Virus record (IMG/VR): IMGVR_UViG_3300008050_007409
DNA from: a virus
Reading direction: 5' to 3' (one strand)
DNA length: 64,000 bases
Part shown: positions 1 through 64,000 of the stretch, in pieces
Layout: each line of letters begins with the position of its first letter
How positions within the stretch are numbered: the stretch's first letter is position 1
Position numbers and translations under genes: made by a program
The notes under the pieces: generated by a model
The model's input: only the letters and a program-made list of their open reading frames with translations
Told to the model about the DNA's origin: nothing
Databases searched by the model: none

Positions 1-1513
1 GCTCCCAGTTGAAGAAGGCGATGCCTCCCGACTTCGGCCCCCGCTTGATCAAGGAGAAGAAGTCCTGCATGACGCGGGAGCGGTGGCAGATGAACTTGTT
101 CCCCTGCTTGTCCCACTTCACCTTCTCCTTGAGGCGGCCGACGTACTGGTACTGGATGATCCGCTGGGCGCCCAGCTTCTTCTGCATGATCCGGTTGGTG
201 TGGAAGCCGAAGCCCCAGTCAGCCCCGATGCGGTTCACACCGAAGACTCGGATCCACATGATCATGTCCTCGACCACGTAGTCAGGGTCGGTCTCTCGGC
301 CCTCGTAGCGCTTGGCGAAGATGCACCGGAACCTGCCTCGGCTGTCGTAGTTCCAGATCGAGATCACGGAGTAGCTCTGGTCGCCAGTACCCCAGTCGAT
401 GCCCGCCCAGGAGAAGCTCTGCTTCATGCCCTTGGCAGGGCTGTCGATCATCTCGTAGTCCTGGACGCAGCAGTCCCGGACCTCCTGCAGGGTCACAGGC
501 TTGAGGCCAGCGTCGTAGCTGCGCCCCATGACCTCGTTCATCCACTTCTGGCGCGGGTACCGCTTGTGCTTGAGCAGCAGCCCCTGCCACATCCGGTTAA
601 AGATGTCGGGCTGGTGGCGGTAGGAGTAGACCACGATGGGCTGGCAGAGGTGGAAGCCCTCCCACTCCGCGTTCTCAGACCCCAGACGTACCCACTGAGA
701 CAGGCCGTCGACCGGGTTGATCTCCTTGGAGCACTCCTTGCACTTCAGGCCGGTGGGACCGATGTGGTCCTCGTCGATGACCGCCCACTTCCCGCAGCCG
801 CACTTGGTCATCCACTCGTTCTGGGTGGAGTGCCTGCTCCAGTAGAACTCGAGGGCGTTGTCGAAGGTCTTCGGCGTGCCAGCGTAGATGGAGAGAGGTC
901 CGCCGGCGAGCTCCGAACGGAAGAGGACCTCCTCGATGACCGGCAGGATGTCGATGATGATGTCCTGGATCTCGTCGATAGCCAGGAGGTCTGAGGCGAT
1001 ACCGCGGACACGGTCTGCGTTCCGGTAGGCGGCGCGGAGGGCGATCTTCGCCTCGGTGACCCACCGCTTCGTCTGGACGTTCTGCGTCTGTAGGTGTCCC
1101 TTCAGGCCGACGCCGACCATACGCTGCAGGATGGGGGACGTAGCGATCACAGCCCGGAGCCGCTCGTCGCTGAACTCCCGCATCTGCGTGTCGGAGGCGC
1201 TGACGTAGAGGGCCCGGAGGAACGGGATCAGGTTGCAGAGCGCGATGAGCAGGTTGCCCAGGGTCGTGCTCTTCTCCGACTGCCGGCCGAACATCAGCAG
1301 CAGGTTCCGCCGGTAGACCTCCTCCATGTGGTCGGTGAGTTCGTTCAGCCGCTCGATCGGCGTCGCCGGCAGGTCGTAGATCTCGTCGAGCCACGGCCGC
1401 CTGAGGAGCTCGATGGGCTCTCCCTTGTGACGGATGGCGAGCTCGGTGAACTCCAGGGGAGTCAGCTCGAGGTTCCCTTCGTCCTCCTCAGCTATGTTGT
1501 GGGCATGCTGCAC
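1..1513 (-). CDS. Terminase large subunit (3' end runs off the window)
   Basis: Not in the ORF track; read manually on the minus strand from a GTG at 1513. Contains LLLMFGRQSEKSTT (Walker A), LAIDEIQD (Walker B), AGTPKT coupling motif and FSWAGIDWG (RNase H-like nuclease motif), plus Cys pairs. Confidence 0.88.
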   Translation of the reverse strand, partial: MQHAHNIAEEDEGNLELTPLEFTELAIRHKGEPIELLRRPWLDEIYDLPATPIERLNELTDHMEEVYRRNLLLMFGRQSEKSTTLGNLLIALCNLIPFLRALYVSASDTQMREFSDERLRAVIATSPILQRMVGVGLKGHLQTQNVQTKRWVTEAKIALRAAYRNADRVRGIASDLLAIDEIQDIIIDILPVIEEVLFRSELAGGPLSIYAGTPKTFDNALEFYWSRHSTQNEWMTKCGCGKWAVIDEDHIGPTGLKCKECSKEINPVDGLSQWVRLGSENAEWEGFHLCQPIVVYSYRHQPDIFNRMWQGLLLKHKRYPRQKWMNEVMGRSYDAGLKPVTLQEVRDCCVQDYEMIDSPAKGMKQSFSWAGIDWGTGDQSYSVISIWNYDSRGRFRCIFAKRYEGRETDPDYVVEDMIMWIRVFGVNRIGADWGFGFHTNRIMQKKLGAQRIIQYQYVGRLKEKVKWDKQGNKFICHRSRVMQDFFSLIKRGPKSGGIAFFNWE

Positions 1514-1939
1514 GTCCCTGACCTCACGCCTCTACTCGCGGTCCTGGAGAAGGTCTCCGCGGGGAGGATCATAGCGGGTGTAGATCAGAGCGAAACGGGG
1601 ACTGGGGTAGTCCTCCGGATCCCTGTCAGGAGTGCGGCGCCGGGGGACCGGAAGGATGTCGAGGCTCGCCGCTACGTCCGGTCCTGGCTCCGGGATGCAC
1701 TGAAAGACCTGAAGGGCCTGCGCATCACCACCAGGTGCACCCCAGTCGATCCCCACCAGGTAGCTTGGACCCCCACAGGCGGCCGTCCCATCCCTGTCCG
1801 CCTCATGCTGGAGATCTCCCTCGACCTGGTGAAGGAGGGGGAGATCGACGAGTGGAAGAGGAAGAAGGAGAAGCGGCATGCGGCTGCGAAGAAGTCCTTC
1901 TACGAGGAGCTGGCGACGGAGAAGTCGTCCGACTCGTAG
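1505..1939 (+). CDS. Hypothetical protein (144 aa), antisense to neighbouring genes
   Basis: C-terminal part of ORF 1094..1939 from ATG 1505. Protein-like composition; TATGTT lies 6 nt upstream of the ATG. Confidence 0.6.
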   Translation: MLHVPDLTPLLAVLEKVSAGRIIAGVDQSETGTGVVLRIPVRSAAPGDRKDVEARRYVRSWLRDALKDLKGLRITTRCTPVDPHQVAWTPTGGRPIPVRLMLEISLDLVKEGEIDEWKRKKEKRHAAAKKSFYEELATEKSSDS

Positions 1940-2289
1940 ATCAGGGTGTAGCGACCCGTCTTGGCGTCGCGGGAGAAGTGCTTGACGTCCGACCAGCTGG
2001 CGACCAGGCGGCTGTGGGTGATCCGCCAGGAGGTGTCCGAGATGGTCGCAGCCAGGTTGCTGTCCAGCTCCAGGGTGGTCTCGTCCGTGACCGAGAGGAC
2101 CTCGAACTCGCCCTGACCCGAGATGAAGACGACGTCGCCGGTGACGACGCCGTCCGTCTGGAAGGTCGCGTCGGCGTCAACCCACGTCGCGTCGCTGACG
2201 CTTCCGCCGCCGGCGCTTCCTTCGGCGCGGAGCGTCCCGTTCAGCTTCTTGTCCAGGTCGTCGCTGTGGATGGTCTTCTTGATGATCAT
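1900..2289 (-). CDS. Small virion-type protein carrying one copy of the tail beta-repeat
   Basis: DATFQTDGVVTGDVVFISGQGEFEVLSVTDETTLELD matches the repeat seen in the baseplate/tail proteins at 44-58 kb. Confidence 0.7.
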   Translation of the reverse strand: MIIKKTIHSDDLDKKLNGTLRAEGSAGGGSVSDATWVDADATFQTDGVVTGDVVFISGQGEFEVLSVTDETTLELDSNLAATISDTSWRITHSRLVASWSDVKHFSRDAKTGRYTLIYESDDFSVASSS

Positions 2290-2743
2290 GAGCTTGCACC
2301 TGTGTGTCGAGGCGGGAAAGGAGGTCGTCCTTGAGGAGCTGATCCGCCATCGGGTTCGAGGCCCAACCTACCACCCTGACGTGGAATGTCGCCAGCGCCT
2401 CAGCGGGCTGATCGGCAGGTGCGGTGGCCTTCACCGGGATGGGGGCACCCAAGGCCAGCCTGGTCTTGGAGTCCTCGTAGGAGGTGTAGTCCGCCTGGAC
2501 GTCCACCTTCGGGAAGCCGTCGTCGTCCTTCGGCTGCCTGCGGAAGGCGTGGCGGAAAGAGTCCTGCAGCTCCTCACCGAACTGGGCCGAGAACTCGGTG
2601 AGCTCTCCAGGCGGCCAGAAGTGGTAGATCAGGTCTTCGCCCTCCTCAGAGAGTTCGACCTGGAACGTCTCGAAGACCCTCAGATCCCAGTGGAATCGGG
2701 CCTGTCGGAGATCAACCCCGCTCGACGAGCTTTGCTGTGACAT
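2177..2743 (-). CDS. Hypothetical protein
   Basis: Likely start is ATG 2743 (MSQQSS...). The Arg-rich C-terminus overlaps the next gene by 113 nt. Confidence 0.6.
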   Translation of the reverse strand: MSQQSSSSGVDLRQARFHWDLRVFETFQVELSEEGEDLIYHFWPPGELTEFSAQFGEELQDSFRHAFRRQPKDDDGFPKVDVQADYTSYEDSKTRLALGAPIPVKATAPADQPAEALATFHVRVVGWASNPMADQLLKDDLLSRLDTQVQAHDHQEDHPQRRPGQEAERDAPRRRKRRRRKRQRRDVG

Positions 2744-3593
2744 CGATGACCTTCTCCTCTTCCGCTTCCTGGGCAAGAAGATCTTCGTAGGAGGGGATCC
2801 TGCGAGTCTTCTTCCGCTTCCGCATCCGGAACGCCGAGAGTTCCTTCTTGATCGTATCAGCAAGGCCGGCACTGCGCATGTCCCGACGCTGCTGGATGGC
2901 GTCATCGGCCACTCGAGCCAGGGCGGCGATTCCCATGATGTGGGTGCCGCTGAGCTTCGTTCCCTCCGCCCGGGCGATCTGCACCTGCTCATTGGCCAGG
3001 GCGATCACGTTGTCGTAGAACTCCTCGTCCTCGATCCGGTGTCGCAGTCCCAGGATGCCGTAGGTGGCTGCCATGTCGCCCGAGTAGGCGATCAGCTGGG
3101 TCTGGTTCTCGTCTTGCACCTGGAGGAAGGCGAAGATCCCAGACTGGCTCATCTCGGCCAGGTTCCAGAAGAAGTGGGCGTAGAACTCCAAGGCCTTCAA
3201 GCTGGGGACACGGAGCTCCCCGTACTTCAGGACCATCTGATCCCGAGCCTTGGACACGTTCCACTCCAGGAGGAGCAGGTGCTCGAGGTCGGGGCGCGGT
3301 CCGGCCTCGCCGGTAGAGGCGTAGAGGAAGTCGATGGCCTTGGTGGTCTCCGGCCCCTGCTTCCAGAGGTCCAGGATCTTCCGGTCCCTGAGCCACCGGT
3401 ACAGCCGAGTGTTCGTGGGGGTCAGGTCTGCACGCCAGTACGAGGGGATGCCTCCCAGCTCACGTCGGAGCTGGTTGAGATCTGACTCCTTAGGCTGCAC
3501 CAGCGACTTCGACTGGCAGACGCTCATGATCTCTGGATCAGTGAGCTGTCGGGAGAGGAGGTAGAGCAGGTACCGGCGGTGCGGGTACTCCAC
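2712..3593 (-). CDS. Hypothetical helical protein (possible terminase small subunit, by position only)
   Basis: 293-aa ORF translationally coupled to its neighbour and lying upstream of the terminase gene. Confidence 0.6.
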   Translation of the reverse strand: MEYPHRRYLLYLLSRQLTDPEIMSVCQSKSLVQPKESDLNQLRRELGGIPSYWRADLTPTNTRLYRWLRDRKILDLWKQGPETTKAIDFLYASTGEAGPRPDLEHLLLLEWNVSKARDQMVLKYGELRVPSLKALEFYAHFFWNLAEMSQSGIFAFLQVQDENQTQLIAYSGDMAATYGILGLRHRIEDEEFYDNVIALANEQVQIARAEGTKLSGTHIMGIAALARVADDAIQQRRDMRSAGLADTIKKELSAFRMRKRKKTRRIPSYEDLLAQEAEEEKVIDVTAKLVERG

Positions 3594-4138
3594 TACTTCC
3601 GCCAGGGCGCTCGGACACGGTGGTCGATGGGGATGCCCTCACCCCCTTCCCGCAAGGACTTCTTGATCCCGCGACCGGCCCCACGGCCGATGTTCTCGGA
3701 CTCGTTCGTGATCTCGTGCACCAGCTTCTTGGTGTGCTGGTCCATGGCCTCGCTCAGCTCCCTGCGGGCGTTCTTCACCACCTTCTGGGAGCTGTTCTCG
3801 AACTGATCCCCGAGAGGCTTGGCGGCCTCCCTCGCTGAGTCGATCACCCAGGCGCGAGCCCGTCCCGCCAGGTGAGGGAGGGTGGCCCCTACGGACCCGC
3901 CAAGAGCGGTGGTGCTGATGCCTCGAAGGACTCGGAAATCCCTACGGTCCTTCCACTCCTTCGAGGAGATCAACCCCTGGCGGAGTCGGTCGTCGTCCTT
4001 CCACTGGTCGTTGATGGCCCCCTCGAAGCCTCTCTTCGCACCCAGGGCTGCACCCATGCCGGACGTGATCGCGACGGTAGGGATCTTGTACTTGGCCACC
4101 TTCTCCATCTCGGAGGCGAAGGCATGGAGCTTGGACAT
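3593..4138 (-). CDS. Basic protein with FxxExxKxA leader and glycine-rich hydrophobic segments
   Basis: Starts MSKLHAFASEMEKVA; contains GMGAALG and GGSVGATL segments; RBS GGAG upstream. Confidence 0.75.
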   Translation of the reverse strand: MSKLHAFASEMEKVAKYKIPTVAITSGMGAALGAKRGFEGAINDQWKDDDRLRQGLISSKEWKDRRDFRVLRGISTTALGGSVGATLPHLAGRARAWVIDSAREAAKPLGDQFENSSQKVVKNARRELSEAMDQHTKKLVHEITNESENIGRGAGRGIKKSLREGGEGIPIDHRVRAPWRK

Positions 4139-4148
4139 CGGAGGTCTC

Positions 4149-6149
4149 CTACTGGATCTTGCGCCGAATCTCCATGAGACCTCCGATCACATCGCTGAGG
4201 CTCTTCATGGCACGACAGGCCGCGGACTCACGTACCTCGTCCAACCCCATGCGGCTGGCGACGACGATCTCGGCGAGCTTGTTGGCGGTCTTCTCGAACT
4301 CCGGGAGGGCTTCGATGAAGGCCGAGACGTTCTCGGGGGTGATGAAGTTCAAGGAGAGGACAGCGTCCAGGTTCTCCCGGTCGATCACCACGGACGCCTG
4401 CTTGTAGAGCAGGTGCGCCTTGGGCATGCACAGCAGAGCGACCTCACGCACCAGGTCGTGGCGGAGGTGGTCCGTGTTCCTGACCACGGCGGCAGCCTGC
4501 TTGATCATCGCCGCAGTCGCCAGCTCCTCGGACACCACCCGGCGGGTGCCAGGGATCTTGAGAGGGCTGGAGGCCGCGGCCGACTTCTCCAGGACGGTGG
4601 GGATCTGACCGCCAGGGACTCCCAGAGCTCCCAGGGCGAAGCCTGCCTCCTCCACGCTCATGACCCGGTCGTAGCCGGCGAGCTCGGCGTTGCGGCCGCG
4701 CAGGCTGTAGGACGTGCCGTCCGAGACCACCTCGACGGCGTTGATGTCCATCGCCACCTTCTCCGCCTGGAGCTGGTTGATGAGCTCGGGGTTGTCCTGG
4801 ACACTGATCTGCTTCCCACGCAGCGGGAGGAAGACCATCGATCCGGGGATGGCGTACTTGCCGGGGCCGAGGCTGGCGATCTTCTTCAGGCTGGGGGAGG
4901 GCATCAGCTCGATGGACTCCCCGGTGCTGACTCGGACGGCCAGGTAGCTGGCGACCTTCTCGGCGCCCTCGCCAGTCGTGACCCGGTTGGTGATCTTGAC
5001 CGGCTCGGTGGCGATGCCCTGAGCTCCGGCCTGGTAGACGAAGACACCCAGGCCGGAGGGGGTGCAGGCTGGGAGGGTGAAGTCCTTGACGTGTACGCCG
5101 GCCAGCTTCTGGAGGGCGTGGCACTCCTTCCCGGAGAAGACCGCGTGGTCCAGCATGTCGCCGTCGAAGGTCAGGGTGCGGGGTACGACGATGCCCAGGA
5201 TCTCCCTGGTTCCGGAGAGGGCCTGGTAGACGCCGACGGTCGACGCATCCTGAGCCCGCTTCTCCATCCGAGGACCGTCCGTGGTCGAGTCCAGGGTCAA
5301 GACCAGGCTGCCCTTCTCGCGGAGCGTCGCCATCTTCTCCATGCCCAGCAGCTGCTGGACCTCGACGACGTTCCGGCGCTCCTCGACGACTCGGAAGCAG
5401 CGGGAGTTGGCGTGCTTGACCAGGTAGCCAGCCCCATCCTCTGTGATCTGGATCACGTTCGGAGGGGTGTTGACCCGTCGCTGGACTCGGATGTCGCCGG
5501 CGGTCTTCTCCTTCCCACCGCCCACGGCGAGGAGAGCGGCCTTCAGTGCGGGAGTGCCCTCGAAGATGGTGCGGAGTCCCTTGGACGATCCGACCTTCAC
5601 GAAGAGCGCCTTGCGGTCCTCCTCTCGGATGGTGTGCGCCACCTTCTCGAGGACGGAGCTGGTCTTGAAGAAGCCGCCGGAGCCACCGGATCGGCCGGAG
5701 CTCGTGGGGGGTCCGATCTGGTTGCCGATCCCTCCGCCGAGGACGTCGCCCTTCTTGGCCGGCGTGCCGAAGACGTCCGGTTGGAACAGCACTCGCTCGA
5801 CGGCCTCCTTGGTCATGGGCTGGAGCTGGCCGTCGTGCGAGAACACGTCGAAGGGGGACAGGTTCTTCTCCCGCACGATGATGGGGAAGACGACCAGGCT
5901 CTTCTGCTTGATCGCTGCGTCCTTCTCCATGCCCATCGGGTAGACCAGCAGCTTGCCGATCCCGTAGCCGCGGCTCCCGTCCACGCGCTCCAGCTCCGCG
6001 TCCATCTCGAAGGACTTGAGGAAGGGCATGTCCTTGTAGGCGGCGGAGATGATCTCAGGAGCCCAGTCCGTGGGCTCCTTCTGGAGCCGGGTGTCCAGGG
6101 CCACCTTCTCGATCCCCACGGAGGTGTCGACAGTCAGGCTGATGTGCAT
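4149..6149 (-). CDS. Putative head/inner-core protein with many K-x-A sites
   Basis: 666 aa with strong codon bias and repeated EKVA/EKTA/KIAS/KQAA/EKSA motifs. Confidence 0.75.
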   Translation of the reverse strand: MHISLTVDTSVGIEKVALDTRLQKEPTDWAPEIISAAYKDMPFLKSFEMDAELERVDGSRGYGIGKLLVYPMGMEKDAAIKQKSLVVFPIIVREKNLSPFDVFSHDGQLQPMTKEAVERVLFQPDVFGTPAKKGDVLGGGIGNQIGPPTSSGRSGGSGGFFKTSSVLEKVAHTIREEDRKALFVKVGSSKGLRTIFEGTPALKAALLAVGGGKEKTAGDIRVQRRVNTPPNVIQITEDGAGYLVKHANSRCFRVVEERRNVVEVQQLLGMEKMATLREKGSLVLTLDSTTDGPRMEKRAQDASTVGVYQALSGTREILGIVVPRTLTFDGDMLDHAVFSGKECHALQKLAGVHVKDFTLPACTPSGLGVFVYQAGAQGIATEPVKITNRVTTGEGAEKVASYLAVRVSTGESIELMPSPSLKKIASLGPGKYAIPGSMVFLPLRGKQISVQDNPELINQLQAEKVAMDINAVEVVSDGTSYSLRGRNAELAGYDRVMSVEEAGFALGALGVPGGQIPTVLEKSAAASSPLKIPGTRRVVSEELATAAMIKQAAAVVRNTDHLRHDLVREVALLCMPKAHLLYKQASVVIDRENLDAVLSLNFITPENVSAFIEALPEFEKTANKLAEIVVASRMGLDEVRESAACRAMKSLSDVIGGLMEIRRKIQ

Positions 6150-6158
6150 GGGAGATCC

Positions 6159-7415
6159 TTAGAAGTGGGAGGTGACTTCGTCGATGGTGTCTTCCACCTG
6201 AGCACGCCTCGTATCCTGACCGTCAGTGTGCTCGCTAACGGTCACGCCGATCAAGTCGAAGAAGGACTGCAGGTGGTTGATGGGGTTGTCGGCGGTCACG
6301 ACGCCTACGATACCACCGAAGATAGCCTCTGATCCCAGATCGGGCTTGTTGTCTCCGGCGAGGGCCTCGGCGATGAAGTTGTTCATGCCTCCGGTCGCGC
6401 TGTCGGGATCTCCAGCATCCAGAGGGCCTACCTGGATCCAGATGAAGTTCCCGCCCTCGAGGAGAGTGGCCAACGCCAGGAGCTGTTGGATGATGTCTCC
6501 GACCTCGATGGCGAGCTCGGCCAAGATCTCCGCCTTCTTCGCCAGCAGCTCGGCCAGCTCCTCCAGGGGGTTGCCGCCCGGCATGCGTAGAGCGTCGACG
6601 ACAGCACGCAGACGCTCCAGCAGAGCATGGATAGGCGGAAAGATCCGAGCCATCGGGATCGACATCCACTTCGGGAAGGAGCCGGGCTTGAAGGACCAGT
6701 CGTTGATGGTCTCGTCGAACTCGTCTCCGAGGGCCATCTGAATGGCGTCCTTGACAGAGTTCGGGCTCTTCACCCAGAGGTGCACCGCCTCGGAGTAAAG
6801 AGCGGACTTGGCCCTCATCAGCGCCCTCGTCTGGGCGGGTCCGTCGAGCTTGGCCTGGTCGAAGATCTCCTTGGCGTCGCTGAAGTCCGTCAAGGCGTCC
6901 AGCAGCTCTGTGATGTCTCCGATGTTGTCGAAGGACGGGACGCCGAGGACGTAGATGAACCCCGCCACCATGGTCTCGCTGTCCGTGAGAGGTCGGAAGG
7001 GATCCGCCTCGTTCTGTGCACTGGCCGCGATGTCCAGGAGCCAGCCATCGAGACCCGTTGCCTTCCAGGGGAGATCACGCGCCTCAGTCCAGTTCGGAAC
7101 TCCTCTTCTCCTGTCGTAGGGCACCGTCTCGATGTCCCAGACCCACTCCGGGTTCCAGGTCATGTTGACGTGAAAGGCCAGCGCCGCGTTGGTCTGGAGG
7201 ATGTCGAGGATCATCGCTTCGAGCGTGTCGATCGTAGCGTTGAGGATCGCCGTGATGATGTCGCTGTCCGGCAGCAGGAAGGCTGCGATCACGCGCAGGG
7301 CAGCCGCCACCGCTGTCAGGAAGCCGGCGACGGTGTTGGAGGCGCTCTCGACGGTCTCCGCCAGGCTCTCGACTGGCGAGAGATCGATCCCGGTGAGTGG
7401 ACTCCATTCAGCCAC
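6159..7415 (-). CDS. Hypothetical acidic helical protein, probably structural
   Basis: 418-aa ORF in the morphogenesis operon. Confidence 0.7.
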   Translation of the reverse strand: MAEWSPLTGIDLSPVESLAETVESASNTVAGFLTAVAAALRVIAAFLLPDSDIITAILNATIDTLEAMILDILQTNAALAFHVNMTWNPEWVWDIETVPYDRRRGVPNWTEARDLPWKATGLDGWLLDIAASAQNEADPFRPLTDSETMVAGFIYVLGVPSFDNIGDITELLDALTDFSDAKEIFDQAKLDGPAQTRALMRAKSALYSEAVHLWVKSPNSVKDAIQMALGDEFDETINDWSFKPGSFPKWMSIPMARIFPPIHALLERLRAVVDALRMPGGNPLEELAELLAKKAEILAELAIEVGDIIQQLLALATLLEGGNFIWIQVGPLDAGDPDSATGGMNNFIAEALAGDNKPDLGSEAIFGGIVGVVTADNPINHLQSFFDLIGVTVSEHTDGQDTRRAQVEDTIDEVTSHF

Positions 7416-7572
7416 GGGACTTCGCCGCCTGCTTCAAGAGCTGCTCCGCCTTCCGAGCCTCCACGAGAGCCTGCTCCTCCAGGTGCTTCTGGACCGGACG
7501 GAGGCTCTCCGCCAAGGCCCGGAGGGAGCTGGGCTTGACGTTCTTGGCCCACTTCGGCTTCTGATCACTCAC
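7408..7572 (-). CDS. Small hypothetical protein (54 aa)
   Basis: GTG at 7572 overlaps the upstream TGA; reads MSDQKPKWAKNVKPSSLRALAESL... and fills the gap between two genes. Confidence 0.55.
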   Translation of the reverse strand: MSDQKPKWAKNVKPSSLRALAESLRPVQKHLEEQALVEARKAEQLLKQAAKSRG

Positions 7573-8246
7573 ACCACGCTCCCGGTCACCACACCAGCTG
7601 CCGCCGAAGGCGACGCCCCTCCAACGTAAGGCACGGAGGACGTCAGCGTCGAGAGGCCCAGGGCGTAGGCGTCTGCATAGTAGGGGATCGACGCCGCGAG
7701 GTCCGCATTGATCGGTGTTCCCGGCACGTCCTCCTGACCGAAGACCCCCGTGGCCTGCAGAGCAGCAGGGAGGGTCGTCAGCAGGCTGCCCAGCGCGGTG
7801 GCGTAGATGTCTGGGTTCGAGGCGATCACGAAGACCGCTGTCCCGGTACCCACCGTCGTGGACGTGTCCCCCTGCAGGAGGGCCAGGGCCGGGATGTTGA
7901 AGAGCATGTTCTGGATGACGGACTGGGCGAACAGCGCCGAGCTCGCCCCGACCCAGGCCGAGGAGGCCAGGAAGGCGGCCGCGGCTGACGGAGCTCCAGG
8001 CAGGGTGAAGGCGAAGGGCGCGGCTGTACCTCCGGGAGCGGCTGTGCCGGAGATCGCGCCCTTCCACTTGAGCGTCGAGATGGTGGTGGCCAGGCCGCTG
8101 GCCAGTCCCTCGATCAGCTTCTGAGCTGGGTTGTGGGTCACGACCCCGGTGGCGGCGTTGCTCCTCATGGCGACCGCAGCGGTGGGGAAGAGTGCGACGT
8201 GGCCGGTGAAGGTCAGATCGGCCAGGCCTGACCCTGTCAGAGGCAT
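7569..8246 (-). CDS. Ala/Gly-rich hypothetical structural protein
   Basis: 225-aa ORF coupled directly downstream of the spike gene. Confidence 0.7.
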   Translation of the reverse strand: MPLTGSGLADLTFTGHVALFPTAAVAMRSNAATGVVTHNPAQKLIEGLASGLATTISTLKWKGAISGTAAPGGTAAPFAFTLPGAPSAAAAFLASSAWVGASSALFAQSVIQNMLFNIPALALLQGDTSTTVGTGTAVFVIASNPDIYATALGSLLTTLPAALQATGVFGQEDVPGTPINADLAASIPYYADAYALGLSTLTSSVPYVGGASPSAAAGVVTGSVV

Positions 8247-9814
8247 CAGAGGCTCTCACTGACGAATGTTGAGGGCAGAGCCACGGGGCTCGGGATGCCG
8301 CTGGCGCCGACTGAGCTCGCTCCCAGGATGGGAGCACCCGTCACGTAGTCGACGGGGTGGGTGAGGGTGGTGACGACTGCGCCGGCGGCGCCCGCCATGC
8401 CCATGAAGACTGTCCCAAGCTGGTCGATCGAAATCTCCCCAGCCGCTGTGGTGATCTGGATTCCAGTGGCGTTGATCTCCACCTTGGACAACTCGCCGAG
8501 CATGTTCTCCAAGAAGATGGCTCCGGTAGGGGAGATCCGAATCTCTCCGAAGGGGGCCAGCTTCGTGAGCCCCATCGTGATGCGGAGGTCGCTGGTGATT
8601 CCGTGGATGCCGATCTCACCTTGGTTGCAGGTGAGCTGGTAGCCCACATCCTCGCCGGAGAGCCAGTTGGCGTTGGTGATCGTGACCTCCTTCTTCCCGC
8701 TGATGATCTCCTTCGTGTTCCCTCCGACCTTCTCTCGGTAGTCGGCACCGGCGGTGATCTGAGCTGTGCCCGTGGCGACCTCCGCCAGGTCTCCGTTGAC
8801 TGTCCTCTCGACTGCGCCCTTGATCTCTTCAGTGAGCCTGCCCGTGGTCCTGGTGACGGGTCCGCTGATCGTCTCCGTCAGGCTGCCGTTCACCGAAACC
8901 GCCCTGTCCGTACCCACGCTGAGGGAGTCGGACCTGTGCACGACCACGTTCCTGGAGCCGTAGTCGACGGAGCTGATGCCTCGAACCTGCTGGAAGAAGT
9001 CCGCAGCGATGAACTCGATCTTCTTCCCCTCCAGGTTGACGAACTCGCCTCCGCCCTGGATCCTCTGGCAGTTGCCGTCCTTGTCGATCCAGACCTGGTA
9101 GTTGTTGTTGATCAGCAGACGGCCGACGATCTGGCCGTTGCTGCCGTTGATGACCGCCTGGGCGTCCTCGTCAGAGATACGACCCAGCCCCAGGTCGATC
9201 ATGGGGTCCTCGTCGGAGAACTCCTTGACCTGCAGCCGGAACTCGACCGGGTCCTTTCCCGAGCCGTGGGAGTCGTCGCTGGTCCTGGACTTCCACTCGA
9301 GCTTGCCGCCGGCGGCGTTCTGCTCCCAGTTCGAGAAGAACTCCCGGATGGTGTCCTGCAGAGGGAGGTAGATCCTCTGGCTCATCTGCGTGGAGCCGAT
9401 CTCCAAAGAGCCGCCCTTGCGCAGGATGATGAAGGGGTTGGACCCCGGCCCGGAGATCATCTGATCGCCCTGACCGAGCACCGGCCTGTTCATCCGGTGG
9501 TCGTTGGGGTCCTCCTCGTCGTCCGCGTCGTCGAGCTGCCTGGGGAGGCTGGCGCCGGCCATGATGAAGGGGGCCTTCTGGTCGCTGGGGCGGCAGAGCC
9601 AGACGGGCGTGTTGACCTCCGGCATGAAGAAGTTGCCCTGGCCGTCCGCCCCCACGTTCATGGGGTTGATCGGGACGCCCTCGTGGACGCAGTTGTCCGG
9701 CGTCACCACCGTGCACGTGTAGGAGGTGTTGTTCACCTCCTGGATCATCCCCATCGTCACCTTGGACTGGTGCTGGTGGATGTTCGTGGATCCCTGGAAT
9801 CGCCTCTTCCACAT
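8246..9814 (-). CDS. Baseplate central spike / hub protein (gp5/GpV/VgrG-like)
   Basis: N-terminal OB-fold signature (GQGNFFMPEVNTPVWL), then beta-helix repeats (VGTDRAVSVNGSLTETISG, VNGDLAEVATG, VGGNTKEIISG) and a C-terminal tip-like THPVDYVTGAP. Confidence 0.78.
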   Translation of the reverse strand: MWKRRFQGSTNIHQHQSKVTMGMIQEVNNTSYTCTVVTPDNCVHEGVPINPMNVGADGQGNFFMPEVNTPVWLCRPSDQKAPFIMAGASLPRQLDDADDEEDPNDHRMNRPVLGQGDQMISGPGSNPFIILRKGGSLEIGSTQMSQRIYLPLQDTIREFFSNWEQNAAGGKLEWKSRTSDDSHGSGKDPVEFRLQVKEFSDEDPMIDLGLGRISDEDAQAVINGSNGQIVGRLLINNNYQVWIDKDGNCQRIQGGGEFVNLEGKKIEFIAADFFQQVRGISSVDYGSRNVVVHRSDSLSVGTDRAVSVNGSLTETISGPVTRTTGRLTEEIKGAVERTVNGDLAEVATGTAQITAGADYREKVGGNTKEIISGKKEVTITNANWLSGEDVGYQLTCNQGEIGIHGITSDLRITMGLTKLAPFGEIRISPTGAIFLENMLGELSKVEINATGIQITTAAGEISIDQLGTVFMGMAGAAGAVVTTLTHPVDYVTGAPILGASSVGASGIPSPVALPSTFVSESL

Positions 9815-12800
9815 CAGTACTGCCCTGCCCAGTCCTTCCCGAGTACCTCCTCACCCTTGCCGAATTCGGAGGCATGCGCCGCCGCGGGGATCGGATGGTA
9901 GCCGTGGATGTCGCTCTTCCAGCCCTCTCGTACCGCACGCTCCATGGTGTCGTTGAGCTTCTGGAAGTTCAAGCGTGCCATCCAGTCCTCCTGCATGGCC
10001 AGCGGCATCTGCCCGACACCCTTGAGGGTGGGCGTGTATCGCACGTCCTTCTTGGACGGACCGGACACGTCGTTCCAGTGCTTGATCTCACTGATGCGTC
10101 GGAAGTCACCCGGCGACCAGTCCGGGTTGTCCCCAGGGTCGTCGACCTCCGCCAGGTTGGTGATGGCGCGGACGATGACCTCGATGTTGCGGCGCTTCAC
10201 CTTGGCCGCGTTGTTGTGCAGGACGCTCTCGATCTCGTCCGACATCAGGTCCTGCACGTCCTCGACGTCGCGGAGCTCCAGGAGCTTCCGGGGATCGACC
10301 ACGCCATCCGAGAGCGCGTCGCCCTTCCGGACCTCCTGTCCACGGCGCACCATGAGCTCGTGATCACCTCGGACGTAGTGCTTCTTCCCTCCGATCTCCA
10401 CATCCCAGCCGCCCTGGGGAGCTTGCCGGACCGTGGACACCTTCCCGCCCCTCTCAGCCAGCGGGGCCGAGTCCGGGAGGTTCTTGGGCAGCGTCAGGAG
10501 GTTGTTCAGGGTCTGGAAGGTGTTCGCGGAGCGGGCTGACCGGCCCTTGGCGATGCCTCCGGTGTGGAAGGTGTTGAGGCTGAGCTGGACGCTGGGCTCT
10601 CCCACGGCCTGACCGGCGATGACGCCGATGTTGGTGCCGATGTCCGACTCCTTCCCCATCTCGTTGAGGCCCAGGCACTTCTGGCACACCCCGTTCTTGG
10701 CCCGGCACCGGAGGGGAGAGCGGACGGGGAGGTCGGACCTCTTCGACTTGCGGGCAGCGGCGACCACGCTGGGCGTGACCATCGACCCGGCCTTGTGGAC
10801 CTTGCCGTCGAGCTTCACTGAGGTGGAGAGGTAGCGGTCGACCAGGTCCCTGTTGTCCAGGTCCAGCTTGATCCCCGCGGTGGTCCCGCAGTCGCCCTTG
10901 GAGACGACCTGGTCCATCGTGGTGTTGTTGATCCGCTTGGACAGGTAGCCGGGGTCGCGGACGCCCTGCACCTTCTGCACAGCGCCCTTCCGAGCTCCGT
11001 GCATCGTGGTCCAGTAGGAGCCCAGGTCCATGCCCTCCGAGTAGCTCCGGTCGATCATGAACGGGACCACCCGGCTCTTGGCGTCCATCACCAGCGCAGG
11101 GGTGCTGATGATCTGCTTGAGCTGCTCAGGCTTCCCTCGGGATCCGGAGATCACCATCTCGTAGATGTTGGTGGGGTTGTCCCTGAGCGCCAGATCGCTG
11201 AGCCTGTCGATCTCGTCGTCCACCTTCTGCAGGTGAGCGATGGCCTTCGCCTTGCCCTTCTTCTTGTCCTTGGTCGTGGACCGGATCCGGTCGGCCTCGC
11301 GCTGAGCCCCGTCGATCATCTTGTCTCGCTGGGACTTGTTGACCACCTGGAAGTCGTCCAGGCCGATGGAGAAGCCGATCTCGTAGCTGTGGTCGTTGCC
11401 GATGTCCTTGAAGCGGTTGGAGACCTCGGCGTAGAGGTCCGGGTGGTTCTTGGCGATGTCGGCCAGGATGGTCTTGGTCCCACCCTTGTCCATCAGCCGC
11501 ATCTTGCCGACAGGCTTCTTCCCGGTCTCACGCATCTCGGCAGGGAGCACGGCCTCGATCTCCAGACGACCCAGGGTGGTCGGGTCTCCACCCACCTTGA
11601 TCTGGTCTGTGAGCTTGATCTTGCCCTGCATCTTGGCCCGCCGGGCGTCGTGCATGTCCTTGAAGGCGTGGGAGGTCTTCCTGCCCGGCTTGCTCGCCAG
11701 GTACATCCCCAGGAGGGCTTCATGCCCTGGGGTATACATGACGGATCCGTCGGTCGGGTTGAACAGGTTGTTCGAGGGGAACATCTGCGTCGCCTCCCGA
11801 GCCGCCTTGCTGGTGACCGGCAGGTAGACGCTCATGGCGTCGCCGTCGAAGTCGGCGTTGTAGCCGGACGTGACCAGCGGGTGGATCTCCAGGGCGTTGC
11901 CCTTCACGATCCGAGGCTTGAAGGCCATGACGTTGAACTTGTGCAGCGACGGGTCCCGCTTGAGCAGGATCGGCCGGTCCTTCATGACCCGCTCGAGGGT
12001 CTTCTGGGCGGGCACGGACTTCTTGTTGATGGCCTCCCTGGCATCCAGTGGGTTCCAGTTCATCCGGACGAGCTCGCGCTGGACGTAGGGCGCGTAGAGG
12101 CCCCAGGCGATCTTCTCGGGGACGCCCAGCTCGTCGATGCCCTGGTGGGGCTCAGGGATGATGATGGACCGGCCCGAGTAGGCCTGCCGCCTCTTGATCA
12201 GCGTCTTCTGGAAGTAGCCGTTCTTGGACCGCCCCTTGCGGGAGCCGTCCTTGCTCTTGGTCTGCCCGGAGATGATGTCCAGGACACCGCGGTACTCGCG
12301 GGTGAGGCTGGGCCCGTTGCCGTTGAGCGCCGAGAGCGCGTCGTAGACGGCGACCCGGTCCTCGGCCAGGCCGTACGACGGGATCCCAGCCTTCTTGGCG
12401 TCGGTCATGGTCTGGTTGACCGTGCCCAGGTCCTTGTAGAGGTAGTTCAGATCCGTGTTGGAGAGGGAGCCGTCGTCGTTGACCACCGGCGGGCGGAAGA
12501 CGGGGGGCAGGACCGGGACCGCCCGCATCATGTAGATCGAGGGGTCGAGGTTGTTGTCCTCGAGCATCTTGAAGACGCGGAGCCGCTTGTGGACCTTGGA
12601 GCGCGACCCGGCCTTCAGGCGCTTGGCCCGCTCCTCCAGCTCTGCTCGCTCCTTCTTCACGTCGACCTGCTTGAGCATCTCCTCGAAGGCGGCGCCGCCG
12701 ACCTTGCCGTTGACCTTGACCTCCCCGGCCAGGATCTTGCGGTAGCGGGTCTTGTCGATGTCGAGGACCTTCTGGACGGCCTCCTCGAACAGGGGGTTGG

Positions 12801-15800
12801 GGAGGGGCTCCGCGAGCTCGATGTGGCTCCACTTCGTGCCGTTGAGTCCCCCGGTGGTGGCCGGGTCGAAGATCCCTCCCACCTCCGGCTTGATGTCCTT
12901 CCCCATGACGGCGCGGTTGGGCTTCGTGAGCTTGCCCGAGCTCATCTTGCGGACCTGGGCCTCCGTGAAGGGCATCAGGGAGATCTGCGACCCCTCCTTC
13001 ACGGGGTTCACCCGCATGGAGCGGAGGTAGTTCTCGAACTTGTCGTAGGCGAAGGGGACCTTGGCCGGAGGGATCCGCTTGTTGTCCCGGATGGCGTCCC
13101 AGAGCGCGTCGTTGCGCGTGCTCTTGTAGGCGTACATCTCGTGGAGGTTGTCGCGGGCGCCGTGGGCCAGCATGGCGTAGAGCCCCAGCTCGCCCAGGGA
13201 CTGACCGCCGTGCGGAGCTCCTCCTGTCGGGGCGTGGTGCACGTCCCACCCAGCTCCGGGGTCTCCGGACCTGACGGCGATCTTCTTGCCCGCCTGGTGC
13301 TTGAGCTTCACGATGTACTGGCGGCCGGTCAGCACGTCCTGATCGAAGGGCTTCCCCGTCTTGGGGTTGATCAAGGACTCCTTGTCCGTGAGCCCCAGGG
13401 CTGCCAGGTCCTTCTTGACCATGGCGAGGTAGTCGGTGTCGCCGTCGAAGTTCCTGACCCGGTAGGTCTCGCCGGTCTTCTCTGCGACCTTGCCGGCCGC
13501 GGTCTCCAGGACCTGACCCAGGTTGATGCGCCCAGGCACGCCCAGAGGGTTCAGGGCGATCTCGACGTGCTTGTTCTCGCCGTCCTCGTCCATGAACGGC
13601 ATCTCCGCATCCGGGACGATGCGGGTGATCACGCCCTTGTTTCCGTGTCGGCCGACGAGCTTGTCTCCGATCTGCGCAGGCTCCTCGGTCTTCACGTAGA
13701 CCATGATGCTGCCGTCGCTGCGGCGCACCACGTCGCTGACCACTCCGGGGTAGGGCTTGTCCCAGGTCATCGAGCGGTTCCGGAACTTCCTGCTCCGCCC
13801 GCGCCGGAACTCTCGGATGTCCTTGAGCTGCTGGCTGGGCGTCGGCGGCTTGAGCACCAGTACCAGCGGGTCACCCTCGACGACCTTGGAACCGATCTTG
13901 ATCCGTCCATCGTCGTCGATGCTGGCCAGCTGATCCTTGTCGAAGTCGCTGGGGTACTGAGACAAGAACTTCTTCCGCTCGGTGATCGCCAGCTTGTCCA
14001 GGCGTGCCTGGTTCGGGTGCACGTGGAGCGAGGTCAGCTTCTTCGCCGCCGTCTCGCTGATGACGATCCCATCCTCGAAGTTGTAGCCCTGGAACGGGAT
14101 GTAGGCGGCCCGGAGGTTGGTGCCCAGGGCCAGGGTACCGTCCTTGGTGAAGGTGGAGTCGACGAGGAGGTCCCCCTCCGCGACCTTGTCTCCGGCCTTG
14201 ACCTTGACCTCGGAGTCGTAGAGCGAGCCGCCCGGCAGGGCGAAGTCCCGGTAAAACTGGACCTCGTGCTTCTTCCCCTTGCGGTCCTTGATGATCACCG
14301 CGTCCTTCCGGACCTGGTCGACGGTGCCTGCGATCGGTGCCTTCCGCGCCGAGTACTCTCCGAAGATCTCCTCGAACGACTGGTCGCCGTCTGTCTGCAC
14401 CTGGACCAGGGGAGCCTCCCGCTCCTTCAGAGGCACGGCCTGCTCCGCCTGCTTGGCGGCAGTCATGGCCCGGTTGCCCTGGTTGTTCTGCAGGAAGGGC
14501 ACCAGGTTCGAGCTCACCCCGAACACAGCCCGCGGGCTGGGGAGGATGTAGTCGACCTCCTTGGGGCTCACGTAGGTGATCTCCCCATCCCGGAGTGCCT
14601 TGACCCGCTTCCCACGAGCCTTGCGCCCCTTGTACTGGTCCGGGAAGGAGATCACCTTTCCAGCGGTGTCCGCCGGCGACAGCTTCTCGGTCCTGCCGGT
14701 CCTGGCGTTCTTGAAGCGGGAGACGACGGTGTCGCCCTTCTTCTCCGTGCCGAGGGCCAGGGACAGGGTGATGCCCGTCTTGTCGCCCTCCGGCGTCCTC
14801 ACGGGGTCCAGGAAGCCGAACTGGCTGGCGTTCAGGAGCTTGGCCTCGTCCAGGACGGCGAAGGGGTTGGCGATGCCTCCCTGCTCTCCTAGGATGGTCG
14901 TGGCGGTCTGCCCGGCCAGCATCCCGAGCGGGTTGGTCTGGTCCGGCTCGTTGGCGAGGCTCTGGCTGAAGAACTTCTTGATCGACGGCGTGACGGTCCC
15001 GGAGGGGACCACCTTCTTCAGATTGCGCCGCTTGTCGATGTTCCACCGGATCTTCCGCTGGATGGTCGAGGCGTCCCTCCGGATGCGTCCTGAGATCAGG
15101 TCCTCAGCCGCGTTGACCGACTGGAATTCCATCGAGGACTTGTTGTCCGGCTCGCGGTCGCCGCGGGAGATGGACAGGAGCTGCTTCGAGGATTCGATCA
15201 GCGTGTCACCGTCCACGCTCTTGAAGCCCTTGCCCAGGGTCCGCTTGGTGGTCTGCTGGTCGACTTCCGTGCGGGCCAGGTGCTCGGCGAACAGGCCGGC
15301 GTGCTCGGCGGGGTTCTCCGGCAGAGATCCGTGCACGGCCTTGTAGAACTTGCCGTAGACCCGCTCGGGCTTGGAGTAGCGCTTGTTGCGCTCGAGCAGC
15401 TTCTTCCCCCAGGCGCGCTCCAGGGCATCGTCGGAGACGCCCGCCGACTTGAGCAGGGGGTAGGCCGCCATCTTCGAGGTGCCGACGTGCACCAGGAACA
15501 GCGCTCGCTTCGGATCAAACTCCATCTTGAAGGAGCGGCCGCGCCTCCCCTCCTGTCCGGTGAGGGCCTCGTGGTTCCCGAGGTTGAACTCCGCGTAGAG
15601 CTTGTCGTCTCGGCTCCTCCGGTGGTAGACGCCGGGCCGGAGACGGAGCTGGTTGAAGATCTGGTACTCGCTGCCCTTGTGGATGTAGCCGAATCGGTCT
15701 GTAGTCCGGGGGAGGTGCCCGACGATCACCTTCTTCCTGTCGATCTCCTTCATGTCGCCGTCACGGCCCTTCCGCATCAGGGACATGTCCGCGTAGATCG

Positions 15801-15996
15801 GCACCTGCCAGGACTTCCCGCTTCGGATGGCCTTCTGCTGGTCCCGCAGGTCGGAGGCACTCTTGGTGTCCCTCACCTCGACGGAGTGGACCACCAGCTT
15901 GGAGTTCTTGGTCTCAACCTGGAGCGCCTCCTCGACAGCCTCCGAGACCTTCGCGGAGAGCGCCTCGAACTGCTGATCCGGATTGAGGTGGGGCAT
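9814..15996 (-). CDS. DNA-directed RNA polymerase, beta and beta' fused in one 2060-aa polypeptide
   Basis: Beta motifs: DQTNPL, RTPEG, GYNFEDGI, GDKLVGRHGNKGVI, NPLGVPGRINLGQ, GGQSLGE. Beta' motifs: YSGRSII, KRDPSLH, YNADFDGD, SGSRG, GARKG..DPGYL, GEPSVQL..TFHTGG. No internal stop. Confidence 0.96.
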   Translation of the reverse strand: MPHLNPDQQFEALSAKVSEAVEEALQVETKNSKLVVHSVEVRDTKSASDLRDQQKAIRSGKSWQVPIYADMSLMRKGRDGDMKEIDRKKVIVGHLPRTTDRFGYIHKGSEYQIFNQLRLRPGVYHRRSRDDKLYAEFNLGNHEALTGQEGRRGRSFKMEFDPKRALFLVHVGTSKMAAYPLLKSAGVSDDALERAWGKKLLERNKRYSKPERVYGKFYKAVHGSLPENPAEHAGLFAEHLARTEVDQQTTKRTLGKGFKSVDGDTLIESSKQLLSISRGDREPDNKSSMEFQSVNAAEDLISGRIRRDASTIQRKIRWNIDKRRNLKKVVPSGTVTPSIKKFFSQSLANEPDQTNPLGMLAGQTATTILGEQGGIANPFAVLDEAKLLNASQFGFLDPVRTPEGDKTGITLSLALGTEKKGDTVVSRFKNARTGRTEKLSPADTAGKVISFPDQYKGRKARGKRVKALRDGEITYVSPKEVDYILPSPRAVFGVSSNLVPFLQNNQGNRAMTAAKQAEQAVPLKEREAPLVQVQTDGDQSFEEIFGEYSARKAPIAGTVDQVRKDAVIIKDRKGKKHEVQFYRDFALPGGSLYDSEVKVKAGDKVAEGDLLVDSTFTKDGTLALGTNLRAAYIPFQGYNFEDGIVISETAAKKLTSLHVHPNQARLDKLAITERKKFLSQYPSDFDKDQLASIDDDGRIKIGSKVVEGDPLVLVLKPPTPSQQLKDIREFRRGRSRKFRNRSMTWDKPYPGVVSDVVRRSDGSIMVYVKTEEPAQIGDKLVGRHGNKGVITRIVPDAEMPFMDEDGENKHVEIALNPLGVPGRINLGQVLETAAGKVAEKTGETYRVRNFDGDTDYLAMVKKDLAALGLTDKESLINPKTGKPFDQDVLTGRQYIVKLKHQAGKKIAVRSGDPGAGWDVHHAPTGGAPHGGQSLGELGLYAMLAHGARDNLHEMYAYKSTRNDALWDAIRDNKRIPPAKVPFAYDKFENYLRSMRVNPVKEGSQISLMPFTEAQVRKMSSGKLTKPNRAVMGKDIKPEVGGIFDPATTGGLNGTKWSHIELAEPLPNPLFEEAVQKVLDIDKTRYRKILAGEVKVNGKVGGAAFEEMLKQVDVKKERAELEERAKRLKAGSRSKVHKRLRVFKMLEDNNLDPSIYMMRAVPVLPPVFRPPVVNDDGSLSNTDLNYLYKDLGTVNQTMTDAKKAGIPSYGLAEDRVAVYDALSALNGNGPSLTREYRGVLDIISGQTKSKDGSRKGRSKNGYFQKTLIKRRQAYSGRSIIIPEPHQGIDELGVPEKIAWGLYAPYVQRELVRMNWNPLDAREAINKKSVPAQKTLERVMKDRPILLKRDPSLHKFNVMAFKPRIVKGNALEIHPLVTSGYNADFDGDAMSVYLPVTSKAAREATQMFPSNNLFNPTDGSVMYTPGHEALLGMYLASKPGRKTSHAFKDMHDARRAKMQGKIKLTDQIKVGGDPTTLGRLEIEAVLPAEMRETGKKPVGKMRLMDKGGTKTILADIAKNHPDLYAEVSNRFKDIGNDHSYEIGFSIGLDDFQVVNKSQRDKMIDGAQREADRIRSTTKDKKKGKAKAIAHLQKVDDEIDRLSDLALRDNPTNIYEMVISGSRGKPEQLKQIISTPALVMDAKSRVVPFMIDRSYSEGMDLGSYWTTMHGARKGAVQKVQGVRDPGYLSKRINNTTMDQVVSKGDCGTTAGIKLDLDNRDLVDRYLSTSVKLDGKVHKAGSMVTPSVVAAARKSKRSDLPVRSPLRCRAKNGVCQKCLGLNEMGKESDIGTNIGVIAGQAVGEPSVQLSLNTFHTGGIAKGRSARSANTFQTLNNLLTLPKNLPDSAPLAERGGKVSTVRQAPQGGWDVEIGGKKHYVRGDHELMVRRGQEVRKGDALSDGVVDPRKLLELRDVEDVQDLMSDEIESVLHNNAAKVKRRNIEVIVRAITNLAEVDDPGDNPDWSPGDFRRISEIKHWNDVSGPSKKDVRYTPTLKGVGQMPLAMQEDWMARLNFQKLNDTMERAVREGWKSDIHGYHPIPAAAHASEFGKGEEVLGKDWAGQY

Positions 15997-16028
15997 GTTG
16001 ATCCAGAGAAGAGGGTGCCGTCATTCTG

Positions 16029-16037
16029 GCATAAGAG
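16029..16037 (+). promoter_or_regulatory. Candidate phage promoter element GCATAAGAG
   Basis: AT-rich word at a divergent junction, also found at 21479 and 37470. Confidence 0.4.
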
Positions 16038-16066
16038 CCATGAAAGTAACCTGGAGGAAGAAGCCT

Positions 16067-16198
16067 ATGGGCAAGGACAAGGACCCCCGCGAGGAGTCCA
16101 AGAAGCGTTTCGGCAAGCTCAACGACCGGATCACCAAGAACCTGTACCCCGACAAGGACGACAGGGACAAGGACGACAAGGACAAGGGCGGCCGATGA
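16067..16198 (+). CDS. Small highly charged protein (43 aa)
   Basis: GGAGG RBS upstream of ATG 16067; reads MGKDKDPREESKKRF...; typical codon usage. Confidence 0.6.
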   Translation: MGKDKDPREESKKRFGKLNDRITKNLYPDKDDRDKDDKDKGGR

Positions 16199-16257
16199 TC
16201 TACTGCTTCATGTGGGGCGTCGCCGTCGGCGTCGCTTTCGGCATCGCCGACAGCTGA
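16195..16257 (+). CDS. Putative 20-aa hydrophobic peptide
   Basis: ATGA overlap with the previous ORF; reads MIYCFMWGVAVGVAFGIADS. Confidence 0.4.
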   Translation: MIYCFMWGVAVGVAFGIADS

Positions 16258-18177
16258 TCAGATCCCCGCGCCACCTGCGCGACGTGGAGGACGCTGCTCT
16301 GGGAGCGGCTGCTGCTCCAAGGCGGTCATGACCGCCATCTTCTGCTGGACCAGCTCAGAGAGCCTCGGGCTCTGCTGCGCCATGTTCTGCAGGTAGCCGG
16401 CCCTCTCCTGGTCCGGCATCCGCGAAAGCCTCTTCGCGAGGGCCTCAGCGTAATCGATGAGGTTGACCCCGCCGCCCTGAGGCGGCTGACCGGCTGCGGG
16501 GTTTCCTTCGGGTGTAGGTCCGGGCTGCGCGGCCATCCCCTGCGGGTGCTGCATGCCAGGCATGCCACCCTTCTCCTGCATCTTCTTCTGGGCCTCCTGC
16601 ATCTTCTTCTGGGCTTCGATCTGGTACTTGGTCTGGATCTGCTGCATCTCGCCCTGGATCTCAGCCTTGTAGAGCGAGTCGAGCTTGGCCACCTCGAGGT
16701 TGCGCCTGAGCTCCGTCTCGATGAGCCTCGTCTCGTCCAGGGCGTCCTTGTCGAACTCGGACAGCAGGGTCTTGTCGCTGATCTTCTTGAGCTGGTTGAG
16801 GCTCATGAGCAGCTGCTTGGACTGGAGGTCATCCGCCATCTTGAAGGCCTTCATGTGGGCCTTGGGCTGCTTCCAGGACATGAAGCGGGCGATGTTGGGC
16901 AGCAGGAAGTGGTTGAGGAAGCGGTGGTGCTCCTCCCGGTAGTTCAGGAACCGGTTCTCCAGCATCCGGAGGGTCACGCTCGACCCGGTCCAGCTCATGC
17001 CTCCGAAGACGAACTCCTGCGGAGCTCCCATGCCGGTGATGATGTGCTCAGACCAGACCCGGATCTCCTGGGTCGGCATGAGGGACCGGCCGTCGCCGCC
17101 GATGCGAGTGTGCCCGATGGGCAGCGGCATGATCGGCTTGTAGTTCGGGTCCTGCCGCCAGCGCTTCAGCTCCACCTCGACCCGACGCTTCCAGTCGGAC
17201 AGGTTGACCATCGTGTACGGGCTGGCGTTCGGATCCTGTGTCGAGGGGAACAGAACGTCGAGCGGGACCAGGTGCTCGAGCATGACGGCCTCGTTGGCCT
17301 TCTTGAGCACCTGCAGGTAGAAGCTGTCCTTCAAGGCCGGCAGGATCGGCGGGTAGGCCCAACCGGAGTCGTTGTCCTGCACCGAGGGCGTCGGCGCCTT
17401 GAAGTGGTAGAGGTTCCGCTCGACGAGCTCGATCGGGCGGCGAGTCTTCATCGCCTTGATGAAGGAGTCCGGCATCTCCTCGAGGTAGTGCCGGTGCTTG
17501 GTCAGAACCCGCTTCCTGATCCGCGCCGGGATGTTGTAGTAGTACCGGGTCCGCTGGGTGATCGGGTTGAAGTCGATGTCGACGTCAGACGGGTTCCACC
17601 GCAGGAGCTTGATGTCCCGGTAGGAGTGGTACCACTTGTCGTCGACCTTGGCGGGGCCGTTGTGGAAGCACGTCGGGCAGTTCAGCGTGTACTTCCAGCT
17701 GGAGAAGTCCCACTGGACCTTGAACTTCAGCCTCTTGATCCGCTTGCTGAATCCGCAGTTCCTGCACGTCAGGTACTTGTGGAACGGGTAGACGATCGAC
17801 ACCAGGCAGTTGCCGTAGGCGTGGTAGTCGAGGCCGGCCTCGACCTGGAAGCGGTGGATGTCCAGGACGTTGTAGAGGAGGTCCTCCCACCGCTTCTTCT
17901 GGTGATCGAAGCCCTCTCGCTCGTCGTAGTCGAGGATCACCCGCGTGATCGGGTACTCCGCCATCTTGCGGATCACCGCACTGATCAGCGGGTTGGCCAG
18001 GGCGTGGTAGCGGCACCACCGGAACAGGTGCTTGACCGTGCTCGGCAGGTCCATGTGCGCCACGTCCCACCAGGGGGACGGGTAGCGGAAGTTGGACGTG
18101 CGCCCGTCCAAGTTCCCATGCTTGTAGCCTGAGAACCTGAAAGAGCTGCCTGGTCCGAACGTGCCGCCGAGAGCCAT
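16258..18177 (-). CDS. Portal protein with zinc-ribbon insertion
   Basis: 639 aa with portal-like segments (NPLISAVIRKMAEYP; IITGMGAPQEFVFGG..WTGSSV), a CRNC...CPTC insertion and a Q/P/G-rich C-terminus. Confidence 0.75.
   Translation of the reverse strand: MALGGTFGPGSSFRFSGYKHGNLDGRTSNFRYPSPWWDVAHMDLPSTVKHLFRWCRYHALANPLISAVIRKMAEYPITRVILDYDEREGFDHQKKRWEDLLYNVLDIHRFQVEAGLDYHAYGNCLVSIVYPFHKYLTCRNCGFSKRIKRLKFKVQWDFSSWKYTLNCPTCFHNGPAKVDDKWYHSYRDIKLLRWNPSDVDIDFNPITQRTRYYYNIPARIRKRVLTKHRHYLEEMPDSFIKAMKTRRPIELVERNLYHFKAPTPSVQDNDSGWAYPPILPALKDSFYLQVLKKANEAVMLEHLVPLDVLFPSTQDPNASPYTMVNLSDWKRRVEVELKRWRQDPNYKPIMPLPIGHTRIGGDGRSLMPTQEIRVWSEHIITGMGAPQEFVFGGMSWTGSSVTLRMLENRFLNYREEHHRFLNHFLLPNIARFMSWKQPKAHMKAFKMADDLQSKQLLMSLNQLKKISDKTLLSEFDKDALDETRLIETELRRNLEVAKLDSLYKAEIQGEMQQIQTKYQIEAQKKMQEAQKKMQEKGGMPGMQHPQGMAAQPGPTPEGNPAAGQPPQGGGVNLIDYAEALAKRLSRMPDQERAGYLQNMAQQSPRLSELVQQKMAVMTALEQQPLPEQRPPRRAGGAGI
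16573..16614. repeat. 21-bp tandem duplication within the portal gene (AQKKMQE x2)
   Basis: ctcctgcatcttcttctgggc repeated twice. Confidence 0.8.
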
Positions 18178-18183
18178 GAACGT

Positions 18184-18981
18184 CTACCCCTGCACCCTAC
18201 GGGCTGTGATCTTGGTGGAGGGTGTCTTCTTGGACTTGCCTCGGATCTTCTTCTTCTGATCCTGCATCTTCTTGATGGCGTAGACGCTCCCCGCGGGGAT
18301 GGCAGCGTAGGTGCCGAAGGCGAGTCCGGTGCGGCCCAGGTACTTGGGGATGCGCTTCATCCCGGCCTTCCGGGCAACCATGCGAGCTCCTCGAGCTGTC
18401 GCCCGAGCCTCCTCTGCCACCATTGGCGCCTGACTGGCTGCGGAGATCCCGGTGATCGCCTGCCCCTCTCGGATCGCCTTGAGACGCTCCTCCTTGGACA
18501 TGTTCCCCTTGTCGCGGGTAGCTCTGTGGATCCCCACACCAGTCCCGAGTAGGGAGGGGATCATCATCAGCTTGCTCGCCTGGTAGGCGCGGGTGTTGTG
18601 CATGACCTTGTTCCCCGTCGCGTGCCCAGCTTCATGGGCCAGGGCGTCGAGGCTCATGTTCTTGGGGCCGATGACGGAGTTGGGCTTCAGTCCCATCCGC
18701 TTGAGCTGTTCGGCCTGGGAAGTGGTCAGGTTCTTCCGCTTCGTGATGTAGGCCGGAGAGCCGTACTCGCCGCGCTCTACGCCCTTGGCCTTCAGCTTGG
18801 CCTCGATGGCGTCGATGGCCTTCTGGTCCTTCTCGGTGGACCTTCCCAGAGCTTTCAGGGCTGCCACGCCGACGCCCGTCTGTCCGAGGAGGGACAGGAG
18901 GGGGATCTTCGCTGGATGGCTCAGAGAATCGTCAGCGGCGATCTTGGCCAGCTCCAGACCGAAGTAGTCCAGAACGTCCAT
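18184..18981 (-). CDS. HEXXH zinc metallopeptidase-like protein with FxxExxKxA leader
   Basis: Leader YFGLELAKIAA; LAHEAGHA followed by VAEEARA; several hydrophobic segments. Confidence 0.72.
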   Translation of the reverse strand: MDVLDYFGLELAKIAADDSLSHPAKIPLLSLLGQTGVGVAALKALGRSTEKDQKAIDAIEAKLKAKGVERGEYGSPAYITKRKNLTTSQAEQLKRMGLKPNSVIGPKNMSLDALAHEAGHATGNKVMHNTRAYQASKLMMIPSLLGTGVGIHRATRDKGNMSKEERLKAIREGQAITGISAASQAPMVAEEARATARGARMVARKAGMKRIPKYLGRTGLAFGTYAAIPAGSVYAIKKMQDQKKKIRGKSKKTPSTKITARRVQG

Positions 18982-18983
18982 GA

Positions 18984-19376
18984 TCAGTAGCCCCCACCCG
19001 ACTTCTTCTTCTTCTTCTTCTCGGAGCCACCGCGAGCCTGGGCCAGCTCCAGCTTGTGTCGAGCCTCTATGATCTTCTGCTTCTGGGTCTTGTTCTTGCC
19101 GTGAGCCAGGTAGGCGCCGGCGGCGCCGCCGACGCCCGCACCCACGAAACTCAGCGGGTTGATACGCCCGCCTCCGACCGCGGTACCGAGGTAGCCGCCG
19201 GCGATCTGACCTCCCAAGGCACCACCCCAGGAGCGGGCCCTCTTGCCCTTCTCAGCACCGACAGGGGCTCCGAGGGCAAGGATGCCGGGGATGGCACCGC
19301 CGACGGCTGCGCCTTCGCGAGAGCCGGCGATCTTGGTGAGTTCATCGTTGAACGCGAGGAAGAGTCGAGGGTTCAC
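18984..19376 (-). CDS. Glycine-zipper basic protein with FxxExxKxA leader
   Basis: Starts MNPRLFLAFNDELTKIAG; GxxxG repeats; poly-Lys tail. Confidence 0.72.
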   Translation of the reverse strand: MNPRLFLAFNDELTKIAGSREGAAVGGAIPGILALGAPVGAEKGKRARSWGGALGGQIAGGYLGTAVGGGRINPLSFVGAGVGGAAGAYLAHGKNKTQKQKIIEARHKLELAQARGGSEKKKKKKSGGGY

Positions 19377-20023
19377 AGCTGGAGCTCCTTGATCTGCTGA
19401 TCGATGAGGCGATTGTAGCCTGCCAGCGTCTCTCGGACACTGATCACGTTGTTGACCTGGACGTCGACGAAGTCCTGGGGATCTTGAATCATTCCGCTGG
19501 ACCTGTCCAGCCGAGCTCGCACAGCATCGTGGTCTCGGACGATCCGCCGACCACGATCATACTCATCCAGCTCGTGTTGGAGGATGTCAAGGGGCTCCTC
19601 CAGGAACCATGTAGCATCCTCCAGGCAGCAGGACAGGGCGTAGCCCGTGACCTCGCCTGAGAACTCGTGCTCCTTGATCAGGGCAGCGGTGGTCAGGATG
19701 ACTGCGATGCTCTCCGCCTCCAGAGGCTGGAAGTGCGAGAAGACTGGGATCTCCCCCACCAGAGCCAGGCCACAGTTCTCGAAGATCTCCATGTGGAGCC
19801 AGAAGCCGTCGTGCCCCGCCATGATCCTGGCAGCCTGGATGCGTTCCCAGGTCAGCGGTCCGGGATCTCCCCACCGCTCGCCCAGCTCCAAGCGCAAAGC
19901 GACCGAGTCCCAGGCGAGGAACTCAGGTCCGAGCTCCCTCAGCAGGAACTTCAGCAGCGGGTAGAGGTGCAGTCCGCGCTCGTCGTCGAGCAGCCGCACC
20001 CGCCTGGCGACGGCTTGGGTCAT
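19373..20023 (-). CDS. Hypothetical protein
   Basis: Likely start is ATG 20023 (MTQAVARR...), with ATGA overlap to the upstream gene. Confidence 0.7.
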   Translation of the reverse strand: MTQAVARRVRLLDDERGLHLYPLLKFLLRELGPEFLAWDSVALRLELGERWGDPGPLTWERIQAARIMAGHDGFWLHMEIFENCGLALVGEIPVFSHFQPLEAESIAVILTTAALIKEHEFSGEVTGYALSCCLEDATWFLEEPLDILQHELDEYDRGRRIVRDHDAVRARLDRSSGMIQDPQDFVDVQVNNVISVRETLAGYNRLIDQQIKELQL

Positions 20024-20316
20024 GTGTTCAAGAGTCCCTGTAGACGGCGGTCCTCCATGGACTTGTACCTGTCGGTGATCTTCTTGGAAGCCCCCATGTT
20101 GCGAGACCTGACGGAGTGCCAAGAAGCTCGGTCGAGTGCCTGGGCAGCTGGCTTCACGTTGGGCTTCACTCCAGCCCCGCCGTGGGCGCGGGCCATGGAC
20201 CGCCAGCTCATGGACTCGTGAGGCCGTACCGACTTCAAGAACGACTTCGCCCTGGCGTTCATCGTCCCGATCTTCTCGAGCTCGTCAGAGAAGGCGTGCA
20301 TCAGAAGCGGGTTCAT
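20020..20316 (-). CDS. Small basic protein with FxxExxKxG leader
   Basis: Starts MNPLLMHAFSDELEKIGT. Confidence 0.7.
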   Translation of the reverse strand: MNPLLMHAFSDELEKIGTMNARAKSFLKSVRPHESMSWRSMARAHGGAGVKPNVKPAAQALDRASWHSVRSRNMGASKKITDRYKSMEDRRLQGLLNT

Positions 20317-20318
20317 GG

Positions 20319-21440
20319 TCAGCTCCGAGCCTCGGTGGCGAGGCGGGCCAGGGTCACCTTGTCAGGAGCAGGCATCGAGTTGAAGACGGCGACTGGGTTC
20401 TTGCAGAAGCCCTGCCGGACCTTGGCGCCGAAGGCCTGCTCGACGAGCTCGGGGCACTTCTCGGCCAGGTGGCAGATGTCGGCGTCGGTGGTGCGCTCGA
20501 CGCCGGCCTTCAGGATCTTGCTGGGGGCGTCACTCGACGCCGTCTTGCTCATCCCGAACTGGGTCGGACGCATGAAGAACGTCGAGTACCAGGGATCGGG
20601 GATGTGGCTGTTCCAGGCCTTGTCCAGTCCGCAGTCCCGGTCGAAGGTCTCCAAGGTCTGGGCGAAGGTCTCCGGATCCAGGTGATCCTTCGCGGCGGCC
20701 ACCTTCTCCAGGAGGGACACGGCGTCCGGGTCGTTCATGTCCATGAGGTAGTGGTGCCGCACGTCGATGAAGGCCTGGAGCTGGTCGCTGTACCCAGGGC
20801 TGGCGTAGCTGGCGATGCCCGCGCCTACCGGCAGCCCTGCACGACCCTTCGCCGCGGCCGTCTTGACGGCGAACTCCCGGCGCTGGCGGAAGGTGAACTT
20901 GTGCTTCTCGGTGTCGAAGTACTTCTCGGCCGCCTCGGCGTTCTCGGCGTCCTTCAGCGGGTAGAGCTTCTCTCCGCTGGCGGTCTCCTCGAGGGCGTAC
21001 TGCACCTCGGCCCGAGCGTCGGCGTCCTGCGTGGTCGGTCGGATGACCGCGGCGGGGCGATGGCGGGAGATGTCGACGACGTTGGTGGCGATGTCCTCGC
21101 TCTCGGCCAGCTTCTCGATCAGATCCGTGACCGGCATCCCGTAGGACTCCATGGCCATCTTGAGCATGACCGCCGCCGTCTTCTGCGCATCTCCGGGCAG
21201 AGCCTCGTGGGTGCCGTGGAAGTAGACCGAGCTCAGCCAGGCGTTCCCGGCGTCGCTGATCGGGTAGCGGGGGATGGTCTTGTCGCCGTCCACCATGACC
21301 ACTGCGAACTGGTTGGGGTGAGCGTCGCGTGAGACCGCGGAGGCGGTCTTGACGAAGTCGGGGATCAGGCTCTGATCAGGGATCAGCTCCTTGAGAGTCC
21401 CGCCCATGTCGTCGTAGAAGTCGAGGACAGCAGCGCGCAT
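20319..21440 (-). CDS. Putative head protein with K-x-A sites and an internal repeat
   Basis: Start ATG 21440 (MRAAVLDFYDD). Contains KTAS/KTAA/EKLA/EKVA motifs and the repeat YPISDAGNAWLSSVYF / YPLKDAENAEAAEKYF. Confidence 0.75.
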   Translation of the reverse strand: MRAAVLDFYDDMGGTLKELIPDQSLIPDFVKTASAVSRDAHPNQFAVVMVDGDKTIPRYPISDAGNAWLSSVYFHGTHEALPGDAQKTAAVMLKMAMESYGMPVTDLIEKLAESEDIATNVVDISRHRPAAVIRPTTQDADARAEVQYALEETASGEKLYPLKDAENAEAAEKYFDTEKHKFTFRQRREFAVKTAAAKGRAGLPVGAGIASYASPGYSDQLQAFIDVRHHYLMDMNDPDAVSLLEKVAAAKDHLDPETFAQTLETFDRDCGLDKAWNSHIPDPWYSTFFMRPTQFGMSKTASSDAPSKILKAGVERTTDADICHLAEKCPELVEQAFGAKVRQGFCKNPVAVFNSMPAPDKVTLARLATEARS

Positions 21441-21467
21441 CAGGTGTCTCCGGGAGAGCAGGATCTT

Positions 21468-21487
21468 CAGTCTACCTCGTATAAGAG
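21468..21487. promoter_or_regulatory. Divergent promoter region between the morphogenesis and replication blocks
   Basis: TAGACTG on the minus strand (21474-21468) and GTATAAGAG on the plus strand (21479-21487). Confidence 0.45.
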
Positions 21488-21537
21488 GTCGACACGCACC
21501 CATAGCATCCAGCAGCCTCAGGAGGCGAGTAGATCCA

Positions 21538-21975
21538 ATGAGCAGTAGTAACCAGAGCCTGTACCATCAGCTCCTGAAGAGGTCCAAGAGCGGAAGCTCC
21601 GAAGACAGCTCCAGCAAGGGCGGACGGTACGGGTTCGGAGGGTCCAAGGGTGGGGGCGGCCGCTTCCACGGGACCACCAAGAAGAAGAAGAGTCAGGGGC
21701 AGGATCGAGAGAGGTCCAGGGACCGCGAGCATGCGGAACCTGTGATCCGCGAAGGGCGGGTCCTGCGAGCAGACGACACCGACAGGGACCTGGCGTACAG
21801 GCCCCCCGCACCGCGCCAGGATCAGGCCATCACCTGGCGTCCGCCCACCTTCGCCGACATCATGGTCGACCTGGGACTCCGCATCGTCGAGGTGGGCATC
21901 GCCTCCATGGCGCAGGAGATCGCCTACTTCTTCACCCGCCGCCGGTTCATGCCCAAGTACCTCCGGCAGGGTTGA
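21538..21975 (+). CDS. Hypothetical protein with disordered Ser/Gly/Lys-rich N-terminus
   Basis: AGGAGG RBS; first gene of the plus-strand block. Confidence 0.7.
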   Translation: MSSSNQSLYHQLLKRSKSGSSEDSSSKGGRYGFGGSKGGGGRFHGTTKKKKSQGQDRERSRDREHAEPVIREGRVLRADDTDRDLAYRPPAPRQDQAITWRPPTFADIMVDLGLRIVEVGIASMAQEIAYFFTRRRFMPKYLRQG

Positions 21976-21982
21976 TGGATCG

Positions 21983-22029
21983 CTCCGATTCTGATAGCAC
22001 ATAGTATCACCCGCTATCAGGAGTCGGAG
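21983..22029 (+). promoter_or_regulatory. Inverted repeat covering the RBS of the RHH gene
   Basis: ctccgattctgatagc ... gctatcaggagtcggag, near-perfect complementary arms. Confidence 0.6.
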
Positions 22030-22211
22030 TGGCTGACAAGGAAGACCCTTACGTCCCGATGATGGCGTACCCACGACAGTCCCAGAAGGACTGGCTGGAC
22101 GAGCTCAACAAGAAGACGCGGGTCCCTACGGCTGCCCGTGTCCGAGAAGCTCTCGACCTCTTGAAGGAGAAGCACTCGCCCCAGACCGTGAAGCCTCAGG
22201 AACAGGGGTAG
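22029..22211 (+). CDS. Ribbon-helix-helix DNA-binding protein
   Basis: MMAYPRQSQKDWLDELNKKTRVPTAARVREALDLL fits the RHH pattern. Confidence 0.7.
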   Translation: MADKEDPYVPMMAYPRQSQKDWLDELNKKTRVPTAARVREALDLLKEKHSPQTVKPQEQG

Positions 22212-22217
22212 ACGACT

Positions 22218-22619
22218 GTGCTGGGGCCACTGATCTGCAAGCTCAGGAAGCGTCTGCCGCACTACGCGAAGGCGTCGAGGTTCGCCTCGGCCCTTGGATG
22301 CACCCGTGAGCACTATCGACGGATCGAGGCGGGGACCGGATTCCCTTCTCGGGCCTTGATGACGCGGATCATCGCAGAGTTGGAGGTCGGCGACGACCAA
22401 GCTGACGGCCTCTGGATTGCCTGGGGCCTGTCGAGCATCCCGAAGGGGGTGAGCGGCAACCTCCTGGTCCTGCGACGGGACCAGGCGGGACTTCAGACCA
22501 CCCAGGCCGTCCTCGAGGAGCTCCTCCTCATGTACGACCTGAGCCCCGAAGACGGAGAAGACTTGAAGAAGATCATCACTGAGACCTTGACGAAGGAGGA
22601 GACCCTGTGGCGCGCCTGA
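22218..22619 (+). CDS. XRE-family helix-turn-helix protein
   Basis: ASRFASALGCTREHYRRIEAGTGFPS. Confidence 0.72.
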   Translation: MLGPLICKLRKRLPHYAKASRFASALGCTREHYRRIEAGTGFPSRALMTRIIAELEVGDDQADGLWIAWGLSSIPKGVSGNLLVLRRDQAGLQTTQAVLEELLLMYDLSPEDGEDLKKIITETLTKEETLWRA

Positions 22620-23968
22620 GGCTCATGCGCCCGGACCGCGGCTACCGGAAGGACTTCCTCTGGCTGCCTAAGAAGAGCATCAAGAACCTGAGGGGGATGA
22701 AGTCCGCCCTCTCCTTCACCCGAGAAGGTGAAGCACCGATCTACGCCTGGGACGAGACGGACACGCACCTCATCGTCCCTCGGGAGTTCATCCCGGTCAG
22801 CCACTACCCGGAGCTGAACTTCGAGATCGAGGACCGCATCGACTGGGACTTCCCCCGCGTCGACTTCCGAGCCACCAGCACGCTGCGTGACGCCGTCCAG
22901 AACCTGGCCTTCAGCGCCTTGGTGGACAACGGCAGCGGCATCCTCTCCCTGAGCTGCGGCAAGGGGAAGACCGTGATCGGCCTGCACGCCGCGGCCGCCG
23001 TCGGGATGCCGACGATGATCGTGGTCAACACCTCCGACCTGGCTCATCAGTGGAAGAGCCGGATCATGGAGCACACGAACCTTCGAGAGAAGGACATCGG
23101 GTGGATTCAGGGCAAGAAGTGGGACTGGGAAGGCAAGGCGATCTGCATCGCCATGGTCCAGACCCTGTCCTCTCGGGTTGCTGAGATCCCCGCAGAGCTC
23201 AGCCGACACTTCGGCGTGGTGATCTACGACGAAGTGCACATCCTCGGAGCCCCCTACTTCAACCTGACCGCGGGGATCTTCAAGGGCATCCGGTGGGGAC
23301 TCTCCGCGACCTGGGAGCGTAGCGATGGCCTCGAGCAGCTCTACATGTACCACCTCGGGGAGATCCTCTACGAGAACCTGGACCACGACATCATCCCTGA
23401 GATCTTCTTCATGCAGACCGGCGTGAAGTTCCCCAAGAAGATGGGGGAGATGAAGAAGCTCCGGGACGTGACGGGCGAGTTGTCCATCCCTAAGATCCAC
23501 TCCTGGCTCTCAGAGCACCAAGGCCGGAACGCCTTCATCGGGGAGCAGCTCGACTCCGCCCTGGATGAGGGACGGAAGATCCTGGTCCTGGGCGAGCGCA
23601 TCCCGCAGCTCCGGATGTTCCACGGCGCGTACAAGCCGAAGGCGGGGCTGATCTACGGCAAGGTGAAGGGGAAGGACCGCGAGGCCCAGCTCCAGAACTA
23701 CGACGTGGTGTTCGCCATCGCAGCCCTCGCCAAGCAGGGACTCGACCGGAAGGAGCTGGACACCCTGTTCATCCTCCTGCCCTTCACCGACGAGGGGCGC
23801 TTCCGTCAGATGATGGGCAGGATCCAGAGGGCCTACAAGGACAAGTACCCGCCCTTCGTGATCATCTTCGAGGACGAGAACGTCAAGACCCACCAGAACA
23901 TGTGCCGGAGGCTGCGCAGGCACCTCAACGCACTGAAGTACCCCTACCACATCGTGAAGGCAGCCTGA
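22607..23968 (+). CDS. Superfamily 2 DExH helicase (UvsW/Rad25-like)
   Basis: LRDAVQ, SCGKGKT, DEVH, GLSAT, QGLD, QMMGRIQR. Confidence 0.9.
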   Translation: MARLRLMRPDRGYRKDFLWLPKKSIKNLRGMKSALSFTREGEAPIYAWDETDTHLIVPREFIPVSHYPELNFEIEDRIDWDFPRVDFRATSTLRDAVQNLAFSALVDNGSGILSLSCGKGKTVIGLHAAAAVGMPTMIVVNTSDLAHQWKSRIMEHTNLREKDIGWIQGKKWDWEGKAICIAMVQTLSSRVAEIPAELSRHFGVVIYDEVHILGAPYFNLTAGIFKGIRWGLSATWERSDGLEQLYMYHLGEILYENLDHDIIPEIFFMQTGVKFPKKMGEMKKLRDVTGELSIPKIHSWLSEHQGRNAFIGEQLDSALDEGRKILVLGERIPQLRMFHGAYKPKAGLIYGKVKGKDREAQLQNYDVVFAIAALAKQGLDRKELDTLFILLPFTDEGRFRQMMGRIQRAYKDKYPPFVIIFEDENVKTHQNMCRRLRRHLNALKYPYHIVKAA

Positions 23969-24756
23969 TGGACTCAGACACCAAGATCGAGATGCTCCAG
24001 GCCTTGCGACTCCAGTACGTCGGTGGTCAGGACCCGGATGATCCGGAGTCGGTCATCTCCCCCTGCCAGCGATGCGACCTCTGCCGGCCCCGAGCTCGGC
24101 AGAGGACCCACGTAGTCTTCGGAGGTCCCAACGTCGACGCAGACGTGATGATCATCGGAGAGGCTCCCAGGGGGAAGGAGGACCGCTACAACGGCCTCTT
24201 CTGGGAGGACACCCCTGTCGGCGCCATGGTCGACAACTTCCTGAAGTCCATGAACGTCACCCGCGACGACGTGTGGTTCGACAGCATGGTCTCCTGCCGG
24301 GCGACGGAAGCGGGGGATGCCTCCAGGGACCGGCCGCCGAACAAGGACGAGCTCGCCGCCTGCCGGGAACGCCTCTACGAGGTGATCCGCATCGTGGACC
24401 CCAAGGTCGTCATCCTCCTGGGCAAGGCCGCCCTCAAGCTGGCCAAGAAGTGGGGGGACTACGAGGACAAGGAGCTGGTGCCCTGCAAGACGGGGATCAC
24501 CTCCATCGCCCAGGAACCGGACCCCCTCCGCCTCTGCGTGGAGATCCCAGGCGTGCTGCGGCCCGTCCGCTTCTCGGCCTTCGCAACCTTCAACCCCGCC
24601 TACCTGCTCCGACTCAAGGACGCAGACCTGAAGCGGACGAATTCTGACCTGGAGATGGCCTGGCGGGTGTGGCGACACGCCTTCCGCATGGCCGACTCCT
24701 TCAACTACGTCTACGAGGGGACCATCCCCCCGCAGCGCGGCATCGACACGGAGTGA
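23968..24756 (+). CDS. Uracil-DNA glycosylase family 4-like protein (Fe-S cluster), divergent active site
   Basis: CQRCDLC, IIGEAP, VSCR...PPNKDELAAC, PKVVILLG, TFNPAYLLR. Start ATG 23968. Confidence 0.82.
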   Translation: MDSDTKIEMLQALRLQYVGGQDPDDPESVISPCQRCDLCRPRARQRTHVVFGGPNVDADVMIIGEAPRGKEDRYNGLFWEDTPVGAMVDNFLKSMNVTRDDVWFDSMVSCRATEAGDASRDRPPNKDELAACRERLYEVIRIVDPKVVILLGKAALKLAKKWGDYEDKELVPCKTGITSIAQEPDPLRLCVEIPGVLRPVRFSAFATFNPAYLLRLKDADLKRTNSDLEMAWRVWRHAFRMADSFNYVYEGTIPPQRGIDTE

Positions 24757-24759
24757 CCC

Positions 24760-25350
24760 TTGAGCATTGAGACCAAGATCGCCGAGACCAAGAAGGCGAT
24801 CATCAAGAAGGCCAAGGCCCTGGCCAACGTCCTGCAGACCCTCCGGGAGTCTGACGAGTACATCCAGGAGACCCAGGCCGACAAGGTGGCAGAGATCACC
24901 AAGCTGGAGAAGCGGCGGGAGGGCATCGACAACAAGATCGCCCAGCTCCGTCTGGCGATCGACGAGGCCGACCCCGAGAACACCCAGCTGGTCGAGGACA
25001 AGCAGAACGAGGCGGCTCGACTGGAGAAGGAGATCAAGGCCCTCGCCCACGGCATGCCCGTCGAGTGCCTGATGAAGAAGGGCTTCAAGGTCGTCGACGA
25101 CGAGGACAACGTGTCCGTGTCCGTCACGGTCTCCAAGGCCCAGATCGTCACGGCCTTCAACGCCGAGGCCCTGCTCGAGGAGTTCCCCGAGCTCGTGGCT
25201 CAGGAGATCGACGGAGACTTCGTCGTGGTCCGCACCATCGACGCAGCTGTGCTGGAGCGCCTGGTCGAGCAGGAGGACGTCTCCAAGGACGTCTACAAGC
25301 ACCGGACCACCGCCAAGGCCAAGAACCCCAGCGTCCGGATCGCAACGTGA
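24760..25350 (+). CDS. Hypothetical coiled-coil protein
   Basis: 196-aa ORF with typical codon usage. Confidence 0.7.
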   Translation: MSIETKIAETKKAIIKKAKALANVLQTLRESDEYIQETQADKVAEITKLEKRREGIDNKIAQLRLAIDEADPENTQLVEDKQNEAARLEKEIKALAHGMPVECLMKKGFKVVDDEDNVSVSVTVSKAQIVTAFNAEALLEEFPELVAQEIDGDFVVVRTIDAAVLERLVEQEDVSKDVYKHRTTAKAKNPSVRIAT

Positions 25351-25730
25351 GCGACTCCTCATCCCCCTACGGCTTCCTCAGGCGCAAGAAGGGGGCCCGA
25401 AAGCGGGCCTCCGTGACACCTCGGAACGAGGACGAGCGGGTCATCGCTGACCGCGAGACCACCGAAGACGGTGGCCAGGGCGTGCTCGCCACCCAGCCCA
25501 TGGGGTCCGTCGGACTCTCCCTCACGGTCGGCATGAGCACGAAGTTCGCCCGCGAGAAGATCGAGATCACTGTCTGGGAGACCCAGCCGGTGTTCTTGGA
25601 CCCGGCCGACAAGCGGCGGGCTCGCGAAGAGATCAACGCCAGCTTGACCAAGGAAGCCGCCGAGCGTCTCGACGCCGCGGTACGTGAGTTCTTCCCACAC
25701 ATGCTCGAGGACGACACCGATGCCGACTGA
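25347..25730 (+). CDS. Hypothetical protein
   Basis: GTG 25347 overlaps the upstream TGA; this is the C-terminal part of ORF 25065..25730. Confidence 0.65.
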   Translation: MSDSSSPYGFLRRKKGARKRASVTPRNEDERVIADRETTEDGGQGVLATQPMGSVGLSLTVGMSTKFAREKIEITVWETQPVFLDPADKRRAREEINASLTKEAAERLDAAVREFFPHMLEDDTDAD

Positions 25731-26022
25731 GTACCCTCCCGGAACCGGGCCCGTCATCAAGGGCGTCGGGGTCATGGAGCTCAACATCAAGCTGGGTGGA
25801 CAGAACCCGGTGGTCTTCTACGGCGTCGCCTACCTGGACGGTGGCGGGCAGACGATGGGCCAGGTCCGCTGCAACGTGATGAGCCCGGAGGCGCAGGCGC
25901 TCCTGGACGCCTTCGTTACCCAGCTGGAGTCCGACTTCATCGAGGTCTCGGGCACTGAGCTCCACGATCCCGAGAGCATCATGGAACCCTCGGGAGACGG
26001 CCTGACCTACCCTGCGCCGTGA
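25720..26022 (+). CDS. Hypothetical protein
   Basis: ATG 25720 (MPTEYPPG...) with GAGG upstream. Confidence 0.65.
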   Translation: MPTEYPPGTGPVIKGVGVMELNIKLGGQNPVVFYGVAYLDGGGQTMGQVRCNVMSPEAQALLDAFVTQLESDFIEVSGTELHDPESIMEPSGDGLTYPAP

Positions 26023-26036
26023 GGGAAGTAGGGTCG

Positions 26037-26065
26037 TTGACCGCCCGGTACTCGTCCAATAGGAT
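26037..26065 (+). promoter_or_regulatory. Sigma-70-type promoter upstream of the helicase
   Basis: TTGACC-17 nt-TAGGAT in intergenic DNA. Confidence 0.65.
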
Positions 26066-26080
26066 GGGTGGGCTGAACTA

Positions 26081-26131
26081 CTTCCGGCGCTGTTGCGGTC
26101 TTCGCAAACCTCCTTCAGCAGCGCCAGGAAG
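26081..26131 (+). promoter_or_regulatory. Structured 5' leader (long stem-loop) of the helicase gene
   Basis: cttccggcgctgttg pairs with cagcagcgcc(a)ggaag; the loop contains ACCTCCTT. Confidence 0.55.
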
Positions 26132-26152
26132 GCATACCCTTCGGAGCGGTAG

Positions 26153-27499
26153 ATGAATCACGACATGGCGCTCGTTGCGCAGGTGTTGGAGACTGGGGAC
26201 TACAAACAGGCCGTCAAGTCCGGCCTGAAGAAAGCGATGCTGGGCGACCGTGCAGCGCTGTACTGGGACATCCTCGGGGACTTCTACGAGGAGCACCGGA
26301 AGGTCCCCTCGGTGGACCTGTTCAAGTCCCTCTGCCCCGACTACGATCACCATCCGACCGACGATCCGATGGACTCGCTGGTGCAGGAGATCAAGACGAT
26401 CTACCTGGGGTCGGAGCTCAACCGGATCCTGAACATCCTGGTGGACGAGAACTCCTCGGACCCCTGGGAGGCGAAGAAGACTCTGGTGCGCCTGGCAGAC
26501 GAGGTCAACTCGCAGCACCAGCTCAGGAACACCAGGGTCGTGGCCGGCGAGAAGGGCGACTACGTCCTGAACATGCTGAGGCGCCTGCGCGACGGCACCG
26601 GGATGCTGGGCATGAAGTGGCCCTTCAAGGCGCTCAACGCCTGCACACCTGGGATCATGCCCGGCAACGTGATCTACCTCTACGGTCGGCAGAAGTCGAA
26701 GAAGACCTGGCTCCTCCTCCAGATGGCCCTCCACTTCTACTTCATGGGCCACCGCGTCCTGCTGTTCACAGGGGAGATGACCACGGAGGAGCTCCACTGG
26801 CGTCTGGCAGCTCTGGTCCTGGCGATCCCCCTCAACGACTTCAACAAGGGCAAGGTCACCCGCCTGGGCGAGGAGACCATCAAGGAGGTCATGGACGAGC
26901 TGCTCAAGACGGGGCGGCTGATCTTCTCCGAGAGCTACGAAGGCCTGGCCGAGTACAAGGCTGAGATCGAGGACGTGCAGCCGGACATCGTGCTGCATGA
27001 CTACTGGAAGCTCATGGCCGACGACCTCATGGAGCACCGGAGGATCTCGGAGAAGGCCGCCGTCGACCGCACCATCGACGCCCTGGTCAAGTTCCACAGG
27101 AAGTGCAAGATCCCCGCCATCGTCTGCGGTCACGCCAACCGAGAGGGCGACAAGTCCAAGGGGAAGGGCAGCACCGAGCACGCGTGGAGTGACCACATCA
27201 CTCGCCGCGTCCATGCTGCTCTGCGGGTGATCAAGAGCCCGGACGAGACCAAGCTGGGCATCGTCGTCAACGCAGGCCGGAACATGCCCGAGGACGTGGT
27301 CTTCACGCTGGACGGGACGCTCTGCTACAACTTCGGCGAGGAGCTGGACGTGGACCACAACTGGATCTGGACCAGTGACGCCGCGTCCGATGCCTCGTCG
27401 GCGAGTTCGACGAAGAAGGACAAGGAGCCCGCGTCCACGTCGGCGCTCGACGCCATCAAGAAGGGAGCCTTCAGGGGCTTCAAGAAGAAGAGGAGCTGA
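26153..27499 (+). CDS. DnaB-like replicative helicase
   Basis: GMKWPFKALN, Walker A YGRQKSKKT, FTGEM, Walker B VLHDY, GHANR. Confidence 0.85.
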   Translation: MNHDMALVAQVLETGDYKQAVKSGLKKAMLGDRAALYWDILGDFYEEHRKVPSVDLFKSLCPDYDHHPTDDPMDSLVQEIKTIYLGSELNRILNILVDENSSDPWEAKKTLVRLADEVNSQHQLRNTRVVAGEKGDYVLNMLRRLRDGTGMLGMKWPFKALNACTPGIMPGNVIYLYGRQKSKKTWLLLQMALHFYFMGHRVLLFTGEMTTEELHWRLAALVLAIPLNDFNKGKVTRLGEETIKEVMDELLKTGRLIFSESYEGLAEYKAEIEDVQPDIVLHDYWKLMADDLMEHRRISEKAAVDRTIDALVKFHRKCKIPAIVCGHANREGDKSKGKGSTEHAWSDHITRRVHAALRVIKSPDETKLGIVVNAGRNMPEDVVFTLDGTLCYNFGEELDVDHNWIWTSDAASDASSASSTKKDKEPASTSALDAIKKGAFRGFKKKRS

Positions 27500-27527
27500 G
27501 ACAGATCACAAGGGAGAGGAAGCGGCA

Positions 27528-28613
27528 ATGAGCAGCCCTGTACGGCAGCTCGCGGAGCAGTATCTGCACAACGTCAGGCCGAGCGGGAGAGGCAACTTCC
27601 GTGCAGCTTGTCCGTTCCACGACAGCGCCTCCGCGAAGCGATCGTTCTACATCTACGGAAAGTCTGGAGGATGGGCCTGTTTCGGCTGCGGCCTGACAGG
27701 TACGCTTCCGAGTCTGCTCTACCGCCTTGGGATGTCCAGGGAGCGGGTAGATCAGGTTCTCAACGGCGTCAACTACTCCAGCTGGAAGCCGGAGTCTGCC
27801 GAGCGCCGCGGCCGCATCAAGGCCCAGGGATGGGACGTCCTGCCCGAGTTCATCTTGGGAGCCTGGGACTGGTGCCCCGAACGGATGATCTGGTGGGGCT
27901 TCTCCGAGGAGATCCTCCAGGAGTTCGACATCGGCTTCGACAAGGTCCGCAAGAGGATCACCTTCCCGATCCGCGACCACGCTGGCCGACTGGCTGGGGT
28001 GAGCGGCCGGGCCGAACCGGGAGGATTCCCCCGGTATAAGGTGTATGACGCGACCCCACCTTCCAACGGAGTGAGGGCCGGAGAGCTCTACGAGGTCCTC
28101 GAGAAGAAGGCCTACACTCCAGACAACCGGCGACACGTCTACGGACTCGACCGGTTCTACGCCGCCAGGCTGCTACGGCCTGACGAAGACCACCCTCCCC
28201 TCCTCCTGGTCGAGGGGTACAAGGGCACCCTCTGGATGGTCCAGAACGGGTTCGATCACACGGGAGGGCTACAAGGCTCCTCCCTGACCAGGCACCAGGA
28301 AGACGTCCTCGGAGCCATCCGAGGGACCAAGTACGTCCTGCTGGATCACGAGCCGGGGAAGGCCTTCCCCGACGAGAACGGGCGCTGCGCTGCGTACTGG
28401 ATTACTGAACGCTTGTCCAGGTATGGTAAGGCGTTGGTCTGCCAGTACCCAGAGGGAACCGAACTCGGTACCAGCCCCGACGATCTCACCAAAGATCAGC
28501 TACAGCAGTTGGTTGACACAGCAACCACTACGGCGAAAGCCAACCTCCACAACCGCTCCGGCCTCGATGGCTGGACTCGCACAACAACGACAAGAAGGAT
28601 CAGAACATCATGA
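27528..28613 (+). CDS. DNA primase (CHC2 zinc finger + TOPRIM)
   Basis: CPFH...CFGC, RITFPIRD...GVSGR, RYK, LLVEGY. Start ATG 27528. Confidence 0.88.
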   Translation: MSSPVRQLAEQYLHNVRPSGRGNFRAACPFHDSASAKRSFYIYGKSGGWACFGCGLTGTLPSLLYRLGMSRERVDQVLNGVNYSSWKPESAERRGRIKAQGWDVLPEFILGAWDWCPERMIWWGFSEEILQEFDIGFDKVRKRITFPIRDHAGRLAGVSGRAEPGGFPRYKVYDATPPSNGVRAGELYEVLEKKAYTPDNRRHVYGLDRFYAARLLRPDEDHPPLLLVEGYKGTLWMVQNGFDHTGGLQGSSLTRHQEDVLGAIRGTKYVLLDHEPGKAFPDENGRCAAYWITERLSRYGKALVCQYPEGTELGTSPDDLTKDQLQQLVDTATTTAKANLHNRSGLDGWTRTTTTRRIRTS

Positions 28614-29782
28614 GTGGATTCCACGCGTTCCGCAAGGCGCAGAAGAAGAGCAACGCCGCCTCCTCCGGTGGCGGGGGCCGCACCCCCTGGCAGTCCTACA
28701 TCCTGAAGATGGACACCGGCGAGACCGCCGGCATCCGCGTCCTGTCGCCCGGCGACGAGGGCTTCTTCATCTTCAAGTCCCACGGCTTCCCGCAGCAGAT
28801 CTGCACGGCGGAGCTCCCCGGCTTCGACGGCAAGTGCGTCTACTGCCACTACAACGAGCGGGACAAGGAGTTCCGTGACGCCTACTACGCGAAGGTCCGC
28901 ACCGTCGCCTGCGTGGTCGACTTCCGCTACTTCCACTGGGACAACTCCGGTGAGAAGACCCTGGTGCACCCCTGCGCCGACGCCGAGCCGAACCCCAAGA
29001 AGGTCCGGTGCCGTCACTGCAAGAGCACCAACGCCGAGCTCAGCGCCCGCCACTTCGGTGGCCAGAAGCGCTGGGAGCTGACCAACGACCAGCGCGACCA
29101 GCTCGCTGAGGTCCACGGCAAGCTCCAGGCCGTCTGCGTGGCCCAGAGCGACGAGGACGATGCCGAGAGCGTCTGCGGCCAGCGGATCGACGTGCTGGGC
29201 TACCAGTGCGGCAACCCCGAGTGCTCCGAGCTCATCATCACCGAGCGCGACATGGAGACCCACGACATCTCCGAGGCGCTCGAAGACACCTACGAGTGTG
29301 AGGAGTGCAACCAGGAGAACTGGCTCGAGCCCATCCTGGTCTGCGAGTCTGGCGACCACGAGGCCGAGCCCGGCTCCATCTTCGGCAAGATCGTCGAGGT
29401 GACCTGCAGCGGCCGGACCGTGAAGACCAAGAGCGGTGACCGTACCCGCAAGTCCTACAACTTCGACCGCAACGTCGCCCCCTGGAGCCGGGTCGAGGAC
29501 GACCTCGCCGCCTTCGGGCTGTCGGACGAGGAGATCGAGAAGACCTCCAAGCACGACGACCTGCTGAAGCGCTTCGCACCCTTCCGCCTCGACCCCGGCG
29601 AGTACGGCAACGAGGCCGAGTACGTGGTGGCCGTGCTGGAGAAGCAGGTCGAGAAGATCAACGACAAGGTCAAGAAGGAGCGCGACAAGATCTCGCTCCC
29701 CGATGGCTGGGGTGACAGCGACGACGGTGGCGGCGGCAAGCGCAGCACCGGCGGCCGCCCCTGGCAGCGCAAGCGGTCCTGA
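28610..29782 (+). CDS. Putative single-stranded DNA-binding protein (gp32-like) with several Cys clusters
   Basis: N-terminal LKMDTGETAGIRVL, H...C...CVYC zinc module; lies next to the primase; followed by a strong hairpin. Confidence 0.55.
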   Translation: MSGFHAFRKAQKKSNAASSGGGGRTPWQSYILKMDTGETAGIRVLSPGDEGFFIFKSHGFPQQICTAELPGFDGKCVYCHYNERDKEFRDAYYAKVRTVACVVDFRYFHWDNSGEKTLVHPCADAEPNPKKVRCRHCKSTNAELSARHFGGQKRWELTNDQRDQLAEVHGKLQAVCVAQSDEDDAESVCGQRIDVLGYQCGNPECSELIITERDMETHDISEALEDTYECEECNQENWLEPILVCESGDHEAEPGSIFGKIVEVTCSGRTVKTKSGDRTRKSYNFDRNVAPWSRVEDDLAAFGLSDEEIEKTSKHDDLLKRFAPFRLDPGEYGNEAEYVVAVLEKQVEKINDKVKKERDKISLPDGWGDSDDGGGGKRSTGGRPWQRKRS

Positions 29783-29793
29783 TCTGCCCCCAC

Positions 29794-29834
29794 GAGGTCG
29801 GTCTCGGCGGGCGCTGCCTGTCGGGGCCGACCTC
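29794..29834 (+). terminator. Long stem-loop after the SSB-like gene (stabiliser, attenuator or processing site)
   Basis: gaggtcggtctcggcgggc / gcctgtcggggccgacctc form a 19-bp stem with G-U pairs. No U tract. Confidence 0.55.
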
Positions 29835-29843
29835 ACTGGAGAC

Positions 29844-31001
29844 ATGATGTTTACACCGCAGATCCAACGAGCATTGGGCGAGGGTTGCCTCCGCCTGATC
29901 AACGACAACCTCTACATCGGGAACGGCCGGTGGCTGTTCCGGCTCTACAGCCCTGAGCTGCACATCCCTCAGCAAGTCCTGGACCTGGCCCACACCGTCG
30001 AGGACCTGGAGGGGAACCACGTGCTCGACTACCGGGTCCTCAACGCCCGGTCGATCGACGTGAAGAACGAGAGCTTCCTCCCAGCCGGGATGCGGAAGCA
30101 CCACCCCCTCTACATCCGACTGGACTCACGCCTACCCGCTGACGGCGACGAGATCGAGGAGATGTTCGAGAGCACCCGCGGGCACGCGGAGGAGCCGAGG
30201 CTCGACCTCATGTCCCTCTACCGCTCTGGCGAGATGCGCACCGTCTACGAAGGGGCGATGACCTACGACCCCAACAAGGAGCTGGGCGCCCGCCGGACCA
30301 AGCTCGCCAAGGCGTCCAAGGCGTCCGCCTACTTCTACGAGGGAGACGAGGTCGTCGTCGGAGTCCCCGCTGCTCTGATGGAGATGCTGTCCTCCCTGGA
30401 CTTCGACCTCTGGATCCCGATGGAGAAGGAGAACGAGATCCCAACCATCGGAGGGTGGAACAACGAGCTGAGGGCTGAGATCCTCTTGGGCCCCGTCAGC
30501 GACCTCCACGTGACGCACACTCCCGACGGCCGGAAGCTCAACTCCCGCAAGGGGTGCATGCTCTGCTGGTGGACGGAGGAGCGGGCGATGCAGGAAGTCA
30601 ACACCACTGTGGGCTTCGACCCGACCCGGTACGACCAGAAGAAGGTGATCTCCGCGTGGCTCTCCGGCGAGATCAACCACCCCCACATGGGCATCGATGC
30701 TCTTCGCTGGCAGGGTGTCCCTGAGGACATGATCCGGACCCACCTGGAGAAGGTCCAGGAAGCCTCCTGGCCTGTGATCTACAAGGGACACATGGAGACC
30801 GCTGACCGCCTCATGACGCGGATCATCGAAGAGACAGCGAGCGACAAGGTCATCCCGGACTGGCAGGTCCGGAGCTGGAAGTCGGAGCTGGAGAGGCTCT
30901 GCAACTTCATCGAGGCGATGCAGCCTCTGGTAGAGGAAGAGCTGAGTCTGGGAGTCATCCCGGAGATTGCAGAAGCCCTGCAGGAGGTTGAAGTCGCATG
31001 A
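29844..31001 (+). CDS. Hypothetical protein
   Basis: GGAG RBS before ATG 29844; ATGA overlap with the DNA polymerase gene. Confidence 0.72.
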   Translation: MMFTPQIQRALGEGCLRLINDNLYIGNGRWLFRLYSPELHIPQQVLDLAHTVEDLEGNHVLDYRVLNARSIDVKNESFLPAGMRKHHPLYIRLDSRLPADGDEIEEMFESTRGHAEEPRLDLMSLYRSGEMRTVYEGAMTYDPNKELGARRTKLAKASKASAYFYEGDEVVVGVPAALMEMLSSLDFDLWIPMEKENEIPTIGGWNNELRAEILLGPVSDLHVTHTPDGRKLNSRKGCMLCWWTEERAMQEVNTTVGFDPTRYDQKKVISAWLSGEINHPHMGIDALRWQGVPEDMIRTHLEKVQEASWPVIYKGHMETADRLMTRIIEETASDKVIPDWQVRSWKSELERLCNFIEAMQPLVEEELSLGVIPEIAEALQEVEVA

Positions 31002-32971
31002 GATTCCGCAGCGTTGCCCCGAACCCGATCTACGTGGACACACCGGAGCTGGTGGAGTCCTGCCTCAAGCGGTGCTTCCGCTCCAGCCTCCTCGCCATCG
31101 ACACCGAGACCATGGGTCGGGAGAAGGACGGCTACCTGAAGCTGGACGACCAGGTCGTCAACATGGGGCTGAGTCCGGACGAGGGGAGTCGCTTCTTCGT
31201 CCCCCGCCGGCTGCTCCACCACTTCCGGGTCCTCCTGGCGGATTCGTCCATCCCGAAGGCGCTGCACAACTACAAGTTCGACGCGCACCGGCTGGCCAAC
31301 GCAGGCTGCGAGATCGAAGGACCCCTCTGGGAGACTCTGATCTTCGACTTCCTCTACGACGAGGACATCCGGGAGAATCGGCACGGTCTCGATCAGTGCT
31401 CGATGGACTACTTCGAGATCCCGATGGCCAAGTACGCGGACATCGTGGGCAGGACGGACCCGCGGACCCTCGTCCCTGGTCACGAGAAGTGGCTCCGCTA
31501 CCTCGACTACGGCTCTCTGGATGGCTGGGTGACGAGGAAGCTGGCGCTCCTCCTGGCCGACAAGCTCCAGAAGATCCACCTGTTCCGGGTGGAGGCCTAC
31601 GAGCAGGAGCTGGATGACGGCCGGATGTCTCCGGAGGAGGTCGAGGAGCTCTGCAACCGGACCATGTGGGACCACTACTGGGACTACGAGGAGCCGCAGG
31701 TCAAGGCCCTCTACAAGATGGAGAGACGGGGCATCACCATCAACGATGCCCACCTGGAGCGCATCGCGAAGGAGCTCCAGCTGGAGATGGACGAGGCCGC
31801 CGCTGAGATCAGCCGCATGGCGGGCTACCCGCTGAACCCCAACAGCACCAAGCAGATAGGGAAGTGGCTGTTCGAGGACCTGGGCCTGACTCCCCTGGGC
31901 CGGACGCCCACTGGCAACCCCCAGGTCGGGGAGGACGTGCTCAAGCACTTCGCCGCCCAGGGCGTCGAGGGCTGCCAGGTGGCCATGCGCTACAAGAAGG
32001 CCAGCAAGCTCAAGGGCACCTACGCAGAGGGCCTCCTGAAGTGGCTCCACAGCAACGGGCGGATCCACACCAACTACAGCCCGACCAAGGTGACTGGACG
32101 CCTGGGCTCCAACAGCCCGAACCTCCAGAACATCCCGCGCCCCGACTGGGACGTGAAGAAGATCCGCGCTGCCTTCATCCCCGACTGCGAGGACGACATC
32201 CTCCTGGACGTGGACTACGGCCAGTTGGAGATGCGGATCCTCGCGTCCGCTGCTGAGGGATACGGCGACTCGACGATGGCAGACGGGATCAGGGGTGGCA
32301 TGGACATGCACTCCTTCACCGGTGCCAAGATGATCGGCATCTCCTACGAGGACTTCCTCCAGGGGAAGAAGGACGAAGATCCGCACATCCTCGCAGTCCG
32401 CCAGGCGGCCAAGGCCATCAACTTCGGCATCGTCTACGGCATCGCGGCACAGGGACTCTCGATCCAGCTCTCCGAGGCGCTGAAGCGTCGTGTCGGTGAA
32501 AGCGAGGCCCAGGGCTACATCGACGCCTACTTCGAGGCCTTCCCCGGCGTGAAGATCTACATGGCCGCGCAGAAGAGCTCTGCTCGCAACGTCGGCTACG
32601 TCCAGACCATCGCCGGCCGCTTCCGTCGCCTGAGCGCTGCTCGCAGCAAGAGGCCGATGGAGCGTGGCTACGCCTACCGACAGGCGATCAACGCCCCCAT
32701 CCAGGGCTCCGCGGCCGACGTAGTGAAGGACGCGATGATCAAGCTGGAGAACGACGTCTACCTCAGGGATGACCTCGGATGCACCCTGCGCATGCAGGTC
32801 CACGACGAGTTCGTCTTCAACGTGAAGAACGGCGCCAACGATCCTGATCTCATCGCAGAGTGCACCGAGATCATCAAGGAGACGATGGAAGCCTGCTTCT
32901 CGCAGATCCTCACCGTGCCGCTGATCGCAGATCCTTCGGCGGCCCACAACTGGAGCGATGCAAAGGGATGA
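30998..32971 (+). CDS. polA: Family A DNA polymerase (3'-5' exonuclease + polymerase, no 5'-3' exonuclease)
   Basis: Exonuclease motifs DTET, HNYKFD, YGSLD. Polymerase motifs TGRLGS..PNLQNIP, DYGQLEMR, RQAAKAINFGIVYG, NAPIQGSAAD, QVHDE. Confidence 0.95.
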   Translation: MRFRSVAPNPIYVDTPELVESCLKRCFRSSLLAIDTETMGREKDGYLKLDDQVVNMGLSPDEGSRFFVPRRLLHHFRVLLADSSIPKALHNYKFDAHRLANAGCEIEGPLWETLIFDFLYDEDIRENRHGLDQCSMDYFEIPMAKYADIVGRTDPRTLVPGHEKWLRYLDYGSLDGWVTRKLALLLADKLQKIHLFRVEAYEQELDDGRMSPEEVEELCNRTMWDHYWDYEEPQVKALYKMERRGITINDAHLERIAKELQLEMDEAAAEISRMAGYPLNPNSTKQIGKWLFEDLGLTPLGRTPTGNPQVGEDVLKHFAAQGVEGCQVAMRYKKASKLKGTYAEGLLKWLHSNGRIHTNYSPTKVTGRLGSNSPNLQNIPRPDWDVKKIRAAFIPDCEDDILLDVDYGQLEMRILASAAEGYGDSTMADGIRGGMDMHSFTGAKMIGISYEDFLQGKKDEDPHILAVRQAAKAINFGIVYGIAAQGLSIQLSEALKRRVGESEAQGYIDAYFEAFPGVKIYMAAQKSSARNVGYVQTIAGRFRRLSAARSKRPMERGYAYRQAINAPIQGSAADVVKDAMIKLENDVYLRDDLGCTLRMQVHDEFVFNVKNGANDPDLIAECTEIIKETMEACFSQILTVPLIADPSAAHNWSDAKG

Positions 32972-33105
32972 GCAACACCGACAAGAAGCCCGAAGAGAAG
33001 GGGATGACGAAGTACGCCGTCGTCCAGGACCCCAAGGAGAAGGAGGCCGCCGCCAAGGCCAAGAAGGACATCGACAAGTCCAAGAAGGCCAAGCCCAAGA
33101 AGTGA
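32968..33105 (+). CDS. Small Lys-rich protein
   Basis: ATGA overlap with the polymerase stop; reads MSNTDKKPEEKG... Confidence 0.6.
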   Translation: MSNTDKKPEEKGMTKYAVVQDPKEKEAAAKAKKDIDKSKKAKPKK

Positions 33106-33374
33106 GGCGGCTCATCCTGGGCGCAGCGGCCCTCTTCGCGCTGGTCCTCCACCCCCTCCGGACGCTCAAGTCCGTGATCCAGGGAGCTCGGGAGGGCTGG
33201 CGCCGAGGGGTGGCCGGTGAGCCGAAAGAGCAGATGCCCTCCATGCGGGGGCACGTGGTGGACGTGGAGATCGCTCCTCGGAAGCCCTCCCACCGAACCT
33301 ACGGGTTCAGCCACCAGATCATCGAAGTAGGAGAGACCAGTGCCCTCGCAGTCCGCAACGAAGAAGGCCCGTAA
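33102..33374 (+). CDS. Small protein with N-terminal hydrophobic segment
   Basis: GTGA overlap; reads [18 protein letters not shown]... Confidence 0.5.
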
Positions 33375-34386
33375 GAGGGGCGAGAAGCAAGCCCTCGGCG
33401 ACCCCGAGAAGGTCATCGCTGACCTGATCAGCACCATCAACTCGAAGGGGGACGGCCAGATCGGCACGGTCCGAGGGAAGCACGGCATCAAGGCCGAGGT
33501 CTCCGGAGCTGTCCCTTCCGGCTCCATCGGTCTGGACAAGGCCATCGGCGTGGGCGGCTACCCGGCCGGTCGTGTCATCGAGATCTACGGCCCCGAGTCC
33601 AGCGGCAAGACCACCCTGGCCCTGCACGCCATCGCCAAGGCGCAGGAGATGGGCAAGGTCGCCGCGTTCATCGACGCTGAGCACGCGCTCGACTCCGAGT
33701 ACGCGGCAGCCCTGGGCGTCGACCTCGAGCACCTCCTCCTCTCCCAGCCCGACTGTGGAGAAGACGCGCTGCAGGTGGTAGACGACCTGATCCGCACCAA
33801 CAAGGTCGGCATCATCGTCATCGACTCTGTGGCGGCGCTCGTGCCCAAGGCCGAGCTCGAGGGCGACATGGGCGACTCGCTGCCGGGCCTCCAGGCCCGG
33901 CTGATGTCCCAGGCGCTGCGGAAGATCACGGGCGCCATCAGCAGGAGCGACTGCGTGGTGATCTTCATCAACCAGATCCGCTACAAGATCGGCGTCAAGT
34001 TCGGCTCCCCCGAGACCACCAGCGGAGGCAACTCGCTGAAGTTCTACGCCTCGGTCCGTCTGGACATCCGCCGCATCGGCTCCGTGAAGAAGGGCGAAGA
34101 CCTCACGGGCAACCGCACCCGCGTCAAGGTGGTGAAGAACAAGGTCTCCCCGCCCTTCAAGAAGGTGGAGTTCGACATCGCCTTCGGCATCGGCATCGAC
34201 GAGGCCGGCGAGCTGCTGGACATGGGCATCGACAACGGCACCCTGGTCCGCTCCGGCTCCTGGTACTACGACGGTCCCAAGTCGGACGGGAAGGCGGTCG
34301 GCCAGGGTCGAGATCGAGCCAAGAGGAACATCCTCGAGGACCTCGACCTCTACAACCGGCTGAGGGCGGCGGCGCTCGATGGCTGA
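33340..34386 (+). CDS. recA: Recombinase RecA
   Basis: [76 protein letters not shown]. Confidence 0.97.
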
Positions 34387-34999
34387 GGCTGAGGTCACCT
34401 GCAACTACTGCGATCAGTCGGGCACGGTCATCGTGCACGACGTGGTGGGGAAGACGGCCGAGTACGAGGACCGGATCCCTCACCTGGAGTCCTGCTCCAT
34501 CCGGAAGAAGCTGGAGAGCGCGGCCCTGCCCACCCGGCAGCCGCGCCACCTCAAGAAGAAGCGCTGGGTGAAGCAGGAGCGCCGCGCAGCTGAGAAGCTG
34601 GGCCTCCACGCAACCCCGGCGTCCGGGGCCCTGGGTGAGGACGGCGACGCCCGCGAATTCCACGGCATCCGCCTGGAGTGCAAGGGCACCGACTCGGACA
34701 GGTTCTCCTTGAGCCAGGCCGTGTGGTCCAAGCTGGTGACCGGTGCTCGACGCGCCGATGAGATCCCGGTCCTGCAGGTGGAGCTCCGCGGCTCTGCTGG
34801 CCTCTGCCGGTTCTACATCTTCGCCCAGGGCTCCTACGCCATGGAGTCCCAGGAGCACAAGCAGAAGTCTGTCCGCCGGGGGCTCCACCTCCGGAGAACG
34901 GATCAGGCTCGCACCCCCTTCCACGTGACCGCCTTGGACCCAGTCCCTGTCGTGGTCACTGAACGCCAACTACTCGAGGCCATCCGTGCAACTGAGTGA
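34379..34999 (+). CDS. PD-(D/E)xK Holliday-junction-resolvase-like nuclease
   Basis: KQERRAA...PASGA...GD...LECK pattern; N-terminal CxxC. Confidence 0.65.
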
Positions 35000-36314
35000 C
35001 ATCGTCTACGAGGTCCTGCGGGAGTCCAGGGATGACCTCCTCCCTCTGGAAGTCCAGGACCTGATCAGGAACGCCTGCTCCTACCGCAGCTTCCTCAAGC
35101 TGATCCGAGAGGAGCAGAACCAGAGGGGCCCCTCCCCGGAGGAGATCCTCCTCATCGAGTCCGCAAACAACTTCCGGGGCTTCTTCCAGAAGTACATGTC
35201 CGGCGCCTTCGGTGACCGGTACTCCCCGCCCGAGGAGGTCTGGTACGAGGGCGTCGTCCGTGTCCGCTACGAGGGCATGCTCGACAACATCCCCGTCTTC
35301 CTGGAGACGCTGCCCTACAAGCAGTACCAGCAAGGGCAGATCCCCAAGCGCATCCAGCACGCCATCGCGGCGCGAACCCACCTCCTGGGCACAGACATGG
35401 CCTACGTGGTGATCATGGATCAGAACACCCAGGGGTGGAACGCCTGGCAGCTGACCGGGGACTTCAACGTCGTCGGCGAGCTCGCGCTGCAGGACGTCGG
35501 CTACCTCAAGAGCCTGGCTGAAGGCATCGCCGACAGCATGGGGATCCGGACCGAGTGCGAGGCCTGCCCCTACGAGCAGGTCTGCGACGTCGACAACCAC
35601 ATGAGCTCTGTCCAGAGCTTCCCGAGGGTGGCCTACAGGACCACGCACGACTCCGAGCTCATCAAGGAGCTGGAGAAGTACCTCTGGGGCCTGAACAAGA
35701 AGAGCACAGGTCGCAAGACCCACGTGATCCACCCCTCGGAGCTGACGACCTCGAAGTGCGACCGCGCCATCGCCTACGGGCTGCAGGGTGTCGCTGAGCG
35801 GCGGAGCATCGAGCCCGGCCTTCGCCGGATCTTCGACATGGGTCACGCGGCCCACGACCTGGTCCAGATGGCCATCAAGTACCACCTCGGGGACGAAGCC
35901 ATCCTCGAAGCCAGGTGCACGCACGAGCACCTGAAGATCTCCGGCAGCTGCGACATCGCCCTTGAGGACGACGCTGTAGAGATCAAGACGATGTCCTTCA
36001 AGGGCCACGACAAGCTCAACAAGCAGAAGCCCGAGCACGAGGACCAGGACACCATCTACGCCACCGCGTTGGAGAAGGACCACCTGCGGTTCCTCTACAT
36101 CAACAAGAACTCCGGCGTGATCAAGGAGTTCAGGAAGAAGGTCAGCCGACAGCGGTGGCACAAGCTGGCTACCCGAGCCTCTCGCATCGTGAAGGCTGTC
36201 GGAGAGGGCGTCCTGCCCGAGCAGATCGACAAGCCCTACATCTGCAACAAGTGCAAGTACGCATGGCATTGCAAGCCGGAGATCACTGGAAACAACAGGA
36301 AGTTCAGACGATGA
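34986..36314 (+). CDS. Cas4/RecB-like PD-(D/E)xK exonuclease with duplicated domain
   Basis: C-terminal domain HPSE..C...G..H...GSCD..VEIKT...Q..Y...CNKCKYAWHC. N-terminal degenerate copy ends CEACPYEQVC. Confidence 0.78.
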   Translation: MQLSDIVYEVLRESRDDLLPLEVQDLIRNACSYRSFLKLIREEQNQRGPSPEEILLIESANNFRGFFQKYMSGAFGDRYSPPEEVWYEGVVRVRYEGMLDNIPVFLETLPYKQYQQGQIPKRIQHAIAARTHLLGTDMAYVVIMDQNTQGWNAWQLTGDFNVVGELALQDVGYLKSLAEGIADSMGIRTECEACPYEQVCDVDNHMSSVQSFPRVAYRTTHDSELIKELEKYLWGLNKKSTGRKTHVIHPSELTTSKCDRAIAYGLQGVAERRSIEPGLRRIFDMGHAAHDLVQMAIKYHLGDEAILEARCTHEHLKISGSCDIALEDDAVEIKTMSFKGHDKLNKQKPEHEDQDTIYATALEKDHLRFLYINKNSGVIKEFRKKVSRQRWHKLATRASRIVKAVGEGVLPEQIDKPYICNKCKYAWHCKPEITGNNRKFRR

Positions 36315-36961
36315 GCGAAGAGAACAGATCGCGCTTCAGCGCACCTGCCCAGATCCGAGTCGACGAGCTCATCAGCATCTACGACGGGATCCTCCCGGCC
36401 GTGGACGCGATCCTCGCCGACAAGGAGATCACCACCGAGCTCCCGCAGCCTCGCATGCCGCTGGGGATCGAAGACTACCTGGTCGAGGCCGACAACGGCG
36501 ACCCGGTCCTGCCCGACGACCTGACGGTCCTGGGCGACAAGGAGATCGGGAAGCTGTTCAGCTTCTTCACCAACTGGACCAACTACGTCCAGGGGCTGCT
36601 CACCACCGCCGAGTGCGCTCGCGACGTGATCAAGTCCAAGGTGGCGACGCTGGAGAAGGCCCTGATCATCACCTACCAGGAGGAGGACTCCCGACTCTCC
36701 GACGCGAAGGCCAAGGCGAAGATCCGCCTGGACCGACGCTTCGTGGAGGCCGAAGCTGCCTACCAGCGCTCTGTGGTCCTGGCCAAGCGGCTCTCGACCC
36801 GGTGGGATCAGCTCAAGCGATCCGAGAAGGTGATCTCCCGAGAGCAGACCCGTCGAGCTCAGGAGCTGGAGGCACTTCAGCATGAGCAGCGCGGCGGCCG
36901 CACCTTCGACCGGAGTCGAGGTCGTGGAGGACCTCGAGGAGGCGGCGGGAGGTACGACTGA
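36311..36961 (+). CDS. UvsY-like helical recombination accessory protein (tentative)
   Basis: Long amphipathic helices (SDAKAKAKIRLDRRFVEAEAAY...); located in the RecA/nuclease cluster; start ATG 36311. Confidence 0.5.
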   Translation: MSEENRSRFSAPAQIRVDELISIYDGILPAVDAILADKEITTELPQPRMPLGIEDYLVEADNGDPVLPDDLTVLGDKEIGKLFSFFTNWTNYVQGLLTTAECARDVIKSKVATLEKALIITYQEEDSRLSDAKAKAKIRLDRRFVEAEAAYQRSVVLAKRLSTRWDQLKRSEKVISREQTRRAQELEALQHEQRGGRTFDRSRGRGGPRGGGGRYD

Positions 36962-37572
36962 TGGAGTCCCTGACCCCAGAAGCCTTGATCTCTCAGCTCC
37001 TTGCAGAGCGGTGCGGAGGTCGGTGCCTGGATGACGAGGAGGACCGCCTGGCTGTCGCTGAGTGGGTCCTGGACTTCATGGAGGTCATGGCGGAGGGGCC
37101 TCAACCCCTCGCCACCTTCAGATTCCCAGATCCCCCTCCCAGCGCCAACAAGATCTACACCGTCAACCGAGGGCGGAAGATCTTGATGGCCGAAGCCAGG
37201 AAGTGGAAGAACCGCTTCGTCACCAGCAAGGGTGGGGCTCATTTCCTGGAGCTGGCTTCCTTGGATCTGAGCGACCATGATCAGTTCCACCTGGAGATCT
37301 GGATCTACCTTGATGAGGAGGAGATCCGGAACGTGAAGTTCGGCCAGGACAAGAGGACCAAGTACCCCTACGCAAAGGTCGACACCTCCAACTTCTTCAA
37401 GCTGGCGGAGGATGCAGTCACCGAGCTGCTGGGGGTCACCTGTGACCGGCAGAACTTCAAGATCTCCGCGCATAAGAGGGTAGCCGACGACCGCGGCCGT
37501 AGGATCGTCATACACCTCTTCCCCTACAACTCTCACCCTGATCCCTTGGATGCTGCCCCGGCCGTGGGTTAG
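36961..37572 (+). CDS. RusA-like Holliday junction resolvase
   Basis: PPSANKIY and KVDTSNFFKLAEDAV...DRQ motifs. Confidence 0.72.
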   Translation: MESLTPEALISQLLAERCGGRCLDDEEDRLAVAEWVLDFMEVMAEGPQPLATFRFPDPPPSANKIYTVNRGRKILMAEARKWKNRFVTSKGGAHFLELASLDLSDHDQFHLEIWIYLDEEEIRNVKFGQDKRTKYPYAKVDTSNFFKLAEDAVTELLGVTCDRQNFKISAHKRVADDRGRRIVIHLFPYNSHPDPLDAAPAVG

Positions 37573-37596
37573 CCTGAGATCGGAACTGGAAGCGGA

Positions 37597-37944
37597 ATGT
37601 CGCGGAAGAAGAAGACTGGCTGGGACTTTGATCCCCAACGACTGGACGAGGTGAGCCTGAGCGAACTCGTCCAGATCGCACGGTACATGGGCCACACCCA
37701 TGCGACCCACCAGGTCCCCCGAGAAGAGCTGGAGAACCTGCTCCTCGGCGAGGACTTCGAGGTGGAAGATCCCCTGGAGATCATCCGGGAGAAGACCCAC
37801 GAATACATCAAGGGCAACGCCGTGTTGCTCTCCACCTTGCGCTGCTCCTCGCATTGCCCCACCTGCCCGCACGAGCGGGTCGTGCACTGCTTCGCGATGA
37901 ACAGCGACCTGATCTTGCCCCCTGAAGAGAACCCCATCACCTGA
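37597..37944 (+). CDS. Hypothetical protein with C-terminal Cys cluster
   Basis: CSSHCPTC...HC. Confidence 0.65.
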   Translation: MSRKKKTGWDFDPQRLDEVSLSELVQIARYMGHTHATHQVPREELENLLLGEDFEVEDPLEIIREKTHEYIKGNAVLLSTLRCSSHCPTCPHERVVHCFAMNSDLILPPEENPIT

Positions 37945-37952
37945 GAGGACCA

Positions 37953-39248
37953 ATGGCTGAAATCACGATCCACACCGAGGTCGCAGACGCCAAGAAGCGC
38001 AAGGAGCAGATCCGTCTGCTCCAGCTTGTCATCGGCTGTGTCGACGGAGACTACATCCGCGCCGTGACCACCATCCGCCGGCCGGAGATCCCGCCCATCA
38101 TCGCCGCCAAGCGCGCTGGACTGTTCGACTACGGGCAGCTCCTGGTCGAGACCTCCGCCGGTCGTCGCTGGCCCCCTGCTGCCGAGGTCCTCGAGGCCAT
38201 CAAGGTCGCCGGCGACGGTGAGCTGACCGTCGAGTCCCCGGAGTGGCTCGCCATCCTGAAGAGCATCGGCATCGACGACGTCGAGAAGGTCCACGACGGC
38301 ACCAAGGTCAAGAGCCCGGAGCACCTCTTCCACCTGGTGACCGAGTTCACCATCCTGGACGACGGCGGCCGGAAGACCAAGCCCATGCGTCGCAAGAAGG
38401 CCGCGCCGAAGAAGAAGGTCGCGCCGAAGGTCGTCGAGGAGGTCGTCGAGGCCCCTGAAGAGGTCGAGGAGGCTCCGCCCGCCGAGGAGAAGCCCAAGGT
38501 CCGGAAGCCTCGTGCCCGCCGGAAGCCGAAGGCTCAGCCCGAGCCGGAGGTCGAGGAGGCGTCCAAGCAGGCGCCCTCCATCGACACCGACGAGCTCATG
38601 GAGCAGATGGCCGGAGCCTTCCAGGCCCTGGACGGGGAGATCTCCAAGAAGATCGACCACGCCACCCAGGAGCTGACCGGCCGCGTGGACGTCTGCCGCG
38701 AGGAGATGGCCCAGGCCCACGGCGGCCTGTTCCGTGCCCTGCAGCTGGTGGCCAAGCTGGGGCTGACCGTCTACCAGCGTCAGGAGGACATCGCCCTCGA
38801 TCCGATGGGCGATGCCGCCGAGCTGTCGGACGACGAGATCTCCGAGCTGGAGGAGCTCGTGGGCTACCAGCTCGACGACCTGCCGGAGGTCGCTCCTGAC
38901 CCCGACGAAGAGGAGGAGGAGGAGGTCGCTCCCGAGGAGGAGGTCGCTCCCGAGGAGGACGACTCTGCTCCCGAGGAGGCCGAGGATGAGGGAGGTGACG
39001 AAGACTCCGACGACGACGTCAACGTCATCGAGCTCTCCGACGAGCACGCGAACATGTCCGACGAGGAGTTCGCTGGACTCATCGCGGACGTGGACGACAT
39101 CGAGGTGAACGACCTCAACATCCTCGACGACTTCAGCGTCGAGAAGATCCGGGCGCTCGCGCTCCGGGTCGGTGTCCCCGGCGCCAAGTCCATCAACCAC
39201 CGCAAGCTGCTGATCACCCGTATCCGCGGCGCCCTCTCTCCGGAGTAG
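37953..39248 (+). CDS. Hypothetical acidic protein with C-terminal Rho-N/HeH-like domain
   Basis: Basic linker, long Asp/Glu tract, then LDDFSVEKIRALALRVGVPGAKSINHRKLLITRI. Confidence 0.7.
   Translation: MAEITIHTEVADAKKRKEQIRLLQLVIGCVDGDYIRAVTTIRRPEIPPIIAAKRAGLFDYGQLLVETSAGRRWPPAAEVLEAIKVAGDGELTVESPEWLAILKSIGIDDVEKVHDGTKVKSPEHLFHLVTEFTILDDGGRKTKPMRRKKAAPKKKVAPKVVEEVVEAPEEVEEAPPAEEKPKVRKPRARRKPKAQPEPEVEEASKQAPSIDTDELMEQMAGAFQALDGEISKKIDHATQELTGRVDVCREEMAQAHGGLFRALQLVAKLGLTVYQRQEDIALDPMGDAAELSDDEISELEELVGYQLDDLPEVAPDPDEEEEEEVAPEEEVAPEEDDSAPEEAEDEGGDEDSDDDVNVIELSDEHANMSDEEFAGLIADVDDIEVNDLNILDDFSVEKIRALALRVGVPGAKSINHRKLLITRIRGALSPE
38916..38957 (+). repeat. 18-bp tandem repeat encoding EEEVAP
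   Basis: gaggaggaggtcgctccc twice plus a partial copy. Confidence 0.75.
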
Positions 39249-39261
39249 GCTGCGATGACGG

Positions 39262-39287
39262 CGCCCCCTCCCAGGCGGGAGGGGGCG
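39262..39287. terminator. Hairpin between convergent operons
   Basis: cgccccctccc-aggc-gggagggggcg, a perfect 11-bp stem where the plus and minus blocks converge. Confidence 0.7.
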
Positions 39288-39647
39288 TCAGTCCTGGTCT
39301 TCTTCGCCCATGGCCCGCTCGAGCACGTCGTCAGGCAGCGTGATCATCAGCCGTAGGAGCTTGCGCAGCTCTGGCGTCTGCGCTGCCCACAGCTCGCGGA
39401 ACTCATCTCCGGAGGCCTGAATGGCCTCCTGCTGGGCGTCCAGCTCCTTCTTCGCCTTCTTCTTCCGGCGCTTGAAGGTGGACTCGGTGATCCGGACAAC
39501 GGTGTCCGACTTCGCGTCGTACCGGGCCAGGCGAGGGGGGATCTCCTCGGAGGCCTGGACGATCTTCTGTCCAGGCTGAGGGACGATGGGGCCCTTGACG
39601 AGGAGGAGGACTTGCTTGGTCGAAGTGTCGACGAGGTAGTCAGTCAT
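39288..39647 (-). CDS. Hypothetical protein (possible tail fibre assembly chaperone, by position)
   Basis: 119-aa ORF at the end of the fibre operon. Confidence 0.6.
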   Translation of the reverse strand: MTDYLVDTSTKQVLLLVKGPIVPQPGQKIVQASEEIPPRLARYDAKSDTVVRITESTFKRRKKKAKKELDAQQEAIQASGDEFRELWAAQTPELRKLLRLMITLPDDVLERAMGEEDQD

Positions 39648-39650
39648 GGA

Positions 39651-41210
39651 TCAACCGTAGAAGACGATGACGTGGTAGTCGCCGCCGTCGAAGACGCTGC
39701 CGAGGTTGCCGCCTGCGAAGTCGCCGTCGATGAAGACGTTGCCGGCCGGGTCCACAGCGACGACGGCCTTGGCGGTGGTGGTGGATGCCCTGTTGAGCTC
39801 AGCCACGTAGAACTTGCCGGCGCCGGCATCCTCGACCTTCACGATCACCCCCTTGATGCCGACGATGCCGGTGGCGATCGTGACGGCCACGGCCGGAGTG
39901 CCGAAGGTGCCTGAGTACTCGGCCCAGCGCATGGAACCGAGGGGAGCTCCGGCGGTGTCGTAGAAGGACAACCCACCGCCAGGGCTGAACTCGAAGCCCT
40001 TCCCAGAGCCCATGTGCTCGAGGCGTAGGTTGCCTGGGGCGAAGCCCTTGAAGCTCCACTGGTTGCCCGCACCGTCGTCGATGAGCAGCTCCCGGATCTC
40101 CAGCGTCCCGTCTGCGTGCAGGATCGTGAAGGGGGTGGGACCTCCTCCAACCTTGGTCTGGAGCACGACGTCGGGGCCGCCTGGCCAGTCCAGCTCGATC
40201 GGCCCCTTGGCAGGTGATCCGGAGATGTCCGGTCCAGCGTCGTAGGCGTCCTGGAAGTCGACGACGCCTGCGTCGCCCTGGGGACCCTGCCCGCCTGAGA
40301 CGTTGATGAACTCGACGTTGGCGCCAACTCCTGGCTCCTTGCCGGCCTTGAACGAGACCATGTGCACGGTGTCGCCAGCAAGGCCAGGTTCGTCGTAGTC
40401 GATGCCGGCGATCTTCACGATTCCGTTGACGTGCACCAGCAGCTGACCAGAGCCATTGATGTACCCGAAGCCTTGATCGTAGACCTCGTAGACGAGCCCC
40501 GTCCCTACCGTCGCCAGGGTGTTGATCGTCACGTTGAAGTTGTCGATCACCTGAGTGATCTGGAAGACTCCATCCCCCTGGATGTGCAGGAAGGACATCG
40601 AGTCCGGCTCACCCAGGGTGTTTGGGATCCAGGTGTTGAACGCCGCCGTCGGGGAGTTGAAGTTGGTGCGATCTCCGATGAGGACGATGCCGTCCGCGGC
40701 CCCTCCGTTCTCCCTTCCGATCGGGTACGGGTGAGGATTCAGACGGCCATCGGAGAGGGTGTCCACCCGATCAGTACCCTGCTCGGATGTGCCGATCAGC
40801 TTCGACTCACCGTGGTTGAAGATCGTCCCGTCCCTGACGTAGAGGCGGTCGTCCAAGCCTCTGAGAGCGATGGGGATGATGTCGTCGGCGTTGAAGATCG
40901 AGTTGGCGATGTCGTCTGTGATCATGAAAGTCGCAGACGGGCCCGACCTGTCTACGATGATCCTGGCCGTCTTCCCTGCTACGTCCAGCCCGCCGACAGC
41001 TCCGGCGGGGATGGTGTGCGTCCCGACGCTCTGGACGTAGATCGTGATCTCATCGGTCCAGGAGAGGTTGTTCGTGGAGGCGTCCCACGTCCACGTCCCT
41101 CCACCTGTGATGAAGATCCCCCTGTCCTGTCGGGTGTTGACGATGGACTCGGCGTCCTTGGTCTGGCTACGGCCCAGCGTCGCCGGCTCTGTGGTGCTCG
41201 GAGAAGACAT
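39651..41210 (-). CDS. Tail fibre / receptor-binding-like structural protein
   Basis: Gly-rich beta sequence, GQLLVHVNGIVKIAGIDYDE module and a short collagen-like GQGPQGDAG. The N-terminus resembles repeats in the upstream gene (GGGTWTWD). Confidence 0.6.
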   Translation of the reverse strand: MSSPSTTEPATLGRSQTKDAESIVNTRQDRGIFITGGGTWTWDASTNNLSWTDEITIYVQSVGTHTIPAGAVGGLDVAGKTARIIVDRSGPSATFMITDDIANSIFNADDIIPIALRGLDDRLYVRDGTIFNHGESKLIGTSEQGTDRVDTLSDGRLNPHPYPIGRENGGAADGIVLIGDRTNFNSPTAAFNTWIPNTLGEPDSMSFLHIQGDGVFQITQVIDNFNVTINTLATVGTGLVYEVYDQGFGYINGSGQLLVHVNGIVKIAGIDYDEPGLAGDTVHMVSFKAGKEPGVGANVEFINVSGGQGPQGDAGVVDFQDAYDAGPDISGSPAKGPIELDWPGGPDVVLQTKVGGGPTPFTILHADGTLEIRELLIDDGAGNQWSFKGFAPGNLRLEHMGSGKGFEFSPGGGLSFYDTAGAPLGSMRWAEYSGTFGTPAVAVTIATGIVGIKGVIVKVEDAGAGKFYVAELNRASTTTAKAVVAVDPAGNVFIDGDFAGGNLGSVFDGGDYHVIVFYG

Positions 41211-43669
41211 CAGGCTGTCCAGAGGCTGGTGTTGGTGCTGTAGCGGCCTTCGACGTACCCGGTCAGCCAGACACCCTCGAAGGAGTCGAACTCACCGCCG
41301 CTCCCTGGATCCTCCAGCTCCCAGATCCAGTCCCCGCTGTCGCTCAGACCGATCTCGAACTCGTGCGTGTAGTACCGGCCCGCCACCAGATTCATGGTGT
41401 GCATCCGGTAGGACGTCGCCTCCTGCCCGTAGCGCATTTCGATGTCGCCAGAGGTCGAGGCATGCAGCTTCATCAGCACACGGACGGCGGCCACACCGGA
41501 GTCTGGGATGTCGGTGCCTGGGACCGGCGTGACTGTCTCCTGGGAGCCCAGAGACAGCGTGGTCGGAGAGGAGAGCTCCGAGCCCTGGGTGTAGATGTGG
41601 ACCTGGCTGCCGATCTTGGTGAACAGCGTGAACTTGCTGACCGCGTTGACGTAGACGCTGGTGAGGAACAGGTAGCTCGAGTCGCTGGGGTGCTTACCGT
41701 CGACCGGCGCCGTCAGGGAGAGCTCTCCCTCTGGTCGTCCTCCCGGAGAGGCCCCTGCCGTGATGTAGACGTAGTGCCAGGTCGAAGCCGTCAACACGTC
41801 CGACCCGTACATGTCCGTAGTGTCCACGTTGATCAGCGACGTGGTGCTGTCGGAGATGTAGGTGACCCCGCCGATCACTGCCTTGCCGTAGCCGACTCGG
41901 ATCCGAGTGTTCGTCTTCGTCTTGATGACGTCGAAGCCCTCCAGGCGGGAGGTCTGCTTCAGCGTAGCCATGATGTTGGTGGCGTCCGGATCTTCGGCTC
42001 CAGTGAGGGCCGCGGCGAGGTCGCTGTCCACGTCGGAGAGGTGGGACAGCTGAGCGCTCAGACCGATATGGATCTCCCCTGGAATGGAGTCGTCCAGGTT
42101 GATGCCGGCGTTCTGGTGGAAGGAGAGAGCCCCTGTCTGAGCCCCCTGAGATCCACCATCGACCTCGATGCTCGCGACTCCTGCCGCGACAGTGGCAGTG
42201 ATCACGATGGAGTTGTTGCCGTAGTCGTAGGCCAGGCTGACGCCTGATCCCGACTCGATCTTCACGTCACCATCGAGGGTTGCTCCGCCGAGGCCCTGGA
42301 TGCCTACGGAGTCGACCGGGCTCGGCCCCTCCCCCTGCAGACCAACGAAGGCTTCGAGCCAGTCGTTGGTCTGCGGCCAGCTGTAGGGGATCGCATGTGT
42401 CGCGGCTGGGTGGTAGGCGGGCTCGGACACGGCCTGGCCGTCAGCCAGGAAGACGATCTTGGAGCCGGTGCTGCTACCCTCGTCCACCTCGAGGTAGCGG
42501 TCTCCGTCGTCGAGAGATCCGACCAGAGATCCTGACGGGTAGGAGCCAGACCAGTAGGCGTCGCTGCCCTTCACCTTCTGCCCGTTCATGTAGACCATGA
42601 GCGAGCCGTCGCCGACCTTGTAGTCGCGCTCTGGGTAGGTGCCGCCTTCGGTGAGGTCGTAGACCTGGGTGGCGTCTCCGTAGGCCCGGTACATGAACTC
42701 CACGCCAGAGCTCACACCACCCAGTCGGCGGCGATCTCCGTCGCTGAGTGCGGTTCCGTCCCAGAGGTAGATGCGGCCGTCGACTGCGTCGTGGTAGGCC
42801 AGAACGAAGACGTTGTCGCCCAGGCTCACTGACCCATCTGCGACAGCCGAGAGGGTACCGGAAACGTCCACCGCAGACCCGGGAGCCCTGGTGAGCGTTA
42901 GGACCAGGAACTCTCCGGCGGCCACGGTGGCGTTCCCGGCTGGAATTCGGTTGTTCCCTGCGTAGGCGGGGAACGAGAGCACGAGCTGAGCATCCCAGGT
43001 GAGGAGCTCCGCCGTCTCGTCCCAGGTGATGAACCCGCCGCCGTGCAGGAGGAACTGGAGGTTCTCCTTCTGGTTGGTGTGGACCAGGGTGAGCTCGGAC
43101 TGCTGCCCGTACTGCGTGTCGGTGAAGCCGTTGGCCGTGAGGCTCTCACCTGTGAGGATCCGCCGACCGTCCCAGAGCACCAGGCCGTTCGCGTCCCGGT
43201 AGGCCAGGAGCTGGTAGTCGAGCCTGTCGGTGTTCCCCGTCACCAGGGTCACGAAGGCCAGCATGTTGGCCGAGATCCCGATGGTGGGGTTGGCGCCGTT
43301 GGTCTCCCGATCCAGGACGCAGTAGGCGATGTTCCCGGCACTGGCCAGGGTGATCGCTGTCGCCGAGGCGATCACGTTGTTGTTGGCACCTCCGAGCTCG
43401 TTGAGCATCTTGAGGGTGAGATCGGCCGTCCTGGTGAAGGAGCCCGAGACGTGATCCCAGGCCAGCGTGCCGCCGCCGGCGATGACCATGTTCCGGTCGG
43501 TCTGCAGCACGTCGAGCAGGGCGTCGATGCTGCGTGCCAGGCGCTGGGCGATCCGGTTGGTACCCGTGGCGCTGGAGAGACTCCCTGACTCGAGCTTCTC
43601 GCCGTACCCGATGAACTCGGACGCGGCCAGCATCTCGGCGTAGGTGCGAAGCTGGTCAGAGGTGCTCAT
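41210..43669 (-). CDS. Tail fibre / baseplate-attached structural protein
   Basis: Duplicated GGG(T/F)(L/I)xWD...WDG domains and a GSLMVYMNGQK module; acidic and beta-rich. Confidence 0.62.
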   Translation of the reverse strand: MSTSDQLRTYAEMLAASEFIGYGEKLESGSLSSATGTNRIAQRLARSIDALLDVLQTDRNMVIAGGGTLAWDHVSGSFTRTADLTLKMLNELGGANNNVIASATAITLASAGNIAYCVLDRETNGANPTIGISANMLAFVTLVTGNTDRLDYQLLAYRDANGLVLWDGRRILTGESLTANGFTDTQYGQQSELTLVHTNQKENLQFLLHGGGFITWDETAELLTWDAQLVLSFPAYAGNNRIPAGNATVAAGEFLVLTLTRAPGSAVDVSGTLSAVADGSVSLGDNVFVLAYHDAVDGRIYLWDGTALSDGDRRRLGGVSSGVEFMYRAYGDATQVYDLTEGGTYPERDYKVGDGSLMVYMNGQKVKGSDAYWSGSYPSGSLVGSLDDGDRYLEVDEGSSTGSKIVFLADGQAVSEPAYHPAATHAIPYSWPQTNDWLEAFVGLQGEGPSPVDSVGIQGLGGATLDGDVKIESGSGVSLAYDYGNNSIVITATVAAGVASIEVDGGSQGAQTGALSFHQNAGINLDDSIPGEIHIGLSAQLSHLSDVDSDLAAALTGAEDPDATNIMATLKQTSRLEGFDVIKTKTNTRIRVGYGKAVIGGVTYISDSTTSLINVDTTDMYGSDVLTASTWHYVYITAGASPGGRPEGELSLTAPVDGKHPSDSSYLFLTSVYVNAVSKFTLFTKIGSQVHIYTQGSELSSPTTLSLGSQETVTPVPGTDIPDSGVAAVRVLMKLHASTSGDIEMRYGQEATSYRMHTMNLVAGRYYTHEFEIGLSDSGDWIWELEDPGSGGEFDSFEGVWLTGYVEGRYSTNTSLWTA

Positions 43670-43672
43670 TGA

Positions 43673-44254
43673 TCAGAACCTGAGCGTCCAGCGGAGCTGG
43701 AGCGTGAAGTCGTTGTTCTTCGTGAAGGCCGTGAAGGTCTTCCGGGCGTAGGGGTGCGTGCCGTCGTTGCTCCAGAGCATGGCCTCGGAGATGGTCTGGT
43801 TGACCTCGGACTCGCTCCACTGCGCCACGAAGGTGACGTAGGGGTTGGTGCCGTCGAACTCGACCTCGGTGACCGCCTTCGCGGAGTCTGGCGTGAGGGC
43901 CGTGTCGAGCTCGCTGTCGGAGCTGGCCTCGGCCGTGGTCCCGGAGCCCAGCTCGATGTTGCCGATCTTGTAGTCGTCGCCGCTCAGGTTCCCCGTGAAG
44001 GTCGAGGGGACGATGAGCCGACGCATGATGTCGCGGCCGGAGTAGGGAGGTCCGCCCACGAAGCCTGTGACCACGTTGCGGCCAAAGACCGGACGCCAGA
44101 TCCGCTTCTTCTCGCGGTGGTGCACCTCCCCGGTGTCCTTGTGGATGAGGAGGATCTCGACCCAGCCACGGGGTCGGAAGTTGTCGAGCAGGGCGTCTGC
44201 GTCCTTGCGGAACTCCCTGACCCACTCACTGATCTTCTGGAGCAGTCTTCGCAT
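43673..44254 (-). CDS. Baseplate / tail-fibre attachment protein
   Basis: IELGSGTTAEASSDSEL...EVNQTISEAML...ARKTF..FTK...LRWTL resembles tail-collar fibre N-terminal domains. Likely start is ATG 44254. Confidence 0.65.
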   Translation of the reverse strand: MRRLLQKISEWVREFRKDADALLDNFRPRGWVEILLIHKDTGEVHHREKKRIWRPVFGRNVVTGFVGGPPYSGRDIMRRLIVPSTFTGNLSGDDYKIGNIELGSGTTAEASSDSELDTALTPDSAKAVTEVEFDGTNPYVTFVAQWSESEVNQTISEAMLWSNDGTHPYARKTFTAFTKNNDFTLQLRWTLRF

Positions 44255-44392
44255 CGTCCTTCTTCCGCGGGAGGTTGGGGGAGGCGTGCTCCCGCTTGTC
44301 GTCCTTGTAGATACCCGAGTGGGGCTCTCCTCGCCGTAGCAGCCTGATCTGGAGAGTATCACCTCGAGGCTTGAGGAGGTCAGCGAGCTTCA

Positions 44393-47300
44393 TCAGATCG
44401 GCTCCGCAACAGTGTCCGAAAGCTGGCCGCCGGCGGTGCCGTTCCAGTCGGTGAAGTTCTGGCTGCCACTGGGTAGCCCGACAGCCAGAGGAAGAACACC
44501 ATCTCGCCGGATGGCCTGCGTGGTTCCAGAGTTACCTGAGTAACTGGAAGTCAGCGTGATGTTGACTCCTGAGATCGTCAAGATCTCCGCCACAGGTTCC
44601 CCGCCAGGAACCGACTGAATCCAGTCGCCCACGGCGAGCTCGCCAGTCCCGGTGGCGGAGAGGTCAGAGCTGCAGACCACGGCGCCCGAGCTGTTGGCGA
44701 AAAGCAGGGTGTCCGAGAGGACATTGGCGGCGATGTAGGCCCGCACCAAGGTCTGATCTTCAGTAGCGACCGGAGTGACCTGGATGCTGTCGTTGTCGAT
44801 GATCGAGGTGACCTCGTGCCAGGTCCCGTCCCTGGCCACGATGAACTTGTCCGTGGTCGAGCTGTTGTCGTGGACCTCCCAGTCCTCCCCGGAGAGGCCC
44901 GCGAAATCGGCATCGTAGGCGAACTTGAGATTCTCGTCGTCCGTGACCTCCGTGATAGTCACGTAGCCTACGGCTCCGATCTTCAGCCGGGTCAGGTTGG
45001 TCGGGGGAGTCGCGGCGCCTCCGTTGGGGATCGAGGTGAGGAAGTTCTCCCCGGTCACGGTGAAAGTGATGGGACCAGAGCCCGGACTGTCGGTGTCGCC
45101 ATCCCCAGAGCCAGAGTCCCTGAGCAGGCCGAGCTCCGTGATGTACTCGACGTTCCCGTTCCCCTCGACACCAGCCGAGAACTCCGTAAAGGTCGAGCGG
45201 CCCGTCAGATGATCCTCTCCGTAGCCAACCGAGAGATCCACCACGAACGTGAACTCCTCCTCCGGGCACTGCTCGAGGAACTGGTCGTGGAAGGCTTCTC
45301 GGTAGTCCGGGTCCAGCAGCGTGAGCTGGTAGACCCCGTCGCTGCCTCCGAAGACCGTGTTGAAGGTCAGGGCGTCGTCGGCGCCGACGTTGGACACCTC
45401 GCCCCAGATCTTGAGCTGCCCTGTCGTGAGCCAGGCGACGCCGGTATCATCATCAGTCAGAGGTGCGTCCAGCGTGACCTCCGTGGAGCTGTCCACGGAC
45501 TGCACCTCGTACTCGGTGCCGTCGATGGTCATCATGTCGCCGTCTTCGACGCCTGCGAAGCCCGTCACTGTGTCGGTGAAGGTGTTGGATCCCGATGTCG
45601 CGACGCCGTCTGCCCCGGAGAGCTGCAGGGCGACGGCGACGTAGGTGTTGGTCAACGCCCCGGACCCGATCTCAGTAGTCCAGGCTGTCCCTACGCCAGC
45701 TCCGGCTCCTGAGCCGTTGGTGAGGGTGGCCGTGCCCGTCAGGTAGTACCTGACCTCGGAGTCGCTGTAGACGCCCTGGAGCTGGGCGGAGGTGTAGTCC
45801 TTGCCCGTCTCCCGCATGGCCGCGGAGGTCTCTCCCCACTCGTCCACGCCTTGATCGTACTTCCAGTCAGCCTCCTCCCCCTCGTAGATCGCGTCGTCGT
45901 AGGCCACCAGAGGAGGCTCGTCGCAGGGGATGTCGTAGAGGTTCAGGGCCAGGACGAACTTCAGCTCGTCGTCCAGGTCGACCTCGTCGGTCACGTCCTT
46001 GTGGACGACGAACAGCGCGGACTTCCAGGTGGGCTTGATCGTCTCCACGAAGGACGCGGCGCCTGAGAGGTCCTCGATGTCGAAGGCGTCGATGTTGAGG
46101 AACACCGCGAAGGTGTGGAACTTCTCCACCTCGTGCAGATCGAAGTGGATGAACCACTCCGGACGGGAGAGGTAGTCCTTGATCTGCACCCCGTCGCAGA
46201 GGGGCTGGAAGGCCTTGACCTCGTCCCCCACGACCAACGAAGTCCCCACCAGCAGCGGGTAGAGGTAGCCTGTGCCGTCGATGGTGAGCTCACCGTAGTC
46301 GCCGGAGTAGGCCTCGTTGATGGAGTCGACCTCCCCCGCCTCCTCGGCGATGGGCAGGCCCAGGAGGATCTGCACTCCGGCCTTGATGGAGCTCGGGGTC
46401 GGGCCCTGGTAGTAGGCGTAGTAGAGCCCGCGGACCTTGGAGCGGTAGGTGGCGCTGGACTCCTCGTTGCCCAGGCCCACGTGGGCGCCGAAGTTGTTGT
46501 AGAGCACGTCCTCGTCGTAGGTGCTGTACTCAGCCCACATCGCCGAGGCCGGCGGCTCCTTGAACTGGAAGGCTGATCCGACCACCTCGAAGTCCGTCCC
46601 CTCGTAGAGGTAGACCTCTGGCGTGGTGACCTGGTCCTGCAGGATGGGGGCGGACAGGAGCGTCTCCTCGACGGTCGGATCGAAGTAGATCCAGGTGTCC
46701 GTGTAGCCGGTCAGGGCCTTCCTCCGTGCCTTGGTCGGGATCGAGCCGCCGAACAGCGTGCCCCCAGACCCGTCTGAGACGTAGCGCAGATCGATGGCGG
46801 CCGTGCCGAACTGGTCCACGGTGAAGGTCGGATCTCCAGCCAGGTTGGGGAGGTCCAGAGACACGCTGGTCCTCTGGAGCTTGCCCACGATGGAGTAGGT
46901 GATCCCCGAGCTTCCTGCGGGCAGAGACGAAGAGGCCACGACCAGGGTGCCGCCGGCGACCGTCACGATCTCGTACTCGTCGGTGTCAATGATCAGCGTG
47001 TCTCCGGCGACTACGCCGTCGTCGTCGAAGTCCTGACTCGAGTCGGAGAAGCCCGCGGTGTAGATGTCCGAGGAGTCGGTCGAGTCACACTCCCCTTCGG
47101 TGCCCGTGGCCTTCTCGGCCTCGAGCTCGTGAAGGGTCAGGGTCAGGATCCCGTCCTTCGCCTCGTAGCTGGCCTCGAAGCTGTACTCGGTGTCGATCGC
47201 CATCTCCCAGGAGCCGGTGGTGCTGGTGAGCACTCCGATCTGGGAGTAGTGCCCGACGAAGGGGAAGAGCACGCCGTCCCCGTCCGCCACGGCGCCGACG

Positions 47301-47872
47301 ACCAAGGCGTTGGCGATGGCGTTCTTGTCGGTCGAGCTGAAGTAGCCGAACTGCGCCCCGGACCAGATCGACACCTCCGAGAAGGAGGCTGTCACCGACC
47401 AGGAGAGCGAACCATCCTGGGTGGAGGATCCGTTCAGAGCTGTCGTGGACTTGTCGTGGCCGCGCCTGTTGACCCAAGAGCCGTCCAGGCGGAAGTAGGT
47501 CCCGTCCCACTCCAGTCGATTAGAGACACCGACCGTCGTCAGTCCTGGATCCTTCGTGAAGGTCTCCGTCTTGATCAGGTCGTAGAGGATCCACTTCCGC
47601 TGCTGATGGACCGGGATGTCCTTCAGGGAGTAGGACGCGCCGGCCTGCCAGGCGTCGAGCATCAGGCCGGAGGTCGTCCTGATCATGGCCTCCCAGGAGT
47701 GGGTGAAGACCTCCCGGTCGTCCATGAGGGCGCGGTAGGCGGAGGGCAGGAGCTGCCAGATGAACTCCCCGCTGACCTCGTCGGCGTAGACCGGGTCGTA
47801 GCCCTTCTGGGCATCGGAGATGGTGGACTCAACGGTTGATCCACCGAAGTCCCCGCCGAGGAAGTACGCCAT
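44393..47872 (-). CDS. Large baseplate wedge-like protein
   Basis: ESSATYRSKVRGLYYAYYQGPT...IKPTW wedge-like segments plus several beta-repeats; very acidic. Confidence 0.65.
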   Translation of the reverse strand: MAYFLGGDFGGSTVESTISDAQKGYDPVYADEVSGEFIWQLLPSAYRALMDDREVFTHSWEAMIRTTSGLMLDAWQAGASYSLKDIPVHQQRKWILYDLIKTETFTKDPGLTTVGVSNRLEWDGTYFRLDGSWVNRRGHDKSTTALNGSSTQDGSLSWSVTASFSEVSIWSGAQFGYFSSTDKNAIANALVVGAVADGDGVLFPFVGHYSQIGVLTSTTGSWEMAIDTEYSFEASYEAKDGILTLTLHELEAEKATGTEGECDSTDSSDIYTAGFSDSSQDFDDDGVVAGDTLIIDTDEYEIVTVAGGTLVVASSSLPAGSSGITYSIVGKLQRTSVSLDLPNLAGDPTFTVDQFGTAAIDLRYVSDGSGGTLFGGSIPTKARRKALTGYTDTWIYFDPTVEETLLSAPILQDQVTTPEVYLYEGTDFEVVGSAFQFKEPPASAMWAEYSTYDEDVLYNNFGAHVGLGNEESSATYRSKVRGLYYAYYQGPTPSSIKAGVQILLGLPIAEEAGEVDSINEAYSGDYGELTIDGTGYLYPLLVGTSLVVGDEVKAFQPLCDGVQIKDYLSRPEWFIHFDLHEVEKFHTFAVFLNIDAFDIEDLSGAASFVETIKPTWKSALFVVHKDVTDEVDLDDELKFVLALNLYDIPCDEPPLVAYDDAIYEGEEADWKYDQGVDEWGETSAAMRETGKDYTSAQLQGVYSDSEVRYYLTGTATLTNGSGAGAGVGTAWTTEIGSGALTNTYVAVALQLSGADGVATSGSNTFTDTVTGFAGVEDGDMMTIDGTEYEVQSVDSSTEVTLDAPLTDDDTGVAWLTTGQLKIWGEVSNVGADDALTFNTVFGGSDGVYQLTLLDPDYREAFHDQFLEQCPEEEFTFVVDLSVGYGEDHLTGRSTFTEFSAGVEGNGNVEYITELGLLRDSGSGDGDTDSPGSGPITFTVTGENFLTSIPNGGAATPPTNLTRLKIGAVGYVTITEVTDDENLKFAYDADFAGLSGEDWEVHDNSSTTDKFIVARDGTWHEVTSIIDNDSIQVTPVATEDQTLVRAYIAANVLSDTLLFANSSGAVVCSSDLSATGTGELAVGDWIQSVPGGEPVAEILTISGVNITLTSSYSGNSGTTQAIRRDGVLPLAVGLPSGSQNFTDWNGTAGGQLSDTVAEPI

Positions 47873-49449
47873 CAGGCCACCTCAGATTCGTCGTCAGGTG
47901 GACCTTCCGTGTTCCGGTAGGAGACGATGCAGTTGACCACACCTCCCAAGTCGTCCTGGTCGAAGTACTGGAAGGCCTGGTGGATGCTGGTGTCGATCTC
48001 GGTCACCACGCAGTCAGCTCCATCCACGGCGGACACCATGACGTTGCCCGTCTCCGGGTCGACAGAGACGTCCACGCAGGAGGAGATGTCCCCCTCCAAG
48101 ATCTCGTAGGTCGGTGTCAGGATCGAGGTGGAGCTGCCGTAGATCAGCTCACCCGCTGAGAAGCTGACGCTGGTGGCGTCGAAGACGCTCTGCAGCACGA
48201 GGAACACACCCTGGTCCGTGGCGACGTAGACGGAGCTCCCGGAGATGCGCACCTTGTTGATCTCGGCGATCTCGACATGAGTCAGCACCACCTTGGTGGA
48301 CCCCGAGCCCGTGCGAGGATCGAGGGCGCCAGCCCCCGTGTACCAGTCCTCGTTGGAGACCTGGGCGACGAGCTGCTGCCCGTTGGCGAAAGCCAGGACG
48401 CCTCCAGATCCGATGAAGATGCTGGGGACGGGCCGGTGGCTCACGTGGATGGAGCCAGAGTCTGTGAGATCGACTTCGGGATCCACGGAGATCTGTTCGT
48501 CTTGTACCTCAGTGACCGTGACCTCGAAGACGGGCCCAGAGGACGGGGTCAGGATGAGGGTGTCTCCGACCCTGACCTCGTTGGCCTTCCAGACCGCGGG
48601 CCCGGAGGGCTTCCTCAAGTACGGGGTGTCGCCGTCGCCGTCGTTGTCGTCGTAGGCCTCCCAGTCCCCAAGACCGGTGACCAGGAAGTCGTCGTGCTCC
48701 TTGGCCTGCGGCGAGCTCACCAGCGAGGAGAGCAGCACGATGCCCGTCATCCCCCTGGAGTGCCCCACGGCGGTCACGACGATGCCGCCGGACGAGCTCT
48801 CCGAGACGGCTGCCCCCACCACGCCCACGTCGACGCAGAGACAGTCGCGGTAGGTCGCGTACTGGGTGTAGACCTCGGCCTCGAGCATGCCGTCTACGTT
48901 CCGGTCCTGCAGCGTCACGCTCCCGGAATGGTGCGAGACCACGGTGCCCAGGTAGAAGGAGCGGTCGTTCCTGAAGTCCCCGATCCGGATGCCGACAGAG
49001 GTGGCCACGACCAGGAAGCCGTCGATGAAGGCGGCCTGCCTGATCTCGGTGGTATCGTCCCCCAGGAAGGTCCCGAAGCTGAAGGCGGTGACGCCGTCAT
49101 GCGGGACGAACCGCATCCACACGTCCAGGCTGTCCGCGTCGAGGATCACCACCTCGGAGGCCGTGGTGACGACGAAGATCCTGTCCGGGAAGCGGTCCAG
49201 CGTACCTCGGTAGAGATCCGCCTCCTCGTGCTCTCCCTCGGAAGACCAGGTGGCCTTGAAGGGGAGGTGCGTCGGGTCCGCGGCGCCGTCGGTGTACCAG
49301 AAGCCGTCTGCGGCGTAGCCGGTGAAGCTGGAGTCGGGATTGGCGAACGGGCTCTTGGAGACGTCGACGAACCTCATGTCCAAGATCTCCGCACCGATCA
49401 GGTGGGCGATCCCTTCGTTGTCCAGAGTTCCTGTCGAGATAGTGGCCAT
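47872..49449 (-). CDS. Beta-propeller-like structural protein
   Basis: LVVATSVGI and VYVATDQGVF blade motifs; start ATG 49449. Confidence 0.6.
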   Translation of the reverse strand: MATISTGTLDNEGIAHLIGAEILDMRFVDVSKSPFANPDSSFTGYAADGFWYTDGAADPTHLPFKATWSSEGEHEEADLYRGTLDRFPDRIFVVTTASEVVILDADSLDVWMRFVPHDGVTAFSFGTFLGDDTTEIRQAAFIDGFLVVATSVGIRIGDFRNDRSFYLGTVVSHHSGSVTLQDRNVDGMLEAEVYTQYATYRDCLCVDVGVVGAAVSESSSGGIVVTAVGHSRGMTGIVLLSSLVSSPQAKEHDDFLVTGLGDWEAYDDNDGDGDTPYLRKPSGPAVWKANEVRVGDTLILTPSSGPVFEVTVTEVQDEQISVDPEVDLTDSGSIHVSHRPVPSIFIGSGGVLAFANGQQLVAQVSNEDWYTGAGALDPRTGSGSTKVVLTHVEIAEINKVRISGSSVYVATDQGVFLVLQSVFDATSVSFSAGELIYGSSTSILTPTYEILEGDISSCVDVSVDPETGNVMVSAVDGADCVVTEIDTSIHQAFQYFDQDDLGGVVNCIVSYRNTEGPPDDESEVA

Positions 49450-49481
49450 CAGAGTTCTGCACCCGGTCTGCCCAGGTGGAT

Positions 49482-49488
49482 TAGCATA
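49482..49488. promoter_or_regulatory. Overlapping bidirectional -10-like element
   Basis: TAGCAT (+) and TATGCT (-) overlap in the 45-bp gap between divergent starts at 49449 and 49495. Confidence 0.4.
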
Positions 49489-49494
49489 CTGCAC

Positions 49495-49695
49495 ATGGAC
49501 ACGCAGACACACCGCCCTCGACTCAGCCAGGAGGATCTCCTCGATCTGGTGAAGGACCAGAAGGTCGTGCCGGGTCTGCTGACCCCGAAGCGCTGTGGAC
49601 GCTGCGACTGCCTCATGGCCCCCGAGAGGACCCTCGAAGGCGAGTCACGCTTCATCTGCCCGAACTGCCCCGAGACGGCTACGAGTCCTCAGTAG
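49495..49695 (+). CDS. Small zinc-ribbon protein (66 aa), antisense within the tail operon
   Basis: Reads MDTQTHRPRL...CGRCDCLM...FICPNC and fills an otherwise empty gap. Confidence 0.65.
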   Translation: MDTQTHRPRLSQEDLLDLVKDQKVVPGLLTPKRCGRCDCLMAPERTLEGESRFICPNCPETATSPQ

Positions 49696-52300
49696 AGGTG
49701 ATCGAGTCGGTGTCCGCGAGGTAGTGGTTGATCCTCGTGGTCGAGTGCTTGTCGGTGATGTGCTCGCCGATCCACTGGCGGTTGCGGCCGCAGCTGATGA
49801 CCGATCCCTGCAGCGGCATCTTCACGTACTCGGCGCCGGCGGCGTAGAGCTCATCGACCAGGTCCGAGATCTCGAAGTCGTCCTGCGGGTCCATGGCCAG
49901 CAGGAAGTCGATGACCGCCTCGTCGGCGTCGTCGGCGTCCAGGTCGGTGACCGGAGACATGATCACCACGGAGGGCATCATGTGCCGGATGAGGATGTCC
50001 TCCCCGACCGGGCGGTTGTCCTCGTGCTCCACGTAGTCCTGCAGGTCCTGGTAGCCCTCGGCGTAGTCGTAGGTGAGGCGGAGGACGTAGGAGGTCGAGG
50101 TGCTGCGGAGATCCTTGGTGTCGTTCACGTACCTGGTCAACGCCATGTACGTGTGCTCCTTGGTCGAGTAGGCGAGCTCGCTCTCCTGGGCGTGGAGGTA
50201 GTAGCCCTCGGCGAAGAAGCTGTCGGTGCTCGAGGTCACCGCCATGAAGGTGTCGATGTCCTGGTTGCCGGCTGATCCCTTGGCCGTCGCCTCCGCCTCG
50301 AGGTCGATGTAGTAGAGGCCCGTCTCCGCATCCAGGGCCATGCCCCGGCCGTCATCAGAGACCAGGTCAGCCTCCAGGCAGCCCTCCAGACCGTCAGGGC
50401 TCGACAGGATCACCGTCCCACTGTCCTCGCGGATGTCGAAGGTGGTCTTCCCGGAGCCTCCGTCGTAGACGGGCTCGCTCATGATGGTCCAGTACTCGGC
50501 GCCACCGTAGAGCCGGTTCCCTGGCTTCAGGTTCGGATCGCTGGTCAGATCCCCAGAGACCTCGCAGGAGTTGCTGTCGATGGTGTAGTTGCCGCTGGAG
50601 ACCGAGACGTAGTCCACCAGGTAGGTCACCACGCCATCGGGGCTGAACCGGAAGTCGGGGCCGACGAAGAAGTTGACCGGGTCCTTGAAGTAGATCCGCA
50701 CGGTGCCGGTGGCCTTGGTGCTGGCGTCACCACCCTCGAAGGCGGTCAGGGCCTTCATGGTCAGGATGTTGGCCAGAGGGATCGTGTCTCCGGTCTCCGT
50801 GAGGTCCAGGGAGTCCAGGAAGGCCACGCTCTTGACCCGCACCAGGGGGAGCTCCAGGTTGGCGTCGGCGATGTTCTCGGTGACCTTGACGTAGTCGCCG
50901 TCGCCGTCGGTGTAGGCCGTGAGGTCCGCGCTGCCGGGGATGACGAAGACCACATCGTCGTCGTCGTCGGTGACCACGCTGCCGTCGCTCTCGGCGACCA
51001 GGTTCCAGAGCGGGACCGTGAGGAGGTAGGCCTTCCCGTCGTTGTGGACTGACCGATCCACGTAGGTCACGATCTCGTAGGTCTGCTCGGACAGGGCGGG
51101 ATCGATGGAGGAGGCCAGCGTCAGGGTGGTCGCGGTCCTGCTGTTGATCTCGATCACCTCCTCCCCCAGCTTGAGGAAGTCGCCTCCGGAGACGCCTCGG
51201 GAGGAGAACCGGCCGTACTCGTCCCGGAACGTCGTCGTCGGTCCAGATCCGGGGTTCGTGTAGCCGTGCGTCCCGGCCCAGACCCTGAGCCCCTGGTCGG
51301 TCACGTTCTCGATGTCCAGGGACTCCTCGGTGGGGGTCGTGGTGAACAGCCAGATGTCGGTCTTGCCACCGATGTGGACGGTCTGGCCGGACCCGACCAG
51401 GCTCGGGTCCGCGCCGACGTAGCCGCCGGGGATGCCGGAGATGTCGACGGGGCCTGTGATCACGTCCCGGAGCATGAGGCTGTCGCCCATGCCCACGATC
51501 TCGATGTCGTCGATCGAGCTGAACTCCGCCTGCAGGACGGTCCTGCAGCCACGCAGGACGGCCAGGTTCCGGATCGTGATCGACTCCTTTGCCCTGGTGA
51601 TGCCCTCCAGCTTGGTCTCGTCGTCGTCGCCGGCGGTCGCGGCGGACTTGTTGGTGACCCGGACGACTCCTGCGATCCCCTGCACGGAGATGATGGACCC
51701 CTTGTCCACGTTGTAGGACTCGCCGGCGGCCTCGGCCTCCAGGGTCACGTCGAAGTAGTAGAGCGAGCCCTCCTGGTTGAAGCTCATCGACGTGCTGGTG
51801 ATCGTCTGGGTCTGGGTCGGGAAGAAGTTCAGACCGCTGCCGGTCGAGAACTGGCTCAGGGCTGTCACCACCACGGTCTGCGCGGAGGTGAAGTACATGC
51901 GCGCCGTGACCGTGGCCTTCTCGCCGACCTTGAGCTCGGTGAAGAAGTTGGCCAGCAGGGAGTTGACCTCCGGACGCGTCATGGCCTCGTAGTTGTCCAG
52001 GGACGCTGCGACCTTGATCCCGGCGAGCTCGCGCTTGTAGGGCTCCATGCCCACGGTCAGAGGCCGGGCGATCAGGTCTCTGGTCCCCGAGCCCTCACCC
52101 ACGTCGATGCCGTCGATGTTCTCCTCGAGGTGGGCGGCGACGAGCAGCTCGACATCTGTGGCGAGGGGGTCATCTCCGATCCGCTTCATCAGCGGGGTGA
52201 TCACCTTGGTGTAGAAGGCGGACCCGCTCGACGTGTCGATGGAGCTGTCGTAGTCGGACACCAGCTCTTGGATCAGCTCGATCATGGTCGTGTCGGCCAT
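49679..52300 (-). CDS. Baseplate J / gp6-like wedge protein
   Basis: LEAEAAGESYNVDKGSI...VTNKSAATAGDDDET is the BpJ signature; also GSGTRDLIARP. Confidence 0.8.
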   Translation of the reverse strand: MADTTMIELIQELVSDYDSSIDTSSGSAFYTKVITPLMKRIGDDPLATDVELLVAAHLEENIDGIDVGEGSGTRDLIARPLTVGMEPYKRELAGIKVAASLDNYEAMTRPEVNSLLANFFTELKVGEKATVTARMYFTSAQTVVVTALSQFSTGSGLNFFPTQTQTITSTSMSFNQEGSLYYFDVTLEAEAAGESYNVDKGSIISVQGIAGVVRVTNKSAATAGDDDETKLEGITRAKESITIRNLAVLRGCRTVLQAEFSSIDDIEIVGMGDSLMLRDVITGPVDISGIPGGYVGADPSLVGSGQTVHIGGKTDIWLFTTTPTEESLDIENVTDQGLRVWAGTHGYTNPGSGPTTTFRDEYGRFSSRGVSGGDFLKLGEEVIEINSRTATTLTLASSIDPALSEQTYEIVTYVDRSVHNDGKAYLLTVPLWNLVAESDGSVVTDDDDDVVFVIPGSADLTAYTDGDGDYVKVTENIADANLELPLVRVKSVAFLDSLDLTETGDTIPLANILTMKALTAFEGGDASTKATGTVRIYFKDPVNFFVGPDFRFSPDGVVTYLVDYVSVSSGNYTIDSNSCEVSGDLTSDPNLKPGNRLYGGAEYWTIMSEPVYDGGSGKTTFDIREDSGTVILSSPDGLEGCLEADLVSDDGRGMALDAETGLYYIDLEAEATAKGSAGNQDIDTFMAVTSSTDSFFAEGYYLHAQESELAYSTKEHTYMALTRYVNDTKDLRSTSTSYVLRLTYDYAEGYQDLQDYVEHEDNRPVGEDILIRHMMPSVVIMSPVTDLDADDADEAVIDFLLAMDPQDDFEISDLVDELYAAGAEYVKMPLQGSVISCGRNRQWIGEHITDKHSTTRINHYLADTDSITSTEDS

Positions 52301-52309
52301 CAGAATTCC

Positions 52310-52972
52310 TCAGAGCACCAGGGGCACGGAGACTGCCTGCCCTGCGTAGGTGGTCACGCTCAGGTAGGCCACAGCCTGCTGGCTCTCCGGGTTGAAGGAT
52401 ACCCGAGTGAACGTGAAGGACAGCAGCCTCTCAGACGGCGGGAGAGCCCTGCCAGCCTGGGCTGCGATGAACTGGGTCTCCGTCCGGGACGCCGCCTCCG
52501 TGAAGACGGCGGCGAGCTGGGCCTTGGAGCTGGGATCCAGGGTCAGGCCCAGGGCCCGGAGAACGTCTCCGCCCTCTGCCCTGTTGAACCGGTTCGAGCC
52601 CGAGTTGGAGAGCATCGACTTGACCAGCTGCTGGATCAGCTTCTGGACGCCCGTGACCTTGGTGATGTTGAAGGTCGGGGTGAAGACCAGGCGCACCCGG
52701 TTCCCAGAGGTCCACCTGGACGACACGATGGTGATCGCCATCTGACTGGTCGTGGTGTCCTCGAAGCTGTCGCCAGGGAACACCAGCAGGGTGCGGTCTG
52801 ACACCGCCGAGAAGTCCGTGATGTCCAGGCCGTTGATGCTGACGGTCTTGGCGTAGCGGACGTCCCCGTCACAGACGAGGCGTACAGCTCGCGGGTCCGA
52901 GTCCAGAACCTCGGAGGCGGACAGAACCCGGATGTCGTCTGCGATGGACAGGAACTGGATGTCGAAGCTCAC
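52310..52972 (-). CDS. Baseplate gp25-like protein with N-terminal Ig-like part
   Basis: VTGVQKLIQQLVKSMLSNSGSNRF...G and SERL motifs; immediately upstream of BpJ. Confidence 0.62.
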   Translation of the reverse strand: MSFDIQFLSIADDIRVLSASEVLDSDPRAVRLVCDGDVRYAKTVSINGLDITDFSAVSDRTLLVFPGDSFEDTTTSQMAITIVSSRWTSGNRVRLVFTPTFNITKVTGVQKLIQQLVKSMLSNSGSNRFNRAEGGDVLRALGLTLDPSSKAQLAAVFTEAASRTETQFIAAQAGRALPPSERLLSFTFTRVSFNPESQQAVAYLSVTTYAGQAVSVPLVL

Positions 52973-55900
52973 TCGCCCTCCACCGTCTCGAATTCATCAG
53001 GGTTCTCGATCATGTAGTCGAGGGCAGCGTCGGCCGCTTCCTTCGTCTCGATGATCCTGTCCTTCTTCGACCCGGAGACAGCGATCCACGGGAGGGTGGG
53101 ATCAGTGTCGGTGATGAGATCGCTCTCCACCTCTCCGTTGAGCTCGAAGATGGCACGAGAGAGGGCCTCGTCCAAGCCCATCTCCGCAGCCTCGTAGGTT
53201 CTGGTCTCCGCTGCCAGGTACTCGGCCAGGTCGGCCAGGGCGATGCGGATCTCCACCTCTTCCGGGACCGTGGTGGACGTGTTGGTCCCGGAGTAGTCCG
53301 AGGAGGTGGACTCGTCGGGGTTCTCCCCTGCGACGTTGCTGCTGGCCGCGGAGCTCCCTGACGACGTTCCCGACAGGGCGGTGGACTGGCCCAGTGTGTT
53401 GACGGCCACCGCGGCCGACGCGGAGTAGGAGCTGTCCCCGGCCGACATCTCCGACAGGGCCTCGAGGTCTCCGGCCTTGATGGCGTCGACCGCCTTGTCC
53501 ATGCTGAGCTGCTCGAACAGCGCGGTAACCGCGGAGGTCTCGCTGTTGGCCGGTACCTCGAAGGCAGTGGCCACGTCCTGGATGGCCTCGATCTGGGAGT
53601 AGAGACCGTCGCTCTCGTTGAAGATCTCGTCCAGGACGTAGGAGACGCTGTTCCGGACGATGCTGTAGGTCGTGACGGTCTGACTCGACTCGAACTCGTG
53701 GTACAGCGTGAGGGCGCTGTACGTGGGGTCTGAGTGATCCACGGTCTCCACGTAGGAGAAGACCTCCCCGTCGTCGGAGAGCGTCATGTAGACCTGATCT
53801 CCGGCCTGGATGTCCGCCTCCTTGGTCACGTGGAGGGTCGGAGTGGTGTCGTCGGCGTCGGAGTCGTCCTCCAGCGTGGCCGTCCCTCCCGGTGATGCGA
53901 CGATCTCGACCTTGGCCTCGCCGCCGAAGTCGGCAATCACCTCGGCCAGATGGAGCTTCAGGTCGTCCAGGTCCTCGTCCAGGTCCAGCTGCTCGAGCAA
54001 GTAGCGGAGCAGGAGGAAGCGGCCCCAGGCCTGTGCCCCGTTGCGGGTGATGACGAAGGTCTGGTCCGTCAGCCCAGCGGAGATGCGCGGGTTGAGCTCC
54101 ACCGTCCCGGCGCCGGCGTCGACCTCCTCGATCTCGTAGACCTCGGATCGGCCCCAGACCGTGAGCAGGTCCCCGGCCTCGACCAGGCTGAGGTCGATGG
54201 GTGAGCCCTCGGTGTCGTCACCTGGTGTGAAGGTGACGGTCTTCATCTCCTCGAAGTCCAGCACCTTGTAGGAGACGGGCCCCTTGGACAGCGGCATCCC
54301 CTTGTCGATGATCACAGCCTCAGCAATGCCATCGCCGTCGAGGTCGCTGACCCCCACGACCTTCGCCTTGATCATCTGACTGCCCATGACGTGCACGGTG
54401 GAGCCCTCGACCCAGTCGTCGGGGACGGAGCCGGTACCGAAGCCCCCGTCCGCGAGGAAGGCCGCGTCCCGGTCCACCAGGTAGGTCGTGTCGAGATTGG
54501 TGCCGGGGAGCACCACGAACCAGGTGAGGTCCTTCCCGACCGAGGCTGGGAGGGAGGTCCGGAGCTTGAGGACGTGCTCGTCGGCGATGTCCACGATCTG
54601 GACTCGGCGGGAGCCCGTCACCAGCTCCATCCCCGGCTTGACCGTGTCGAAGATGGCGTAGCTCAGACCCGACTGCCCGGCGTCGAGCTGTGCAGAGACC
54701 TTCACCTCGCTGGCGCTGATCACCTCGATGATGATCACGTCCTGCTGATCGGGGCCGTTGGGGTCCAGCCGGATGATGTCGCCCAGGGCAGAGCTGCCAA
54801 AGGGGCTGTTCACGGTGTCGGTGAACACGTCCGTGGTCAGGCCTCTCCAGATCTCCCAGTCCTGCCAGGGGGTCTCCAGCACGTCCACCCGGTCCTTGAT
54901 GCGGATCGTGTACGCCGGCGACGTGGAATCGTAGGGATCTTCCCGCACGGCGAAGTAGACCTGGTAGGCGTTCCCGTCGTGCACCAGGTAGCAGGCGTCG
55001 CGAGAGCCGTCGTAGGTGATCGTTCCCGCGACGCTGTTGTCGTCCCCGTTGTCGTCGGTGAAGTCCAGGAAGTCGATCTTGCTCCCGTAGCTGTCGCTGA
55101 AGGCGAAGAGCCAGGTCTTGTCGTCCTGGGGCGACACGTGCCAACCCGTGTAGAAGGCCGGGTTGTCGGCGTCGTTGGGGAGCGAGTCGTCCAGCTCCAG
55201 CCAGTAGAGGCCGATCTCCGGATAGGCGTTGCGGTCGTCTGGGTTGTACTTCAGGTTGTAGTCGCCCTCGTGGGACGACATGGCTGAGGCGGTGATCACC
55301 AGCTTGTAGCCAGGGCTCTCTGCCAGGGTGTCCTTCAACAGCCCGGCGTAGACGATCACGTCCTGGCTGTTGAAGAAGTACGTGCTGTCCGGGGAGATGT
55401 GCCAGGTGATCTGGGTCGAGTGCTCCGTGAAGGGGGTGTCGACCTTGAGGTAGTTCTGACCCACCACCTCGGAGATGGTGTGCGCCTCTCCTCCTATGCC
55501 GATGGGCGTGCCCGTACCGGAGCCCTCGTGGAGGTAGAGCTTGTCGCCGGCGACGATGCCCTTGGTGAGGAACTCCCCGTCCGGATCGTAGAACAGGTCC
55601 GTGTAGTCCTCAGGGTGGAAGTAGACCTCGACCTGGGAGTCCTCGAATCCTGAGAACACTCCATCGATCTGCACGATGTTGTCGGAGATCAAGGCTGTGA
55701 TCTCGTAATCGCCTTCGGCGTCCCCTCCGGTGTAGACCCTGGCCACGTCCCCGACCTGCACCAGGGCATCGAAGAAGCTCCCCGCGGTGTAGATGTAGTC
55801 CGGTCCGATCGTGCTCGTATCCGTGACGCTGGCCCCGTTGTAGACGATGCAGAAGACGTCTGTCTCGTAGCTGGCGATCGTGCTGTCCAGCATGATGCGG

Positions 55901-57735
55901 TCTTCGGAGATCACCGAGTCCACCTGGAACAGCTCCCGGTAGTCGCCGTCCACGGACTTGAGGTAGACGTAGTCGCCGATGGCGACGCTGTCGGTGACGA
56001 AGGTGGCCGTGCTGTCGTAGACGACGTAGTTCGAGCAGCGGGCCTTGACCTTCCAGTTCTTCCCGGAGAGAGCTGGCATGGATCGAGCGGACTCATCCAC
56101 GGTGAACCAGGTCGAGACGATGCCGTCGATCCTCCAGTAGACAGCGTCGGCAGAGACGCCAGAGATCTCCAGTAGATCGCCTACTGACACGCCGAGAGCG
56201 GTGAAGTCAGCGACGTTGGTGTCGAACCAGCGGTTGCTCGCGCTCTGGCCGGAGGAGGTGAATTGATCGTGAGTGGAGGGGTAGGTCCCGGCCTCGGCGT
56301 TCGCCACGCCGCTCTTGCCCAGAGGCTTCCCTCCGAGCTGACCGTCGACCGGCTTCATCTTGAAGGGCCACTTTGTCCCGGACTTCTGCCCCGTGAGGGC
56401 ATGGTCAGACGTGACCACCGAGCTCTGCCGCAGCTTCTTGCTGTTCAGGCCGTTGGTCGAGCCGTCGTCGTCCTCCAGGCGTCGATCCGTGAGGAAGATG
56501 CCGCCGCCTCCGGAGACCACCACGTTGGAGCCAGTCGCGCCGTCGCTGTACTCGGTCCAGAAGCTCTCGCCGGTGTCCTTGAAGTAGGTCCCGAGCATGT
56601 CCTCGAGGACCAAGTACCTGTCGTCCGAGGTGATGTCGTTCGGGATCTCAGGGGTGGTCGTGAGCTCCGTCGCCGTGACCGTCAGGATCCGGTAGCACTG
56701 AGCGGTGTGCACCAGGAACAGGAAGTGGTCTGGCTTCACGCCGTCCACTACGAAGGCGGCCCCGGAGTCCCGGAAGGTGTCGGTGAGGATGTCGCCGTCG
56801 CCGTCGTCTACGGCCTCTCCATGCCCACCTGCTAGAGGGTCCAGGTGGATGCGGCCGCCAGTCCCGAATCGAGCCCCAGAAGGCAGATCCACCACACTGA
56901 TCGGCTCTGGTACGCCCTTGCCCTGCCGCTGGAGGTAGTCCTTCGGCGTGGAGCCCTCGATGGCCGGGACGACCATCTTGGTCCCGGTGTAGTCCGGCGC
57001 GGTCTGGATGATCTTCAGGACTGCCCGGCTGGCTGCCAGGTCGATGAGGACCTGCTCCGCCAGGGCGGCCTGCTCGCTGGAGTTCGCCCCCTCCAGGTCC
57101 TTGATGGTCTGGGCGAGCTGCTTCCGGATCGCAAGGATCAGCTCGGAGGCGACCTTGGACTTCAGGTCGACCTCGAGGAAGGCATCGACCTGGGCGAGGA
57201 GGTCGTCCTTCTTGGCAAGCACGTCCAGCCACAGCGGCTCGAGTCCGGCGTAGACTGCCTTGGCCTCGTCCCTGATCACCACCCGGTTGCGGTTGGTGAC
57301 GTTGGGCATCACCTCGTCGGCGACGAAGTCCTCCAGGTCGCCCGTGAAGCCGTCCAGGTAGTTGTCGCTGAGAGTCCCCTCGGCGACGGAGCCGGAGAGC
57401 TGGGAGAGCTTCGTCCGGGCGCTGCGCAGCTTGGTGAAGTCGCTGATGAAGTAGGGGGCCTCGTCCCGGAGCGACAGCAGCAGATCGTCGCTGGCGAGCT
57501 TGGCCATTGCGTCGAGGATGCTCTGCAGGTCCTCGCCCCACGACGTGACCGCCATCGACAGCGGGTAGAAGGGCGCCTCGATGTCCATGAGCATCGACGT
57601 GCGGGCGATCTGAAGCGCCCTCTCGACGACCTTCTCCTGGTCGAGAGCCCCGGTGTCTGCATCACGGGAGACCTCGAGCGTCCTCGGGAGGAACTTCTCG
57701 ACGGCCGCCTGTACCTGTTCCGCTGTGATCGCCAT
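52969..57735 (-). CDS. Very large structural protein (1588 aa): helical ends with about 10 beta-repeats between them
   Basis: Repeated F...GV..GD.(L/V).(I/L)...Y.(I/V)..V units; acidic. Confidence 0.75.
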   Translation of the reverse strand: MAITAEQVQAAVEKFLPRTLEVSRDADTGALDQEKVVERALQIARTSMLMDIEAPFYPLSMAVTSWGEDLQSILDAMAKLASDDLLLSLRDEAPYFISDFTKLRSARTKLSQLSGSVAEGTLSDNYLDGFTGDLEDFVADEVMPNVTNRNRVVIRDEAKAVYAGLEPLWLDVLAKKDDLLAQVDAFLEVDLKSKVASELILAIRKQLAQTIKDLEGANSSEQAALAEQVLIDLAASRAVLKIIQTAPDYTGTKMVVPAIEGSTPKDYLQRQGKGVPEPISVVDLPSGARFGTGGRIHLDPLAGGHGEAVDDGDGDILTDTFRDSGAAFVVDGVKPDHFLFLVHTAQCYRILTVTATELTTTPEIPNDITSDDRYLVLEDMLGTYFKDTGESFWTEYSDGATGSNVVVSGGGGIFLTDRRLEDDDGSTNGLNSKKLRQSSVVTSDHALTGQKSGTKWPFKMKPVDGQLGGKPLGKSGVANAEAGTYPSTHDQFTSSGQSASNRWFDTNVADFTALGVSVGDLLEISGVSADAVYWRIDGIVSTWFTVDESARSMPALSGKNWKVKARCSNYVVYDSTATFVTDSVAIGDYVYLKSVDGDYRELFQVDSVISEDRIMLDSTIASYETDVFCIVYNGASVTDTSTIGPDYIYTAGSFFDALVQVGDVARVYTGGDAEGDYEITALISDNIVQIDGVFSGFEDSQVEVYFHPEDYTDLFYDPDGEFLTKGIVAGDKLYLHEGSGTGTPIGIGGEAHTISEVVGQNYLKVDTPFTEHSTQITWHISPDSTYFFNSQDVIVYAGLLKDTLAESPGYKLVITASAMSSHEGDYNLKYNPDDRNAYPEIGLYWLELDDSLPNDADNPAFYTGWHVSPQDDKTWLFAFSDSYGSKIDFLDFTDDNGDDNSVAGTITYDGSRDACYLVHDGNAYQVYFAVREDPYDSTSPAYTIRIKDRVDVLETPWQDWEIWRGLTTDVFTDTVNSPFGSSALGDIIRLDPNGPDQQDVIIIEVISASEVKVSAQLDAGQSGLSYAIFDTVKPGMELVTGSRRVQIVDIADEHVLKLRTSLPASVGKDLTWFVVLPGTNLDTTYLVDRDAAFLADGGFGTGSVPDDWVEGSTVHVMGSQMIKAKVVGVSDLDGDGIAEAVIIDKGMPLSKGPVSYKVLDFEEMKTVTFTPGDDTEGSPIDLSLVEAGDLLTVWGRSEVYEIEEVDAGAGTVELNPRISAGLTDQTFVITRNGAQAWGRFLLLRYLLEQLDLDEDLDDLKLHLAEVIADFGGEAKVEIVASPGGTATLEDDSDADDTTPTLHVTKEADIQAGDQVYMTLSDDGEVFSYVETVDHSDPTYSALTLYHEFESSQTVTTYSIVRNSVSYVLDEIFNESDGLYSQIEAIQDVATAFEVPANSETSAVTALFEQLSMDKAVDAIKAGDLEALSEMSAGDSSYSASAAVAVNTLGQSTALSGTSSGSSAASSNVAGENPDESTSSDYSGTNTSTTVPEEVEIRIALADLAEYLAAETRTYEAAEMGLDEALSRAIFELNGEVESDLITDTDPTLPWIAVSGSKKDRIIETKEAADAALDYMIENPDEFETVEGE

Positions 57736-57741
57736 GAAGCC

Positions 57742-57747
57742 AGTCTA
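57742..57747 (-). promoter_or_regulatory. -10-like TAGACT 6 nt upstream of ATG (leaderless-type start)
   Basis: Minus strand reads GATAGACTggcttcATG with no Shine-Dalgarno. Confidence 0.5.
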
Positions 57748-57758
57748 TCGGTTCTCGA

Positions 57759-58814
57759 CTACGCCAGCATGAGCGCTCCGTAGATGCGCCTCCTCTGTGC
57801 CGGCGACATCTGGTCCAGGTGGCCCTTTCCGGTGAGATCCTCGGACATCGACATGAACGCCCCGGAGCCGGGGAGATGGCTATCAGATTCGATCCCCTTG
57901 GACTTGGCGAGTCTGTGGATCTGAGCCGGAGAGGGTCCGGAGCCCGGTCCCCGCTTCTCCACCCCAGCTCCTACAGCCATGCCAGCTCCAGGCATCATCA
58001 AGGCCAGCGTCAGCTTGCCCTTCTTGAAGTACTCGTGCCGGCCTCCGTCTCCCTTGATGCCGGCGGCCTCACGCTGCAGACGGGACGCCCTCTCCGACCC
58101 TCTCGAAGCTGGGAAGCCGCCCTTCGGGGCGATCTTCACAGAAGAGATCGGAGATGCTCGAACCTCCTCTCCTGGGAGCTCCTTGAAGCCTTTGGAGAGG
58201 ACCTGATCGATCTTCTTCGTCCGGTAGAAGTCTGCCTGCCAAGCCCCACGCTTCCTGGCCATGAGCTGGGCCTTCACCACCTTCGGGTCCTTCCTCATGT
58301 GGACGAAGACGTCGAAGCTACCGGGATCGGCTTCGGCGAGCATGTGGGTCTGCTCGTAGACTCCGGGCTTGACCTGCTTGCGTGAGAGGGTTGAGATCTG
58401 CTGCGCAGTCATGTTCGGCTTGTCGTAGTGGAAGACCCTCGTACCGGCTTGCTCCGCCAGGGCCTTGGCCGTGGTGCTCTTGCCCGTACCTCCGGTACCC
58501 GAGACTGCGATCCGAGACTTCTTCGGATCCACTCCTGCGTCCTTGAGCGCCTTCAAGATCCGGGCAGCCTCGTCCTTCGCTCCTTGAGGTAGGGGTCGAG
58601 CTGCATCCACCTTCCGAGAACCTCCCTTGCCGACTCCCTTGATCATGGCCCGGAGATTGGCCCGAGTGCCCGGAAGTCGACTGAGGCCCAGAGCCGTTCC
58701 CGCCGCGGCTCCGATGGCGACCCCTCTCCAGGGGAACTTCCGCCTCTTCCGAGAGGCTCCCAGCTTCTCGATCTCGTCCCAGAAGTAGGTCGCTGACGTG
58801 GTGGAGATGTTCAT
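57759..58814 (-). CDS. P-loop NMP-kinase-like protein with FxxExxKxG leader and glycine zippers
   Basis: Leader YFWDEIEKLG; GVAIGAAAGTALG; Walker A IAVSGTGGTGKST. Confidence 0.72.
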   Translation of the reverse strand: MNISTTSATYFWDEIEKLGASRKRRKFPWRGVAIGAAAGTALGLSRLPGTRANLRAMIKGVGKGGSRKVDAARPLPQGAKDEAARILKALKDAGVDPKKSRIAVSGTGGTGKSTTAKALAEQAGTRVFHYDKPNMTAQQISTLSRKQVKPGVYEQTHMLAEADPGSFDVFVHMRKDPKVVKAQLMARKRGAWQADFYRTKKIDQVLSKGFKELPGEEVRASPISSVKIAPKGGFPASRGSERASRLQREAAGIKGDGGRHEYFKKGKLTLALMMPGAGMAVGAGVEKRGPGSGPSPAQIHRLAKSKGIESDSHLPGSGAFMSMSEDLTGKGHLDQMSPAQRRRIYGALMLA

Positions 58815-59485
58815 CAGGACACCGTGACCGTGATGGTGGGGAGGGTGATCGTCGGGTGCTGGAGCCTCTCGATCACGTCGCCATCAGGCTCCTGGTACTC
58901 GTTGACCTCGTCGGTGTCGACCTCGGTGATCTCGATGGTGACGGTCCCGGCCTTGAGGGCGCGGAAGGACAGGTTGGCCACCTGCACCACCACCGTCTCG
59001 TCGCTGATCTCAATCTCCAAGGCCCCCTGCACGGAGCTCCCCGCCTCCTCGCCGTTGGAAAGGGTGGTCGTGATGTCCAGGGTGAACTGCTCCTCGACCT
59101 CGGCCTCATAGTCATCGCCGTCGTCGAACTCGATCTCGGTGATGTAGGGGAAGATGAGCGCCACCAGGTCGATGGAGCTCTCCTCTGGGACCACGACGGT
59201 TCGGACCAGGTCCGATTCCCTGCCTGGGATCTCGATCCTGACCGTAGCGCCCTGGTAGAGGTCGAACTCGACGTAGCCGTCGCCGTCCGACTTGGCGGTC
59301 TGGTGCTCGTTGAGGATCAGCGTGTTCGAGCTCACCGCTGCCGGGATGTGGATGTTCCGCACCGTGAGCTTCTCGCTCACCAGAGCGTCGCCGTGCAGGT
59401 CCTTCAAGTAGCCGGACACCCGACACATGTCTGCGTCGGGTTCGCCGCTGCCGGAGATCGCTGTGCCTGTGACCGTGTACCCCAT
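58814..59485 (-). CDS. Ig-like virion protein
   Basis: Beta-rich; KSDGDGYVEFDL and ISDETVV...RALKAGTVTI (Big-2-like). Confidence 0.62.
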   Translation of the reverse strand: MGYTVTGTAISGSGEPDADMCRVSGYLKDLHGDALVSEKLTVRNIHIPAAVSSNTLILNEHQTAKSDGDGYVEFDLYQGATVRIEIPGRESDLVRTVVVPEESSIDLVALIFPYITEIEFDDGDDYEAEVEEQFTLDITTTLSNGEEAGSSVQGALEIEISDETVVVQVANLSFRALKAGTVTIEITEVDTDEVNEYQEPDGDVIERLQHPTITLPTITVTVS

Positions 59486-60282
59486 CAGGATCCTCCTCGG
59501 GCCTTGCCTGTCCAGTAGGCCTGTCCAGGCCCGCTGACGTGTCGCTTCCCGTCTGGGGTGAAGCTGTAGGACACGTTGTCCTTCCCGAGGACCTCGGACA
59601 TCTGACCCTCTGCTGTCATCCTCGAGGGGACCTTCACCACGCGCTTCTCCCCGATGGGGACGTCGCGAGCCGCCTTCCCACCCCAGGGGACGTGCTTCCG
59701 GGCCTTCCTCGCCCTGTCCAGGTAGAGGTCGAAGCTGTGGGACTTCTTCTGGCTGCGCAGGCGCTCCAGGACGGCCTCGGCCTCCCTGTGGCCCTTCAGC
59801 GTCTGCTCCAGGTCGTGCGCTACCTGGAGCTGCTCTGTGGAGCGGCCAACGCCCTTGACCTGCCCCTGGGCCTCCCGCAACTGCTTGATCCTCGCCCCGG
59901 AGCCAGAGACGTTGGACTTCTGCTTCCGGATGGCGATGTCCAGGGGCTTGAAGATCCTCTGGAAGGCCTCTCGGCTGAGTCTGGCGTCCCTGGCGGTGAG
60001 ATGCTTGCGTCGGATCGCGGAGGCCCCCAGACTCAGCGCAGCGGCTCCAGATCCACCCATGACGGCTGCCTTGCCCAGGCGCTTGAGGAAGTCCTGCTTC
60101 TCGCTCTTGGAGAGGTCCCTGCCGTAGATCTGACCGTTCTGGAGCCAGTAGCGGGGCTCCTTCGTCTGGAAGGTCTTGGTGGCGAGGAAGCCTCCAGCGC
60201 CGCCCCCCACGACCAGGCCGGCCAGAGCTTCCAGAGCTCTGGCCTTGGCAGGCGTCATGGCGGCAGTCTTGATCTGAGGCAT
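59485..60282 (-). CDS. Basic protein with N-terminal KTAA and glycine-rich hydrophobic segments
   Basis: Starts MPQIKTAA; LAGLVVGGGAGGFLA. Confidence 0.68.
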   Translation of the reverse strand: MPQIKTAAMTPAKARALEALAGLVVGGGAGGFLATKTFQTKEPRYWLQNGQIYGRDLSKSEKQDFLKRLGKAAVMGGSGAAALSLGASAIRRKHLTARDARLSREAFQRIFKPLDIAIRKQKSNVSGSGARIKQLREAQGQVKGVGRSTEQLQVAHDLEQTLKGHREAEAVLERLRSQKKSHSFDLYLDRARKARKHVPWGGKAARDVPIGEKRVVKVPSRMTAEGQMSEVLGKDNVSYSFTPDGKRHVSGPGQAYWTGKARGGS

Positions 60283-61112
60283 CAGCTGATCGTCAGGGAG
60301 AGGCTGGAGGAGGTGAGGTACTCGCCCTCGTTGTCGGGATCATCCTTCTTTACCCGAACGGTAGCCGGTGAGTCCAGCTCCTCGGGCACGACGAAGATGA
60401 GCACCGTGCCGTCGTCGGAGACCGCCTCGGGCGTGACCTCCTCACCACCGATGGTGACGATGGGGTTGTCCCCGTTGAAGTACGAGCCCTTGATCGCCAC
60501 AGAGTCGCCTTCGGAGGCGGTGCTGGGGAGGAGCTCGGAGATGACCGGCGTGACGTTCTCCCAGGCCAGCACGACCACGCTGGTGGGGTTCTCCTCGGAG
60601 AAGTCGTAGCCGCTCTTGGAGAAGCGGGCGTAGTAGCTCCCGGTGGGCAGGTCGAAGGAGACCTCGCCCGACGAGTCCGTGAGCGCCTTGCCGACCAGGC
60701 CGGAGCCGGTGCTGGTGAGGAGCCGGACCAGGACGCCCTCGATGGGGTTCTCCGAAGCATCCTCCACCGTGATCTCCAGAGTGCCCTCAGCGCCGTAGAG
60801 GGTCTGCCCGATCAGGTCCTGGGACTCGTGAGCGACCTGCAGGTGGATCTCGTGGGTGTCGTTGTCCACCAGGCGGAGGTAGGTCAGGCCAACCTCCGAG
60901 GGGGTCACGACGAGCTCGTAGTACCCGGGGAGATCCGAGTCATCGACTTCGGCCAGGGTCAGCGAGAGGTCTGTCTCTGGGTCCGAGCTCAGGGCGCCAG
61001 CAACCGCGGCGGAGATGGTGAAGTCTCCGATCACCAAGCCGGTCGTGTCCGACGAATCGATGATGGGGATGCGGAGCTGCCGTCCCTTGACGGCCTGGTA
61101 GATGTTCGGCAT
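60282..61112 (-). CDS. Virion protein with prealbumin-like and IPT/TIG domains
   Basis: VEDASENPIEGVLV...TDSSG...LPTGSY...SKSGY; PVISELLPSTASEGDSVAIKGSYF. Confidence 0.72.
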   Translation of the reverse strand: MPNIYQAVKGRQLRIPIIDSSDTTGLVIGDFTISAAVAGALSSDPETDLSLTLAEVDDSDLPGYYELVVTPSEVGLTYLRLVDNDTHEIHLQVAHESQDLIGQTLYGAEGTLEITVEDASENPIEGVLVRLLTSTGSGLVGKALTDSSGEVSFDLPTGSYYARFSKSGYDFSEENPTSVVVLAWENVTPVISELLPSTASEGDSVAIKGSYFNGDNPIVTIGGEEVTPEAVSDDGTVLIFVVPEELDSPATVRVKKDDPDNEGEYLTSSSLSLTIS

Positions 61113-61115
61113 GGA

Positions 61116-61268
61116 TCAACCGGCCTTGACGACGGCGAAGGCATCCTTCTTGTCGCCCACGAGGGTGAGGAGGTTGGCCGAGGGCTGCTTGGGCAGGACC
61201 CCTCCGCCGTCCTGGTAGCTGTCGAGGGCTGAACCTCCGCCTGCGCTGCTTCCGCTGATCTGATCCAT
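61116..61268 (-). CDS. Small hypothetical protein (50 aa)
   Basis: ATG 61268 coupled to the upstream TGA; reads MDQISGSSAGGG... Confidence 0.5.
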   Translation of the reverse strand: MDQISGSSAGGGSALDSYQDGGGVLPKQPSANLLTLVGDKKDAFAVVKAG

Positions 61269-61468
61269 CAGACATCCACTCCCAACGTGGCGAGGTAGTC
61301 GTTGGCCTCGTCTATGGCCTGCTGGGTGGTGTTCTCGCTGGCCTCCGTCGACGCGGTCTTGATGCGCTGGAGCTGCTCGACCCGTGAGTCGACCTCGGCG
61401 CACTTGGCGTCGAAGACCTCCTTGACCGCGTCCTTGACCGCCTGAGCCTGAGTCGCCACGTCGCTCAT
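61268..61468 (-). CDS. Small coiled-coil protein
   Basis: 66-aa ORF coupled to the sigma gene. Confidence 0.6.
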   Translation of the reverse strand: MSDVATQAQAVKDAVKEVFDAKCAEVDSRVEQLQRIKTASTEASENTTQQAIDEANDYLATLGVDV

Positions 61469-62217
61469 GTCAGACCTCGCTTCTTCATCTTGTCGTCGAT
61501 GCTCTTGCGGAGCCGGCTCACCTTCGGGCCCGAGACGTTCATCCGCCTGGCGATATCCTTGGCCGGGAGCTTGGGCTTGCCGTTGACGCCCAGGGTGTAC
61601 TCGTAGACCACGCGCTCCTGCATGGTCAGATCATGGTAGATGTAGCGCAGGATGTCCCGCTCCTCGCTCTCGAACAACGAGGGAAGCTGATCAGGCTCCG
61701 GCGTCATGGAGGCGATCCGGTCCTGGCGGAGCTCGGTCTCCATGCGACCCACCTCGGCCACGCTCCAGGTGTACTTCGGGTTGTGGGCCTGCAGCGCCTC
61801 CGACAGGGTTACAGCGTCCGGAGGATGGCCGAGCTGTTCGGTCAGATCCGCCCTGACTTCCTTGAAGGGGGTGATCTGGAGGGCACGGCCTTCGGGGATC
61901 CGCCCGAAGTTCTGGTGCTCGATGGTGAAGGACCGGAGCTTGCGCAGCTGCCAGTTCACCCAGGTGCGCACTCCGGCGCCCTTCTCGTTGTCCGGGTCGT
62001 AGGTCTGGAGACCCTTGAGGGCCAGCATCCGACCCTTGGATCGAAGCGCCTGCTCCGGGACCACGAAGTTCTTGGTCTTCGAGAACTCGCTGACCTTCCA
62101 GTCGACGTCCGGCTCGAACTCCTTCAGGAGAGGCTCGAGGTTCGCCTCCGTCGGATCTGCTTGCCAGGTCTTCCAGAGTTCGAGCTGCCTCTCCGCATCT
62201 GGATTGCGGCGAGCCAT
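61465..62217 (-). CDS. Sigma-70 family RNA polymerase sigma factor
   Basis: Region 2: GRMLALKGLQTYDP..G..TWVNWQL...RIP. Region 3: LTEQLGHPP. Region 4 HTH: LTMQERVV...DIARRMNVSGPKVSRL. Confidence 0.85.
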   Translation of the reverse strand: MARRNPDAERQLELWKTWQADPTEANLEPLLKEFEPDVDWKVSEFSKTKNFVVPEQALRSKGRMLALKGLQTYDPDNEKGAGVRTWVNWQLRKLRSFTIEHQNFGRIPEGRALQITPFKEVRADLTEQLGHPPDAVTLSEALQAHNPKYTWSVAEVGRMETELRQDRIASMTPEPDQLPSLFESEERDILRYIYHDLTMQERVVYEYTLGVNGKPKLPAKDIARRMNVSGPKVSRLRKSIDDKMKKRGLT

Positions 62218-62220
62218 TGA

Positions 62221-62763
62221 TCAGTACCCCGGACCGCTGCTTCCGCCACCGTAGCCCTGCTTCTTGTTCTTCTGGATGTCGTAGACGCGCTTCCCACCGA
62301 CAGCGGCTCCCGTGAGGCCGAGGCCGGCGGCGGTGCCGATGGCTACACGGCGGAGGGTGGAGGATCCGCCCTTCTTGTTGGTGGTGTTGGGGAGATCCAC
62401 ATGGGTGGGCGACTTCCGAGCGGGCTTCCCTTCCAGGATCCGGAGGGCGGAGTCCTGGTTCCCCCGTCCGGTACGGATCGCCTTCTTGGCCGCATCCCTC
62501 TCCACCTGGATCTGGGCCGTGGCCTTGCTGCGGGCCGCCTTCGCTCTGAGCCTGGATGCGTCAGCCATTCGGTGATCATCCGTGAAGGGCATGAACTTCT
62601 TCCACCCTCCCCAGCCAGTCGCGTTCCCTACTCGTTGGTGTTGCTTGGCGGCTCTGTTCGCCTGGGAAACCAGGCGATGTGCCTGACGGCTGTAGGCGAT
62701 CTTCTCCATCTCGGTCCAGAAGGCCTGGGCGATGGCGCGTCCGCGGGTGTCGAAGCTGTTCAT
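62221..62763 (-). CDS. Basic protein with FxxExxKxA leader and C-terminal glycine zipper
   Basis: AFWTEMEKIAY; VAIGTAAGLGLTGAAVGG. Confidence 0.72.
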   Translation of the reverse strand: MNSFDTRGRAIAQAFWTEMEKIAYSRQAHRLVSQANRAAKQHQRVGNATGWGGWKKFMPFTDDHRMADASRLRAKAARSKATAQIQVERDAAKKAIRTGRGNQDSALRILEGKPARKSPTHVDLPNTTNKKGGSSTLRRVAIGTAAGLGLTGAAVGGKRVYDIQKNKKQGYGGGSSGPGY

Positions 62764-62769
62764 GTTGAT

Positions 62770-63915
62770 CTACCTGTAGACGACGGTGGTTTTGTTGCCA
62801 GCTGCCAGACCAGCGCCGCCTGCCAGCATGGTGCCGGCACCGCCCATCGCCCCCATGACGTTGGTGCGCTGATGCCTATTGAGGCCTCCCCACCACATCC
62901 CCATACGGGACTGACCCTGCTGCATGGGACCTTGGATGGGGGCTCCTCCCAACCCGAAATGGCGCTGGGCCCACGGCTGCTCTGCGGCGACTGGCGGTGC
63001 TCCTGTCGGAGCAACAGGACGACCTGCGGTTGCAGCGGGGTTGACCGGCTGAGCCGGCGCTCCCCCAACCACCGGCTGAGTAGCCGTGGGGGTCGGAGTC
63101 GGCTGAGCTGCCGTGGTGGGGGCAGCCGCGGGCTTGGCTGCGGCCTGCCTGCGAGCGAGCTCGGCTTCGATCTTCTTCTTCCGATCTGCCTTCCGCTGAC
63201 TCTTGGTCATCTGAGGCTTCTTGGGAGTGGCAGCCTGCGTAGGGGCGGGAGCAGTAGGACGTGCGGCAGTAGGAGTGCCGACGACCTTGGGCTGACTCAG
63301 GGCAGCCGATGCCGGTCCACGTGATCGGTCGGCGAGCGCAACGGATGCCGGACCCTTCCGCGCTCCGGCCTGGGCTCCCCCGGGAACCTGGACCCGTGCT
63401 CCAGGTCCGGGACCGGACGGAGGCTTCGGCATCTCGATACGAGCGCGAGGGGTACTGGACAGCGGAGCGGGCTTGGCACCGGTGAGGTCGATGGTGGGCT
63501 TCCGAATCTTGCTGGGGCTCACCCCGCGGTAGGCCGACTGGAACTGAACAGAGGCGTTGTCAGCGACAGCCCGAGCTTTGTTCTGCACGGTTCGCTTGGC
63601 TCGGCCGGCCGCGGCCTGGGCACTGCGTCCGAGGTTCTGAGCACTGCGTCCGGCACCAACCACACCAGTTCCGAGGCCTTCGAGTCCAGCGGCAGCTCCA
63701 CGACCTACGGCCCGGCCTCCTCGCGCCAGGTGGCCGAGTCCTCTGGCTACAGTACCTACGAAGGCGATCTTCTCGATCTCATCGTTGAAGGAGGCCACGG
63801 CGAGGTACTCGTTGGCCCCTGCGCGTGCCAACGCCTCGTCAGCAGCCCGGCGGAAGGATGCTGCGGATCCTCGGTGGTCCTGCGCGATCTTGTTCAGGGC
63901 TGAGGCGTGGGTCAT
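62770..63915 (-). CDS. Pro/Ala-rich basic protein with FxxExxKxA motif and C-terminal glycine zipper
   Basis: LNKIAQ near the start and SFNDEIEKIAF at about aa 43-52; MGAMGGAGTMLAGGAGLAAG at the end. Confidence 0.72.
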   Translation of the reverse strand: MTHASALNKIAQDHRGSAASFRRAADEALARAGANEYLAVASFNDEIEKIAFVGTVARGLGHLARGGRAVGRGAAAGLEGLGTGVVGAGRSAQNLGRSAQAAAGRAKRTVQNKARAVADNASVQFQSAYRGVSPSKIRKPTIDLTGAKPAPLSSTPRARIEMPKPPSGPGPGARVQVPGGAQAGARKGPASVALADRSRGPASAALSQPKVVGTPTAARPTAPAPTQAATPKKPQMTKSQRKADRKKKIEAELARRQAAAKPAAAPTTAAQPTPTPTATQPVVGGAPAQPVNPAATAGRPVAPTGAPPVAAEQPWAQRHFGLGGAPIQGPMQQGQSRMGMWWGGLNRHQRTNVMGAMGGAGTMLAGGAGLAAGNKTTVVYR

Positions 63916-64000
63916 GATCTCATCCTATCCGATGGGGGCGTACCCTTCTCGCGGGTAGGCCTCGATCGAAGGATCTTAGCCGCGAGGGCACCTGTAGCGA
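63912..64000 (-). CDS. 3' end of a CDS entering from beyond the window
   Basis: Open frame ATGALAAKILRSRPTREKG...MRS*, whose TGA overlaps the next ATG. Confidence 0.4.
   Translation of the reverse strand, partial: ATGALAAKILRSRPTREKGTPPSDRMRS

Follow-up and report, generated by a model that had tools for sequence, protein, structure and literature searches.

Genes of the window and their shared tag

The window, i.e., the whole 64-kb stretch of DNA analyzed here, belongs to a phage contig of 165 kb from a widespread, uncultured lineage of RNA-polymerase-encoding jumbo phages. On its minus strand lie the large terminase gene (2..1513; truncated at the edge of the window, with a full length of 575 aa), the gene of a single-chain beta-beta' RNA polymerase of 2060 aa (9814..15996; Pfam Rpb2_6 and Rpb1_1/2/5) located between the portal and spike genes, and the portal gene itself (16258..18177), which matches the portal annotated in Salmonella phage Arash by tblastn (30% identity, E 2e-72). 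Homologs of the polymerase, about 2050 aa long, form a large family with hundreds of members on contigs of 100-200 kb. The cellular-type beta and beta' modules in this large tailed-phage genome correspond in domain content to mReC, the RNA-polymerase-encoding lineage of Caudovirales (PMC7481178). The head module, 3.8-9 kb past the left end of the window, contains the genes of a 548-aa maturation protease (L006 8346-9992) and a 349-aa major capsid protein (L006 11982-13031).

Seven genes, all on the minus strand, share a tag with the ten-residue consensus A-F-x-D-E-L-E-K-I-A, or in a broader form [A/S/G]-F-x-[D/E]-E-h-x-K-I-A. The gene at 3593..4138 encodes a protein of 181 aa (net charge +11) with the tag AFASEMEKVA at 4094-4120, and matches no family in Pfam or PHROG. 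The gene at 18184..18981 (265 aa, net +27), which carries YFGLELAKIA at 18937-18963, lies immediately upstream of the portal gene. The next tagged genes in coordinate order are 18984..19376 (130 aa, net +14, tag AFNDELTKIA at 19326-19352), whose product is glycine-zipper-like with 22% Gly, and 20020..20316, which encodes 98 aa (net +10) with AFSDELEKIG at 20266-20292 and whose neighbor, the ORF 19373-20122, probably has its true start at 20023. The product of 57759..58814 (351 aa, net +32, tag YFWDEIEKLG at 58758-58784) contains a weak P-loop (Walker A). The remaining two genes are 62221..62763 (180 aa, net +22, tag AFWTEMEKIA at 62695-62721) and 62770..63915 (381 aa, net +35, tag SFNDEIEKIA at 63763-63789); in the latter protein the tag occupies residues 43-51 and is preceded by an additional ALNKIAQ at residue 9. 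A further basic protein of 265 aa (59485..60282, minus strand, net +27) has MPQIKTAA as its extreme N-terminus, a short form of the motif, which agrees with the sequence-only reading that it begins with KTAA only.

The strict pattern F..E[LMI].K[IVL][AG] has seven matches in a six-frame translation of the window, compared with 0.0035 expected from composition. These are the seven ORFs that the sequence-only reading had named, and their frequency is far above that of background. All seven are on the minus strand and in the frame of ORFs backed by third-codon-position G+C (GC3). The plus-strand replication module contains no long motif in the same scan, in line with the earlier claim that replication genes lack it. 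A position-weight matrix built from the seven tags scores them at 25-32 bits, whereas the runner-up in the window reaches 11 bits, giving a bimodal distribution. The motif F is located at residue 7, 7, 9, 9, 11, 15, or 43, and the whole motif falls within the first 51 residues in all seven genes. The N-terminal position claimed for the tag holds for every tagged gene but not for the motif at large: many proteins of the head module contain its K-x-A core internally, and now and then the long form itself is internal or C-terminal. GC3 codon bias is strong, so that codon identity across the tag-coding segments of the seven genes carries no information.

Bodies of the tagged proteins

Past the tag, the seven bodies are mutually unrelated (best pairwise BLASTP E 0.2). 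They have net charges of +10 to +35, and the neighboring tail proteins are strongly acidic. The dissimilarity and the basic character described by the sequence-only reading are both borne out. Except for the weak P-loop in 57759-58814, no Pfam or PHROG family was found in the seven proteins. A related-locus search of IMG/VR gave no relatives for two of them, no homologs of the 351-aa protein were found, and an ESM Atlas search with the product of 62221..62763 gave nothing above 0.81. Judged by these searches, the bodies are orphans. The suggestion that they include enzymatic effectors fared poorly, with a domain signal in one of the seven (the P-loop). A HEAGH sequence in 18184-18981, considered as a mark of metalloprotease cargo, is not kept by positional counterparts and is attributed to chance. 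The C-terminal Gly-Tyr of two tagged proteins was likewise dropped as a feature, as an aromatic end is present in just 12 of the 107 tagged proteins from IMG/VR (see below).

The tagged proteins could be fast-diverging paralogs of small membrane proteins (lysis, superinfection-exclusion, or channel proteins), in which an N-terminal helix would serve oligomerization or membrane targeting and have no relation to the capsid. Tandem arrays of tagged genes suggest duplication, and glycine-zipper or small-xxx-small hydrophobic segments are found in 58 of the 107 IMG/VR bodies. Three of the seven tagged genes adjoin baseplate genes; together with the short-form gene 59485-60282 they lie in the baseplate/tail operon block, away from the head genes, which also speaks against a capsid leader. 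This explanation nevertheless seems quite unlikely to us, given that the tag is acidic and unlike a signal peptide, that no similarity is detectable between the bodies, that the tag is also found on proteins that are not membrane-like (e.g., the 351-aa P-loop protein), and that it ends in a K-x-A code confined to head-module proteins and protease linkers.

A short code in head proteins

This short code, K-x-A, makes up the last three residues of the tag, and the motif core h-x-K-[T/I/V]-A-[S/A/G] is specific to the head. K[TIV]A occurs 31 times in the head module compared with 3.4 expected (approximately ninefold) and 19 times in the portal-polymerase block compared with 6.3 expected, whereas it is not enriched in tail and baseplate proteins (4 vs. 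3.4) or in replication proteins (7 vs. 4.7). An unbiased tripeptide enrichment of the head module ranks KTA, KVA, and KIA at the top.

Two polyprotein-like proteins adjoining the portal gene contain 5-8 copies of the code each. The 666-aa protein of 4149..6149 (minus strand) has seven h-x-K-[T/V/I]-A sites at residues 15, 169, 215, 398, 423, 464, and 620, and its orthologs keep an N-terminal F/I-E-K-V-A and an internal EKIAG; its AF2 model places four of the seven sites in low-confidence segments but is too poor (pLDDT 57) for judging whether they fall in linkers. The 394-aa protein of 20319..21503 (minus strand) has five K-[T/V]-A sites at residues 52, 108, 214, 267, and 320, and at four of these K and A are invariant among orthologs. 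The short code also marks small acidic scaffold-like proteins and is found near the N-terminus of the major capsid protein. In the capsid family, K-x-A is exactly 9 residues ahead of a conserved anchor in 114 of 120 homologs; this N-terminus is generally conserved, so the capsid copy could be structural.

The head-maturation protease carries the same code

The 548-aa gene of the head module matches phrog_18299, and its tblastn matches are to genes annotated as prohead proteases in Rhodococcus phage E3, in Gordonia phages, and in phage G. Its AF2 model aligns with T4 gp21 (5jbl_A; Z 9.4, rmsd 2.8, 131 residues) and with herpes assemblins (Z 6-8), with weak Foldseek E-values (0.014). Sequence searches of the PDB, both profile and single-sequence, gave nothing, and the matches came from the fold search alone. 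His134 and Ser190 are conserved in the family. As modeled, the protease is of the T4 gp21/herpesvirus-assemblin type, and it supplies the prohead protease that the sequence-only reading had suggested looking for.

Three K-x-A sites are conserved among 25 protease homologs (30-75% identity): one N-terminal, in which K33 and A35 are invariant, one following the catalytic domain, and one near the C-terminus. They fall in the low-pLDDT linkers 18-35, 263-315, and 492-505 of the AF2 model, and gaps in the family alignment start immediately past the Ala. The modeled layout resembles that of the herpes release and maturation sites. The recognition site is likely to be h-x-K-[T/I/V]-A with a small residue next to it on the C-terminal side, and the scissile bond is probably located after the Ala.

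Because the K-x-A code is common to the tags and the protease linkers, the leader can be tied to the protease motif. We assign a probability of roughly 60% to the reading that the tag represents, extended and placed at the N-terminus, the substrate code of the head-maturation protease that the phage itself encodes, and that it acts as a leader like the capsid-targeting sequence (CTS) of T4. A different view is that the tag is a docking peptide that stays uncleaved, i.e., an amphipathic helix on the scaffold, portal, or capsid interior that is retained, with the K-x-A copies serving as multivalent binding sites. The hydrophobic residues of the long tag at i, i+4, and i+7 (F, L/M/I, I/V) are typical of a binding helix, and the capsid K-x-A is located in a conserved region. 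Furthermore, the residue following the tag Ala is unconstrained (A, L, V, S, I, or G), whereas internal sites are restricted to small residues, a difference that counts against the leader. A binding helix would sit poorly, however, with the many internal sites that are Gly-flanked and non-helical (G-G-L-x-K-x-A), with the polyprotein-like spacing of 5-15 sites per protein, and with the position of the protease-family sites in disordered interdomain linkers, where gaps right past the Ala follow the self-processing pattern of gp21 and assemblin. We consider retention of an uncleaved peptide unlikely.

Distribution in related phages

A search of IMG/VR with the long tag gave 107 unique instances, almost always N-terminal and on small basic proteins; a start codon lies 15 or fewer residues upstream in 104 of the 107, and the body is basic in 100 of them. 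All five multi-hit records tested encode both the protease and the fused polymerase, and they carry 3-7 tags each, with 0 for a reversed control pattern. In the portal blocks of five metagenomic relatives, the short code is found 9-12 times compared with 1.2-1.9 expected, and it is absent from their non-structural genes. Relatives also contain arrays of at least 10 small genes; within an array the leaders are shared and specific to the lineage, and they close with the universal tag. The scan of related phages thus upheld the idea of a modular leader, which is conserved on unrelated, fast-evolving basic proteins throughout the phage lineage.

Among cultured relatives, Arash has the short code confined to its head module, and Vibrio phages D69/D148/D181 share the code with it. 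No dispersed tagged genes were found in the 123 kb of Arash scanned, which is at odds with the leader reading. In Arash virions, no protein is more abundant than the polymerase (PMC10585845). It is untagged, and K-x-A was not found at polymerase N-termini; packaging therefore does not depend on the tag, which is not the sole route into the head. The Arash virion proteome (PMC10585845) counts 116 proteins, metabolic enzymes among them, and is too permissive for judging what is packaged. Nothing relevant to the motif strings emerged from a literature search, and the phage G paper lists no cleavage sites.

The cuts could also be made by a protease of the host. Capsid and scaffold proteins of Staphylococcus phage 80-alpha carry the N-terminal motif of ribosomal L27, which is cut by host Prp, a precedent for an N-terminal motif common to unrelated phage proteins. 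The code described here, however, is kept from a Salmonella phage to environmental phages of 42-67% G+C, a range that implies very different hosts, and it is found together with a single family of phage proteases, whose members bear conserved copies at their own domain borders. Cleavage by a host protease is thus very improbable.

A proposed leader analogous to the T4 capsid-targeting sequence

Under the favored reading, the amphipathic stretch ahead of the K-x-A code would form a leader of 10-20 residues that acts like the T4 CTS and brings small, basic, Gly-rich orphan proteins into the assembling prohead core. The leader would then be clipped by the protease of gp21/assemblin fold, and the basic body would stay in the head with the DNA. 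By analogy, capsid loading and trimming in the manner of T4 internal proteins are probable for the tagged proteins. The sequence-only reading had proposed a loading tag cleaved at K-x-A; the identity of the tag end with a head-specific code in protease linkers lends this partial support, with cleavage, packaging, and entry into the host as predicted steps. A bolder version, which we regard as doubtful, describes a lineage-wide capsid address code that, in polymerase-carrying jumbo phages of global distribution, would load fast-evolving, basic glycine-zipper arrays beside the polymerase, with a cut at Lys-x-Ala and ejection of the products to build or protect the entry route of the DNA and polymerase.

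T4 directs its internal proteins to the core by propeptides of 10-19 residues, which gp21 then cleaves off; the CTS carriers are IPI-III and Alt (PMC9026906). This precedent, already invoked by the sequence-only reading, fits well, as the K-x-A code is head-specific and occurs at linker sites in the protease of the same genome. In both systems a short N-terminal leader is found on small, basic, otherwise unrelated proteins with hypervariable cargo genes, and it ends in the motif of a gp21-fold protease that is also present on the capsid, scaffold or core, and protease. The small-gene arrays with lineage-specific leaders ending in the tag repeat a pattern known from T4 internal-protein loci. 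The T4 leader MKTYQEFIAE is nevertheless unrelated in sequence to A-F-x-D-E-L-E-K-I-A, and the site is L/I-x-E in T4 but K-x-A here, which makes the tag a functional analog outside the T4 sequence family, with a predicted cargo loading like that of T4. The leader here begins 3-15 residues past the start codon, tagged genes are much more numerous per genome than in T4, and the lineage, with its 349-aa capsid protein and fused polymerase, is not T4-like. If correct, the leader would represent a second sequence solution to the "capsid-targeting sequence" problem of T4.

The proteases of phiKZ (gp175) and SPN3US (gp245) recognize S/A/G-x-E and process many proteins of the head and of ejection (PMC10052503, PMC5694885). 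These are also jumbo phages with a virion RNA polymerase and a gp21-like protease, and many of their head proteins have N-terminal propeptides with several motif copies each. Unlike phiKZ-like (Chimalliviridae-type) phages with their S/A/G-x-E code and split polymerase, the present phage has K-x-A and a single chain of cellular type, and a conserved long leader is not described in those phages.

Herpesvirus assemblin has release and maturation sites of the form h-x-A-S, cut between Ala and Ser. The system here has a similar protease fold (Z 6-8), a presumed P1 Ala with Ser/Ala at P1', and sites that, as in a protease-scaffold fusion, lie past the catalytic domain and close to the C-terminus; it differs in the invariant Lys two residues ahead of the Ala and in belonging to a phage, not to an animal virus. 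The apparent Ala-at-P1 specificity of the phage protease would then be closer to herpesvirus assemblin than to T4 gp21.

Cargo-loading peptides of encapsulins similarly steer diverse cargo into an HK97-fold shell by a short conserved peptide, but they are usually C-terminal, uncleaved, and protease-free, with no sequence similarity to the tag. If the address-code version were true, sequence alone would reveal the injected proteome of uncultured phages, and the tag could find new use as a handle for loading cargo. Should the leader reading hold, a peptide of ten residues and a code of three would suffice to list head-internal, probably injected proteins from sequence alone in an abundant lineage of uncultured jumbo phages with their own cellular-type RNA polymerase. 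As Arash and Vibrio phages D69/D148/D181 are cultured and carry the short code, the predicted cleavage is directly testable in them.

Tagged genes and their genomic context

The strict pattern F-x-x-E-[LMI]-x-K-[IVL]-[AG] has 7 matches in the six-frame translation of the window, against 0.0035 expected, and all of them are in frame near the starts of real minus-strand genes (3593-4138, 18184-18981, 18984-19376, 20020-20316, 57759-58814, 62221-62763 and 62770-63915). The seven tags score 25-32 bits with a weight matrix, compared with 11 bits for the next best match in the window. The protein bodies have no mutual similarity, carry net charges of +10 to +35 and are often glycine-rich, and no family assignment was found for any of the seven. 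Thus, the sequence-only reading, which described seven tagged ORFs continuing as unrelated basic proteins, is accurate. Three further tagged genes were seen left of the window.

The window (64% G+C) derives from a 165,236-bp metagenomic contig, where subtracting 46,183 from the record position gives the window position. The minus strand encodes the large terminase (2-1513, cut by the window edge), a gp5-like spike (8246-9814), the portal (16258-18177), between portal and spike a single-chain beta-beta' RNA polymerase of 2060 aa (9814-15996), and a baseplate/tail-fibre block including Baseplate_J (39.3-57.7 kb); the replication module (21.5-39.2 kb) is on the plus strand. The tagged genes had been placed entirely in morphogenesis operons. 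Three of them belong to a tail operon block, which counts against their products being head cargo.

Two details of these genes were noted. A zincin-like HExxH match (HEAGH, residues 116-120 of 18184-18981, minus strand) is probably due to chance, because it is missing from the positional counterparts in five relatives. The longest ORF at 19373-20122 (minus strand) shares about 100 nt with tagged gene 20020-20316. Judging from orthologue N-termini, it probably starts at the ATG at 20023; the two genes would then overlap by the usual 4 nt (ATGA), and the product would be an acidic protein of 216 aa that lacks K-x-A sites.

Distribution of the long tag

IMG/VR was scanned with exact back-translations of F-x-D-E-L-E-K-I-A, which gave 118 stretches, mostly on 50-200-kb contigs. 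In 104 of the 107 unique instances a start codon lies no more than 15 residues before the tag; the body is net basic in 100 (median values: charge +10, length 115 aa), and Ala, Ser or Gly directly precedes the Phe in 96. Five multi-hit records were tested; each has genes for the protease family and for the fused polymerase, and contains 3-7 tags vs zero for a reversed control pattern. In two of them, small genes stand in arrays of at least ten, and every gene in an array begins with a leader specific to that lineage, the last part of which is the universal tag (MxxFEQIKEAAFIDELEKIA in one record, MNxFEFGFFDELEKIA in the other). The same pattern is known from T4-like phages, at their hypervariable internal-protein loci. 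The long N-terminal tag is also present on basic proteins of metagenomic relatives with 41-56% polymerase identity; the fifth relative, L002 (scored 42-43% identical), has degenerate forms only. The long tag is genuine, far from random and shared across the lineage.

Two observations count against a cleaved leader: the residue after the tag's Ala is unconstrained, and the long motif sometimes lies inside a protein or at its C-terminus. The exceptions include a small conserved family starting MPF[KQV]S..Q.R..W, with the tag mid-protein or at the very C-terminus (L012 20612-21151, L139 18277-18921, L002 22856-23056 and L138 2139-2564).

A short code in the head module

The final tripeptide of the motif, K-[T/I/V]-A, is repeated many times per protein in a head module found left of the window, which encodes a 548-aa maturation protease, a 349-aa major capsid protein (phrog_2522) and several small acidic proteins. 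K[TIV]A was observed 31 times there (3.4 expected), 19 times in the portal-polymerase block (6.3), 4 times in tail/baseplate genes (3.4) and 7 times in replication genes (4.7). With no prior pattern supplied, KTA, KVA and KIA came out as the tripeptides with the strongest enrichment in the head module, and the logo from 52 sites reads [G/E/D]-[L/M/F/I]-E-K-[T/V/I]-A-[S/A]. In the portal blocks of five relatives known from metagenomes (polymerase identity 41-56%, G+C 49-67%), h.K.A[SAG] occurs 9-12 times vs 1.2-1.9 expected, and none was found in their non-structural genes. Multi-site proteins of Salmonella phage Arash are restricted to its head module, gp220-226 (protease and capsid protein among them), plus gp242.

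Two window proteins, 4149-6149 with seven sites and 20319-21503 with five, look like polyproteins; in their orthologues K and A are invariant at several sites and the flanks are variable. Left of the window, L006 14373-15125 and 15199-15585 are acidic paralogues starting MN..LA.IY...G[FL][DE]K[TV]A, with three K-x-A sites each at a spacing of about 30-90 residues. They look like scaffold or core proteins and are predicted to be chopped into short peptides.

The 548-aa maturation protease of the head module (phrog_18299) has homologues annotated as prohead proteases. Its AF2 model (pLDDT 79; catalytic domain, residues 36-262) best matches T4 gp21 (Z 9.4, rmsd 2.8 over 131 residues), followed by herpesvirus assemblins (Z 6-8). 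Among 25 homologues (30-75% identity), His134 and Ser190 are conserved, as are three K-x-A sites: an N-terminal one, in which K33 and A35 are invariant, a second that follows the catalytic domain and a third close to the C-terminus. These sites sit in linkers disordered in the model (18-35, 263-315 and 492-505). K-x-A sites are kept at both ends even in the protease of Bacillus phage G. In 114 of 120 capsid protein homologues, K-x-A precedes a conserved anchor by exactly nine residues. The arrangement is what self-processing and substrate sites would be expected to show. The presence of a small residue after Ala, together with alignment insertions that start directly after the Ala of the protease sites, suggests cutting after Ala, as in assemblin.

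Proposed mechanism

A reading in two layers is the most economical. The short code would be the substrate mark of the maturation protease, and the long form would be a leader in which this code is joined to an amphipathic recognition element, its hydrophobic residues (F, L/M/I, I/V) being spaced i, i+4, i+7. Such a leader may act like the T4 capsid-targeting sequence, in which the N-terminal part targets and the C-terminal residues direct processing (PMC9026906). phiKZ and SPN3US are jumbo phages that have virion polymerases, and they process many of their head and ejection proteins at a shared code (PMC10052503). We put the probability of this mechanism at about 0.6. The principle of a capsid-targeting leader plus a prohead-protease code is already known; the sequence variant is new here.

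The polymerase of the window carries no tag, which counts against the tag reading, and no N-terminal K-x-A site was found in the fused polymerases of its lineage. In the Arash virion proteome, no protein gave more spectra than the beta subunit of the polymerase (PMC10585845). Arash gp206 (polymerase beta, L003 21974) begins with MPKSASE, which may be a K-x-A-S site right at the N-terminus.

Terminase, portal, polymerase and protease are common to the distant cultured relatives Arash and Vibrio phages D69/D148/D181. Hundreds of polymerase homologues of ~2050 aa on 100-200-kb contigs fit the metagenome-derived RNA-polymerase-encoding Caudovirales lineage already described (PMC7481178). Many homologues are 2400-2800 aa with LAGLIDADG or intein-splicing Pfam matches, suggesting inteins or homing-endonuclease insertions, and the Arash polymerase gene is interrupted by inserted genes.

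What the first reader, a model, noticed from the sequence alone, without database searches (positions are those of the whole stretch)
9814..15996. Single-polypeptide beta-beta' RNA polymerase in a phage
Seen: one 2060-aa ORF holds bacterial-like beta motifs in order, followed directly by beta' motifs. At the junction (about 12950-13070) the beta C-terminal helix (VPFAYDKFENYLRSM) joins the beta' N-terminus (ISLMPFTEAQVRKMS) through only a few residues. It is several hundred residues shorter than typical cellular beta plus beta'. Known: phiKZ/AR9-type phage RNAPs are split into several subunits, and cellular fusions exist in Helicobacter and Wolbachia. No alpha or omega subunit gene is visible here. 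Inference: a minimal and possibly alpha-independent enzyme.
Basis: partly seen in the sequence, partly recalled or inferred. Interest (0 to 1): 0.8.

Follow-up and report, generated by a model that had tools for sequence, protein, structure and literature searches.

The report
Single-chain phage RNA polymerase (fused beta-beta')
An uncultured large phage encodes both big subunits of a bacterial-type RNA polymerase as one slimmed 2060-residue protein among its particle genes. Hundreds of related phages share this design, together with their own sigma factor and no alpha or omega subunit, so the enzyme probably travels in the virus particle and starts transcription without the host's polymerase.

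Summary
Window 9814-15996 (minus strand) is one 2060-aa ORF with beta domains followed directly by beta' domains, and all catalytic motifs are intact.

- **Not an assembly error.** 66 of 85 related IMG/VR loci carry the same uninterrupted ORF, and residues at the junction are conserved.
- **Not a captured host gene.** Each half, treed separately, places all the phage sequences opposite 19 bacteria from many phyla.
- **What is missing.** Compared with columns shared by most bacteria, the clade lacks only about 112 positions. These are the beta' zinc ribbon, the termini at the junction and a few loops.
- **Partners.** Five complete relatives (178-198 kb) each have one RNAP gene and a sigma-like gene, and no detectable alpha or omega. 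A complex model places the sigma-like protein on the beta' clamp helices.
- **Context.** The gene lies between portal and spike genes, as in Salmonella phage Arash, where the homologous RNAP and sigma were detected in virions.

Best reading: a virion-carried, sigma-directed, probably alpha-independent RNAP. Packaging and alpha-independence are inferred, not shown.

I found no paper describing the full fusion. The published mReC phage RNAPs are listed as separate beta and beta' genes. This scan has already reported the same family on other genomes. Verdict: new variant of a known kind.

The parts
9814..15996 (-). Single ORF, 2060 aa: fused beta-beta' RNA polymerase (P0001). Its stop, in TGATG, overlaps the start of the next gene by one base.
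12988..15996 (-). Beta-like half, residues 1 to about 1003. It includes the catalytic GDK...GRHGNKG motif (residues 777-788, window 13633-13668) and a flap-tip-like helix (about residues 720-732, window 13801-13839).
   Evidence: Aligns to E. coli beta 81-249, 405-931 and 1050-1336. AF2 model pLDDT 85.6, pTM 0.80. Foldseek TM 0.75-0.77 to Thermus and cyanobacterial beta. Motif invariant in the family.
12967..13017 (-). Junction, residues 994-1010: the end of beta runs directly into the first beta' strand with no linker.
   Evidence: Alignment block. G1002 and P1009 are invariant in 46 fused homologs. Bacterial beta C-tail and beta' 1-17 are absent.
9817..12987 (-). Beta'-like half, residues 1004-2060. 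It has NADFDGD at residues 1380-1386 (window 11839-11859), a bridge helix, a trigger loop without an SI3 insertion, and a retained second Zn site (C1703/C1764/C1771/C1774, window 10675-10890).
   Evidence: Aligns to E. coli beta' 175-939 and 1195-1346. AF2 pLDDT 87.9, pTM 0.84. Foldseek TM 0.84-0.87 to Firmicutes beta'. Invariant columns.
12814..12870 (-). Site where the beta' N-terminal zinc ribbon (E. coli beta' 66-99, four Cys) is deleted. A few residues remain between FDP..TGG and WSHIEL.
   Evidence: The deletion is shared by all phage rows, including Arash and D69.
12301..12444 (-). Beta' clamp helices, residues about 1185-1232: the predicted docking site of the phage sigma-like protein.
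   Evidence: Helical hairpin in the AF2 model. Interface residues from complex prediction. Aligns to about E. coli beta' 267-314.
16258..18177 (-). Portal protein gene immediately upstream of the RNAP gene.
   Evidence: 29% identity, E=1e-83 to Arash portal gp204. A portal homolog lies upstream of the RNAP in 59 of 73 loci with enough flank.
8246..9814 (-). gp5-like baseplate spike gene; its start overlaps the RNAP stop.
   Evidence: Weak Gp5_C / phrog_430 hits. TGATG overlap. A homolog lies downstream of the RNAP in 45 of 70 loci.
61465..62217 (-). Divergent sigma-70-family factor (P0132, 250 aa) lying among virion-type genes: the presumed partner of the RNAP.
   Evidence: Homologous to Arash sigma gp10 (hhalign 99.7%). 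Homologs carry Pfam Sigma70_r3/r4. Present in 5 of 5 complete relatives. Complex model.

Best explanation
The ORF encodes the complete catalytic core of a bacterial-type RNA polymerase as one polypeptide. It is the hallmark gene of a very large, mostly uncultured clade of phages with genomes of about 165-200 kb. The cultured relatives are Salmonella phage Arash and Vibrio phages D69, D148 and D181.

Shown:
- The active-site motifs, both double-psi-barrel halves, the bridge helix, the trigger loop and the clamp helices are intact and conserved.
- The fusion itself is conserved.
- The clade lies outside the sampled bacteria.
- It is the only RNAP gene in complete relatives.
- A sigma-70-family gene always accompanies it.
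- No alpha or omega homolog is detectable.

Inferred mechanism:
- The enzyme is made late from the portal-RNAP-spike operon and packed into the capsid.
- It is injected with the DNA and, guided by the phage sigma docked on the beta' clamp helices, transcribes phage genes independently of host RNAP.
- The covalent beta-beta' link replaces the alpha-dimer assembly platform, so one ejected chain can refold into an active enzyme without finding partner subunits.
- Loss of the beta' zinc ribbon probably changes contacts at the RNA exit and with termination or antitermination factors.
For: **Intact enzyme.** Pfam and NCBIfam domain order is as expected. NADFDGD, GDK..GRHGNKG and the second Zn site are invariant in 15 and in 46 homologs. 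The AF2 halves have pLDDT 85.6 and 87.9 and match solved bacterial beta and beta'.

**Conserved fusion.** 66 of 85 loci have the full single ORF.

**Separate clade.** Bacteria versus phages is a 100-support split in both half-trees. No close relative occurs in one genome per GTDB species.

**Partners.** In five complete genomes there is one RNAP gene each and a sigma-like gene in 5 of 5. PF01000, PF03118 and PF01192 each score 0 of 5, with positive controls working.

**Sigma identity.** Pairwise E=6e-14 and hhalign 99.7% to Arash gp10. Homologs carry Sigma70_r3/r4.

**Docking.** Complex prediction score 0.70, best of 3 controls 0.00. This mark was reached by 58 of 80 solved complexes and 2 of 110 mismatched pairs. 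The runs agree in at least 37% of their contacts and the partner's pLDDT is at least 66. The interface is on the clamp helices. Sigma-RNAP complexes are solved, so this pass may reflect likeness to them rather than show that this copy binds.

**Packaging.** The portal-RNAP-spike order is conserved and the RNAP stop overlaps the spike start. In Arash virions Gp206 had the most spectra, and Gp216 and sigma Gp10 were also detected (PMC10585845).
Against: - No virion data exist for this phage or for any fully fused member.
- The Arash authors themselves note that abundant enzymes might co-purify with particles.
- P0132 itself reaches no Pfam or NCBIfam cut-off.
- Alpha-independence rests on absence of homologs. 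Host alpha could be recruited. From memory, not checked here, artificially tethered E. coli beta-beta' was still reported to assemble with alpha.
- An earlier scan note reports a stand-alone alpha-CTD-like gene elsewhere in this genome. I could not reach it.
- The trees used LG+G4 with a short search and no archaeal outgroup. The site-heterogeneous run did not finish.
- The beta half superposes with rmsd 10-11 A, as might be expected for a half modelled alone.
Confidence: 0.6

Rival explanations
1. Non-packaged RNAP. The enzyme is active but only works inside the infected cell, for example on middle or late genes after host RNAP has made it. Its position among particle genes then reflects timing only.
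For: It is the only RNAP gene in complete genomes and sits in a late-type operon, so it might simply be a late-gene polymerase. The Arash authors allow that abundant enzymes may contaminate particles. An earlier scan note (unchecked) reports a sigma-70-like promoter ahead of the helicase gene in the replication block.
Against: Tight, conserved linkage to portal and spike in most loci. In Arash the RNAP subunit had the highest spectral count of all particle proteins, with sigma at 100% coverage. The sigma gene also lies among virion genes in both phages.
Confidence: 0.2
2. Hybrid enzyme. The fused chain needs the host alpha dimer, and perhaps omega, to assemble or to respond to regulators, so it is not self-sufficient.
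For: All cellular beta-beta' fusions known to me (Helicobacter, Wolbachia; from memory) keep alpha. The fold of both halves is fully bacterial, so alpha-contact surfaces may persist. An earlier scan note mentions a stand-alone alpha-CTD-like gene in this genome (unverified).
Against: No alpha-NTD, alpha-CTD or omega homolog in five complete relatives or four fragments. No alpha is mentioned in the virion-proteome passages of the Arash paper that I read. Identity to any bacterial beta or beta' is only 25-31%, which makes conserved docking of many different hosts' alpha less likely.
Confidence: 0.2
3. Recently captured host rpoB-rpoC operon, or a mis-assembled or mis-binned bacterial gene, whose stop codon was lost.
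For: Domain order and motifs are those of bacterial rpoBC. Real bacterial fusions exist, for example the Paceibacterota contig L091.
Against: Both halves branch outside 19 bacteria with 100 support. The best bacterial identity is about 30%. The fusion recurs in 66 independent loci at 31-56% identity to this protein by tblastn. The flanks are phage genes.
Confidence: 0.02

Closest known systems
RNAP of Salmonella phage Arash (Gp206 + Gp216, with sigma Gp10; PMC10585845) and of Vibrio phages D69, D148 and D181
   Same: Homologous over the whole length at 28-29% identity. The portal gene lies just upstream. The sigma partner is homologous. The zinc ribbon is deleted in the same way. The beta/beta' junction is fused.
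   Different: There the chain is cut at about residue 1468 into beta + beta' N-half (1525 aa) and a separate beta' C-half (about 610 aa). Here, and in most environmental relatives, it is one chain. The published paper annotates 'beta' and 'beta'' and does not mention any fusion. Split forms are not one group in the beta' tree.
mReC: multimeric-RNAP-encoding Caudovirales (Weinheimer & Aylward 2020, PMC7481178)
   Same: Uncultured tailed phages with beta and beta' recognisable by cellular HMMs. They are compact (beta about 1000 aa, beta' about 900 aa in many) and branch outside cellular lineages.
   Different: Every RNAP listed in the supplementary rows I read (one part of 14, plus spot look-ups) is two separate proteins, and some genomes hold two sets. 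The paper uses 'fused' only for crAssphage. I could not test whether the fused clade is sister to mReC or lies inside it, because no mReC sequence was in hand.
phiKZ / AR9-type jumbo-phage multisubunit RNAPs
   Same: Phage-encoded two-barrel RNAPs without alpha or omega. One set is packaged in virions (PMC7598289).
   Different: Those are split into 4-5 polypeptides, come as two paralogous sets, have no sigma-70-type factor and are far more divergent. PHROG hits to them score E=1e-26 at best, against 1e-115 for the best PHROG family, which has no assigned function. Here there is one chain, one gene and a sigma-family partner.
Cellular beta-beta' fusions (Helicobacter and Wolbachia rpoBC; NCBIfam NF007172 and NF011417; also the Paceibacterota contig L091)
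   Same: Same head-to-tail join of the beta C-terminus to the beta' N-terminus.
   Different: Those nest within bacteria (L091 groups with Parcubacteria), are about 2300-2900 aa and keep the zinc ribbon. By common knowledge they work with alpha and omega. The phage protein scores 510 bits against a cut-off of 5372.
Single-polypeptide virion RNAPs of N4-like and crAss-like phages
   Same: Functional analogy: one giant chain carried in the particle and ejected to start early transcription (abstracts listed).
   Different: Different protein families: T7-like for N4, and a highly divergent two-barrel enzyme for crAss. Neither has readily recognisable sequence homology to bacterial beta/beta' (for crAss), and I know of no sigma-70-type partner for either.

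Membership tests
Two-barrel multisubunit RNAP superfamily (bacterial beta/beta' type) | beta' NADFDGD Mg-binding loop and beta barrel lysines (GDK...GRHGNKG) | tested here: met
   Present at residues 1380-1386 and 777-788 and invariant in homologs.
Two-barrel multisubunit RNAP superfamily (bacterial beta/beta' type) | Overall fold of beta and beta', including bridge helix, trigger loop and clamp helices | tested here: met
   AF2 models with pTM 0.80 and 0.84. Foldseek E=1e-71 and 1e-67, TM 0.75-0.87 to solved bacterial chains.
Bacterial rpoB / rpoC equivalogs (NCBIfam TIGR02013, NF001616, TIGR02386) | Score above the curated cut-off | tested here: not met
   388 versus 896, 355 versus 801 and 500 versus 964 bits.
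Bacterial rpoB / rpoC equivalogs (NCBIfam TIGR02013, NF001616, TIGR02386) | beta' N-terminal four-Cys zinc ribbon | tested here: not met
   The 32 columns equivalent to E. coli beta' 66-99 are absent in all phage rows.
Cellular fused rpoBC (NF007172 / NF011417) | Single ORF beta-beta' | tested here: met
Cellular fused rpoBC (NF007172 / NF011417) | Curated score, and placement inside bacteria | tested here: not met
   510 versus 5372 bits. The phage clade lies opposite all bacteria in both half-trees.
phiKZ/AR9-type phage RNAP | beta and beta' split into 4-5 polypeptides, in two paralogous sets (virion and non-virion) | tested here: not met
   One ORF here, and one RNAP gene per complete genome in relatives.
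phiKZ/AR9-type phage RNAP | No alpha or omega homolog | tested here: met
   PF01000, PF01193, PF03118 and PF01192 found nothing in relatives, with positive controls working. Nothing in the window.
mReC phage RNAP (PMC7481178) | Phage beta/beta' recognisable by cellular HMMs and branching outside cellular clades | tested here: met
   Only bacteria were sampled; no archaeal or eukaryal outgroup was included.
mReC phage RNAP (PMC7481178) | beta and beta' as separate genes, and a shared T4-like MCP / TerL lineage | tested here: not met
   Fused here, whereas all supplementary rows I read list two proteins. MCP/TerL kinship was not tested, because neither gene was recognised in this window.
Arash-type virion RNAP | Homology, portal adjacency and a gp10-type sigma partner | tested here: met
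Arash-type virion RNAP | Presence of the enzyme in purified particles | not testable with these tools
   Shown only for Arash by mass spectrometry.
Sigma-70 family (for partner P0132) | Recognisable regions 2, 3 and 4 | tested here: inconclusive
   P0132 has no Pfam hit and only sub-threshold NCBIfam sigma hits. Homologs at 26-55% identity carry Sigma70_r3/r4. The model docks residues 24-68 on the clamp helices as sigma region 2 does.

The most novel reading that the evidence does not exclude
This is a naturally self-sufficient, single-chain bacterial-type RNA polymerase core. It has no alpha assembly platform, no omega and no zinc ribbon. It is packaged in the capsid with its own sigma, is ejected through the tail and refolds alone. 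That would make it the smallest known sigma-dependent cellular-type RNAP and the transcription engine of a huge unstudied phage clade.
Probability: 0.4. Interest if true: 0.8.

Novelty: new variant of a known kind. Interest (0 to 1): 0.62.

Why it matters
According to the Sokolova review, all cellular multisubunit RNAPs contain alpha-type assembly subunits (PMC7598289). The only known exceptions, the phiKZ/AR9-type enzymes, are highly diverged and split into many pieces.

This enzyme is still alignable residue by residue with bacterial beta and beta', and it pairs with a sigma-70-family factor. If it works as one chain without alpha and omega, three things follow:
- It shows what the alpha platform is really needed for.
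- It offers a compact, genetically simple RNAP-plus-sigma pair for structural work and for orthogonal transcription.
- It explains how a very abundant clade of roughly 165-200 kb phages starts infection independently of the host enzyme. At least 551 IMG/VR stretches encode a relative.

The family also shows fusion and fission of RNAP subunits within one lineage: fully fused, cut at about residue 1468, and interrupted by inteins. That bears on how RNAP subunit architectures evolve.

Tried and rejected
- **The look-up of encoding contigs was closed.** I could not walk to the rest of the 165-kb contig or verify the alpha-CTD-like gene that an earlier scan note reports about 30 kb before the window.
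- **Full-length tree did not finish.** The tree under the site-heterogeneous model (47 rows x 1866 columns) did not finish in two 300-s runs. I replaced it with per-half LG+G4 quick trees.
- **No nucleotide relatives in cultured phages.** DNA-level search of the phage collection found only one 258-bp match.
- **No prophage or host clue.** No close relative exists in one genome per GTDB species.
- **Apparent unfused relative L065.** It is really fused. All four in-frame stops are TGA, one of them at the conserved W63 column.
- **Sigma-70 promoter scan around the gene:** 0 sites.
- **Capsid-targeting tag.** I checked by eye whether the RNAP N-terminus carries the tag noted on other virion proteins of this genome (F-x-x-E-L-x-K-I-A). 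Residues 10-18 match at only 3 of 6 defined positions, and the family consensus does not keep them. Rejected.
- **Literature.** Nine searches found no description of a fully fused phage beta-beta'.
- **Alpha-binding surfaces** could not be assessed, because no coordinates of solved complexes are available to scripts.
Full report
**Observation.** The window has one uninterrupted ORF on the minus strand, 9814-15996, of 2060 aa. Pfam places Rpb2 domains 3, 6 and 7 at residues 353-960 and Rpb1 domains 1-5 at residues 1109-1956.

BLASTP against E. coli beta aligns residues 52-216, 236-756 and 764-997 to beta 81-249, 405-931 and 1050-1336. BLASTP against beta' aligns residues 1094-1814 and 1880-2032 to beta' 175-939 and 1195-1346. 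The stretches skipped in E. coli correspond, from my knowledge of its lineage-specific insertions, to beta SI1 and SI2 and beta' SI3.

In a 47-row alignment the end of beta runs straight into the first beta' strand. The bacterial beta C-tail and beta' residues 1-17 are missing, and so is the four-Cys zinc ribbon (E. coli beta' 66-99). The catalytic motifs are present and invariant among homologs: NADFDGD at 1380-1386, GDK..GRHGNKG at 777-788, and the second zinc site at C1703/C1764/C1771/C1774.

**Context.** GC content is about 64% throughout. The window is from a phage.
- A plus-strand replication block at 22-39 kb holds a helicase, DnaB, primase, PolA, RecA and a Cas4-like nuclease.
- Two minus-strand blocks of mostly unannotated genes include Baseplate_J, Ig-like domains and a gp5-like spike.
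- The gene upstream of the RNAP (16258-18177) is homologous to the portal protein of Salmonella phage Arash (29% identity, E=1e-83).
- The RNAP stop overlaps the start of the spike-like gene in TGATG.

**Not an artefact, and not rare.**
- A protein search returned more than 120 clusters of about 2035-2080 aa at 40-81% identity from independent metagenomes. Some are 2400-2800 aa and carry intein or LAGLIDADG domains. The query's own contig is 165,236 bp.
- A scan of IMG/VR found at least 551 stretches encoding relatives.
- Of the 85 loci fetched, 66 have the full single ORF (median 2096 aa), 7 are cut at about residue 1468, 10 run off a contig end and 2 are odd cases.
- One odd case, L065, is really fused but has four in-frame TGA codons, one of them at a conserved Trp column.
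- A portal homolog lies upstream in 59 of 73 loci with enough flank. A spike homolog lies downstream in 45 of 70.

**Relatives in culture.** tblastn against 50,697 phage records gives Vibrio phages D69, D181 and D148 and Salmonella phage Arash as best hits, at 28-29% identity. In these phages a 1525-1546-aa protein covers beta plus the N-terminal half of beta', and a separate protein of about 610 aa covers the rest. The portal gene again lies just upstream.

The Arash paper reports that Gp206 gave the most spectra of any particle protein. It also reports that Gp216 and the sigma factor Gp10 were in the particles. The authors allow that abundant enzymes might co-purify (PMC10585845).

**Phylogeny of both halves.** I built separate trees for the beta half (896 columns) and the beta' half (828 columns), with 28 phage rows and 19 bacterial rows from many phyla. 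In both trees all bacteria fall on one side of a branch with SH-aLRT 100 and all phage sequences fall on the other. The window's nearest neighbours are the same loci in both trees.

A fused 2284-aa gene on a Paceibacterota contig (L091) groups with Parcubacteria, so it is a cellular fusion and not a relative. Bacterial identities to the query are only 25-31%. No close relative exists in one genome per GTDB species.

Limits: the model was LG+G4 with a short search and no archaeal outgroup. The site-heterogeneous run did not finish.

**How minimal is it?** I looked for columns filled in at least 75% of bacteria but in at most 15% of phage rows. They total 112: beta 19-39, beta 1040-1047, the beta C-tail plus beta' 1-17, beta' 66-99, beta' 830-838 and the beta' C-tail. 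The rest of the size difference is the absence of lineage-specific insertions.

AlphaFold models of each half, built on 46-row alignments, are confident (pLDDT 85.6 and 87.9; pTM 0.80 and 0.84). They match solved bacterial beta (TM 0.75-0.77) and beta' (TM 0.84-0.87).

**Partners.** I examined five complete relatives of 178-198 kb (three with direct terminal repeats; CheckV completeness 91-100%).
- Each has a single RNAP gene.
- Each has a homolog of window protein P0132, encoded at 61465-62217.
- None has a match to alpha-NTD, alpha-CTD or omega HMMs, although the controls rang in 10-14 reference genomes. Four fragmentary relatives also had none.

P0132 itself has no Pfam hit and only sub-threshold sigma hits in NCBIfam. 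It is nevertheless homologous to Arash sigma Gp10 (E=6e-14; hhalign 99.7%). Many of its 40 homolog clusters carry Sigma70_r3 or r4.

A complex prediction of beta' residues 1004-1425 with P0132 scored 0.70, with the best of 3 controls at 0.00. This mark was reached by 58 of 80 solved complexes and 2 of 110 mismatched pairs. The runs agree in at least 37% of their contacts and the partner's pLDDT is at least 66. The interface is residues 1185-1232, a helical hairpin aligning with about E. coli beta' 267-314, which I know as the clamp helices. It touches sigma residues 24-68. Sigma-RNAP complexes are solved, so this pass shows likeness to them rather than independent proof.

**Interpretation.**
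- Shown: an intact, conserved, single-chain bacterial-type RNAP core that is specific to a large phage clade, with a conserved sigma-family companion and no detectable alpha or omega.
- Inferred: it is packaged and injected, from gene position and the Arash proteome. It is directed by the phage sigma. The covalent link stands in for the alpha platform.
- Rivals: an intracellular-only polymerase, and a hybrid enzyme with host alpha.

**Comparison with the literature.** The Sokolova review notes that phiKZ/AR9 enzymes lack alpha and are split. It cites a metagenomic group of RNAP-encoding phages (PMC7598289). That study, on mReC (PMC7481178), lists beta and beta' as separate proteins of about 900-1500 aa in every supplementary row I read. 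Some genomes there carry two sets. The word 'fused' is used only for crAssphage. The jumbo-phage overviews I searched do not mention such a fusion. Nine literature searches found no description of a fully fused phage beta-beta'.

This scan has already reported the same family on other genomes with the same reading. The case is therefore a new architectural variant of a known kind, and it is not unique to this window.

Noticed in passing
L065:10001-15952 (IMGVR_UViG_3300000172_000001): The homologous RNAP gene has four in-frame stops, all TGA, in a 35% GC contig. One falls on the nearly invariant Trp63 column. This looks like a phage that reads TGA as Trp (code 4-like), and the gene is fused there too.
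   Followed up: partly
L091:163-7014 (DATJQA010000074.1, Candidatus Paceibacterota MAG): A 2284-aa single ORF fuses beta and beta' in a CPR bacterium. It keeps the zinc ribbon and groups with Parcubacteria in both trees, so it is a cellular beta-beta' fusion outside Helicobacter and Wolbachia.
   Followed up: partly
Proteins P0059, P0090, P0098, P0101, P0102, P0114, P0116; loci L036, L045, L055, L057, L063, L067, L077, L078, L081: Many family members are 2390-2890 aa. The listed proteins carry intein or LAGLIDADG / homing-endonuclease Pfam domains inside the RNAP. Vibrio phages D181 and D148 have a homing endonuclease gene inside the RNAP region.
   Followed up: no
window 15983-16198 (+): A small opposite-strand ORF (71 aa, rich in Lys and Asp, hydrophobic at its end, preceded by GGAGGA) lies in the 261-bp gap between the portal and RNAP genes. 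The RNAP may therefore have its own promoter. Arash has a small same-strand gene at this position.
   Followed up: no
L061, L062, L088 versus L001, L002: The forms cut at about residue 1468 do not form one group in the beta' tree. In the beta tree they do form one group, with weak support (79). The cut, or the re-fusion, may therefore have happened more than once.
   Followed up: partly
window 33340-34386 (+): The RecA homolog is unusually close to cellular RecA (Pfam RecA E=9e-117, plus RecA_C). It might help to guess the host.
   Followed up: no
L090:8119-11502 (Rhizobium phage RHph_TM30): Cultured T4-like rhizobiophages (Kleczkowskaviridae) carry a stand-alone 1127-aa beta' homolog next to a family A DNA polymerase gene. 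It is only 26% identical to the beta' half here. Its beta partner was not looked for.
   Followed up: no
about 30.5 kb before the window start (outside the window): Earlier scan notes report a stand-alone alpha-CTD-like gene in this genome. I could not reach it. PF03118 found nothing in nine relatives, so it is not a conserved partner of the RNAP.
   Followed up: partly
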